From Heterodontus francisci (Eukaryota), in contig NC_090378.1 of NCBI RefSeq assembly GCF_036365525.1, positions 117,661,593 through 117,725,592 on the forward strand: a stretch of 64,000 bases of DNA, given 5' to 3'. The notes under the pieces were generated by a model. That model saw only the letters and a program-made list of their open reading frames with translations, did not search any database and was not told the DNA's origin. Shown one piece after another: positions 1-64,000 of the stretch. Every line of letters begins with the position of its first letter. The stretch's first letter is position 1. A program made the translations under genes and the position numbers.

Positions 1-525
1 CTGGACTGAAAAGACTTTTCATGGCTGGCTTGCCACTGTCTCTCTCCCATTGGCTTTCATCTCTCTGACCAGCTTCAGGAATCATTGAAGACATATGAAC
101 CGCAAGAGGGAAAAGTCTCCCACAGTGAACAAGGTTTAAGAAGAATACTGGGCCCCAATGAAAAGCAACACCTACCGACAAGCAAGGACTACAGTGAGCT
201 CGAAGCACAGTAACAAAAACTCTCTTCAGAGATTGCCTCAAACCTCTGCACTTTATTTTTCTTCTGCTCTTTTCTGTCTCTATTTGCATGTGTGTATCGC
301 ATATGCATGCTAGCATGGGGCATGGCGTGTATCCGTACGCGTTAACTGAATTAGAGTTTTAGTTTAAGTTTTAATAAATTTCACCTTTCTTCTTTAAACC
401 TAAGAAAACCTGTTTGTGCTCATTTCTTTGCCTCACACAGTGTGTTTCAAATTAAATCTTGTTACAGTAAGACCAGGTGAAGGCTGTGAAAGACCCCTAG
501 AGACTTTCATCACCTGGTCAGAACA
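1..525 (+). mobile_element. Possible LTR-like element (3' part), in the J-C intron
   Basis: AATAAA at 373-378 followed by T-rich sequence, a 10-bp inverted repeat (471-480/510-519) and a terminal ...GAACA. No coding domain is seen, so the call rests on LTR-like layout only. Confidence 0.3.
282..289 (+). promoter_or_regulatory. Perfect octamer motif ATTTGCAT in the J-C intron
   Basis: Exact ATTTGCAT about 775 bp downstream of the J splice donor. Function is unproven and it lies inside the putative LTR. Confidence 0.3.
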
Positions 526-787
526 ATCGACCTGAACTTGACCCAAAGACAAAGCAACTGAGAGTCTCCCCAAAACCCTGGAACACTGAAGCCACTGGAT
601 TGGGAGCCCTGCTGTCGCTGTTTGTCATCAGAACTTTGACAAGAGATAAGCAGGGAGTGGACAGAGCAGAGTTAAAGCTGGGGGAGGTGGGACCTTGGTG
701 TCTCACTGTGCTGGTGCTGAGATCAGTTCTATCAGAGACTGTGACAGAGACCCAGAGCTCACACTGAGACTGGCAGGAGTCTAGTGA

Positions 788-797
788 GGGATTTCAC
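788..797 (+). promoter_or_regulatory. NF-kB-like site GGGATTTCAC in the J-C intron
   Basis: 9/10 match to GGGRNNYYCC about 265 bp downstream of J. E-boxes at 474-479, 511-516 and 914-919. Confidence 0.25.
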
Positions 798-1062
798 TCC
801 ATGGAGCAGGAATGTGACCACAGTCTGCAAACGTCCAGATCTCCTCTACACACTCGGTAAAAGTTGGTTACTTATATCTTGCTGGTTAAAGGGGGAATGT
901 AACTAAAGAAATACAGCTGGGCACCCTGTTATACACAGTGCTCTTCAATGAACCATTTCATTGACTGCAGCTCCTTACTAACACCTTCCACTATTCAGCA
1001 TTTGTGTTTTCGAAAGTTTCAGTATTTAAAGGATTAATAACGGAGGATTGAGGTTTACTTAC

Positions 1063-1097
1063 TCAGTCTGAGCTTGGTTCCTTTACCGAACGTAAAC
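1063..1097 (-). CDS. IGKJ: Immunoglobulin light chain (kappa/type III) J segment, germline unrearranged
   Basis: Minus strand reads G TTT ACG TTC GGT AAA GGA ACC AAG CTC AGA CTG A|GTAAGT = FTFGKGTKLRL, with the FGxG motif, a consensus splice donor at 1057-1062 and an abutting 23-RSS. Too short for the ORF track. Confidence 0.95.
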
Positions 1098-1136
1098 CAC
1101 ACTGACAGCTTCCAGTGCAGGGGCTGTACAATATCC
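1098..1136 (+). promoter_or_regulatory. J recombination signal sequence, 23-bp spacer
   Basis: Heptamer CACACTG (1098-1104, 6/7 to CACAGTG), 23-bp spacer (1105-1127), nonamer ACAATATCC (1128-1136, 7/9 to ACAAAAACC). Confidence 0.92.
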
Positions 1137-1923
1137 TCTGCTCTCTGTTTCACTCACTCACTCTCACCCTCTCTCTGTCTTTCACTGTCACTGTGTCTCT
1201 TTCTCTGTCACTCTTTGCCTGTGTGTATGTGTGTCTCTGTCTCTCACACTCTCTCTATATATATCTATTTGTCTCTGTCTCTATGTGTGCTTCTGTCTGT
1301 CTCTGTCTGTGTGTGTCATTCACAGTGTGTCACACTCTGTCTCTGCTACTTTGGGTTTCTCTCACATTCTGTCTCTCTCTCATTGTTTTCTCTCACTCTG
1401 TCTCTTTCACTCTCTCATTATGTCCCTCTCTCTCACTCCCTGTTACTCTGTCTCTGTCACACGCTCTCTCTCTCTCACACTCTCTCTCAATCTGTCTCTC
1501 TCTTTCTCTCACTCACTCTGTCTCTCTTTCTCACTCTCTCTCACTCCCTCACTCTGTCTCTCTTTTTCTCCCTCTCACTGTCTCTCTCTTTCTTTCTCTC
1601 TCACTCTCTCTCTCTTTCTCACTCTCACTCTCTCATTCTGCCTCACTCTGTCTCTCTNNNNNNNNNNNNNNNNNNNNNNNNNNNNNNNNNNNNNNNNNNN
1701 NNNNNNNNNNNNNNNNNNNNNNNNNNNNNNNNNNNNNNNNNNNNNNNNNNNNNNNNNNNNNNNNNNNNNNNNNNNNNNNNNNNNNNNNNNNNNNNNNNNN
1801 NNNNNNNNNNNNNNNNNNNNNNNNNNNNNNNNNNNCTCTCATTCAGTCTCACTCTGTCTCTCTTTTTCTCCCTCTCACTCTCTCTCTCTTTCTCTCTCTC
1901 TCACTTTCTCTCTCTCTGTCTCT
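1137..1923. repeat. CT/CA-rich low-complexity tract containing an assembly gap
   Basis: Degenerate (CT)n/CTCA sequence; the S/L-rich ORFs here are artefacts. Confidence 0.9.
1658..1835. other. Assembly gap (178 N)
   Basis: Run of N with similar CT-rich sequence on both sides. Confidence 1.
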
Positions 1924-2703
1924 AACAGACTGGGATGAATTCTCCCGGTGCCATGGAGACGGGGTTCTCATTTGGAGGTTGGGCAGGACTGGGAAAAATA
2001 CGACGAGCCGTGTCAACATGGCTCCCTGACACATTCCCGCCTCCGGGTTACTTTCCCATGGGTGTACTGGGAACCGGTCATCTGCTGCCTCCATGGAGAT
2101 GGGCAGACAATTCGAGCAATGAAGTTCACATTTAGGGGCCATTTTTGAGCCGGTGCTGGTATTTTACCAACGTCGGAGCGGCCTCCCCACCCCCGAGTGC
2201 GGAGGCCACCAGCTCAATGGAGGAGGCCTCCCGGCAGCAGGCCAGGGGACCATCGGAGACGGAGACTCTATGTCCCAATGACAGAGCTACAGGGATGAAA
2301 AGCTGCAGTCCCGCCTGTTAATAATCCTGTGGAGGAGTTTCCTAACCCTAACCCTCTTCAACCTGATGGCCCAACTGGCTTCAGCCCTTTTTATTTTACT
2401 ATTCCTCTGCAGGCAGCCAAGGGCGTCTCCATGTTGAGGGGCCCTCACTCTCGCCTGCCTGTTTCAGCAGGGCCCACCTCTCCCGGTGGAGCTGCCAGCC
2501 TGACATCACTGTGGGCCCTCTGATTGGGCCTGCAGGCTCGGGAGCCTGACTGCCATCATTAATAGGACAGTGAGTGTGGAGGTGACCAATTAAGAGGCTG
2601 CCTCCCAGAAAGTTGCTCCGGCGAGTGCTGATGACATGGGCAGGCTCGGGACCCTCATATAGGCCAGAAGTCAGAGTCCCAATGTCCACTGGGCCAACCA
2701 GCC

Positions 2704-2965
2704 ATCTCTCTCTCTCACGCTGTCCCTCTTGTGCTCTTTCCCTCTGTCTATCTCACTATCTCCCTCTCTCTCTTTCTCTCATTCTCTTTCTCTCACTCTT
2801 TCTCTCTCTCTATCTGTCTCTCTCTAGCACTTTCTCTCTCTCTCCTACTGTCTCTCTTTATCTCTCTCTCTCTCTCTCACTGTCTCTTTCTGTCATTCTC
2901 TCTCTCCCACTGTCTCTGTTTCTCTCTCTCTCCGACTGTCTCTGTTTCACTCTCTCTCTCTGTCT
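2704..2965. repeat. CT-rich low-complexity tract
   Basis: Degenerate (CT)n. Confidence 0.9.
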
Positions 2966-4072
2966 GAATTCCATGCTGCCGTGCTTGGGAAAGTTGGGAA
3001 TTCTACTTGTCGATGATAAATCTTCCAGCTGCTCTTCCCACCACATCAGATGGAAAAGCCTGGAGCCACTCAATTCCTGGGAAATGAAAATCTCCCAGCA
3101 AACCGAGCTCACCTGCCTGTGCCCTGGAAAAAAGGGGAGGGGTGTTTCTGTAAATGTGATGTTTCTGTTGCTGACTCTGCTCTTCCTCATGGACCATTTG
3201 AAAACAGTGAGTTTCAGAGTCAGTGGATCATGTCTACATGGAGTGGGAGAGGTTGTGGCCCCTGTTCCATTATTTGAAGGGGCTGCTTCTCATCCTCTGG
3301 TTCCAATTCAGGCCCACACTCCTGATCTTTGGCCACCCAGTGCAGAGGTGACTGGGCAGGTTGGAGGCCCCTCCTCGTGGGTCTGCTCCTGGGCCTGGCC
3401 AAGGTGTCCATCCACAGGCCCGAGTTGGATGGGACCCATGGGGTGGTGGCACTGGCTGCCAGTCTCTCTACCATGGCATTGTCCCCACCCGGGTGGCCCT
3501 GGAGAAGGAGCAGGGGGTGTCTGCTGGGTCACTTGAGGCCTTCAGGCTGCAGTGGGCACCACAGGGACAGGAGTGTGTAGTGGATCGTGGAAATAACATC
3601 AGGCTTTAATTTGTTCAGTTTGCTTTCTATTTATGATTTCAGTTTTATTCATTTCGACACTTTTCTAAATTGGATTTTGATTGGTGAAAATTGTGTCATC
3701 CAGATTGTCCAATCAGATGATAAGAAACCTGTTTCCATAGTAACTGACCTGGGGTGTCTGACCTGGGATGGGGGGTCAATAATAATGATCAATAATTAGT
3801 CTGTGCTCATGAAGCGACTCCACGAGAACCCAGAGAGAATCGAATGAAGCAAAATGTCAAATCTCCAGAGCTGTGAGATTCTCACTGATGAAGACAGCAG
3901 CTCCTCGTCCTCTCTAAACTCCTCCATCCTTTCTCAATTCCTCACACCGTTCAGGGGAATGTTTCTGTCAACACTCTCATCGACACATGTGGCAGCAATG
4001 CACAAAACAGCAAATATTTCCCAGATAGATAAGACAGGAGATTGAAGCAACTGTTTTAATAGAAGGTCTGTT

Positions 4073-7000
4073 TATTATATAATAAATATAACTGTGGGAT
4101 GTGTCGGTACAGGAGGTGGGACTGTGTGTCCATTATTAACTATTATATATAACTGTGGGATGTGTCAGTACAGGAGGTGGGACTGTGTGTCCATTATTAT
4201 ATATTATATATAACTGTGGGATGTGTCAGTGCAGGAGGTGTGACTGTGTGTCCATTATTATATATTATATATAACTGTGGGATGTGTCAGTGCAGGAGGT
4301 GTGACTGTGTGTCCATTATTATATATTATATATAACTGTGGGATGTGTCAGTACAGGAGGTGGGACTGTGTGTCCATTATTATATATTATATATAACTGT
4401 GGGATGTGTCAGTGCAGGAGGTGGGACTGTGTGTCCATTATTATATATTATATATAACTGTGGGATGTGTCAGTGCAGGAGGTGTGACTGTGTGTCCATT
4501 ATTAACTATTATATATAACTGTGGGATGTGTCAGTACAGGAGGTGGGTCTGTGTGTCCATTATTATATATTATATATAACTGTGGGATGTGTCAGTGCAG
4601 GAGGTGGGACTGTGTGTCCATTATTATATATTATATATAACTGTGGGATGTGTCAGTGCAGGAGGTGTGACTGTGTGTCCATTATTATATATTATATATA
4701 ACTGTGGGATGTGTCAGTACAGGAGGTGGGACTGTGTGTCCATTATTATATATTATATATAACTGTGGGATGTGTCAGTACAGGAGGTGGGACTGTGTAT
4801 CCATTATTATATATTATATATAACTGTGGATGTGTCAGTAGTGAAATTGGGACTGTGTGTCCATTATTATATATTATATATAACGGTGGATGTGTCAGTA
4901 GAGAAATTGGGACTGTGTGTCCATTATTATATATTATATATAACTGTGGGATGTGTCAGTGCAGGAGGTGTGACTGTGTGTCCATTATTATATATTATAT
5001 ATAACTGTGGGATGTGTCAGTACAGGAGGTGGGACTGTGTATCCATTATTATATATTATATATAACTGTGGATGTGTCAGTAGTGAAATTGGGACTGTGT
5101 GTCCATTATTATATATTATATATAACGGTGGATGTGTCAGTAGAGAAATTGGGACTGTGTGTCCATTATTATATATTATATATAACTGTGGGATGTGTCA
5201 GTGCAGGAGGTGTGACTGTGTGTCCATTATTATATATTATATATAACTGTGGGATGTGTCAGTACAGGAGGTGTGACTGTGTGTCCATTATTATATATTA
5301 TATATAACTGTGGGATGTGTCAGTACAGGAGGTGGGACTGTGTGTCCATTATTATATATTATATATAACTGTGGATGTGTCAGTAGTGAAATTGGGACTG
5401 TGTGTCCATTATTATATATTATATATAACGGTGGATGTGTCAGTAGAGAAATTGGGACTGTGTGTCCATTATTATATATTATATATAACTGTGGGATGTG
5501 TCAGTGCAGGAGGTGTGACTGTGTGTCCATTATTATATATTATATATAACTGTGGGATGTGTCAGTACAGGAGGTGGGACTGTGTGTCCATTATTATATA
5601 TTATATATAACTGTGGATGTGTCAGTAGTGAAATTGGGACTGTGTGTCCATTATTATATATTATATATAACGGTGGATGTGTCAGTAGAGAAATTGGGAC
5701 TGTGCATCCATTATTATATATTATATAGAACAGTGGAACGTGTCAGTCGAGGAGGTGGGACTGTGCGTCCCTTATTATATATTATCTATAACTGTGGGAT
5801 GTGTCAGTGCGGGAGGTGGGACTGTGCGTCCCATATTATATATTATATATAACAGTGGAACGTGTCAGTCGAGGAGGTGGGACTGTGCGTCCCTTATTAT
5901 ATATTATATATAACTGTGGAACGTGTTAGTCGAGGAGGTGGGACTGTGCGTCCCTTATTATATATTATATATAACTGTGGAACGTGTCAGTCGAGGAGGT
6001 GGGACTGTGCGTCCCTTATTATATATTATATATAACTGTGGAACGTGTTAGTCGAGGAGGTGGGACTGTGCGTCCCTTATTATATATTATATATAACTGT
6101 GGAACGTGTCAGTCGAGGAGGTGGGACTGTGCGTCCCTTATTATATATTATATATAACTGTGGAACGTGTCAGTCGAGGAGGTGGGACTGTGCATCCATT
6201 ATTATATATTATATATAACTGTGGGATGTGTCAGTGCGGGAGGTGGGCTGTGAGTCCATTATTATATATTATATATAAATGTGGAACATGTCAGTCGGGT
6301 AGGTGGGACTGTGCGTCCATTATTATATATTATATATAACTGTGGGATGTGTCAGTGCGGGAGGTGGGACTGTGTGTCCATTATTATATATTATCTATAA
6401 CTGTGGGATGTGTCAGTGCGGGAGGTGGGCTGTGAGTCCATTATTATATATTATATATAAATGTGGAACATGTCAGTCGGGTAGGTGGGACTGTGTGTTC
6501 ATTATTATATATTATATATAACTGTGGGATGTCAGTGCGGGAGGTGGGACTGTGTATCCATTATTATATATTATATATAACTGTGGGATGTGTCAGTGCG
6601 GGAGGTGGGACTGTGTGTCCATTATTATATATTATATATAACTGTGGGATGTGTCAGTGCAGGAAGTGGGACTGTGTGTCCATTATTATATATTATATAT
6701 AACTGTGGGATGTGTCAGTGCAGGAGGTGGGACTGTGTGTCGATTATTATATATTATATATAACTGTGGGATGTGTCAGTGCGGGAGGTGGGACTGTGTG
6801 TCCATTATTATATATTATATATAACTGTGGGATGTGTCAGTGCAGGTGGTGGGACTGTGTGTCCATTATTATATATTATATATAACTGTGGGATGTGTCA
6901 GTGCAGGAGGTGGGACTGTGTGTCGATTATTATATATTATATATAACTGTGGGATGTGTCAGTGCGGGAGGTGGGACTGTGTGTCCATTATTATATATTA

Positions 7001-10000
7001 TATATAACTGTGGGATGTGTCAGTACAGGAGGTGGGACTGTGTGTCCATTATTATATATTATATATAACTGTGGGATGTGTCAGTGCAGGAGGTGGGACT
7101 GTGTGTCCATTATTATATATTATATATAACTGTGGGATGTGTCAGTGCAGGAGGTGGGACTGTGTGTCGATTATTATATATTATATATAACTGTGGGATG
7201 TGTCAGTGCAGGAAGTGGGACTGTGTGTCCATTATTATATATTATATATAACTGTGGGATGTGTCAGTGCAGGAGGTGGGACTGTGTGTCGATTATTATA
7301 TATTATATATAACTGTGGGATGTGTCAGTGCGGGAGGTGGGACTGTGTGTCCATTATTATATATTATATATAACTGTGGGATGTGTCAGTGCAGGTGGTG
7401 GGACTGTGTGTCCATTATTATATATTATATATAACTGTGGGATGTGTCAGTGCAGGAGGTGGGACTGTGTGTCGATTATTATATATTATATATAACTGTG
7501 GGATGTGTCAGTGCGGGAGGTGGGACTGTGTGTCCATTATTATATATTATATATAACTGTGGGATGTGTCAGTGCAGGAAGTGGGACTGTGTGTCCATTA
7601 TTATATATTATATATAACTGTGGGATGTGTCAGTGCAGGAGGTGGGACTGTGTGTCGATTATTATATATTATATATAACTGTGGGATGTGTCAGTGCGGG
7701 AGGTGGGACTGTGTGTCCATTATTATATACTATATATAACTGTGGGATGTTTCAGTGCGGGAGGTGGGACTGTGTTTCCATTATTATATATTATATATAA
7801 CTGTGGGATGTGTCAGTGCGGGAGGTGGGACTGTCTGTCCATTATTATATATTATATATAACTGTGGAACGTGTCAGTCGAGGAGGTGGGACTGTGCGTC
7901 CATGATTATATATTATATATAACTGTGGGATGTGTCAGTGCGGGAGGTGGGACTGTGTGTACATTATTATATATTATATATAACTGTGGGATGTGTCAGT
8001 GCGGGAGGTGGGACTGTGTGTCCATTATTAGATATTATATATAACTGTGGGATGTGTCAGTGCGGGAGGTGGGACTGTGTGTCCATTACTATATATTATA
8101 TATAACTGTGGAACGTGTCAGTCGAGGAGGTGGGACTGTGTGTCCATTACTATATATTATATATAACTGTGGAACGTGTAAATCAAGGAGGTGGGACTGT
8201 GTCTCCATTATTATATATTATATATAACTGTGGAACGTGTCAGTCGAGGAGGTGGGACTGTGCGTCCATTATTATATATTATATATAACTGTGGGATGTG
8301 TCAGTACAGGAGGTGTGACTGTGTGTCCATTATTATATATTATATATAACTGTGGGATGTGTCAGTACAGGAGGTGGGACTGTGTGTCCATTATTATATA
8401 TTATATATAACTGTGGATGTGTCAGTAGTGAAATTGGGACTGTGTGTCCATTATTATATATTATATATAACGGTGGATGTGTCAGTAGAGAAATTGGGAC
8501 TGTGTGTCCATTATTATATATTATATATAACTGTGGGATGTGTCAGTGCAGGAGGTGTGACTGTGTGTCCATTATTATATATTATATATAACTGTGGGAT
8601 GTGTCAGTACAGGAGGTGGGACTGTGTGTCCATTATTATATATTATATATAACTGTGGATGTGTCAGTAGTGAAATTGTGACTGTGTGTCCATTATTATA
8701 TATTATATATAACGGTGGATGTGTCAGTAGAGAAATTGGGACTGTGCATCCATTATTATATATTATATAGAACAGTGGAACGTGTCAGTCGAGGAGGTGG
8801 GACTGTGCGTCCCTTATTATATATTATCTATAACTGTGGGATGTGTCAGTGCGGGAGGTGGGACTGTGCGTCCCTTATTATATATTATATATAACTGTGG
8901 AACGTGTTAGTCGAGGAGGTGGGACTGTGCGTCCCTTATTATATATTATATATAACTGTGGAACGTGTTAGTCGAGGAGGTGGGACTGTGCGTCCCTTAT
9001 TATATATTATATATAACTGTGGAACGTGTCAGTCGAGGAGGTGGGACTGTGCGTCCCTTATTATATATTATATATAACTGTGGAACGTGTTAGTCGAGGA
9101 GGTGGGACTGTGCGTCCCTTATTATATATTATATATAACTGTGGAACGTGTCAGTCGAGGAGGTGGGACTGTGCGTCCCTTATTATATATTATATATAAC
9201 TGTGGAACGTGTCAGTCGAGGAGGTGGGACTGTGCATCCATTATTATATATTATATATAACTGTGGGATGTGTCAGTGCGGGAGGTGGGCTGTGAGTCCA
9301 TTATTATATATTATATATAAATGTGGAACATGTCAGTCGGGTAGGTGGGACTGTGCGTCCATTATTATATATGATATATAACTGTGGAACGTGTCAGTCG
9401 AGGAGGTGGGACTGTGTGTTCATTATTATATATTATCTATAACTGTGGAATGTGTCAGTGCGGGAGGTGGGCTGTGAGTCCATTATTATATATTATATAT
9501 AAATGTGGAACATGTCAGTCGGGTAGGTGGGACTGTGCGTCCATTATTATATATTATATATAACTGTGGGATGTGTCAGTGCGGGAGGTGGGACTGTGTG
9601 TCCATTATTATATATTATCTATAACTGTGGGATGTGTCAGTGCGGGAGGTGGGCTGTGAGTCCATTATTATATATTATATATAAATGTGGAACATGTCAG
9701 TCGGGTAGGTGGGACTGTGTGTTCATTATTATATATTATATATAACTGTGGGATGTCAGTGCGGGAGGTGGGACTGTGTATCCATTATTATATATTATAT
9801 ATAACTGTGGGATGTGTCAGTGCGGGAGGTGGGACTGTGTGTCCATTATTATATATTATATATAACTGTGGGATGTGTCAGTGCAGGAAGTGGGACTGTG
9901 TGTCCATTATTATATATTATATATAACTGTGGGATGTGTCAGTGCAGGAGGTGGGACTGTGTGTCGATTATTATATATTATATATAACTGTGGGATGTGT

Positions 10001-13000
10001 CAGTGCGGGAGGTGGGACTGTGTGTCCATTATTATATATTATATATAACTGTGGGATGTGTCAGTGCAGGTTATGGGACTGTGTGTCCATTATTATATAT
10101 TATATATAACTGTGGGATGTGTCAGTGCAGGAGGTGGGACTGTGTGTCGATTATTATATATTATATATAACTGTGGGATGTGTCAGTGCGGGAGGTGGGA
10201 CTGTGTGTCCATTATTATATATTATATATAACTGTGGGATGTGTCAGTACAGGAGGTGGGACTGTGTGTCCATTATTATATATTATATATAACTGTGGGA
10301 TGTGTCAGTGCAGGAGGTGGGACTGTGTGTCCATTATTATATATTATATATAACTGTGGGATGTGTCAGTGCAGGAGGTGGGACTGTGTGTCGATTATTA
10401 TATATTATATATAACTGTGGGATGTGTCAGTGCAGGAAGTGGGACTGTGTGTCCATTATTATATATTATATATAACTGTGGGATGTGTCAGTGCAGGAGG
10501 TGGGACTGTGTGTCGATTATTATATATTATATATAACTGTGGGATGTGTCAGTGCGGGAGGTGGGACTGTGTGTCCATTATTATATATTATATATAACTG
10601 TGGGATGTGTCAGTGCAGGTGGTGGGACTGTGTGTCCATTATTATATATTATATATAACTGTGGGATGTGTCAGTGCAGGAGGTGGGACTGTGTGTCGAT
10701 TATTATATATTATATATAACTGTGGGATGTGTCAGTGCGGGAGGTGGGACTGTGTGTCCATTATTATATATTATATATAACTGTGGGATGTGTCAGTGCA
10801 GGAAGTGGGACTGTGTGTCCATTATTATATATTATATATAACTGTGGGATGTGTCAGTGCAGGAGGTGGGACTGTGTGTCGATTATTATATATTATATAT
10901 AACTGTGGGATGTGTCAGTGCGGGAGGTGGGACTGTGTGTCCATTATTATATACTATATATAACTGTGGGATGTTTCAGTGCGGGAGGTGGGACTGTGTT
11001 TCCATTATTATATATTATATATAACTGTGGGATGTGTCAGTGCGGGAGGTGGGACTGTCTGTCCATTATTATATATTATATATAACTGTGGAACGTGTCA
11101 GTCGAGGAGGTGGGACTGTGCGTCCATGATTATATATTATATATAACTGTGGGATGTGTCAGTGCGGGAGGTGGGACTGTGTGTACATTATTATATATTA
11201 TATATAACTGTGGGATGTGTCAGTGCGGGAGGTGGGACTGTGTGTCCATTATTAGATATTATATATAACTGTGGGATGTGTCAGTGCGGGAGGTGGGACT
11301 GTGTGTCCATTACTATATATTATATATAACTGTGGAACGTGTCAGTCGAGGAGGTGGGACTGTGTGTCCATTACTATATATTATATATAACTGTGGAACG
11401 TGTAAATCAAGGAGGTGGGACTGTGTCTCCATTATTATATATTATATATAACTGTGGAACGTGTCAGTCGAGGAGGTGGGACTGTGCGTCCATTATTATA
11501 TATTATATATAACTGTGGGATGTGTCAGTGCGGGAGGAGGGACTGTGTGTCCATTATTATATATTATATATAACTGTGGGATGTGTCAGTACAGGAGGTG
11601 GGACTGTGTGTCCATTATTATATATTATATATAACTGTGGAACGTGTCAGTCGAGGAGGTGGGACTGTGCGTCCAATATTATATATTATATATAACTGTG
11701 GGATGTGTCAGTGCGGGAAGTGGGACTGTGTGTCCATTATTATATATTATATACAACTGTCGGATGTGTCAGTGCGGGAGGTGGGACTGTGTGTCCATTA
11801 TTATATATTCTAGATAACTGTCGGATGTGTCAGTACAGGAGGTGGGACTGTGTGCCCATTATTATATATTCTAGATAACAGTGGGATCTGTCAGGACAGG
11901 AGGTGGGGCTGTGTGTCCAATATTATATATTATATATAACTGTCGGATGTGTCAGTACAGGAGGTGGGACTGTGTGTCCAATATTATGTCTTATATATAA
12001 CTGTGGGACGTGTCAGTCCAGGAGGTGGGACTGTGTGTCCATTATTATATATTAGATATAACAGTGGGATGTGTCAGTACAGGAGGTGGGACTGTGCGTC
12101 CATTATTATATATTATATATAACTGTGGGATGTGTCAGTTCAGGAGGTGGGACTGTGTGTCCATTATTATATATTATATATAACTGTGGGATGTGTCAGT
12201 GCAGGAGGTCGGACTGTGTGTCCATTATTATACATTATCTATAACTGTGGGATGTGTCAGTGCGGGAGGTGGGACTGTGCATCCATTATTATATATTATA
12301 TATAGCAGTGGAACGTGTCAGTCGAGGAAGTGGGACTGTGCGTCCCTTATTATATATTATCTATAACTGTGGGATGTGTCAGTGCGGGAGGTGGGACTGT
12401 GCGTCCCATATTATATATTATATATAACAGTGGAACGTGTCAGTCGAGGAGGTGGGACTGTGCGTCCCTTATTATATATTATATATAACTGTGGAACGTG
12501 TTAGTCGAGGAGGTGGGACTGTGCGTCCCTAATTATATATTATATATAACTGTGGAACGTGTCAGTCGAGGAGGTGGGACTGTGCGTCCCTTATTATATA
12601 TTATATATAACTGTGGAACGTGTCAGTCGAGGAGGTGGGACTGTGCATCCATTATTATATATTATATATAACTGTGGGATGTGTCAGTCGAGGAGGTGGG
12701 ACTGTGTGTCCCTTATTATATATTATATATAACTGTGGGATGTGTCAGTGCGGGAGGTGGGACTGTGTGTCCATTATTATATATTATCTATAACTGTGGG
12801 ATGTGTCAGTGCGGGAGGAGGGCTGTGAGTCCATTATTATATATTATATATAAATGTGGAACATGTCAGTCGGGTAGGTGGGACTGTGCGTCCATTATTA
12901 TATATTATATATAACTGTGGGATGTCAGTGCGGGAGGTGGGACTGTGTATCCATTATTATATATTATATATAACTGTGGGATGTGTCAGGACTGGAGGTG

Positions 13001-16000
13001 GGACTGTGTGTCCATTATTATATATTATATATAACTGTGGGATGTGTCAGTGCGGGAGGTGGGACTGGGTGTCCATTATTATATACTATATATAACTGTC
13101 AGATGTGTCAGTGCGGGAGGTGGGACTGTGTGTCCATTATTATATACTATATATAACTGTGGGATGTGTCAGTGCGGGAGGTGGGACTGTGTGTCCATTA
13201 TTATATACTATGTATAACTGCGGGATGTGTCAGTGCGGGAGGTGGGACTGTGTGTCCATTATTATATATTATATATAACTGTCGGATGTGTCAGTACAGG
13301 TGGTGGGACTGTGTGTCCATTATTATATATTATATATAACTGTGGGATGTGTCAGTGCGGGAGGTGGGACTGTGTGTCCATTATTATATACTATATATAA
13401 CTGTGGGATGTGTCAGTGCGGGAGGTGGGACTGTGTGTCCATTATTATATATTATATATAACTGTGGGATGTGTCAGTGCAGGTGGTGGGACAGTGTGTC
13501 CATTATTATATATTATATATAACTGTGGGATGTGTCAGTGCAGGAGGTGGGACTGTGTGTCCATTATTATATATTATATATAACTGTGGGATGTGTCAGT
13601 GCAGGTGGTGGGACAGTGTGTCCATTATTATATATTATATATAACTGTGGGATGTGTCAGTGCGGGAGGTGGGACTGTGTGTCCATTATTATATATTATA
13701 TATAAATGTGGGATGTGTCAGTGCAGGTGGTGGGACAGTGTGTCCATTATTATATATTATATATAACTGTGGGATGTGTCAGTGCGGGAGGTGGGACTGT
13801 GTGTCCATTATTATATATTATATATAACTGTGGGATGTGTCAGTGCAGGTGGTGGGACTGTGTGTCCATTATTATATATTATATATAACTGTGGGATGTG
13901 TCAGTACAGGAGGTGGGACAGTGTGTCCATTATTATATATTTTCTATAACTGTGGGATGTGTCAGTGCGGGAGGTGGGACTGTGTGTCCATTATTATATA
14001 TTATATATAACTGTGGGATGTGTCAGTGCAGGTGGTGGGACAGTGTGTCCATTATTATATATTATATATAACTGTGGGATGTGTCAGTGCGGGAGGTGGG
14101 ACTGTGTGTCCATTATTATATATTATATATAACTGTGGGATGTGTCAGTGCAGGTGGTGGGACTGTGTGTCCATTATTATATATTATATATAACTGTGGG
14201 ATGTGTCAGTACAGGAGGTGGGACAGTGTGTCCATTATTATATATTATATATAACTGTGGGATGTTTCAGTGCGGGAGGTTCGACTGTGTTTCCATTATT
14301 ATATATTATATATAACTGTGGAACGTGTCAGTCGAGGAGGTGGCACGGTGCGTCCATTATTATATATTATATATAACTGTGGGATGTGTCAGTGCAGGAG
14401 GTGGGACTGTGTGTCCATTATTATATATTATATATAACTGTGGAACGTGTCAGTCGAGGAGGTGGGACTGTGCGTCCATTATTATATATTATATATAACT
14501 GTGGGATGTGTCAGTGCGGGAGGTGGGACTGTGTGTCCATTACTATATATTATATATAACTGTGGAACGTGTAAATCAAGGAAGTGGGACTGTATCTCCA
14601 TTATTATATATTATATATAACTGTGGAACGTGTCAGTCGAGGAGGTGGGACTGTGCGTCCCTTATTATATATTATATATAACTGTGGAAAGTGTCAGTCG
14701 AGGAGGTGGGACTGTGTGTCCATTATTATATATTATATATAACTGTGGGATGTGTCAGTGCGGGAGGTGGGACTGTGTGTCCATTATTATATATTATATA
14801 TAACTGTGGGATGTGTCAGTACAGGAGGTGGGACTGTGTGTCCATTATTATATATTATATATAACTGTGGGATGTGTCAGTGCAGGAGGTGGGACTGTGT
14901 GTCCATTATTATATATTATATATAACTGTGGAACGTGTCAGTCGAGGAGGTGGGACTGTGCGTCCATTATTATATATTATATATAACTGTGGGATGTGTC
15001 AGTGCGGGAGGTGGGACTGTGTGTCCATTACTATATATTATATATAACTGTGGAACGTGTAAATCAAGGAAGTGGGACTGTGTGTCCATTATTATATATT
15101 ATATATAACTGTGGAACGTGTCAGTCGAGGAGGTGGGACTGTGCGTCCCTTATTATATATTATATATAACTGTGGAAAGTGTCAGTCGAGGAGGTGGGAC
15201 TGTGTGTCCATTATTATATATTATATATAACTGTGGGATGTGTCAGTGCGGGAGGTGGGACTGTGTGTCCATTATTATATATTATATATAACTGTGGGAT
15301 GTGTCAGTACAGGAGGTGGGACTGTGTGTCCATTATCATATATTATATATAACTGTGGAACGTGTCAGTCGAGGAGGTGGGACTGTGTGTCCATTATTAT
15401 ATATTATATATAACTGTGGAACGTGTCAGTCGAGGAGGTGGGACTGTGCGTCCATTATTATATATTATATATAACTGTGGGATGTGTCAGTGCGGGAGGT
15501 GGGACTGTGTGTCCATTACTATATATTATATATAACTGTGGAACGTGTAAATCAAGGAGGTGGGACTGTGTGTCCATTATTATATATTATATATAACTGT
15601 GGAACGTGTCAGTCGAGGAGGTGGGACTGTGTGTCCATTATTATATATTATATATAACTGTGGGATGTGTCAGTGCGGGAGGTGGGACTGTGTGTCCATT
15701 ATTATATATTATATATAACTGTGGGATGTGTCAGTACAGGAGGTGGGACTGTGTGTCCATTATCATATATTATATATAACTGTGGAACGTGTCAGTCGAG
15801 GAGGTGGGACTGTGCGTCCATTATTATATATTATATATAACTGTGGGATGTGTCAGTTCGGGAGGTGGGACTGTGTGTCCATTATTATATACTATATATA
15901 ATTGTGGGATGTGTCAGTGCGGGAGGTGGGACTGTGTGTCCATTATTATATATTATATATAACTGTAGGATGTGTCAGTACAGGTGGTGGGACTGTGTGT

Positions 16001-19000
16001 CTATTATTATATATTATATATAACTGTGGGATGTGTCAGTGCGGGAGGTGGGACTGTGTGTCCATTATTATATATTATATATAACTGTGGGATGTGTCAG
16101 TGCGGGAGGTGGGACTGTGTGTCCATTATTATATATTATATATAACTGTGGGATGTGTCAGTGCGGGAGGTGGGACTGTCTGTCCATTATTATATATTAT
16201 ATATAACTGTGGAACGTGTCAGTCGAGGAGGTGGCACGGTGCGTCCATTAATATATATTATATATAACTGTGGGATGTGTCAGTGCAGGAGGTGGGACTG
16301 TGTGTCCATTATTATATATTATATATAACTGTGGAACGTGTCAGTCGAGGAGGTGGGACTGTGCGTCCCTTATTATATATTATATATAACTGTGGAAAGT
16401 GTCAGTCGAGGAGGTGGGACTGTGTGTCCATTATTATATATTATATATAACTGTGGGATGTGTCAGTGCGGGAGGTGGGACTGTGTGTCCATTATTATAT
16501 ATTATATATAACTGTGGGATGTGTCAGTACAGGAGGTGGGACTGTGTGTCCATTATCATATATTATATATAACTGTGGAACGTGTCAGTCGAGGAGGTGG
16601 GACTGTGCGTCCATTATTATATATTATATATAACTGTGGGATGTGTCAGTTCGGGAGGTGGGACTGTGTGTCCATTATTATATACTATATATAATTGTGG
16701 GATGTGTCAGTGCGGGAGGTGGGACTGTGTGTCCATTATTATATATTATATATAACTGTAGGATGTGTCAGTACAGGTGGTGGGACTGTGTGTCTATTAT
16801 TATATATTATATATAACTGTGGGATGTGTCAGTGCGGGAGGTGGGACTGTGTGTCCATTATTATATATTATATATAACTGTGGGATGTGTCAGTGCGGGA
16901 GGTGGGACTGTGTGTCCATTATTATATATTATATATAACTGTGGGATGTGTCAGTGCGGGAGGTGGGACTGTCTGTCCATTATTATATATTATATATAAC
17001 TGTGGAACGTGTCAGTCGAGGAGGTGGCACGGTGCGTCCATTAATATATATTATATATAACTGTGGGATGTGTCAGTGCAGGAGGTGGGACTGTGTGTCC
17101 ATTATTATATATTATATATAACTGTGGGATGTGTCAGTGCGGGAGGTGGGACTGTGTGTCCATTATTATATATTATATATAACTGTGGGATGTGTCAGTA
17201 CAGGAGGTGGGACTGTGTGTCCATTATTATATATTATATATAACTGTGGAACGTGTCAGTCGAGGAGGTGGGACTGTGCGTCCATTATTATATATTATAT
17301 ATAACTGTGGGATGTGTCAGTTCGGGAGGTGGGACTGTGTGTCCATTATTATATATCATATATAAATGTGGGATGTGTCAGTGCAGGAGGTGGGACTGTG
17401 TGTCCATTATTATATATTATATATAACTGTCGGATGTGTCAGTACAGGAGGTGGGACTGTGTGTCCATTATTATATATTCTAGATAACTGTCGGATGTGT
17501 CAGTGCAGGAGGTGGGACTGTGTGTCCATTATTATATATTATATATAACTGTGGAACGTGTCAGTCGAGGAGGTGGGACTGTGCGTCCATTATTATATAT
17601 TATATATAACTTTGGGATGTGTCAGTGCGGGAGGTGGGACTGTGTGTCCATTACTATATATTATATATAACTGTGGAACGTGTAAATCAAGGAAGTGGGA
17701 CTGTGTCTCCATTATTATATATTATATATAACTGTGGAACGTGTCAGTCGAGGAGGTGGGACTGTGCGTCCCTTATTATATATTATATATAACTGTGGAA
17801 AGTGTCAGTCGAGGAGGTGGGACTGTGTGTCCATTATTATATATTATATATAACTGTGGGATGTGTCAGTGCGGGAGGTGGGACTGTGTGTCCATTATTA
17901 TATATTATATATAACTGTGGGATGTGTCAGTACAGGAGGTGGGACTGTGTGTCCATTATCATATATTATATATAACTGTGGAACGTGTCAGTCGAGGAGG
18001 TGGGACTGTGCGTCCATTATTATATATTATATATAACTGTGGGATGTGTCAGTTCGGGAGGTGGGACTGTGTGTCCATTATTATATACTATATATAATTG
18101 TGGGATGTGTCAGTGCGGGAGGTGGGACTGTGTGTCCATTACTATATATTATATATAACTGTGGAACGTGTAAATCAAGGAAGTGGGACTGTGTCTCCAT
18201 TATTATATATTATATATAACTGTGGAACGTGTCAGTCGAGGAGGTGGGACTGTGCGTCCCTTATTATATATTATATATAACTGTGGAAAGTGTCAGTCGA
18301 GGAGGTGGGACTGTGTGTCCATTATTATATATTATATATAACTGTGGGATGTGTCAGTGCGGGAGGTGGGACTGTGTGTCCATTATTATATATTATATAT
18401 AACTGTGGGATGTGTCAGTACAGGAGGTGGGACTGTGTGTCCATTATTATATATTATATATAACTGTGGGATGTGTCAGTGCAGGAGGTGGGACTGTGTG
18501 TCCATTATTATATATTATATATAACTGTGGAACGTGTCAGTCGAGGAGGTGGGACTGTGCGTCCATTATTATATATTATATATAACTGTGGGATGTGTCA
18601 GTGCGGGATGTGGGACTGTATGTCCATTACTATATATTATATATAACTGTGGAACGTGTAAATCAAGGAAGTGGGACTGTGTCTCCATTATTATATATTA
18701 TATATAACTGTGGAACGTGTCAGTCGAGGAGGTGGGACTGTGCGTCCCTTATTATATATTATATATAACTGTGGAAAGTGTCAGTCGAGGAGGTGGGACT
18801 GTGTGTCCATTATTATATATTATATATAACTGTGGGATGTGTCAGTGCGGGAGGTGGGACTGTGTGTCCATTATTATATATTATATATAACTGTGGGATG
18901 TGTCAGTGCAGGAGGTGGGACTGTGTGTCCATTATTATATATTATATATAACTGAGGGATGTGTCAGGACAGGAGGTGGGACTGTGTGTCCATTATTATA

Positions 19001-22000
19001 TATTATATATAACTGTGGGATGGGTCAGTGCGGGAGGTGGGACTGTGTGTCGATTATAATATATTATATACAACTGTGGGATGTGTCAGTACAGGAGGTG
19101 CGACTGTGTGTCCATTATTATTATTATATATAACTGTGGGATATGTCAGTGCAGGAGGTGGGACTGTATGTCGATTATTATATATTATATATAACTGTGG
19201 GATGTGTCAGAGCGGGAGGTGGGATTTTGTGTCCATTATTATATATAATATATAAATGTGGGATTTTTCAGTGCAGGAGGTGGGACTGTGTGTCCATTAT
19301 TATCTATTATATATAACTGTGGGATGTGTCAGTGCGGGAGGTGGGACTGTGTATCCATTATTATATATTATATATAACTGTGGGTTGTGTCAGTAGAGGA
19401 GGTGGGACTGTGAGTCCATTATTATATATAATATATAATTGTGGGATGTGTCAGTGCGGGAGGTGGGACTGTGTGTCCATTATTATATATTATATATAAC
19501 TGTGGGTTGTGTCAGTAGAGGAGGTGGGACTGTGTGTCCATTATTATATATTATATATAACTGTGGGTTGTGTCAGTAGAGGAGGTGGGACTGTGTATCC
19601 AATATTATATATTATGTATAACTGTGGGATGTGTCAGTGCAGGAGGTGGGACTGTGAGTCCATTATTATATATAATATATAATTGTGGGATGTGTCAGTG
19701 CAGGAGGTGGGACTGTGTGTCCAATATTATATATTATGTATAACTGTGGGTTGTGTCAGTAGAGGAGGTGGGACTGTGAGTCCATTATTATATATAATAT
19801 ATAATTGTGGGATGTGTCAGTGCAGGAGGTGGGACTGTGTGTCCAATATTATATATTATATATAACTGTGGGATGTGTCAGTGCGGGAGGTGGGACTGTG
19901 TGTCCATTATTATATATTATATATAACTGTGGAACGTGTCAGTGTGGGAGGTGGGACTATGCGTCCATTATTATATATTATATATAACTGTGGAATGTGT
20001 CAGTCGAGGAGGTGGGACTGTGCGTCCATTATTATATATTATATATAACTGTGGAACGTGTCAGTCGAGGAGGTGGGACTGTGCGTCCCTTATTATATAT
20101 TATATATAACTGTGGAAAGTGTCAGTCGAGGAGGTGGGACTGTGTGTCCATTATTATATATTATATATAACTGTGGGATGTGTCAGTGCGGGAGGTGGGA
20201 CTGTGTGTCCATTATTATATATTATATATAACTGTGGGATGTGTCAGTACAGGAGGTGGGACTGTGTGTCCATTATTATATATTATATATAACTGTGGAA
20301 CGTGTCAGTCGAGGAGGTGGGACTGTGCGTCCATTATTATATATTATATATAACTGTGGGATGTGTCAGTTCGGGAGGTGGGACTGTGTGTCCATTATTA
20401 TATATCATATATAAATGTGGGATGTGTCAGTGCAGGAGGTGGGACTGTGTGTCCATTATTATATATTATATATAACTGTCGGATGTGTCAGTGCGGGAGG
20501 TGGGACTGTGTGTCCATGATTATATATTCTAGATAACTGTCGGATGTGTCAGTACAGGAGGTGGGACCGTGTGTCCAATATTATGTCTTATATATAACTG
20601 TGGGATGTGTCAGTGCGGGAGGTGGGACTGTGTGTCCATGAACATATATTATATATAACTGTGGGATGTGTCAGTACAGGACGTGGGACTGTGAGCCCAT
20701 TATTATATATTCTAGATAACAGTGGGATCTGTCAGGACAGGAGGTGGGGCTGTCTGTCCAATATTATATATTATATATAACTGTCGGATGTGTCAGTACA
20801 GGAGGTGGGACTGTGTGTCCAATATTATGTCTTATATATAACTGTGGGACGTGTCAGTCCAGGAGGTGGGAATGTGTGTCCATTATTATATATTAGATAT
20901 AACTGTGGGATGTGTCAGTACAGGAGGTGGGACTGTGTGTCCATTATTATATATTAAATATAACTGTGGGATGTGTCAGTACAGGAGGTGGGACTGTGTG
21001 TCCATTATTATATATTATATATAAATGTGGGATGTGTCAGTGCAGGAGGTGGGACTGTGTGTCCATTATTATATATTATATATAACTGTGGGATGTGTCA
21101 GTGCGGGAGGTGGGACTGTGTGTCCATGAACATATATTATATATAACTGTGGGATGTGTCAGTACAGGACGTGGGACTGTGAGCCCATTATTATATATTC
21201 TAGATAACAGTGGGATGTGTCAGTACAGGGGGTGGGACTGTGTGTCCATTATTATATATTATATATAACTGTGGGATGTGTCAGTGCAGGAGGTGGGACT
21301 GTGTGTCCATTATTATATATTATATATAACTGAGGGATGTGTCAGGACAGGAGGTGGGACTGTGTGTCGATTATTATATATTATATATAACTGTGGGATG
21401 TGTCAGAGCGGGAGGTGGGATTTTGTGTCCATTATTATATATAATATATAAATGTGGGATGTGTCAGTGCAGGAGGTGGGACTGTGTGTCCATTATTATC
21501 TATTATATATAACTGTGGGATGTGTCAGTGCGGGAGGTGGGACTGTGTGTCCATTATTATATATTATATATAACTGTGGAACGTGTCAGTCGAGGAGGTG
21601 GTACTGTGCGTCCATTATTATATATTATATATAACTGTGGGATGTGTCAGTGCGGGAGGTGGGACTGTCTGTCCATTATTATATATTATATATAACTGTG
21701 GAACGTGTCAGTCGAGGAGGTGGCACGGTGCGTCCATTATTATATATTATATATAACTGTGGGATGTGTCAGTGCAGGAGGTGGGACTGTGTGTCCATTA
21801 TTATATATTATATATAACTGTGGAACGTGTCAGTCGAGGAGGTGGGACTGTGCGTCCATTATTATATATTATATATAACTGTGGGAAGTGTCAGTGCGGG
21901 AGGTGGGACTGTGTGTCCATTACTATATATTATATATAACTGTGGAACGTGTAAATCAAGGAAGTGGGACTGTATCTCCATTATTATATATTATATATAA

Positions 22001-25000
22001 CTGTGGAACGTGTCAGTCGAGGAGGTGGGACTGTGCGTCCCTTATTATATATTATATATAACTGTGGAAAGTGTCAGTCGAGGAGGTGGGACTGTGTGTC
22101 CATTATTATATATTATATATAACTGTGGGATGTGTCAGTGCGGGAGGTGGGACTGTGTGTCCATTATTATATATTATATATAACTGTGGGATGTGTCAGT
22201 ACAGGAGGTGGGACTGTGTGTCCATTATTATATATTATATATAACTGTGGGATGTGTCAGTGCAGGAGGTGGGACTGTGTGTCCATTATTATATATTATA
22301 TATAACTGTGGAACGTGTCAGTCGAGGAGGTGGGACTGTGCGTCCATTATTATATATTATATATAACTGTGGGATGTGTCAGTGCGGGAGGTGGGACTGT
22401 GTGTCCATTACTATATATTATATATAACTGTGGAACGTGTAAATCAAGGAAGTGGGACTGTGTGTCCATTATTATATATTATATATAACTGTGGAACGTG
22501 TCAGTCGAGGAGGTGGGACTGTGCGTCCCTTATTATATATTATATATAACTGTGGAAAGTGTCAGTCGAGGAGGTGGGACTGTGTGTCCATTATTATATA
22601 TTATATATAACTGTGGGATGTGTCAGTGCGGGAGGTGGGACTGTGTGTCCATTATTATATATTATATATAACTGTGGGATGTGTCAGTACAGGAGGTGGG
22701 ACTGTGTGTCCATTATCATATATTATATATAACTGTGGAACGTGTCAGTCGAGGAGGTGGGACTGTGTGTCCATTATTATATATTATATATAACTGTGGA
22801 ACGTGTCAGTCGAGGAGGTGGGACTGTGCGTCCATTATTATATATTATATATAACTGTGGGATGTGTCAGTGCGGGAGGTGGGACTGTGTGTCCATTACT
22901 ATATATTATATATAACTGTGGAACGTGTAAATCAAGGAGGTGGGACTGTGTGTCCATTATTATATATTATATATAACTGTGGAACGCGTCAGTCGAGGAG
23001 GTGGGACTGTGTGTCCATTATTATATATTATATATAACTGTGGGATGTGTCAGTGCGGGAGGTGGGACTGTGTGTCCATTATTATATATTATATATAACT
23101 GTGGGATGTGTCAGTACAGGAGGTGGGACTGTGTGTCCATTATCATATATTATATATAACTGTGGAACGTGTCAGTCGAGGAGGTGGGACTGTGCGTCCA
23201 TTATTATATATTATATATAACTGTGGGATGTGTCAGTTCGGGAGGTGGGACTGTGTGTCCATTATTATATACTATATATAATAGTGGGATGTGTCAGTGC
23301 GGGAGGTGGGACTGTGTGTCCATTATTATATATTATATATAACTGTAGGATGTGTCAGTACAGGTGGTGGGACTGTGTGTCTATTATTATATATTATATA
23401 TAACTGTGGGATGTGTCAGTGCGGGAGGTGGGACTGTGTGTCCATTATTATATATTATATATAACTGTGGGATGTGTCAGTGCGGGAGGTGGGACTGTGT
23501 GTCCATTATTATATATTATATATAACTGTGGGATGTGTCAGTGCGGGAGGTGGGACTGTCTGTCCATTATTATATATTATATATAACTGTGGAACGTGTC
23601 AGTCGAGGAGGTGGCACGGTGCGTCCATTAATATATATTATATATAACTGTGGGATGTGTCAGTGCAGGAGGTGGGACTGTGTGTCCATTATTATATATT
23701 ATATATAACTGTGGAACGTGTCAGTCGAGGAGGTGGGACTGTGCGTCCCTTATTATATATTATATATAACTGTGGAAAGTGTCAGTCGAGGAGGTGGGAC
23801 TGTGTGTCCATTATTATATATTATATATAACTGTGGGATGTGTCAGTGCGGGAGGTGGGACTGTGTGTCCATTATTATATATTATATATAACTGTGGGAT
23901 GTGTCAGTACAGGAGGTGGGACTGTGTGTCCATTATCATATATTATATATAACTGTGGAACGTGTCAGTCGAGGAGGTGGGACTGTGCGTCCATTATTAT
24001 ATATTATATATAACTGTGGGATGTGTCAGTTCGGGAGGTGGGACTGTGTGTCCATTATTATATACTATATATAATTGTGGGATGTGTCAGTGCGGGAGGT
24101 GGGACTGTGTGTCCATTATTATATATTATATATAACTGTAGGATGTGTCAGTACAGGTGGTGGGACTGTGTGTCTATTATTATATATTATATATAACTGT
24201 GGGATGTGTCAGTGCGGGAGGTGGGACTGTGTGTCCATTATTATATATTATATATAACTGTGGGATGTGTCAGTGCGGGAGGTGGGACTGTGTGTCCATT
24301 ATTATATATTATATATAACTGTGGGATGTGTCAGTGCGGGAGGTGGGACTGTCTGTCCATTATTATATATTATATATAACTGTGGAACGTGTCAGTCGAG
24401 GAGGTGGCACGGTGCGTCCATTAATATATATTATATATAACTGTGGGATGTGTCAGTGCAGGAGGTGGGACTGTGTGTCCATTATTATATATTATATATA
24501 ACTGTGGGATGTGTCAGTGCGGGAGGTGGGACTGTGTGTCCATTATTATATATTATATATAACTGTGGGATGTGTCAGTACAGGAGGTGGGACTGTGTGT
24601 CCATTATTATATATTATATATAACTGTGGAACGTGTCAGTCGAGGAGGTGGGACTGTGCGTCCATTATTATATATTATATATAACTGTGGGATGTGTCAG
24701 TTCGGGAGGTGGGACTGTGTGTCCATTATTATATATCATATATAAATGTGGGATGTGTCAGTGCAGGAGGTGGGACTGTGTGTCCATTATTATATATTAT
24801 ATATAACTGTCGGATGTGTCAGTACAGGAGGTGGGACTGTGTGTCCATTATTATATATTCTAGATAACTGTCGGATGTGTCAGTGCAGGAGGTGGGACTG
24901 TGTGTCCATTATTATATATTATATATAACTGTGGAACGTGTCAGTCGAGGAGGTGGGACTGTGCGTCCATTATTATATATTATATATAACTTTGGGATGT

Positions 25001-28000
25001 GTCAGTGCGGGAGGTGGGACTGTGTGTCCATTACTATATATTATATATAACTGTGGAACGTGTAAATCAAGGAAGTGGGACTGTGTCTCCATTATTATAT
25101 ATTATATATAACTGTGGAACGTGTCAGTCGAGGAGGTGGGACTGTGCGTCCCTTATTATATATTATATATAACTGTGGAAAGTGTCAGTCGAGGAGGTGG
25201 GACTGTGTGTCCATTATTATATATTATATATAACTGTGGGATGTGTCAGTGCGGGAGGTGGGACTGTGTGTCCATTATTATATATTATATATAACTGTGG
25301 GATGTGTCAGTACAGGAGGTGGGACTGTGTGTCCATTATCATATATTATATATAACTGTGGAACGTGTCAGTCGAGGAGGTGGGACTGTGCGTCCATTAT
25401 TATATATTATATATAACTGTGGGATGTGTCAGTTCGGGAGGTGGGACTGTGTGTCCATTATTATATACTATATATAATTGTGGGATGTGTCAGTGCGGGA
25501 GGTGGGACTGTGTGTCCATTACTATATATTATATATAACTGTGGAACGTGTAAATCAAGGAAGTGGGACTGTGTCTCCATTATTATATATTATATATAAC
25601 TGTGGAACGTGTCAGTCGAGGAGGTGGGACTGTGCGTCCCTTATTATATATTATATATAACTGTGGAAAGTGTCAGTCGAGGAGGTGGGACTGTGTGTCC
25701 ATTATTATATATTATATATAACTGTGGGATGTGTCAGTGCGGGAGGTGGGACTGTGTGTCCATTATTATATATTATATATAACTGTGGGATGTGTCAGTA
25801 CAGGAGGTGGGACTGTGTGTCCATTATTATATATTATATATAACTGTGGGATGTGTCAGTGCAGGAGGTGGGACTGTGTGTCCATTATTATATATTATAT
25901 ATAACTGTGGAACGTGTCAGTCGAGGAGGTGGGACTGTGCGTCCATTATTATATATTATATATAACTGTGGGATGTGTCAGTGCGGGATGTGGGACTGTG
26001 TGTCCATTACTATATATTATATATAACTGTGGAACGTGTAAATCAAGGAAGTGGGACTGTGTCTCCATTATTATATATTATATATAACTGTGGAACGTGT
26101 CAGTCGAGGAGGTGGGACTGTGCGTCCCTTATTATATATTATATATAACTGTGGAAAGTGTCAGTCGAGGAGGTGGGACTGTGTGTCCATTATTATATAT
26201 TATATATAACTGTGGGATGTGTCAGTGCGGGAGGTGGGACTGTGTGTCCATTATTATATATTATATATAACTGTGGGATGTGTCAGTGCAGGAGGTGGGA
26301 CTGTGTGTCCATTATTATATATTATATATAACTGAGGGATGTGTCAGGACAGGAGGTGGGACTGTGTGTCCATTATTATATATTATATATAACTGTGGGA
26401 TGGGTCAGTGCGGGAGGTGGGACTGTGTGTCGATTATAATATATTATATACAACTGTGGGATGTGTCAGTACAGGAGGTGCGACTGTGTGTCCATTATTA
26501 TTATTATATATAACTGTGGGATATGTCAGTGCAGGAGGTGGGACTGTATGTCGATTATTATATATTATATATAACTGTGGGATGTGTCAGAGCGGGAGGT
26601 GGGATTTTGTGTCCATTATTATATATAATATATAAATGTGGGATTTTTCAGTGCAGGAGGTGGGACTGTGTGTCCATTATTATCTATTATATATAACTGT
26701 GGGATGTGTCAGTGCGGGAGGTGGGACTGTGTATCCATTATTATATATTATATATAACTGTGGGTTGTGTCAGTAGAGGAGGTGGGACTGTGAGTCCATT
26801 ATTATATATAATATATAATTGTGGGATGTGTCAGTGCGGGAGGTGGGACTGTGTGTCCATTATTATATATTATATATAACTGTGGGTTGTGTCAGTAGAG
26901 GAGGTGGGACTGTGTGTCCATTATTATATATTATATATAACTGTGGGTTGTGTCAGTAGAGGAGGTGGGACTGTGTATCCAATATTATATATTATGTATA
27001 ACTGTGGGATGTGTCAGTGCAGGAGGTGGGACTGTGAGTCCATTATTATATATAATATATAATTGTGGGATGTGTCAGTGCAGGAGGTGGGACTGTGTGT
27101 CCAATATTATATATTATGTATAACTGTGGGTTGTGTCAGTAGAGGAGGTGGGACTGTGAGTCCATTATTATATATAATATATAATTGTGGGATGTGTCAG
27201 TGCAGGAGGTGGGACTGTGTGTCCAATATTATATATTATATATAACTGTGGGATGTGTCAGTGCGGGAGGTGGGACTGTGTGTCCATTATTATATATTAT
27301 ATATAACTGTGGAACGTGTCAGTGTGGGAGGTGGGACTATGCGTCCATTATTATATATTATATATAACTGTGGAATGTGTCAGTCGAGGAGGTGGGACTG
27401 TGCGTCCATTATTATATATTATATATAACTGTGGAACGTGTCAGTCGAGGAGGTGGGACTGTGCGTCCCTTATTATATATTATATATAACTGTGGAAAGT
27501 GTCAGTCGAGGAGGTGGGACTGTGTGTCCATTATTATATATTATATATAACTGTGGGATGTGTCAGTGCGGGAGGTGGGACTGTGTGTCCATTATTATAT
27601 ATTATATATAACTGTGGGATGTGTCAGTACAGGAGGTGGGACTGTGTGTCCATTATTATATATTATATATAACTGTGGAACGTGTCAGTCGAGGAGGTGG
27701 GACTGTGCGTCCATTATTATATATTATATATAACTGTGGGATGTGTCAGTTCGGGAGGTGGGACTGTGTGTCCATTATTATATATCATATATAAATGTGG
27801 GATGTGTCAGTGCAGGAGGTGGGACTGTGTGTCCATTATTATATATTATATATAACTGTCGGATGTGTCAGTGCGGGAGGTGGGACTGTGTGTCCATGAT
27901 TATATATTCTAGATAACTGTCGGATGTGTCAGTACAGGAGGTGGGACCGTGTGTCCAATATTATGTCTTATATATAACTGTGGGATGTGTCAGTGCGGGA

Positions 28001-31000
28001 GGTGGGACTGTGTGTCCATGAACATATATTATATATAACTGTGGGATGTGTCAGTACAGGACGTGGGACTGTGAGCCCATTATTATATATTCTAGATAAC
28101 AGTGGGATCTGTCAGGACAGGAGGTGGGGCTGTCTGTCCAATATTATATATTATATATAACTGTCGGATGTGTCAGTACAGGAGGTGGGACTGTGTGTCC
28201 AATATTATGTCTTATATATAACTGTGGGACGTGTCAGTCCAGGAGGTGGGAATGTGTGTCCATTATTATATATTAGATATAACTGTGGGATGTGTCAGTA
28301 CAGGAGGTGGGACTGTGTGTCCATTATTATATATTAAATATAACTGTGGGATGTGTCAGTACAGGAGGTGGGACTGTGTGTCCATTATTATATATTATAT
28401 ATAAATGTGGGATGTGTCAGTGCAGGAGGTGGGACTGTGTGTCCATTATTATATATTATATATAACTGTGGGATGTGTCAGTGCGGGAGGTGGGACTGTG
28501 TGTCCATGAACATATATTATATATAACTGTGGGATGTGTCAGTACAGGACGTGGGACTGTGAGCCCATTATTATATATTCTAGATAACAGTGGGATGTGT
28601 CAGTACAGGGGGTGGGACTGTGTGTCCATTATTATATATTATATATAACTGTGGGATGTGTCAGTGCAGGAGGTGGGACTGTGTGTCCATTATTATATAT
28701 TATATATAACTGAGGGATGTGTCAGGACAGGAGGTGGGACTGTGTGTCGATTATTATATATTATATATAACTGTGGGATGTGTCAGAGCGGGAGGTGGGA
28801 TTTTGTGTCCATTATTATATATAATATATAAATGTGGGATGTGTCAGTGCAGGAGGTGGGACTGTGTGTCCATTATTATCTATTATATATAACTGTGGGA
28901 TGTGTCAGTGCGGGAGGTGGGACTGTGTGTCCATTATTATATATTATATATAACTGTGGGATGTGTCAGTGCGGGAGGTGGGACTGTGTGTCCATTATTA
29001 TATATTATATATAACTGTGGGATGTGTCAGTACAGGAGGTGGGACTGTGTGCCCATTATTATATATTATATATAACTGTGGAACGTGTCAGTGTGGGAGG
29101 TTGGACTATGCGTCCATTATTATATATTATATATAACTGTGGAAAGTGTCAGTCGAGGAGGTGGGACTGTGTGTCCATTATTATATATTATATATAACTG
29201 TGGGATGTGTCAGTGCGGGAGGTGGGACTGTGTGTCCATTATTATATATTATATATAACTGTGGGATGTGTCAGTACAGGAGGTGGGACTGTGTGTCCAA
29301 TATTATGTCTTATATATAACTGTGGAACGTGTCAGTGTGGGAGGTGGGACTATGCGTCCATTATTATATATTATATACAACTGTGGAAAGTGTCAGTCGA
29401 GGAGGTGGGACTGTGTGTCCATTATTATATATTATATATAACTGTGGGATGTGTCAGTGCGGGAGGTGGGACTGTGTGTCCATTATTATATATTATATAT
29501 AACTGTGGGATGTGTCAGTACAGGAGGTGGGACTGTGTGCCCATTATTATATATTATATATAACTGTGGGATGTGTCAGTGCGGGAGGTGGGACTGTGTG
29601 TCCATGAACATATATTATATATAACTGTGGGATGTGTCAGTACAGGACGTGGGACTGTGAGCCCATTATTATATATTCTAGATAACAGTGGGATGTGTCA
29701 GTACAGGGGGTGGGACTGTGTGTCCATTATTATATATTATATATAACTGTGGGATGTGTCAGTGCAGGAGGTGGGACTGTGTGTCCATTATTATATATTA
29801 TATATAACTGAGGGATGTGTCAGGACAGGAGGTGGGACTGTGTGTCGATTATAATATATTATATACAACTGTGGGATGTGTCAGTACAGGAGGTGCGACT
29901 GTGTGTCCATTATTATTATTATATATAACTGTGGGATATGTCAGTGCAGGAGGTGGGACTGTATGTCGATTATTATATATTATATATAACTGTGGGATGT
30001 GTCAGAGCGGGAGGTGGGATTTTGTGTCCATTATTATATATAATATATAAATGTGGGATGTGTCAGTGCAGGAGGTGGGACTGTGTGTCCATTATTATAT
30101 ATTATATATAACTGTGGGATGTGTCAGTGCGGGAGGTAGGACTGTGTGTCCAATATTATATATTATATATAACTGTGGGTTGTGTCAGTGCGGGAGGTGG
30201 GACTGTGTATCCATTATTATATATTATATATAACTGTGGGTTGTGTCAGTAGAGGAGGTGGGACTGTGAGTCCATTATTATATATAATATATAATTGTGG
30301 GATGTGTCAGTGCAGGAGGTGGGACTGTGTGTCCAATATTATATATTATATATCACTGTGGGATGTGTCAGTGCGGGAGGTAGGACTGTGTATCCATTAT
30401 TATATATTATATATAACTGTGGGTTGTGTCAGTAGAGGAGGTGGGACTGTGAGTCCATTATTATATATAATATATAATTGTGGGATGTGTCAGTGCGGGA
30501 GGTGGGACTGTGTATCCATTATTATATATTATATATAACTGTGGGTTGTGTCAGTAGAGGAGGTGGGACTGTGAGTCCATTATTATATATAATATATAAT
30601 TGTGGGATGTGTCAGTGCAGGAGGTGGGACTGTGTGTCCAATATTATATATTATATATAACTGTGGGATGTGTCAGTGCGGGAGGTAGGACTGTGTGTCC
30701 AATATTATATATTATATATAACTGTGGGATGTGTCAGTGCGGGAGGTGGGACTGTGTATCCATTATTATATATTATATATAACTGTGGGTTGTGTCAGTG
30801 CGGGAGGTGGGACTGTGTATCCATTATTATATATTATATATAACTGTGGGTTGTGTCAGTAGAGGAGGTGGGACTGTGAGTCCATTATTATATATAATAT
30901 ATAATTGTGGGATGTGTCAGTGCAGGAGGTGGGACTGTGTGTCCAATATTATATATTATATATAACTGTGGGATGTGTCAGTGCGGGAGGTAGGACTGTG

Positions 31001-34000
31001 TGTCCAATATTATATATTATATATAACTGTGGGTTGTGTCAGTAGAGGAGGTGGGACTGTGAGTCCATTATTATATATAATATATAATTGTGGGATGTGT
31101 CAGTGCAGGAGGTGGGACTGTGTGTCCAATATTATATATTATATATAACTGTGGGATGTGTCAGTGCGGGAGGTAGGACTGTGTGTCCAATATTATATAT
31201 TATATATAACTGTGGGTTGTGTCAGTAGAGGAGGTGGGACTGTGAGTCCATTATTATATATAATATATAATTGTGGGATGTGTCAGTGCGGGAGGTGGGA
31301 CTGTGTATCCATTATTATATATTATATATAACTGTGGGTTGTGTCAGTAAAGAGGTGGGACTGTGTGTCCATTATTATCTATTATATATAACTGTGGGAT
31401 GTGTCAGTGCGGGAGGTGGGACTGTGTATCCATTATTATATATTATATATAACTGTGGGTTGTGTCAGTAGAGGAATGGGACTGTGAGTCCATTATTATA
31501 TATAATATATCATTGTGGGATGTGTCAGTGCAGGAGGTGGGACTGTGTGTCCAATATTATATATTATATATAACTGTGGGATGTGTCAGTGCGGGAGGTA
31601 GGACTGTGTGTCCAATATTATATATTATATATAACTGTGGGTTGTGTCAGTAGAGGAGGTGGGACTGTGAGTCCATTATTATATATAATATATAATTGTG
31701 GGATGTGTCAGTGCAGGAGGTGGGACTGTGTGTCCATTATTATATATTATATATAACTGTCGGATGTGTCAGTGCGGGAGGTGGGACTGTGTGTCCATTA
31801 TTATATATTCTAGATAACTGTCGGATGTGTCAGTACAGGAGGTGGGACTGTGTGTCCAATATTATGTCTTATATATAACTGTGGGATGTGTCAGTGCGGG
31901 AGGTGGGACTGTGTGTCCATGAACATATATTATATATAACTGTGGGATGTGTCAGTACAGGACTTGGGACTGTGAGCCCATTATTATATATTCTAGATAA
32001 CAGTGGGATCTGTCAGGACAGGAGGTGGGGCTGTGTGTCCAATATTATATATTATATATAACTGTCGGATGTGTCATAATGGGAGGTGGGACTGTGTTTC
32101 CAATATTATATATTATATATAACTGTGGAACGTGTCAGTCGAGGAGGTGGGACTGTGCGTCCATTATTATATATTATATATAACTGTGGGATGTGTCAGT
32201 GCGGGAGGTGGGACTGTGTGTCCATTATTATATATTATATATAACTGTGGAACGTGTCAGTCGAGGAGGTGGTACTGTACGTCCTTTATTATATATTATA
32301 TGTAACTGTGGGATGTGTCAGTGCGGGAGGTGGGACTGTCTGTCCATTATTATATATTATATATAACTGTGGAACGTGTCAGTCGAGGAGGTGGGACTGT
32401 GCGTCCATTATTAGATATTATATATAACTGTGGGATGTGTCAGTGCGGGAGGTGGGACTGTGTGTCCATTACTATATATTATATATAACTGTGGAACGTG
32501 TAAATCAAGGAGGTGGGACTATGTCTCCATTATTATATATTATATATAACTGTGGAAGGTGTCAGTCGAGGAGGTGGGACTGTGCGTCCCTTATTAAATA
32601 TTATACATAACTGTGGAAAGTGTCAGTCGAGGAGGTGGGACTGTGTGTCCATTATTATATATTATATATAACTGTGGGATGTGTCAGTGCGGGAGGTGGG
32701 ACTGTGTGTCCATTATTATATATTATATATAACTGTGGAACGTGTCAGTCGAGGAGGTGGGACTGTGCGTCCATTATTATATATTATATATAACTATGGG
32801 ATGTGTCAGTGCGGGGGGTGGGACTGTGTGTCCATTATTATATGTTATATATAACTGTGGGATGTGTCAGTACAGGAGGTGGGACTGTGTGTCCATTATT
32901 ATATATTATATATAACTGTCGGATGTGTCAGTGCAGGAGGTGGGACTGTGTGTCCATTATTATATATTCTAGATAACTGTCGGATGTGTCAGTACAGGAG
33001 GTGGGACTGTGTGTCCAATATTATGTCTTATATATAACTGTGGGATGTGTCAGTACAGGACGTGGGACTGTGAGCCCATTATTATATATTCTAGATAACA
33101 GTGGGATCTGTCAGGACAGGAGGTGGTGCTGTGTGTCCAATATTATATATTATATATAACTGTCGGATGTGTCAGTACAGGAGGTGGGACTGTGTGTCCA
33201 ATATTATGTCTTATATATCACTGTGGGACGTGTCAGTCCAGGAGGTGGGACTGTGTGTCCATTATTATATATTAGATATAACTGTGGGATGTGTCAGTAC
33301 AGGAGGTGGGACTGTGTGTCCATTATTTTATATTAAATATAACTGTGGGATGTGTCAGTACAGGAGGTGGGACTGTGTGTCCATTATTATATATTATATA
33401 TAAATGTGGGATGTGTCAGTGCAGGAGGTGGGACTGTGTGTCCATTATTATATATTATATATAACTGTGGGATGTGTCAGTGCGGGAGGTGGGACTGTGT
33501 GTCCATGAACATATATTATATATAACTGTGGGATGTGTCAGGACAGGACGTGGGACTGTGAGCCCATTATTATATATTCTAGATAACAGTGGGATGTGTC
33601 AGTACAGGGGGTGGGACTGTGTGTCCATTATTATATATTATGTATAACTATGGGATGTGTCAGTGCAGGAGGTGGGACTGTGTGTCCATTATTATATATT
33701 ATATATAACTGAGGGATGTGTCAGGACAGGAGGTGGGACTGTGTGTCCATTATTATATATTATATATAACTGTGGGATGTGTCAGTGCGGGAGGTGGGAC
33801 TGTGTGTCGATTATAATATATTATATACAACTGTGGGATGTTTCAGTACAGGAGGTGGGACTGTGTGTCCATTATTATATATTATATATAACTGAGGGAT
33901 GTGTCAGTACAGGAGGTGCGACTGTGTGTCCATTATTATTATTATATATAACTGTGGGATGTGTCTGTGCAGGAGGTGGGACTGTGTGTCGATTATTATA

Positions 34001-37000
34001 TATTATATATAACTGTGGGATGTGTCAGAGCGGGAGGTGGGATTTTGTGTCCATTATTATATATAATATATAAATGTGGGATGTGTCAGTGCAGGAGGTG
34101 GGACTGTGTGTCCATTATTATCTATTATATATAACTGTGGGATGTGTCAGTGCGGGAGGTGGGACTGTGTGTCCATTATTATATATTATATATAACTGTG
34201 GGATGTGTCAGTGCGGGAGGTGCGACTGTGTGTCCATTATTATATATTATATATAACTGTGGGTTGTGTCAGTAGAGGAGGTGGGACTGTGAGTCCATTA
34301 TTATATATAATATATAATTGTGGGATGTGTCAGTGCAGGAGGTGGGACTGTGTGTCCAATATTATATATTATATATAACTGTGGGATGTGTCAGTGCGGG
34401 AGGTAGGACTGTGTGTCCAATATTATATATTATATATAACTGTGGGTTGTGTCAGTAGAGGAGGTGGGACTGTGAGTCCATTATTATATATAATATATAA
34501 TTGTGGGATGTGTCAGTGCGGGAGGTGGGACTGTGTGTCCATTATTATATATTATATATAACTGTGGGTTGTGTCAGTAGAGGAGGTGGGACTGTGAGTC
34601 CATTATTATATATAATATATAATTGTGGGATGTGTCAGTGCGGGAGGTGGGACTGTGTATCCAATATTATATATTATGTATAACTGTGGGATGTGTCAGT
34701 GCAGGAGGTGGGACTGTGTGTCCAATATTATATATTATGTATAACTGTGGGTTGTGTCAGTAGAGGAGGTGGGACTGTGAGTCCATTATTATATATTATA
34801 TATAATTGTGGGATGTGTCAGTGCAGGAGGTGGGACTGTGTGTCCAATATTATATATTATATATAACTGTGGGATGTGTCAGTGCGGGAGGTGGGACTGT
34901 GTGTCCATTATTATATATTATATATAACTGTGGAACGTGTCAGTGTGGGAGGTGGGACTATGCGCCCATTATTATATATTATATATAACTGTGGAAAGTG
35001 TCAGTCGAGGAGGTGGGACTGTGTGTCCATTATTATATATTATATATAATTGTGGGATGTGTCAGTGCGGGAGGTGGGACCGTGTGTCCATTATTATATA
35101 TTATATATAACTGTGGGATGTGTCAGTACAGGAGGTGGGACTGTGTGTCCATTATTATATATTATATATAACTGTCGAACGTGTCAGTCGAGGAGGTGGG
35201 ACTGTGCGTCCAATATTATATATTATATATAACTGTGGGATGCGTCAGTGCGGGAGGTGGGACTGTGTGTCCATTATTATATATCATATATAAATGTGGG
35301 ATGTGTCAGTGCAGGAGGTGGGACTGTGTGTCCATTATTATATATTATATATAACTGTCGGATGTGTCAGTGCGGGAGGTGGGACTGTGTGTCCATTATT
35401 ATATATTCTAGATAACTGTCGGATGTGTCAGTACAGGAGGTGGGACTGTGTGTCCAATATTATGTCTTATACATAACTGTGGGATGTGTCAGTGCGGGAG
35501 GTGGGACTGTGTGTCCATGAACATATATTATATATAACTGTGGGATGTGTCAGTACAGGACTTGGGACTGTGAGCCCATTATTATATATTCTAGGTAACA
35601 GTGGGATCTGTCAGGACAGGAGGTGGGGCTGTGTGTCCAATATTATATATTATATATAACTGTCGGATGTGTCAGTACAGGAGGTGGGACTGTGTGTCCA
35701 ATATTATGTCTTATATATAACTGTGGGACGTGTCAGTCCAGGAGGTGGGACTGTGTGTCCATTATTATATATTAGATATAACTGTGGGATGTGTCAGTAC
35801 AGGAGGTGGGACTGTGTGTCCATTATTATATATTATATATAACTGTTGAATGTGTCAGTACAGGAGGTGGGACTGTGTGTCCATTATTATATATTATATA
35901 TAAATGTGGGATGTGTCAGTGCAGGAGGTGGGACTGTGTGTCCATTATTATATATTATATATAACTGTGGGATGTGTCAGTACAGGACGTGGGACTGTGA
36001 GCCCATTATTATATATTCTAGATGACAGTGGGATGTGTCAGTACAGGGGGTGGGACTGTGTGTCCATTATTATATATTATATATAACTGTGGGATGTGTC
36101 AGTGCAGGAGGTGGGACTGTGTGTCCATTATTATATATTATATATAACTGAGGGAAGTGTCAGGACAGGAGGTGGGACTGTGTGTCCATTATTATATATT
36201 ATATATAACTGTGGGATGTGTCAGTGCGGGAGGTGGGACTGTGTGTCGATTATAATATATTATATACAACTGTGGGATGTGTCAGTATAGGAGTGGGACT
36301 GTGTGTCCATTATTATTATTAGATATAACAGTGGGATGTGTCAGTGCAGGAGGTGGGACTGTGTGTCGATTATTATATATTATATATAACTGTGGGAAGT
36401 GTCAGTGCGGGAGGTGGGACTGTGTGTCCATTATTATATATTATATATAAATGTGGGATGTGTCAGAGCAGGAGGTGGGACTGTGTGTCCATTATTATCT
36501 ATTATATATCACTGTGGGATGTGTCAGTGCGGGAGGTGGGACTGTGAGTCCATTATTATATATAATATATAATTGTGGGATGTGTCAGTGCAGGAGGTGG
36601 GACTGTGTGTCCAATATTATATATTATATATAACTGTGGGATGTGTCAGTGCGGGAGGTGGGACTGTGTGTCCAATATTATATATTATATATAACTGTGG
36701 GTTGTGTCAGTAGAGGAGGTGGGACTGTGAGTCCATTATTATATATAATATATAATTGTGGGATGTGTCAGTGCGGGAGGTGGGACTGTATGTCCATTAT
36801 TATATATTATATATAACTGTGGGTTGTGTCAGTAGAGGAGGTGGGACTGTGAGTCCATTATTATATATAATATATAATTGTGGGATGTGTCAGTGCGGGA
36901 GGTGGGACTGTGTGTCCATTATTATATATTATATATAACTGTGGGTTGTGTCAGTAGAGGAGGTGGGACTGTGAGTCCATTATTATATATAATATATAAT

Positions 37001-40000
37001 TGTGGGATGTGTCAGTACAGGAGGTGGGACTGTGAGTCCATTATTATATATAATATATAATTGTGGGATGTGTCAGTGCGGGAGGTGGGACTGTGTGTCC
37101 AATATTATATATTATGTATAACTGTGGGATGTGTCAGAGCGGGAGGTGGGACTGTGTGTCCAATATTATATATTATGTATAACTGTGGGTTGTGTCAGTA
37201 GAGGAGGTGGGACTGTGAGTCCATTATTATATATAATATATAATTTTGGGATGTGTCAGTGCAGGAGGTGGGACTGTGTGTCCAATATTATATATTATGT
37301 ATAACTGTGGGTTGTGTCAGTACAGGAGGTGGGACTGTGTGTCCATTATTATTTATTATATATAACTGTGGGATGTGTCAGTGCGGGAGGTGGGACTGTG
37401 TGTCCATTATTATATATTATATATAACTGTGGGATGTGTCAGTGCAGGAGGTGGGACTGTGTGTTCATTATTATATATTATTTTTTACTGTGGGATGTGT
37501 CAGTACAGGAGGTGGGACTGTGTGTCCATTATTATATATTATATATAACTGTGGGTTGTGTCAGTAGAGGAGGTGGGACTGTGAGTCCATTATTACATAT
37601 AATATATAATTGTGGGATGTGTCAGTGCAGGAGGTGGAACTGTTGTCCATTATTATATTTTATATATAAAGCTGTGGAACGTGTCAGTGCAGGAGGTGGA
37701 ACCATGTGTCCATTATTATATATCAAATATAACTGTGGAACGTGTCAGTCGAGGAGGTGGGACTGTGTGTCCATTATTATATAATATATATAACTGTCGG
37801 TTGTGTCAGTACAGGAGGTGGGAATGTGTGTTTATTATTACATATTATATATAACTGTGGGACGTGTCAGTACAGGAGGTGGGACTGTGTGTCCATTATA
37901 ATATTATATATAACTGTGGGATGTGTCAGTACAGGAGGTGGGACTGTGTGTCTATTATTATATATTATATATAATTGTGGGATATGTCAGTACAGGAGGT
38001 GGGACTGTGTGTCCATTATTATATATTATATATAACTGTGGGATGTGTCAGTACAGGAGGTGGGACTGTGTGTCCATTATTATATATTACATATAACTGT
38101 GGGATGTGTCATTACAGGAGGTGGGACTGTGTGTCTATTATTGTATATGTTATATAACTGTGAGATGTGTCAGTACAGAAGGTGGGACTGTGTGTCCATT
38201 ATTATATATTATATATAACTGTGGGATGTGTCAGTACAGGAGGTGGGACTGTGTGCCCATTATTGTAGATTATATATAACTGTGAGATGTGTCAGTACAG
38301 AAGGTGGGACTGTGTGTCCATTATTATATATTATATATAACTGTGGGATGTGTCAGTACAGGAGGTGGGACTGTGTGTCCATTATTATATATTACATATA
38401 ACTGTGGGATGTGTCAGTACAGGAGGTGGGACTGTGTGTCTATTATTGTATATGTTATATAACTGTGAGATGTGTCAGTACAGAAGGTGGGACTGTGTGT
38501 CCATTATTATATATTATATATAACTGTGGGATGTGTCAGTACAGGAGGTGGGACTGTGTGTCTATTATTGTATATGATATATAACTGTGAGATGTGTCAG
38601 TACAGAAGGTAGGACTGTGTGTCCATTATTATATATGATATATAACTGTGAGATGTGTCAGTACAGGAGGTGGGACTGTGTATCCATTATTATATATTAT
38701 ATATAACTGTGGGATATCTCAGTATAGGAGGTGGGACTGTGTGTCCAGAATTATATATTATATATAACTGTGGGATATGTCAGTGCAGGAGGTGGGACTG
38801 TGTGTCCATAATTATATATTATATATAACTGTGGGACGTGTCAGTGCAGGAGGTGGGACTGTGTGTCCATAATTATATATTATGTATAACTGTGGGTTGT
38901 GTCAGTAGAGGAGGTGGGACTGTGAGTCCATTATTATATATAATATATAATTGTGGGATGTGTCAGTGCAGGAGGTGGGACTGTGTGTCCAATATTATAT
39001 ATTATGTATAACTGTGGGATGTGTCAGTGCAGGAGGTGGGACTGTGTGTCCAATATTATGTATTATATATAACTGTGGGATGTGTCAGTGCGGGAGGTGG
39101 GACTGTGTGTCCATTATTATATATTATATATAACTGTGGGATGTGTCAGTGCGGGAGCTGGGACTGTGTGTCCATTATTATATATTATATATAACTGTGG
39201 GTTGTGTCAGTGGAGGAGGTGGGACTGTGAGTCCATTATTATATATTCTATATAATTGTGGGATGTGTCAGTGCAGGAGGTGGGACTGTTGTCCATTATT
39301 ATATTTTATATATAAAGCTGTGGAACGTGTCAGTGCAGGAGGTGGAACCATGTGTCCATTATTATATATCAAATAAAACTGTGGAACGTGTCAGTCGAGG
39401 AGGTGGGACTGTGTGTCCATTATTATATAATATATATAACTGTCGGTTGTGTCAGTACAGGAGGTGGGAATGTGTGTTTATTATTACATATTATATATAA
39501 CTGTGGGACGTGTCAGTACAGGAGGTGGGACTGTGTGTCCATTAGAATATTATATATAACTGTGGGATGTGTCAGTACAGGAGGTGGGACTGTGTGTCCA
39601 TTATTATATATTATATATAACTGTGGGATGTGTCAGTACAGGAGGTGGGACTGTGTGTCTATTATTATATATTATATATAATTGTGGGATATGTCAGTAC
39701 AGAAGGTGGGACTGTGTGTCCATTATTATATATTATATATAACTGTGGGATGTGTCAGTACAGGAGGTGGGACTGTGTGTCCATTATTATATATTATATA
39801 TAACTGTGGGATGTGTCAGTACAGGAGGTGGGACTGTGTGTCTATTATTGTATATGTTATATAACTGTGAGATGTGTCAGTACAGAAGGTGGGACTGTGT
39901 GTCCATTATTATATATTATATATAACTGTGGGATGTGTCAGTACAGGAGGTGGGACTGTGTGTCTATTATTGTATATGATATATAACTGTGAGATGTGTC

Positions 40001-43000
40001 AGTACAGAAGGTAGGACTGTGTGTCCATTATTATATATGATATATAACTGTGAGATGTGTCAGTACAGGAGGTGGGACTGTGTATCCATTATTATATATT
40101 ATATATAACTGTGGGATATCTCAGTATAGGAGGTGGGACTGTGTGTCCATAATTATATCTTATATATAACTGTGGGATCTGTCAGTGCAGGAGGTGGGAC
40201 TGTGTGTCCATAATTATATATTATATATAACTGTGGGACGTGTCAGTGCAGGAGGTGGGACTGTGTGTCCATAATTATATATTATATATAACTGTGGGAC
40301 GTGTCAGTACAGGAGGTGGGACTGTGTATCCATTATTATATATTATATATAACTGTGGGATATGTCAGTATAGGAGGTGGGACTGTGTGTCCATTATTAT
40401 ATATTATATATAACTGTGGGATGTGTCAGTACAGGAGCTGGGACTGTGTGTTCATTATTATATATTACATATAACTGTGGGATGTGTCAGTACAGGAGCT
40501 GGGACTGTGTGTTCATTATTATAGATTATATATAACTGTGGGATGTCTCAGTGCGGGAGGTGGGACTGTGTGTCCAATATGATATATTATATATAACTGT
40601 GGGATGTGTCAGTGCAGGAGGTGGGACTGTGTGTCCATTATTATATATTATATATAACTGTGGGATGTGTCAGTACAGTAGGTGGGACTGTGAGTCAATT
40701 ATTATATATCATATATAACTGTGGGATGTGTCAGTGCGGGAGGTGGGACTGTGTGTCTATTATTATATATTATATATAACTGTCGGTTGTGTCAGTACAG
40801 GCGGTGGGACTGTGTGTCCATTATAATATTATTTATAACTGTGGGACGTGTCAGTACAGGAGGTGGGACTGTGTGTCCATTATTATATATTATATATAAA
40901 TGTGGAATATGTCCGTATCGGAGGTGGGACTGTGTGTCCATTATTGTATATGACATATGACTGTGAGATGTGTCAGTACAGGAGGTGGGACTCTGTGTCC
41001 ATTATTATATATTATATATAACTGTGGGATGTGTCAGTACAGGAGGTGGGACTGTGTGTCCATGATAAGATTATATATAACTGTGGGATGTGTCAGTACA
41101 GGAGGTGGGACTGTTTGTCCATTATTATATATTATATATAATTGTGGGATATGTCAGTACAGGAGGTGGGACTGTGTGTCCATTATTATATATTATATAT
41201 AACTGTGTGATGTGTCAGTACAGGAGGTGGGACTGTGTGCCCATTATTATATATTATATATAACTGTGGGATGTGTCAGTACAGGAGGTGGGACTGTGTG
41301 TCCATTATTATATATTACATATAACTGTGGGATGTGTCAGTACAGGAGGTGGGACTGTGTGTCTATTATTGTATATGTTATATAACTGTGAGATGTGTCA
41401 GTACAGAAGGTGGGACTGTGTGTCCATTATTATATATTATATATAACTGTGGGATGTGTCAGTACAGGAGGTGGGACTGTGTGTCTATTATTGTATATGA
41501 TATATAACTGTGAGATGTGTCAGTACAGAAGGTAGGACTGTGTGTCCATTATTATATATGATATATAACTGTGAGATGTGTCAGTACAGGAGGTGGGACT
41601 GTGTATCCATTATTATATATTATATATAACTGTGGGATATCTCAGTATAGGAGGTGGGACTGTGTGTCCAGAATTATATATTATATATAACTGTGGGATA
41701 TGTCAGTGCAGGAGGTGGGACTGTGTGTCCATAATTATATATTATATATAACTGTGGGACGTGTCAGTGCAGGAGGTGGGACTGTGTGTCCATAATTATA
41801 TATTATGTATAACTGTGGGTTGTGTCAGTAGAGGAGGTGGGACTGTGAGTCCATTATTATATATAATATATAATTGTGGGATGTGTCAGTGCAGGAGGTG
41901 GGACTGTGTGTCCAATATTATATATTATGTATAACTGTGGGATGTGTCAGTGCAGGAGGTGGGACTGTGTGTCCAATATTATGTATTATATATAACTGTG
42001 GGATGTGTCAGTGCGGGAGGTGGGACTGTGTGTCCATTATTATATATTATATATAACTGTGGGATGTGTCAGTGCGGGAGCTGGGACTGTGTGTCCATTA
42101 TTATATATTATATATAACTGTGGGTTGTGTCAGTGGAGGAGGTGGGACTGTGAGTCCATTATTATATATTCTATATAATTGTGGGATGTGTCAGTGCAGG
42201 AGGTGGGACTGTTGTCCATTATTATATTTTATATATAAAGCTGTGGAACGTGTCAGTGCAGGAGGTGGAACCATGTGTCCATTATTATATATCAAATAAA
42301 ACTGTGGAACGTGTCAGTCGAGGAGGTGGGACTGTGTGTCCATTATTATATAATATATATAACTGTCGGTTGTGTCAGTACAGGAGGTGGGAATGTGTGT
42401 TTATTATTACATATTATATATAACTGTGGGACGTGTCAGTACAGGAGGTGGGACTGTGTGTCCATTAGAATATTATATATAACTGTGGGATGTGTCAGTA
42501 CAGGAGGTGGGACTGTGTGTCCATTATTATATATTATATATAACTGTGGGATGTGTCAGTACAGGAGGTGGGACTGTGTGTCTATTATTATATATTATAT
42601 ATAATTGTGGGATATGTCAGTACAGAAGGTGGGACTGTGTGTCCATTATTATATATTATATATAACTGTGGGATGTGTCAGTACAGGAGGTGGGACTGTG
42701 TGTCCATTATTATATATTATATATAACTGTGGGATGTGTCAGTACAGGAGGTGGGACTGTGTGTCTATTATTGTATATGTTATATAACTGTGAGATGTGT
42801 CAGTACAGAAGGTGGGACTGTGTGTCCATTATTATATATTATATATAACTGTGGGATGTGTCAGTACAGGAGGTGGGACTGTGTGTCTATTATTGTATAT
42901 GATATATAACTGTGAGATGTGTCAGTACAGAAGGTAGGACTGTGTGTCCATTATTATATATGATATATAACTGTGAGATGTGTCAGTACAGGAGGTGGGA

Positions 43001-46000
43001 CTGTGTATCCATTATTATATATTATATATAACTGTGGGATATCTCAGTATAGGAGGTGGGACTGTGTGTCCATAATTATATCTTATATATAACTGTGGGA
43101 TCTGTCAGTGCAGGAGGTGGGACTGTGTGTCCATAATTATATATTATATATAACTGTGGGACGTGTCAGTGCAGGAGGTGGGACTGTGTGTCCATAATTA
43201 TATATTATATATAACTGTGGGACGTGTCAGTACAGGAGGTGGGACTGTGTATCCATTATTATATATTATATATAACTGTGGGATATGTCAGTATAGGAGG
43301 TGGGACTGTGTGTCCATTATTATATATTATATATAACTGTGGGATGTGTCAGTACAGGAGCTGGGACTGTGTGTTCATTATTATATATTACATATAACTG
43401 TGGGATGTGTCAGTACAGGAGCTGGGACTGTGTGTTCATTATTATAGATTATATATAACTGTGGGATGTCTCAGTGCGGGAGGTGGGACTGTGTGTCCAA
43501 TATGATATATTATATATAACTGTGGGATGTGTCAGTGCAGGAGGTGGGACTGTGTGTCCATTATTATATATTATATATAACTGTGGGATGTGTCAGTACA
43601 GTAGGTGGGACTGTGAGTCAATTATTATATATCATATATAACTGTGGGATGTGTCAGTGCGGGAGGTGGGACTGTGTGTCTATTATTATATATTATATAT
43701 AACTGTCGGTTGTGTCAGTACAGGCGGTGGGACTGTGTGTCCATTATAATATTATTTATAACTGTGGGACGTGTCAGTACAGGAGGTGGGACTGTGTGTC
43801 CATTATTATATATTATATATAAATGTGGAATATGTCCGTATCGGAGGTGGGACTGTGTGTCCATTATTGTATATGACATATGACTGTGAGATGTGTCAGT
43901 ACAGGAGGTGGGACTCTGTGTCCATTATTATATATTATATATAACTGTGGGATGTGTCAGTACAGGAGGTGGGACTGTGTGTCCATGATAAGATTATATA
44001 TAACTGTGGGATGTGTCAGTACAGGAGGTGGGACTGTTTGTCCATTATTATATATTATATATAATTGTGGGATATGTCAGTACAGGAGGTGGGACTGTGT
44101 GTCCATTATTATATATTATATATAACTGTGTGATGTGTCAGTACAGGAGGTGGGACTGTGTGCCCATTATTATATATTATATATAACTGTGGAACGTGTC
44201 AGTCGAGGAGGTGGGACTGTGTGTCCATTAATATATATTATAGAGAACAGTGGGATGAGTCAGTACAGGAGGTGGGACTGTGTGTCCAATATTATATATT
44301 ATATATAACTGTGGGATGTGTCAGTGCAGGTGGTGGGACCGTGTGTCCATTATTATATATTGTATATAACTGTGGGATGTGTCAGTAGAGGAGGTGGGAC
44401 TGTGTGTCCATTATTATATATTATATGTAACTGTGGGATGTGTCAGTGCGGGAGGTGGGACTGTGTGTCCAATATTATATATTACATATAACTGTGGGAT
44501 GTGTCAGTGCGGGAGGTGGGACCATGTGTCCATTATTATCTATTATATATAACTGTGGGATGTGTCAGTGCGGGAGGTGGGACCATGTGTCCATTATTAT
44601 ATATAATATATAACTGTGGGTTGTGTCAGTAGAGGAGGTGGGACTGTGAGTCCATTATTATATATTATATATAACTGTGGGATGTGTCAGTGCAGGAGGT
44701 GGCAATGTGTGTCCCTTATTATATATTATATACAACTGTGGGATGTGTCAGTGCGGGAGGTGGGACTGTTGTCCATTATTATATATTATATATAACTGTG
44801 GGATGTGTCAGTACAGGAGCTGGGACTGTGTGTCCATTATTATATTTTATATATAAAGCTGTGGAACGTGTCAGTGCAGGAGGTGGAACCATGTGTCCAT
44901 TATTATATATTATATATAACTGTGGGATGTGTCAGTGCAGGAGGTGGGACGGTGTGTCCATAATTATATATTATATATAACTGTGGGATGTGTCAGTACA
45001 GGAGGTGGGACTGTGTATCCATTATTATATATTATATATAACTGTGGGATGTGTCAGTGCAGGAGGTGGGACTGTGTGTCCATTATTATATATTATATAT
45101 AACTGTGGGATGTGTCAGTGCAGGAGGTGGGACTGTGTCTCCATTATTATATATTATATATAAATGTGGGATGTGTCAGTACAGGAGGTGGGACTGTTTA
45201 TCCATTATTATATATTATATATAACTGTGGGATGTGTCAGTGCAGGAGGTGGGACTGTGTCTCCATTATTATATATTATATATAACTGTGGGATGTGTCA
45301 GTGCGGGAGGTGGGACTGTGTGTCCATTATTATATATTATATATAACTGTGGGATGTGTCAGTACAGGAGGTGGGACTGTGTGTTCATTATGATATATTA
45401 TATATAACTGTGGGACGTGTCAGTGCAGGGCTTGGGACTGTGTATCCATTATTATATATTATATATAACTGTGGGATGTGTCAGTACAGGAGGTGGGACT
45501 GTGTGTCCATTATTATATATTATATATAACTGTGGGACGTGTCAGTGCAGGGGTTGGGACTGTGTATCCATTATTATATATTATATATAACTGTGGGATG
45601 TGTCAGTACAGGAGGTGGGACTGTGTGTCCATTATTATATATTAAATATAACTGTGGGACGTGTCAGTGCAGGGGTTGGGACTGTGTATCCATTATTATA
45701 TATTATATATAACTGTGGGATGTGTCAGTACAGGAGGTGGGACTGTGTATCCATTATTATATATTATATATAACTGTGGGATGTGTCAGTGCAGGAGGTG
45801 GGACTGTGTCTCCATTATTATATATTATATATAACTGTGGGATGTGTCAGTGCGGGAGGTGGGACTGTGTGTCCATTATTATATATTATATATAACTGTG
45901 GGATGTGTCAGTACAGGAGGTGGGACTGTGTGTTCATTATGATATATTATATATAACTGTGGGACGTGTCAGTGCAGGGCTTGGGACTGTGTATCCATTA

Positions 46001-49000
46001 TTATATATTATATATCACTGTGGGATGTGTCAGTACAGGAGGTGGGACTGTGTGTCCATTATTATATATTATATATAACTGTGGGACGTGTCAGTGCAGG
46101 GGTTGGGACTGTGTGTTCATTATTATATATTATATATAACTGTGGGACGTGTCAGTGCAGGGGTTGGGACTGTGTATCCATTATTATATATTATATATAA
46201 CTGTGGGACGTGTCAGTGCAGGGGTTGGGACTGTGTGTTCATTATTATATATTATATATAACTGTGGGCCGTGTCAGTACAGGAGGTGGGACTGTGTGTC
46301 CATTATTATATATTATATATAACTGTGGGATGCGTCAGGACAGGAGGTGGGACTGTGTGTTCATTATTATATATTATATATAACTGTGGGCCGTGTCAGT
46401 ACAGGAGGTGGGACTGTGTGTCCATTATTATATATTATATATAACTGTGGGATGCGTCAGTATAGGAGGTGGGACTGTGCGTCCATTTTTATATATTATA
46501 TATAACTGTGGGATGCGTCAGTACAGGAGGTGGGACTGTGTGTTCATTATTATATATTATATATAACTGTGGGACGTGTCAGTGCAGGGGTTGGGACTGT
46601 GTGTTCATTATTATATATTATATATAACTGTGGGCCGTGTCAGTACAGGAGGTGGGACTGTGTGTCCATTATTATATATTATATATAACTGTGGGATGCG
46701 TCAGGACAGGAGGTGGGACTGTGTGTTCATTATTATATATTATATATAACTGTGGGCCGTGTCAGTACAGGAGGTGGGACTGTGTGTCCATTATTATATA
46801 TTATATATAACTGTGGGATGCGTCAGTATAGGAGGTGGGACTGTGCGTCCATTATTATATATTATATATAACTGTGGGATGCGTCAGTACAGGAGGTGGG
46901 ACTGTGTGTTCATTATTATATATTATATATAACTGTGGGCCGTGTCAGTACAGGAGGTGGGACTGTGTATCCATTATTATATATTATATATAACTGTGGG
47001 CCGTGTCAGTGCTGGAGGTGGGACTGTGTGTCCATTATTATATATTATATATAACTGTGGGCCGTGTCAGTACAGGAGGTGGGACTGTGTATCCATTATT
47101 ATATATTATATATAACTGTGGGATGTGTCAGTACAGGAGGTGGGACTGTGTGTCCATTATTATATATTATATATAACTGTGGGATGTGTCAGTACAGGAG
47201 GTGGGACTGTGTGTCCATTATTATATATTATATATAACTGTGGGCCGTGTCAGTGCTGGAGGTGGGACTGTGTGTCCATTATTATATATTATATATAACT
47301 GTGGGATGCGTCAGTACAGGAGGTGGGACTGTGTGTCCATTATTATATATTGTATATAACTGTGGGATGCGTCAGTACAGGAGGTGGGACTGTGTGTCCA
47401 TTATTATATATTATATATAACTGTGGGCCGTGTCAGTGCTGGAGGTGGGACTGTGTGTCCATTATTATATATTATATATAACTGTGGGATGTGTCAGTAC
47501 AGGAGGTGGGACTGTGTGTCCATTATTATATATTATATATAACTGTGGGATGTGTCAGTGCGGGAGGTGGGACTGTGTGTCCAATATTATATATTACATA
47601 TAACTGTGGGATGTGTCAGTGCGGGAGGTGGGACCATGTGTCCATTATTATCTATTATATATAACTGTGGGATGTGTCAGTGCGGGAGGTGGGACCATGT
47701 GTCCATTATTATATATAATATATAACTGTGGGTTGTGTCAGTAGAGGAGGTGGGACTGTGAGTCCATTATTATATATTATATATAACTGTGGGATGTGTC
47801 AGTGCAGGAGGTGGCAATGTGTGTCCCTTATTATATATTATATACAACTGTGGGATGTGTCAGTGCGGGAGGTGGGACTGTTGTCCATTATTATATATTA
47901 TATATAACTGTGGGATGTGTCAGTACAGGAGCTGGGACTGTGTGTCCATTATTATATTTTATATATAAAGCTGTGGAACGTGTCAGTGCAGGAGGTGGAA
48001 CCATGTGTCCATTATTATATATTATATATAACTGTGGGATGTGTCAGTGCAGGAGGTGGGACGGTGTGTCCATAATTATATATTATATATAACTGTGGGA
48101 TGTGTCAGTACAGGAGGTGGGACTGTGTATCCATTATTATATATTATATATAACTGTGGGATGTGTCAGTGCAGGAGGTGGGACTGTGTGTCCATTATTA
48201 TATATTATATATAACTGTGGGATGTGTCAGTGCAGGAGGTGGGACTGTGTCTCCATTATTATATATTATATATAAATGTGGGATGTGTCAGTACAGGAGG
48301 TGGGACTGTGTATCCATTATTATATATTATATATAACTGTGGGATGTGTCAGTGCAGGAGGTGGGACTGTGTCTCCATTATTATATATTATATATAACTG
48401 TGGGATGTGTCAGTGCGGGAGGTGGGACTGTGTGTCCATTATTATATATTATATATAACTGTGGGATGTGTCAGTACAGGAGGTGGGACTGTGTGTTCAT
48501 TATGATATATTATATATAACTGTGGGACGTGTCAGTGCAGGGCTTGGGACTGTGTATCCATTATTATATATTATATATAACTGTGGGATGTGTCAGTACA
48601 GGAGGTGGGACTGTGTGTCCATTATTATATATTATATATAACTGTGGGACGTGTCAGTGCAGGGGTTGGGACTGTGTATCCATTATTATATATTATATAT
48701 AACTGTGGGATGTGTCAGTACAGGAGGTGGGACTGTGTGTCCATTATTATATATTAAATATAACTGTGGGACGTGTCAGTGCAGGGGTTGGGACTGTGTA
48801 TCCATTATTATATATTATATATAACTGTGGGATGTGTCAGTACAGGAGGTGGGACTGTGTATCCATTATTATATATTATATATAACTGTGGGATGTGTCA
48901 GTGCAGGAGGTGGGACTGTGTCTCCATTATTATATATTATATATAACTGTGGGATGTGTCAGTGCGGGAGGTGGGACTGTGTGTCCATTATTATATATTA

Positions 49001-52000
49001 TATATAACTGTGGGATGTGTCAGTACAGGAGGTGGGACTGTGTGTTCATTATGATATATTATATATAACTGTGGGACGTGTCAGTGCAGGGCTTGGGACT
49101 GTGTATCCATTATTATATATTATATATCACTGTGGGATGTGTCAGTACAGGAGGTGGGACTGTGTGTCCATTATTATATATTATATATAACTGTGGGACG
49201 TGTCAGTGCAGGGGTTGGGACTGTGTGTTCATTATTATATATTATATATAACTGTGGGACGTGTCAGTGCAGGGGTTGGGACTGTGTATCCATTATTATA
49301 TATTATATATAACTGTGGGACGTGTCAGTGCAGGGGTTGGGTCTGTGTGTTCATTATTATATATTATATATAACTGTGGGCCGTGTCAGTACAGGAGGTG
49401 GGACTGTGTGTCCATTATTATATATTATATATAACTGTGGGATGCGTCAGGACAGGAGGTGGGACTGTGTGTTCATTATTATATATTATATATAACTGTG
49501 GGCCGTGTCAGTACAGGAGGTGGGACTGTGTGTCCATTATTATATATTATATATAACTGTGGGATGCGTCAGTATAGGAGGTGGGACTGTGCGTCCATTT
49601 TTATATATTATTTATAACTGTGGGATGCGTCAGTACAGGAGGTGGGACTGTGTGTTCATTATTATATATTATATATAACTGTGGGACGTGTCAGTGCAGG
49701 GGTTGGGACTGTGTGTTCATTATTATATATTATATATAACTGTGGGCCGTGTCAGTACAGGAGGTGGGACTGTGTGTCCATTATTATATATTATATATAA
49801 CTGTGGGATGCGTCAGGACAGGAGGTGGGACTGTGTGTTCATTATTATATATTATATATAACTGTGGGCCGTGTCAGTACAGGAGGTGGGACTGTGTGTC
49901 CATTATTATATATTATATATAACTGTGGGATGCGTCAGTATAGGAGGTGGGACTGTGCGTCCATTATTATATATTATATATAACTGTGGGATGCGTCAGT
50001 ACAGGAGGTGGGACTGTGTGTTCATTATTATATATTATATATAACTGTGGGCCGTGTCAGTACAGGAGGTGGGACTGTGTATCCATTATTATATATTATA
50101 TATAACTGTGGGCCGTGTCAGTGCTGGAGGTGGGACTGTGTGTCCATTATTATATATTATATATAACTGTGGGCCGTGTCAGTACAGGAGGTGGGACTGT
50201 GTATCCATTATTATATATTATATATAACTGTGGGATGTGTCAGTACAGGAGGTGGGACTGTGTGTCCATTATTATATATTATATATAACTGTGTGATGTG
50301 TCAGTACAGGAGGTGGGACTGTGTGTCCATTATTATATATTATATATAACTGTGGGCCGTGTCAGTGCTGGAGGTGGGACTGTGTGTCCATTATTATATA
50401 TTATATATAACTGTGGGATGCGTCAGTACAGGAGGTGGGACTGTGTGTCCATTATTATATATTGTATATAACTGTGGGATGCGTCAGTACAGGAGGTGGG
50501 ACTGTGTGTCCATTATTATATATTATATATAACTGTGGGCCGTGTCAGTGCTGGAGGTGGGACTGTGTGTCCATTATTATATATTATATATAACTGTGGG
50601 ATGTGTCAGTACAGGAGGTGGGACTGTGTGTCCATTATTATATATTATATATTACTGTGGGATGCGTCAGTACAGGAGGTGGGACTGTGTGTCCATTATT
50701 ATATATTATATATAACTGTGGGATGCGTCAGTACAGGAGGTGGGACTGTGTGTCCATTATTATATATTATATATAACTGTGGGATGTGTCAGTGCGGGAG
50801 GTGGGACTGTGTGTCCATTATTATATATTATATATAACTGTGGGATGTGTCAGTACAGGAGGTGGGACTGTGTGTTCATTATGATATATTATATATAACT
50901 GTGGGACATGTCAGTGCAGGGCTTGGGACTGTGTATCCATTATTATATATTATATATAACTGTGGGACGTGTCAGTGCAGGGGTTGGGACTGTGTGTTCA
51001 TTATTATATATTATATATAACTGTGGGCCGTGTCAGTACAGGAGGTGGGAATGTGTGTCCATTATTATATATTATATATAACTGTGGGATGCGTCAGTAC
51101 AGGAGGTGGGACTGTGTGTTCATTATTATATATTATATATAACTGTGGGCCATGTCAGTACAGGAGGTGGGACTGTGTGTCCATTATTATATATTATATA
51201 TAACTGTGGGATGCGTCAGTATAGGAGGTGGGACTGTGCGTCCATTATTATATATTATATATAACTGTGGGATGCGTCAGTACAGGAGGTGGGACTGTGT
51301 GTTCATTATTATATATTATATATAACTGTGGGCCGTGTCAGTACAGGAGGTGGGACTGTGTATCCATTATTATATATTATATATAACTGTGGGATGTGTC
51401 AGTACAGGAGGTGGGACTGTGTGTCCATTATTATATATTAGATATAACTGTGGGATGTGTCAGTGCTGGAGGTGGGACTGTGTGTCCATTATTATATATT
51501 ATATATAACTGTGGGATGTGTCAGTGCTGGAGGTGGGACTGTGTGTCCATTATTATATATTAGATATAACTGTGGGCCGTGTCAGTGCTGGAGGTGGGAC
51601 TGTGTGTCCATTATTATATATTATATATAACTGTGGGATGTGTCAGTCGAGGAGGTGGGACTGTGTGTCCATTATTATATATTATATATAACTGTGGGAT
51701 GCGTCAGTACAGGAGGTGGGACTGTGTGTTCATTATTATATATTATATATAACTGTGGGCCATGTCAGTACAGGAGGTGGGACTGTGTGTCCATTATTAT
51801 ATATTATATATAACTGTGGGATGCGTCAGTATAGGAGGTGGGACTGTGCGTCCATTATTATATATTATATATAACTGTGGGATGCGTCAGTACAGGAGGT
51901 GGGACTGTGTGTTCATTATTATATATTATATATAACTGTGGGCCGTGTCAGTACAGGAGGTGGGACTGTGTATCCATTATTATATATTATATATAACTGT

Positions 52001-52522
52001 GGGATGTGTCAGTACAGGAGGTGGGACTGTGTGTCCATTATTATATATTAGATATAACTGTGGGATGTGTCAGTGCTGGAGGTGGGACTGTGTGTCCATT
52101 ATTATATATTATATATAACTGTGGGATGTGTCAGTGCTGGAGGTGGGACTGTGTGTCCATTATTATATATTAGATATAACTGTGGGCCGTGTCAGTGCTG
52201 GAGGTGGGACTGTGTGTCCATTATTATATATTATATATAACTGTGGGATGTGTCAGTGCTGGAGGTGGGACTGTGTGTCCATTATTATATATTATATATA
52301 ACTGTGGGCCGTGTCAGTGCTGGAGGTGGGACTGTGTGTCCATTATTATATATTATATATAACTGTGGGATGTGTCAGTACAGGAGGTGGGACTGTGTGT
52401 CCATTATTATATATTATATATAACTGTGGGATGTGTCAGTACAGGAGGTGGGACTGTGTGTCCATTATTATATATTATTTATAACTGTGGGATGTGTCAG
52501 TACAGGAGGCGGGACTGTGTGT
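4073..52522. repeat. About 48.4-kb tandem array of a 61-bp unit (~790 copies) in the V-J interval
   Basis: Consensus AACTGTGGGATGTGTCAGT(A/G)C(A/G)GGAGGTGGGACTGTGTGTCCATTATTATATATTATATAT, uninterrupted and head-to-tail, with occasional 59-60-bp units. Copy number is length divided by 61. Confidence 0.99.
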
Positions 52523-52527
52523 ATTGA

Positions 52528-52555
52528 GGTTTTTGTGCGGCTCTGTCTCACTGTG
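52528..52555 (-). promoter_or_regulatory. V recombination signal sequence, 12-bp spacer, perfect consensus
   Basis: Minus strand CACAGTG (52555-52549), 12-bp spacer AGACAGAGCCGC, nonamer ACAAAAACC (52536-52528). V-12/J-23 is the kappa-type configuration. Confidence 0.98.
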
Positions 52556-52856
52556 TAGGGGCTGCTGCTATATTGCTGACAGTAATAATCTGCGACATCC
52601 TCATTCTGTACATTACTGATTGTCAGAGTGAATTTGGTGTTCTGTTGACTGCCGGTGAATCGTTCGGATATTCCTGTGTATCGATTTGTTGCATAATAGA
52701 TCAGGAGAGTGGGTTTCTGACCGTCTCGCTGCTGATACCAAGCTACATCATTGCTAACGGACTGGCTGGCCGTGCAGGTGATCGTTGCGGTCTGTCCCAG
52801 TGTCACTGACAGTGCCGGTGGAGACTGGGTCATGATGATGGTGTCTCCACTGATAC
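52556..52856 (-). CDS. IGKV: Immunoglobulin light chain (kappa/type III, shark NS4-like) V exon
   Basis: Acceptor ...CCCCTCAG|GT ATC AGT GGA. Open frame [100 protein letters not shown] has both Cys, WYQQ, LLIY and DxADYYC, and ends at the RSS heptamer. Confidence 0.97.
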
Positions 52857-53042
52857 CTGAGGGGTAATAGAGAAACAGAGTGAAGTAAGAACTGTCACAG
52901 AAAGACCCTGTAAAATGAGATATTATTAGAGACAGTGACCGCTCCTCTTGTTTCATCATTTTCTCTCCAATCACAAGTCAGTAGAATTGGACTGAAATAA
53001 ACAGCAGGAAAATATTAACCGTGGAAGGAGAGAGATTTGTAC
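52857..53042 (-). other. Leader-V intron (186 bp, phase 1)
   Basis: GT..AG boundaries; splicing rebuilds G|GT (Gly) in frame. Confidence 0.92.
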
Positions 53043-53091
53043 CTGCGACGCAGAATGCCAGAGGCCAGATCAGCTGGATGGGTGAAATCAT
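53043..53091 (-). CDS. IGKV: Ig light chain leader exon
   Basis: ACC ATG start context; encodes MISPIQLIWPLAFCVA(G), 49 nt, followed by a GT donor. Hydrophobic signal peptide in frame with the V exon. Confidence 0.94.
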
Positions 53092-53150
53092 GGTGTCTGC
53101 TCCTGTCTCTGTGCCTGGTTACTGATAAACTCTCCCTTCACTGGGCTCTG

Positions 53151-53160
53151 CTTTATAAAG
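53151..53160 (-). promoter_or_regulatory. TATA box of the V promoter
   Basis: CTTTATAAAG (contains TATAAA) about 60 bp upstream of the ATG. Confidence 0.75.
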
Positions 53161-53197
53161 CTGCAGCCTGTGAGAGTCTGACTGCCTGTTTCTCAGT

Positions 53198-53205
53198 ATG
53201 TAAAT
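53198..53205 (-). promoter_or_regulatory. Octamer variant ATTTACAT of the V promoter
   Basis: 7/8 match to ATTTGCAT in light-chain orientation, about 40 bp upstream of TATA and 107 bp upstream of the ATG. Confidence 0.7.
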
Positions 53206-53235
53206 GGTATCACCCAGAGAAAGGCACGTCAGCAA

Positions 53236-53892
53236 CTCTCACTTCCTCTTCTCTCTTTCTGTTTCCCTCACTACCTCCCTCCTTCTATTTCTCACCCCCT
53301 CTCTCTCTGCCTCTTTATCTCCTATCTCAATCCCTTTCCCTCTTTTGCCCTCTCCCTCTCACTCACTGTCTCTCTCTCCCCCACCCTCCTGAAATCTTTC
53401 TCACTCCCCTTCCCTCATTCTCCTTGTCTCTCTCTCCATATCTCTTTCTCTCTTTTTCTGCTTCTCCCCATCCCTACCTCTCACTCTTTGTCTCTCTGCC
53501 TGCTCTCTGTCCGCTCTCTCTCCCTCATTCTCTGTCTGTATCTCTCTCTGTCTGTGTCTTTGTCTTTCTGCCTACTCATCTCTCTCTCCCTCACTCTTTG
53601 CCTGTCTCCCCATCTTGTTCTTCCAATCTCACTCTCCCTATTTTGCTCTCTCCTCCTCTCCCTGTCTCCCTGTCTCTGTCTCTCTCCCTCCCTATCTCTC
53701 TATCTCTCTGTCCTTGTTCCTCTGCCTACTCATCTCTCTCCCACCCTCCATTGTTCTGTAATTCTGTAACTGATCTCTAAAACAGGAGTTATTACTGGAG
53801 ACTGGAACACTTTGAGGCCTGGTGCAGCAGTTAAATGTCTCCCTCTCTATCTCTCTCTGTCTCACAGCCTCCACCTCACTCTCTCTTTCCCA
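53236..53892. repeat. CT-rich polypyrimidine tract upstream of the V promoter
   Basis: Degenerate (CT)n with a short interruption at about 53750-53835. Confidence 0.85.
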
Positions 53893-54377
53893 CAGTCTCC
53901 CAGGTGGAGCACAGTTAAATGAAGGGTAAAACTCCCTCTGCTCTGCCCCACCAATGGATGTTAACCCTTGACACCAGAAACATGCCTTCTCCTGGAGTAA
54001 GGCCCCATTCCCCACAGTGACCATGCTTTGGCCTCTCTCAGTAAGACTGGCAGATTATTGTCAAATTTAGGGCAGTTCTGTGCTGTTGGTCTATTCTCAA
54101 TGGGACTGGTTTGGACAGAAAGCTCATTTCATGAAGGCCCAGCAGAGAGAGGAGATCCTCACCCCATCAGTGTGAGCTGGAGGGACAGGACAGAGTCTGA
54201 CCCACTGCCCCATCCTGTCAGCTCATAACATGTTCAAATCCCTTCCCGTCTCCATCCCCTTCCATGGTCAGGCTCCAGGTCATTGGAGTTTTACTGGGAT
54301 GAGGGGCGGACAATCAAACATTTACAACATGAAGGAGCTGTCCTCCACATCAACCATAGTGTCCATGTTCCATTGGT

Positions 54378-54666
54378 CCTCCAATAGGGACCAGTAAACA
54401 TGGGCCTCCTTCCCACTGGACCTCCAATAGGGACCAGTAAACATGGGCCTCCTTCCCACTGGGCATCCAATAGGGACCAGTAAACATGGGCCTCCTTCCC
54501 ACTGGGCATCCAATAGGGACCAGTAAACATGGGCCTCCTTCCCACTGGGCATCCAATAGGGACCAGTAAACATGGGCCTCCATCCCACTGGGCATCCAAT
54601 AGGGACCAGCAAACATGGGCCTCCATCCCACTGGGCCTCCAATAGGGACCAGTAAACATGGGCCTC
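54378..54666. repeat. 43-bp minisatellite, about 6.7 copies
   Basis: Unit CCAATAGGGACCAGTAAACATGGGCCTCCTTCCCACTGGGCAT starts at 54381, 54424, 54467, 54510, 54553, 54596 and 54639. Confidence 0.95.
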
Positions 54667-54739
54667 TGTTTTCCTCCATGGCCTCACTCCTCCCTACCTT
54701 TGCCTCCTGCTGCAGACTCACATTCCCTCTCTCACTCTT

Positions 54740-55017
54740 CCATCTTCTGACACTGCTTTCCTGCCCATCGCTGCTTCCTTCATCCCACCATTGACAGCAG
54801 GGTCTTCAGATGCCTCGGCCCTGCTCTCTGAACTCCCGCCATTAATCCCTCTCCCTCTCCAGGTCTCTCTCTGCTCCATCAAACTCTATCCTTTCACCCA
54901 AGCCTTTGATCACTCTTCCTAAAGACCCCTCACCACCTCCTCCGTTCCTCATACTGCAGCTCTGTGAAGCATCTTGTGACGTTTTGTATATTATAGGCGC
55001 TATATAAATTCAAGTTG
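54740..55017 (+). mobile_element. Degraded L2-type LINE/SINE 3' end
   Basis: Ends in CTGTGAAGCATCTTG...GGCGCTATATAAATTCAAGTTG, an L2-type 3' terminus; upstream sequence resembles the end of L2 ORF2. Confidence 0.55.
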
Positions 55018-55339
55018 GGTGTGGATTTCGGGTGGGGACAGAATTGGATACAGTGGTGATGGTCCCTGTAGTCAAATATCCTGTTGACAGGGTCCAGGCT
55101 TATAGACACAGAATGGGGAAGTGGGTGAGGTAGGAATGTGCTGTCGGGGCCCATGGAACTGTCACCCCAGCATGAAGTGTCGCTCAGGAGGGGAGAGGGA
55201 ATGTTCGGAGTCCTGAGCTCCATTTCCCACACCAGGCATTTTGTCTTCCAATGAATGAATGAGATGCCAATTTCGAGCCCAGGTTAGGGACAGTCTCGTA
55301 CTGTGGGCCCAGGTCTCGAAGAGGGAATTGGAGATATAC

Positions 55340-55452
55340 CTGAAAAGGAAAGATTTGCTGGGTTATAGGGCCAGAGAGGGGCAGTGGGACTAATTGGGTA
55401 GCTCACAGGCACGATGGGCTGAATGGCCTCCTTCTGTGCTGTAAAATTCTAG
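55340..55452 (+). mobile_element. CR1-type 3' tail fragment
   Basis: GATGGGCTGAATGGCCTCCTTCTGTGCTGTAAAATTCTA; the same tail type occurs at 57258-57300 and about 61760-61795. Confidence 0.6.
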
Positions 55453-55744
55453 ATAGTGTGTGCGGTTCACAGTTTTCTCCCGTGTCATTAACAAACGTCC
55501 AGCTGCTCCAAGCTCCTTCTTTCACTTCCTCTGTTGGTTAAGTTTCAATCTTCCGAACTGACAGTCTTTGCAGTTATTTTTTACATTGGGGATTTCTGCT
55601 GTGGTCTGAGTCTCTAATAATAACCGTCCAATCAGTGAAAATAACAGCAGCTGAGAGCAGTCAGCACTGAGGACCCAGTCTCACTGGGAAACACATTGGG
55701 AAGATCAAAGCTGATTGTTTAGTGAATTCTCTGAATACTCTTGA

Positions 55745-56270
55745 CTCCCCCACCAGAGGAAACAGTTTCTCTTGATCTCTCTGAATCATTTTAATCCTTT
55801 ATTCATCTTAAATACCTCAATGAGATCACCCCTAAATTCTCTGAACTCAAGGGAATACAAGCCTAGTCTATACAATCTGTCCTGATAATTTAACCCTTTC
55901 AGTCCCGGTATCATTCTGGTGAATCTGTGCTGCACCCCCTCCAAGGCCAATCTCTCCTTCCTGAGGTGCGGGGCCCAGAACTGAACACAGTTACTCCAGA
56001 TGCAGTTAAACCAGAGCTTTATTCAACTGGAGTAAAACCCCTTTGTATTCCAGTCCCCTTGATAGAAAGACCAACATTCCATTAGCCTTATTCAATATGT
56101 TTTGTACCTGTCACTAGATTTTAGTACTTTCTGTACTTGGACCCTTAAATCTCTCTGTTCCTCCACAGTTCTCAGCTTCTCACCATTTAGAAATTACTCT
56201 GATTTATCTTTCTCAGGTCCAAACTGGATGACCTCACACTGTCCACATTGAACTCCATCTGCCATTGTCT
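55745..56270 (-). mobile_element. CR1 LINE ORF2 fragment (C-terminal part)
   Basis: Minus-strand translation gives WQMEFNV (about 56240-56265) and CVQFWAPHLRKERLALEGVQHRFTRMIP (about 55905-55990). Confidence 0.85.
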
Positions 56271-56289
56271 TCGGTCCCCATCACAAACT

Positions 56290-56745
56290 CCATTCCCGAG
56301 CCACTGATTCCATCCCTCTCCCAGGGACTGTCTGAGACTGAACCAGGCAGTTCACAGCCATGGCATTGTAGTTGATGCTGAGATGTGTTACTGAACACAT
56401 AAACCACATCATCACGAAAACCACCTATTTCCACATTGCTAACATTACCAGTTTCTACCACACCTCAGCTCATCCACTGCTGAAACCCTCATCCATGCAT
56501 TTATTACCTCTAGACTTGAGTATTCCAATGCTCTCCTGACAGGTCTCACACATTCTACCCACTGTAAACTTGATCTCATCTAAAACTCTGCTGCCTGCGT
56601 TCGAACTCGCAGAAAGTCCTGTCCTGTTCCCCCATCACCTCGATGCTCATTGGACAACATTGTCTCCTGGTTCGGCAATGGCTCAGTTTTAAAATTCTCA
56701 TCCTTGTTATCAAATCCCTCCCTATCTCTGGAACCTCCTCCAAGC
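56290..56745 (+). mobile_element. L2-clade LINE ORF2 fragment between the two CR1 pieces
   Basis: Plus-strand AETLIHAFITSRLEYSNALLTGL at about 56478-56546, typical of the L2 RT C-terminal region. Confidence 0.75.
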
Positions 56746-57215
56746 TGCTGAACTTAGTGTCATCAGCAATCTTGGATAGATGTCTCTATTCCTTCATCCA
56801 AGTCATTGATCAATATAGTGAAAAGTTGAGGCTCCAGCACAGATCCCTGGGGACACCACGATTCACATCTTGCTAATTGGAGTAAATACACATTATCCCT
56901 ACTCTCTGTCTCCTACCTCCTAACCAATTCCTTACCCATGTCAAAACATTTCCTCACATTCCATATGCTTCCATTTTGCGAACAGTCTCTTGTGTGGAAC
57001 CTTCTCAAATGCCTTCTGGAAATCCATATAAATAACATCCATAGACATTCCCTTATCGACCACATTAGTGACCGCTTCAAAAAATACAACTCGGTTAGTT
57101 AAACATGTTTCACCCTTTTTAAATCCGTGCTGACTCTCTCTGATCAGTTTATATTTGTCAGTCATTCTGTCCCTAATAACAGATTCAAATAACTTCCCCA
57201 AAACAGATGTTAAAC
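56746..57215 (-). mobile_element. CR1 LINE reverse transcriptase fragment
   Basis: ORF 56941-57201 contains SQHGF..CLTN..DVIYMDFQKAFEKVPHKRL; PQGSV-like at about 56840-56855 and IADDTK at about 56755-56772. Confidence 0.9.
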
Positions 57216-57257
57216 TGAGATGTTAGTCGTGAATTACTCAAGCAAACAGCCGTCAGA

Positions 57258-57300
57258 GAGACGAGGGCTGAACGGCCTCCTCCTGTGCTGTAGAATTATA
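57258..57300 (+). mobile_element. Short CR1-type 3' tail remnant
   Basis: GAGGGCTGAACGGCCTCCTCCTGTGCTGTAGAATTA. Confidence 0.45.
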
Positions 57301-57821
57301 CTGCTTTTTGGCTGAAACATGTGGATTGGAACAGGAGGTGTGCTGGAGTTTAAACAATGAGTTAAATATGGAGGTAGTGTCATTAGTGGGTAATGCACAG
57401 TCTACATTGTGTCCAGGACCCTCTCTAAAAGATGTCTTTCTCTTTTTCCTTTTTCAGGTCCAGGGCTGTAATTAAGGAGCTGAAAGAATATTTAGTGAAG
57501 AAGTTTCCGGACTGTGCGGTGTGTGTGAAGGTGTTCGGCAGTGACTGATGATTACAGCTCCTTGTTCAGTCTGCTCCGCCCTCACCACTGATCAAGCCAT
57601 GTAACCTCCTGTCACACTGAGTGAAATTACAATCGATATCATAGTGTCAGTCACAGAAAACAACAGCATCACAGTCTGAGTCACTGGGACAGACATCACT
57701 GCCGCACATCAAAGAACAGACCCCTTATCCCCTCTCACCATGTTCATAAACCATACAGTAGAGAAAATATACTGACAAACACCACCTTATATTAAACACT
57801 CACACCCATAGAACACCATCA

Positions 57822-57900
57822 GAGGTAGAGGATGGGACAGAGATTGAGAGAGATAGATAGAAAGAGAGAGTGAGATGGAGAGAGAGAGAGAGAGATAGAC
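57822..57900. repeat. GA/GATA-rich microsatellite
   Basis: (GA)n and GATA runs. Confidence 0.8.
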
Positions 57901-57923
57901 TCTGTGTCAGCTCCTGTACATGT

Positions 57924-60900
57924 TTTTTCTTATTCATTCATGGGATGTGGGCATCACTGGCTAGGCCAGCATTTATTGTCCATCCCTAATTGCCCTTGAG
58001 AAGGTGATGGTGAGCTGCCTTCTTGAACCGCTGCAGTCCATTTGGGGTAGGTATACCCACAGTGCTGTTAAGAAGGGAGTTCCAGGATTTTGACCCAACG
58101 ACAGTGAAGAAATGGGAATATAGTTCCAAGTCAGGATGGTGTGTGACTTGGAGGGGAACTTGCAGGTGGTCGTGTTCCCATGCATCTGCTGCCCTTGTCC
58201 ATCTAGGTGGTAGATGTCACAGGTTTGGAAGGTGTTGCCTAAGGAGGCTTGGTGTCTTACTGCAGTGCATCTTGTAGATGGTACACACTGCTGCCATTGT
58301 AGGTCTCTTGTGGAGGGAGTGAATGTTTGTGGATGGGGTGCCAATCAAGCAGGCTGCTTTGTCCTGGATGGTATCGAGCTTCTTGAGTGTTGTTGGAGCT
58401 GTACCCATCCAGGCAAGTGGAGAGTATTCCATCACACTCCTGACTTGTGCCTTGTAGATGGTGGACAGGCTTTGGGGAGTCAGGAGGTGAGTTACCCGCC
58501 ACAGGATTCCTAGCCTCTGACCTGCTCTTGTAGCCACGGTATTTATATGGCTACTTCAGTTCAGTTTCTGGTCAATGGTAACCCCCAGGATATTGATTGT
58601 GGAGCATTCCGCGATTGTAATGCCATTGAATGTCAAGGGAAAATATTTAGATTCTTACTTGTTGGAGATGGTCAGTGCCTGGCACTTGTGTGGCGCGAAT
58701 GTTACTTGCCACTTATTAGCCCAAGCCTGGATATTGTCCAGGTCTTGCTGCATTTCTACACGGACTGCTTCAGTATCTGAGGAGTCACAAATGGTGCTGA
58801 ACATTGTGCAATCATCAGCGAACATCCCCACTTCTGACCTTATAATTGAAGGAAGCTCATTGATGAAGCAGCTGAAGATGGTTGGGCCCAGGACACTACC
58901 CTACAGAACTCCTGCAGTGTTGTCCTGGAGCTCAGATGATTGATCTCCAACAACCACAACCATCTTCCTTTGTGCTAGGTATGACTCCAGCCAGTGGAGG
59001 GTTTCCCCCTGATTCCCATTGACCTCAGTTTTGCTCGGGCTCTTTGATGCCATACTCTGTCAAATGCTGCCTTGATGTCAAGGGCGGTCACTCTCACCTC
59101 ACCTCTTGAGTTCAGCTCTTTTGTCCATGTTTGAACCAAGGCTGTAATGAGGTCAGGAGCTGAGTGGCCCTAGCGGAACCCAAACTGAGCGTCACTGAGC
59201 TGGTTATTGCTAAGCAGGTGCCGCTTGATGGCACTGTTGATGACACCTTCCATCACTTTACCGATGATTGCGAGTCGGCTGATGGGGCGGTAATTGGCCG
59301 GGTTGGATTTGTCCAGCTTTTTGTGTATAGGACATACCTGGGCAATTTTCCACATTGCAGGGTAGATGCCAGTGTTGTACCTGAACTGGAACAGCTTGGC
59401 TATGGGCGCAACAAGTTCTGGAGCACAGGCCTTCAGTATTGTTGTTGGAATGTTATCAGGGCCCATAGCTTTTGCAGTATCCAGTGCCTTCAGTTGTATC
59501 TTGATATCACGCGGAGTGAATCGCATTGGCTGCAGTCTGGCATCTGTGATGTTGGGGACTTCAGGAGGAGGCTGAGATGGATCATCTACTCAGGACTTTT
59601 GGCTGAAGATTGTTGCAAATGGTTCAGCCTTATCTTTTGCACTGATGTGCTGGGCTCCCCCATCATTGAGGTTGGGGATATTTGTGGAGCCTCCTCTTCC
59701 AGTTAGTTGTTTAATTGTCCACCACCATTCACGACTGGATGTGGCAGGACTGCAGAGCTTAGATCTGATCCGTTGGTTATGGGATTGCTTAGCTCTGTCT
59801 ATCGCATGCTGCTTACGCAGTTTGGCAGGCAAGTAGTCCTGTGTTGTAGCTCCACCGGGTTGGCACCTCATTTTGAGGTATGCCTGGTGCTTCTCCTGGC
59901 ATGCCCTCCTGCACTCTTCATTGAACCAGGGTTGATCCCCCGGCTTGATGGTAATGATAGAGTGGGGGATATGCCAGGCCATGAGGTTACAGATTGTGAT
60001 TGAGTACAATTCTGCTGCTGCTGATGGCCCATAGTGCCTCATGGATGCCCAGTTTTGAGTTGCTAGATCTGTTCAAAATTTATCCCATTTAGCACGGTGC
60101 TAGTGCTACACAACATGATGGAGGGTATCTTCAATACGAAGACGGGACTTCGTCTCCACATTGATTGTGCGGTGGTCACTCCGACCAATACTGTCATGGA
60201 CAGAAGCATCTGTGGCAGGCAGCTTGGTGAGGATGAGGTCAAGTATGTTTTACCCTATTATTGGTTCACTCACCACCTACTGCAGACAGTCTTGCAGCTA
60301 TGTCATTTAGGACTTGGCCAGCTCAGTCAGTAGTGGTGCTACCGAGCTACTCTTGGTGATGGACATTGAAGACTCCCACCCAGAGTATATTCTGTGCCCT
60401 TGCCAGCTTCAGTGTTTCCTCCAAGTGCTGTTCAACATGGAGGAGTACTGCTTCATCAGCTGAGGGGGGCAGTAGGTGTTAATCAGCAGGAGGTTTCTTT
60501 GCCCATGTTTAACCTGATGCCATGAGACTTCATGGGGTCTGGAGTCACAGTTGAGGACACCCTCCCAACTGTATACCACTGTGCTGTCCCCTCTGCTGGT
60601 TCTGTCCTGCCGGTGGGACAGGACATAGGCGGGGATGGGGATGGTGATGGCAGTATCCGGGGCATTGTCTGCAAGGTATGATTACGTGAGTATATCTATG
60701 TCAGGCTGTTGCTTGACTAGTCTGTGGGACAGCTCTCCCAATTTTGGCACAATCCCTAGGTGTTAGGAAGGAGGGCTTTGCAGGGTTGACAGGACTGGAT
60801 TTGTCGTTGTCATTTCTGGTGCCCAGGTCAATGATGTGTGGTCCGTCCAGTTTCATTCCTTATTGACTTTGTAGCAACTAGATGCAACTGAGTGGCTTGC

Positions 60901-61180
60901 TAGGCCATCTCAGAAGGCATTAAGTATAAAACGCATTGGGACTGGAATCACATATAGGCCAGACCAAGTATGGATGGCAGATTTCCTTCCCTAAAGGGCA
61001 TTAGAGAACCAGATGGGCTTTTACAACAATCGGCAATGGTTTCATAGCCATCATTAATTCCAGATTTATTAACTGAATGCAAGTTTCACCTTCTGCACTG
61101 ATGGGATTTGAACCCATCTCCCCAGAGTAATACCCTGGGTCGCTCATCCAGTGACAATACCACTACACCACCACCTCCCC
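57924..61180 (-). mobile_element. 3.26-kb CR1-group non-LTR retroelement (decayed EN+RT ORF2) with tRNA-derived 5' head, A-rich tail and 6-bp TSD
   Basis: APE start GLVPKLGELSHRLVKQQPDI near 60760; KPGDQPWFN (59590-60042); KAMGPDNIP..NYRPIS..QFGFR (59170-59526); GMFADD at about 58811-58828; IYKAQVRSVMEY (58217-58537). AATAAA and an A-rich tail at the left end; ACATGT at 57918-57923 and 61181-61186. Stops and frameshifts are present. Confidence 0.9.
60885..61180 (-). mobile_element. tRNA-derived SINE-like head and body (Pol III A and B boxes; Deu-SINE-like)
   Basis: Box A TGGTGTAGTGG (61170-61160) and box B GGTTCAAATCC (61114-61104), followed by CCCATCTGGTTCTCTAATGCCCTTTAGGGAAGGAAATCTGCC, which resembles the Deu-SINE core as I recall it (not searched). 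Confidence 0.7.
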
Positions 61181-61186
61181 ACATGT

Positions 61187-61795
61187 AAGAGTGAAGAAGT
61201 CTTATTGCAGTTCGATCGGACCTTGCTGAGACCACACCTGGTGAACTGTGGACAGTTTTGGTCTCTTTACCTAAGGAAGGATATACTGGCCTTGGAAGGA
61301 GTGCAGCAAAGATTCACCAGACTGATTCCTGGGATGAGGGGATTGTCCTATGAGGAGAGATTGAGTAGACTGGGACATTATTCCCTGAAATGTAGAAGAA
61401 TGAGAGGTGATCTGATTGAAAGATATACAATTTGTAATGTGATTGACAGGGTAGATACTGGGAGGATGTTTTCGCCTGGCTGGGGAATCTAGAACTAGGG
61501 GTCCCAGTCTCAGAATAAGGGGTCGGCCATTTCGGACTGAGATAAGGAGAAATTTCTTCACTCAAGATGTTGTGAATCTTTGGAATCTTTGGAATTCTGT
61601 ATCCCAGAGAGCTGTGGATGCTCAGTCCTTGAGTATATTGAAGACAGGGGTCCATACATTTTTGGTTACAACAGAAATTAAGGAATAGGGGATAGTACGG
61701 GAAGGTGGAATTGAGTGAGAAGACCAGCCATGATCATATTGAATGGTGGAGTAGATTCAAAGGGCCGAATGGCCTCCCCTGCTCCTATTTCTGAT
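61187..61795 (+). mobile_element. 5'-truncated CR1 LINE (ORF2 C-terminus plus 3' UTR)
   Basis: KSEEVLLQ..LLRPHLVNCGQFWSLYLRKDILALEGVQQRFTRLIPGMRGLSYEERL..RRMRGDLIE; ends GGGCCGAATGGCCTCCCCTGCTCCTATTTC. Confidence 0.9.
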
Positions 61796-62016
61796 GTGAT
61801 TATAATTGTGTCAGTATGTGTTAATAATAAATGGGTTTCCTCTATTTTAACTGGTCATTATTTAATGATTGAGCTGTTACCCAGGATAAGCTGCAGAAGG
61901 TCCAGTTTCTAACCCGAAACTCACCACTCGGGCTCTTGGTCAACATGAACTGGTTACTGTCCCGCCCTCCCTGACTAGTCTCTGAGTTGCTGTATTTAAA
62001 ATGTACATTTTCCTTT

Positions 62017-63085
62017 AATCCATCCAGTGCAGTCTCCAGCCAGGGCTCCATTCATCCAGTGCAGTCTCCAGCCAGGGCTCCGTTCATCCAGTGCAGTCTC
62101 CAACCAAGGCTCCATTCATCCAGTGCATTCTCCAGCCAGGGCTCCATTCATCCAGTGCAGTCTCCAGCCAGGGCTCCATTCATCCAGTGCAGTCTCCAGC
62201 CAGGGCTCCATTCATCCAATGCAGTCTCCAGCCAGGGCTCCATTCATCCAGTGCAGTCTCCAGCCAGGGCTCCATTCATCCAATGCAGTCTCCAGCCAGG
62301 GCTCCATTCATCCAGTGCAGTCTCCAGTCAGGGGTCCATTCATCCAATGCAGTCTCCAGCCAGGGCTCCATTCATCCAGTGCAGTCTCCAGCCAGGCCTC
62401 CATTCATCCAATGCAGTCTCCAGCCAGGGCTCCATTCATCCAGTGCAGTCTCCAGCCAGGGCTCCATTCATCCAGTGCAGTCTCCAGTCAGGGCTCCATT
62501 CATCCAGTGCAGTCTCCAGGCCAGGGCTCCATTCATCCAGTGCAGTCTCCAGCCAAGGCTCCATTCATCCAGTGCAGTCTCCAGCCAGGGTTCCATTCAT
62601 CCAGTGCAGTCTCCAGCCAAGGCTCCATTCATCCACTGCAGTCTGCAGCCAGGGCTCCATTCAACAACTGCAGTCTCCAGCCAGGGCTCCATTCATCCAG
62701 TGCCGTCTCCAGCCAGGGCTCCATTCATCCAGTGCAGTCTCTAGCCAGGGCTCCATTCATCCAGTGCAGTCTCCAGCCAGGGTTCCATTCATCCAGTGCA
62801 GTCTCCAGCCAAGGCTCCATTCATCCACTGCAGTCTGCAGCCAGGGCTCCATTCATCCACTGCAGTCTCCAGCCAGGGCTCCATTCATCCAGTGCCGTCT
62901 CCAGCCAGGGCTCCATTCATCCAGTGCAGTCTCTAGCCAGGGCTCCATTCATCCAGTGCAGTCTCCAGCCAGGGCTCCATTCATCCAGTGCAGTCTCCAG
63001 CCAGGGCTCCATTCATCCAGTGCAGGCTCCAGCCAGGGCTCCGTCCATCCAGTGCCGTCTCCAGCCAAGGCTCCATTCATCCATC
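62017..63085. repeat. 32-bp minisatellite, about 33 copies
   Basis: Unit CATCCAGTGCAGTCTCCAGCCAGGGCTCCATT. Confidence 0.97.
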
Positions 63086-63213
63086 ACATCAGTAAAACGT
63101 ACAAGGTGAAAACCATCGAACTGTAATAGTGGAGACTGTCGTCAGGATGGGGGAGCAGGGAGCTGCATGGATTGGTGGAGGGACATCCTCTTTCCTCTCA
63201 GATACACACCTCC

Positions 63214-63726
63214 CTGAGCTCCATCCCTCCCTCCATCCGAGCTCCATCCCTCCCTCTATCTGATCTCCATCCCTCCATCTATCTGAGCTCCATCCCTCCC
63301 TCTATCTGAGCTCCATCCCTCCCTCTGTCTGAGCTCCATCCCTCACTCTATCTGAGCTTCATCCCTCCCTGTGTCCGAGCTCCATCCCTCCCTCTGTCTG
63401 AGCTCCATCCCTCCCTCTATCTGAGCTCCATCCCTCCCTCCATCTGAGCTCCATCCCTCCCTCTATCTGATCTCCATCCCTCCATCTATCTGAGCTCCAT
63501 CCCTCCCTCTATCTGAGCTCCATCCCTCCCTCTGTCTGAGCTCCATCCCTCCCTCTGTCTGAGCTCCATCCCTCCCTCTATCTGAGCTTCATCCCTCCCT
63601 GTGTCTGAGCTCCATCCCTCCCTCTGTCTGAGCTCCATCCCTCCCTCTATCTGAGCTTCATCCCTCCCTGTGTCTGAGCTCCATCCCTCCCTCTGTCTGA
63701 GCTCCATCCCTCCCTCTATTTGAGCT
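63214..63726. repeat. 23-bp minisatellite, about 22 copies
   Basis: Unit CTGAGCTCCATCCCTCCCTCT(A/G)T. Confidence 0.95.
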
Positions 63727-64000
63727 GCTGGGAGTCAGACCTGAGTTTGTTACATTTAATACCATTCAGAATAATGTCTGCATATTTTAAGTGTAAGTTT
63801 GATGAAATAAATTTGAACAGCACCAAAAACATTACAAATGGCTACTACATTTGGCAAAGTAGAAACCACAGCATTGTGTCAATGAGCATAGAACTAATGA
63901 AAGGGAGAATAAAAACTTTATGAATATGATTATCAGAAATGTGTCATTATTATATTTAAAAAGGTCTCCTTGTCAGTAAAGATATATCCTGTTGAGTAAT

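Follow-up and report, generated by a model that had tools for sequence, protein, structure and literature searches.

A 61-bp satellite array in the V–J interval of a probable, apparently functional kappa light-chain cluster of the shark Heterodontus francisci

Immunoglobulin genes of cartilaginous fish are the textbook "miniclusters", and the compactness of these units underlies ideas on rearrangement within a cluster and on the choice of one cluster per cell. The stretch of Heterodontus francisci DNA analysed here (the window, 64 kb) raises the question of whether a V and a J segment that lie tens of kilobases apart can form one such cluster, and of what fills the space between them. The answer that we consider probable is a germline, unrearranged and apparently functional kappa cluster, the V–J DNA of which was inflated from about 0.5 kb to about 51 kb by a 61-bp satellite. 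A sequence-only reading had proposed an intact kappa-type V (with promoter, leader, open frame and perfect 12-RSS) and one J with a 23-RSS and a splice donor; every one of these elements was recovered where it had placed them, all on the minus strand (Table 1).

Table 1. Features of the V, the satellite array and the J in the window
Feature	Coordinates	Strand	Details
Octamer-like promoter motif ATTTACAT	53198–53205	-	matches 7/8 of ATTTGCAT
TATA-like motif TTTATAAAG	53151–53159	-	promoter region of V
Leader exon	53043–53091	-	MISPIQLIWPLAFCVA + G; ATG at 53091; GT donor
Leader intron	52857–53042	-	186 bp; GT..AG
V exon, kappa-like	52556–52856	-	open frame; conserved Cys, Trp, YYC
V 12-RSS	52528–52555	-	CACAGTG + 12-bp spacer + ACAAAAACC; 7/7 and 9/9
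V heptamer CACAGTG	52549–52555	-	
V nonamer ACAAAAACC	52528–52536	-	
Linker TCAAT	52523–52527	-	5 bp; between V nonamer and first satellite unit
61-bp satellite	4072–52522		48,451 bp, no N; Tandem Repeats Finder: period 61, 795.0 copies, 91% matches
Non-satellite interval, J side of array	1836–4071		CT-rich tracts 1836–1925 and 2700–2965
Assembly gap	1658–1835		178 N; within CT-rich low-complexity tract; between J and array
J 23-RSS	1098–1136	-	heptamer CACACTG (6/7), 23-bp spacer, nonamer ACAATATCC (7/9); plus-strand reading
J heptamer	1098–1104		
J nonamer ACAATATCC	1128–1136		
J coding segment FTFGKGTKLRL	1063–1097	-	ends in phase 1
J splice donor GTAAGT	1057–1062	-	

The V exon matched the Pfam V-set domain (E = 2.9e-19); no stop or frameshift interrupts V or J, and their RSSs and splice sites are likewise intact. 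The top protein matches of the V exon were V genes of sharks (Chiloscyllium and Scyliorhinus, 77–78% identity), followed by IGKV of other vertebrates, and 16 of 17 leader residues were identical to those of Chiloscyllium punctatum leaders. A tblastn search combined with an FGXG motif scan found this single V and this single J, and no second copy of either, in the 64-kb window, where their RSSs were the only strong ones. The 1,062 bp downstream (left) of J contained no Ig-like frame or C exon; the expected C site, a few kilobases downstream of J, lies beyond the window, and V and J are here the visible part of a putative complete cluster.

V and J share one transcriptional orientation, and the 12-RSS of V and the 23-RSS of J converge, so that V–J joining would be deletional; our RSS scan agreed with the geometry put forward in the sequence-only reading. 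The two coding ends lie 51,458 bp apart (1098–52555), and the extent given by Tandem Repeats Finder assigns 94.2% of this interval to one 61-bp array, in line with the earlier figure of about 94%. Since the array fills 48,451 bp of the interval, the V–J distance is set by one satellite, and since it sits between convergent RSSs, joining would excise it, as had also been claimed. By comparison, the V–J intervening sequence of nurse-shark NS4 kappa genes measures 502–524 bp (PMC2193156), which bears out the earlier premise that shark clusters are normally compact; the spacing in the window is about 100 times larger and lacks the compactness of a minicluster. Apart from this interval, the locus resembles the NS4 nurse-shark and horned-shark type III clusters (Lee et al. 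2000, PMC2193156): both have one V and one J in the same orientation, a split leader with a 186-bp intron, a 12-RSS on V and a 23-RSS on J, and both belong to multi-copy families of near-identical clusters in which joining excises the intervening DNA. The window differs further in having neither a germline-joined form nor a C exon. Judged from their sequence, this V and this J are of the elasmobranch kappa type (type III or NS4-like).

Next to the V gene, the satellite begins 5 bp past the nonamer. A fixed 61-bp register drifts along it because the units run from 59 to 63 bp, and the array was cut into units by an anchor. This segmentation yielded 794 units (260 distinct) plus a partial unit at each end; the units averaged 94.4% identity to the consensus without a gradient along the array, their order was non-random and variation was concentrated at a few hot positions. 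No further copy of the unit was found in the rest of the window. Comparison of unit runs revealed internal tandem duplications spanning 2.1–7.3 kb at 99.8–100% identity, including stretches of 7.26 kb (99.94%), 2.93 kb (100%) and 3.17 kb (99.8%). These very recent multi-kilobase duplications show that array length is evolutionarily labile and is changing now. Head-to-tail units (61 bp here), a mean identity of 94%, multi-kilobase higher-order duplications and hot-position variation are all shared with vertebrate satellites and minisatellites under unequal exchange, whereas two points would set the array apart from other vertebrate satellites: judged by rough depth, it may be confined to V–J intervals of kappa clusters instead of centromeres or telomeres, and it would be deleted in B cells that use the cluster. 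The unit also contains a GGAGGTGGG motif resembling the minisatellite core. Considered as an RSS derivative or as a CTCF site, the unit gave matches at the level expected by chance for a single 61-mer, and neither identity was retained.

The array also bears on the correctness of the assembly. A satellite common to many kappa clusters might have caused a mis-join or a false expansion, in which case V and J would come from different clusters or the array would be much shorter than 48 kb. We regard such an artefact as unlikely, even though an N gap lies between J and the array, duplications of 2.9–7.3 kb reach 99.8–100% identity and, at positions 53096 and 52537, DNA contigs of the listed (same) sample disagree with the window. 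These contigs could stem from an allele or from a paralogue. Near-identical internal duplications make up about 15 kb of the array, and if any of this were an assembly artefact, the true array would be shorter, at about 33 kb or more. However, the 260 distinct unit types stand in an ordered, non-random sequence, as long accurate reads need for assembly, and no gap interrupts the sequence from 1836 to 53205, which runs from V and its RSS through the entire array and 2.2 kb past it. By a rough estimate, satellite k-mers in DNA are about 4,000–10,000 times as deep as the V contigs, which speaks against gross over-assembly. One DNA contig joins the satellite to a flank resembling 4041–4071 (loose end at 52404), and therefore at least one other array in the genome shares the J-side boundary, the shared part being the last ~30 bp of flank. 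A mis-join between paralogous arrays would, moreover, still keep the V–satellite–J architecture. As for the gap itself, its 178-N length is only an estimate; so odd a size suggests that the join was measured and not set arbitrarily, and the best match of its right flank (1848–1915) is its left flank (1548–1615; 95.6% over 68 nt). Because this gap separates J from the array, their linkage is graded as likely, on the similarity of low-complexity flanks and on analogy with other clusters.

Expression was assessed with same-species de Bruijn contigs at least 95% like the window V (RNA runs X1, X4 and X7), which pool many paralogous V genes. Contig depth was about 1e6 in the exon against about 1e2 in the intron, and the leader intron was spliced out (joints skip 186, CT..AC on the plus strand). 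Loose ends began exactly at 52556, the predicted end of V, and read as kappa J in frame. The kappa V family thus joins V to J in frame and is highly expressed, at the level of the family rather than of this cluster. The check proposed in the sequence-only reading, a search of RNA for this V joined to its J, gave in-frame joints for the V family; the commonest J in them (TTT GGT…AGG) differs from the J of the window cluster (TTC GGT…AGA).

This difference would fit a disabled cluster, in which the satellite has shut off recombination of the V–J pair, either by heterochromatin or because locus-contraction machinery to bridge the distance is lacking, and in which all expressed family members stem from clusters whose arrays are short or absent. 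The family-level scope of the RNA data is compatible with such a disabled cluster, as is the concentration of unit variation at a few hot positions; unit variants that resemble CpG/TpG/CpA alternatives (noted by eye) would fit germline methylation. Nevertheless, inertness appears quite unlikely to us: intact coding segments, RSSs and splice sites, including a perfect 12-RSS, would be unexpected in long-dead segments; one productive joint (X7, loose end at 52564) carries the TTC-GGT-AAA J variant of the window cluster; and 17% of the RNA depth at 53096 carries the T of the window.

Sequence beside the V RSS was compared with that of a second shark by way of the read-through tails of gene models. 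In three V models of Chiloscyllium punctatum the reading frame runs on past the RSS, and the resulting tail matched window positions 52555–52478 at 17 of 25 residues (E = 4e-11), with an equal 5-bp offset from the nonamer (KNL-N-THS). At this level of comparison, the RSS-adjacent sequence, that is, the first satellite unit, is conserved between Heterodontus francisci and Chiloscyllium punctatum. When the tail of model P0007 (region 100–143) served as a protein query, the only match was P0007 itself. Model P0010, with a long alignment past the V end, had been a candidate for another satellite-flanked V and was discarded; labelled "jgi: hypothetical protein" in the database, it is presumably a kappa V of mammalian (mouse) type, the model of which reads through the RSS. 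Separately, the 5' region of the window V looks, by eye and unaligned, like the read-through 5' end of Chiloscyllium model P0002.

The position of the satellite invites comparison with a known regulator. In mouse, the Vκ–Jκ intervening DNA with its Sis silencer and Cer CTCF elements acts as a negative regulator of rearrangement and, by way of Ikaros, directs alleles to the (satellite) heterochromatin of centromeres (PMC3928034). The satellite occupies the Sis-equivalent position, and both are non-coding V–J DNA lost on joining. Sis, however, belongs to a translocon locus and consists of unique sequence instead of a satellite; the resemblance is positional only. Conceivably, the satellite could likewise be a cis-regulator of rearrangement. 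As a Sis-like silencer or insulator, it would hold unrearranged clusters in heterochromatin, lowering joining per cluster and aiding expression of one cluster per cell; as a decoy, it would draw RAG to about 470 weak, co-oriented 23-RSS-like motifs. The 5-bp boundary and the first-unit sequence kept across species would fit a regulatory role, as would the two TGGGA cores in each unit (1,262 in the array), which resemble Ikaros sites. In addition, CACAGTT-23-ACACAGTCC occurs on the V strand in 473 units, and five units contain a perfect RSS heptamer. Like cryptic RSSs and RAG off-target sites (as treated in statistical RSS models, PMC2193808), the unit thus has a CAC-initiated heptamer 23 bp from a nonamer-like 9-mer on the strand of the V RSS, but the match is at threshold (6/7 and 6/9) and the nonamer-like part has no A-tract, as one chance motif amplified 470 times would appear; in this orientation, recombination with the V RSS would invert the DNA and yield no useful joint. 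Both the sequence of the unit and the length of the array change rapidly in evolution, as expected of neutral satellites, and the conservation of the first unit may merely reflect its proximity to the RSS. We judge regulation by the satellite to be very unlikely. A broader proposal is that the V–J intervals of the kappa clusters of this shark hold a conserved satellite specific to these clusters, which would throttle recombination according to its variable length or tether clusters to heterochromatin as Sis does. Array length would then set the chance of joining and thereby aid single-cluster (isotypic or haplotype) exclusion in a genome where light-chain clusters are many and independent; this is, in our estimate, improbable.

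We return to the unrearranged kappa cluster with a satellite-inflated interval. The satellite would have arisen from the ancestral intervening sequence beside the V RSS and would predate the multiplication of kappa clusters, and unequal exchange would now alter its length. In a cell that uses the cluster, RAG would cut at 52555/52556 and 1097/1098 and join V to J, while the ~51-kb interval, satellite included, would leave as a signal-joint circle. By default we assume that the satellite is mainly a tolerated passenger, because this DNA is neither coding nor spliced and is deleted in cells using the gene, and because 51 kb is well within the working range of RAG in translocon loci. In the literature that we searched, including the immunoglobulin section of VGP, we found no description of satellite-filled shark V–J intervals; the satellite-split V–J is a real, new form of shark light-chain minicluster.

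If members of the kappa family have V and J tens of kilobases apart with a private satellite between them, shark RAG would routinely synapse RSSs over long repetitive spacers, and alleles and paralogues with spacers of different length would form a natural series in which effects of distance and chromatin on V(D)J recombination can be tested. Such an arrangement would also be a warning for annotation, as seemingly orphaned shark light-chain V and J–C units may be the two parts of a single cluster. Furthermore, the array would be a rare example of a satellite lost by programmed deletion in a single somatic lineage, and should the array act as a throttle on recombination, B cells would be natural somatic deletion mutants for it.

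The scans bore out the sequence-only reading of a single V gene with a perfect 12-RSS (recombination signal sequence) and a single J segment with a 23-RSS and a splice donor, in convergent arrangement. The 23-RSS preceding J matched at six of seven heptamer and seven of nine nonamer positions; no other RSS of comparable quality was detected on either strand of the window, and protein and motif scans of the 64 kb revealed neither a second V nor a second J. Joining would be deletional, since V is upstream, J shares its orientation and the two RSSs converge; the coding ends are separated by 51,458 bp. The 1,062 bp beyond J contained no C exon, which would be expected farther downstream, past the window edge. 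The V gene was complete (Table). Its exon encoded a V-set domain (Pfam, E 2.9e-19) with nearest database matches among V genes of Chiloscyllium punctatum and Scyliorhinus torazame (77–78% identity), followed, after the shark genes, by IGKV of mammals and fishes, and its leader was identical to bamboo-shark leaders at 16 of 17 positions.

Table. Features of the kappa cluster and of its surroundings, in window positions
Feature	Position	Strand	Description	Basis
J coding segment	1063-1097	-	FTFGKGTKLRL, ends in phase 1, GTAAGT donor	sequence reading
N gap	1658-1835		178 N
61-bp array	4072-52522		period 61, 795 copies, 91% matches	Tandem Repeats Finder
Array segmental duplication	14314-28951		7,259 bp (7.26 kb) twice, 99.94%
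Array segmental duplication	38339-44184		2,928 bp (2.93 kb) twice, 100%
Array segmental duplication	44368-50652		3,172 bp (3.17 kb) twice, 99.8%
Array segmental duplication			2,074 bp twice, 99.86%
V 12-RSS	52528-52555	-	perfect: CACAGTG, 12-bp spacer, ACAAAAACC	adjoins V coding end
V exon	52556-52856	-	open, contains WYQQ	sequence reading
Leader intron	52857-53042	-	GT..AG, 186 bp	prediction; splice seen in RNA contigs
Leader exon	53043-53091	-	ATG at 53091, MISPIQLIWPLAFCVA + G of split codon	sequence reading
TATA-like motif	53151-53159	-		sequence reading
Octamer-like promoter motif	53198-53205	-	ATTTACAT	sequence reading
Tandem array upstream of V	54380-54666		43-bp x 6.7, unrelated
Candidate exon	57458-57548	+	reads SRAVIKELKEYLVKKFPDCAVCVKVFGSD-stop
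Degenerate LINE remnant	57918-61186, e.g. 59170-59526	-	weak RVT_1 match, E 3e-4, below cut-off	Pfam
Tandem array upstream of V	62021-63083		32-bp x 33, unrelated
Tandem array upstream of V	63214-63726		23-bp x 22, unrelated
CT-rich low-complexity tracts	1137-1925, 2700-2965, 53240-53760

A single satellite array occupied 94.2% of the V–J interval, starting 5 bp past the V nonamer and stopping 2.2 kb before the N gap, some 3 kb from J, and no copy of its unit occurred in the rest of the window. The proposal that a 48-kb satellite sets a V–J distance of about 51 kb thus held for the distance and for the share of the array, but J is joined to the array block only across the gap. Anchor-based segmentation gave 794 units (758 of exactly 61 bp; 260 distinct) whose identity to the consensus averaged 94.4% and was flat along the array, with variation clustered at a small number of hot positions. 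Unit types followed a strongly structured order that included very recent tandem segmental duplications, the four listed jointly amounting to about 15 kb. These near-identical copies arose very recently by unequal exchange or were duplicated in assembly; should any of them prove to be assembly errors, about 33 kb or more of array would remain.

The gap lies outside any coding frame within a CT-rich low-complexity tract (C+T 81–89%). It separates J from the gap-free block (1836–53205), to which J is probably linked and in which V, the V RSS, the whole array, and the 2.2-kb flank are found. Its right flank (1848–1915) matched the left flank (1548–1615) best in the window, at 95.6% over 68 nt versus about 83% for the other CT tracts, a likeness that would fit a break inside one tract and falls short of proof of continuity. 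From its odd size, the gap may represent a measured rather than an arbitrary join. Mis-assembly, in which linkage or array length would be artefactual, draws on this gap and on the near-identical duplications; set beside the flank likeness and the gap-free block, we consider it unlikely.

Three C. punctatum V gene models (P0004, P0007, and P0008) read past the V end (example tail, HSDTQLYKNLNTHSTTACTDTSHFY), and their tails matched the translation of window 52555–52478 at 17/25, 15/22, and 15/21 positions (E 4e-11 to 5e-9). The RSS accounts for the first part of each tail. The rest (NTHS…SHSY) corresponds to the GC-rich portion of the array's first unit, again offset by 5 bp from the nonamer, so that the source sequence of the satellite already adjoined the kappa V RSS in an ancestor shared by these sharks. 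All V and J features, including the 186-bp leader intron, were like those of NS4, the nurse-shark kappa-type (type III) light-chain genes, with the sole exception of compactness: the NS4 V–J intervening sequence is 502–524 bp (PMC2193156), whereas that in the window is 51 kb. We found no description of satellite-filled V–J intervals in the papers searched, among them the VGP survey of immunoglobulins and an elasmobranch Ig linkage study from 2025, although coverage was incomplete and this is absence of evidence only.

Sequencing reads from a single sample of one organism were compared as Logan contigs over 52380–53300, using three small runs that were RNA-like in behaviour (X1, X4, and X7) and one DNA run (X2). 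RNA depth was about 1e6 in the exon and about 1e2 in the intron, and the leader intron was removed exactly as predicted. The match of RNA contigs to the window broke off at the final V coding base, 52556, beyond which they read as J, in frame on the coding strand; further loose ends at 52564 and 52573 were also in-frame CDR3–J joints. These results indicate that V genes at least 95% like the window V rearrange to kappa J and are very highly expressed, at the level of a family, the data combining thousands of contigs from numerous paralogues. The anticipated V–J joining was therefore found for the V family, but the most frequent J in the joints (TTT…AGG) differed from the window J (TTC…AGA); one productive joint did carry the TTC/AAA form of the window J. 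A recombinationally dead cluster, whose own V and J no longer join, is compatible with this commonest J; alongside the perfect 12-RSS, the open V exon, and the productive joint of the TTC/AAA form, we regard it as quite improbable.

At 53096, in the 5′UTR, the DNA and most RNA contigs carried C where the window has T (83% C and 17% T by RNA depth), and at 52537, the last spacer base beside the nonamer, A where the window has G; these differences point to an allele or the other haplotype, or else to a near-identical paralogue. V contigs of the DNA run had a depth of about 100–110 and its satellite bins totalled 0.44–1.06 million, or roughly 4,000–10,000 unit equivalents (0.25–0.6 Mb), an order of magnitude only, as depth is not copy number. 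At that precision, the amount matches a satellite mostly restricted to about a dozen arrays of this kind, rather than one of the major genome-wide satellites. A contig from the DNA run passed from satellite into letters like window 4041–4071, indicating at least one other array with the same J-side boundary.

One X7 contig ran from a satellite unit at 52449 directly into letters identical to 57461–57490. Plus-strand splicing of a donor carried by the satellite unit, GAG|GTGGGA (found in 625 units; intron side 52448), to an acceptor at 57457/57458 would give such a contig, and the V gene would then sit antisense within the implied intron; the contig could instead come from a paralogous locus. 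The candidate exon had no Pfam match.

A regulatory role for the satellite would take the form of either silencing or a RAG decoy. The former would resemble Sis, a silencer in the mouse Vκ–Jκ interval that is bound by Ikaros and CTCF and directs alleles to heterochromatin at centromeres (PMC3928034). Regarding the latter, CACAGTT-23-ACACAGTCC occurred in 473 of 794 units on the minus strand, co-oriented with the V RSS, and five units had a perfect CACAGTG heptamer. However, the unit motif is at threshold (6/7, 6/9) without the nonamer A-tract, its orientation would yield inversion with V, and, as one chance-level motif that amplification has multiplied, it carries little weight. We hold a regulatory role to be very improbable. 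On the earlier proposal that array length could tune cluster usage, these data weigh neither for nor against.

For RAG, 51 kb is a small distance in translocon loci. The likely reading is a genuine kappa cluster, probably functional, in which a satellite has colonised the spacer that joining would excise. The satellite would have originated from ancestral V–J intervening DNA and would be amplified and resized by unequal exchange, the recent multi-kb duplications indicating that array length shifts in multi-kb steps. As sequence that lies outside coding and spliced regions and would be lost on joining, it may be tolerated.
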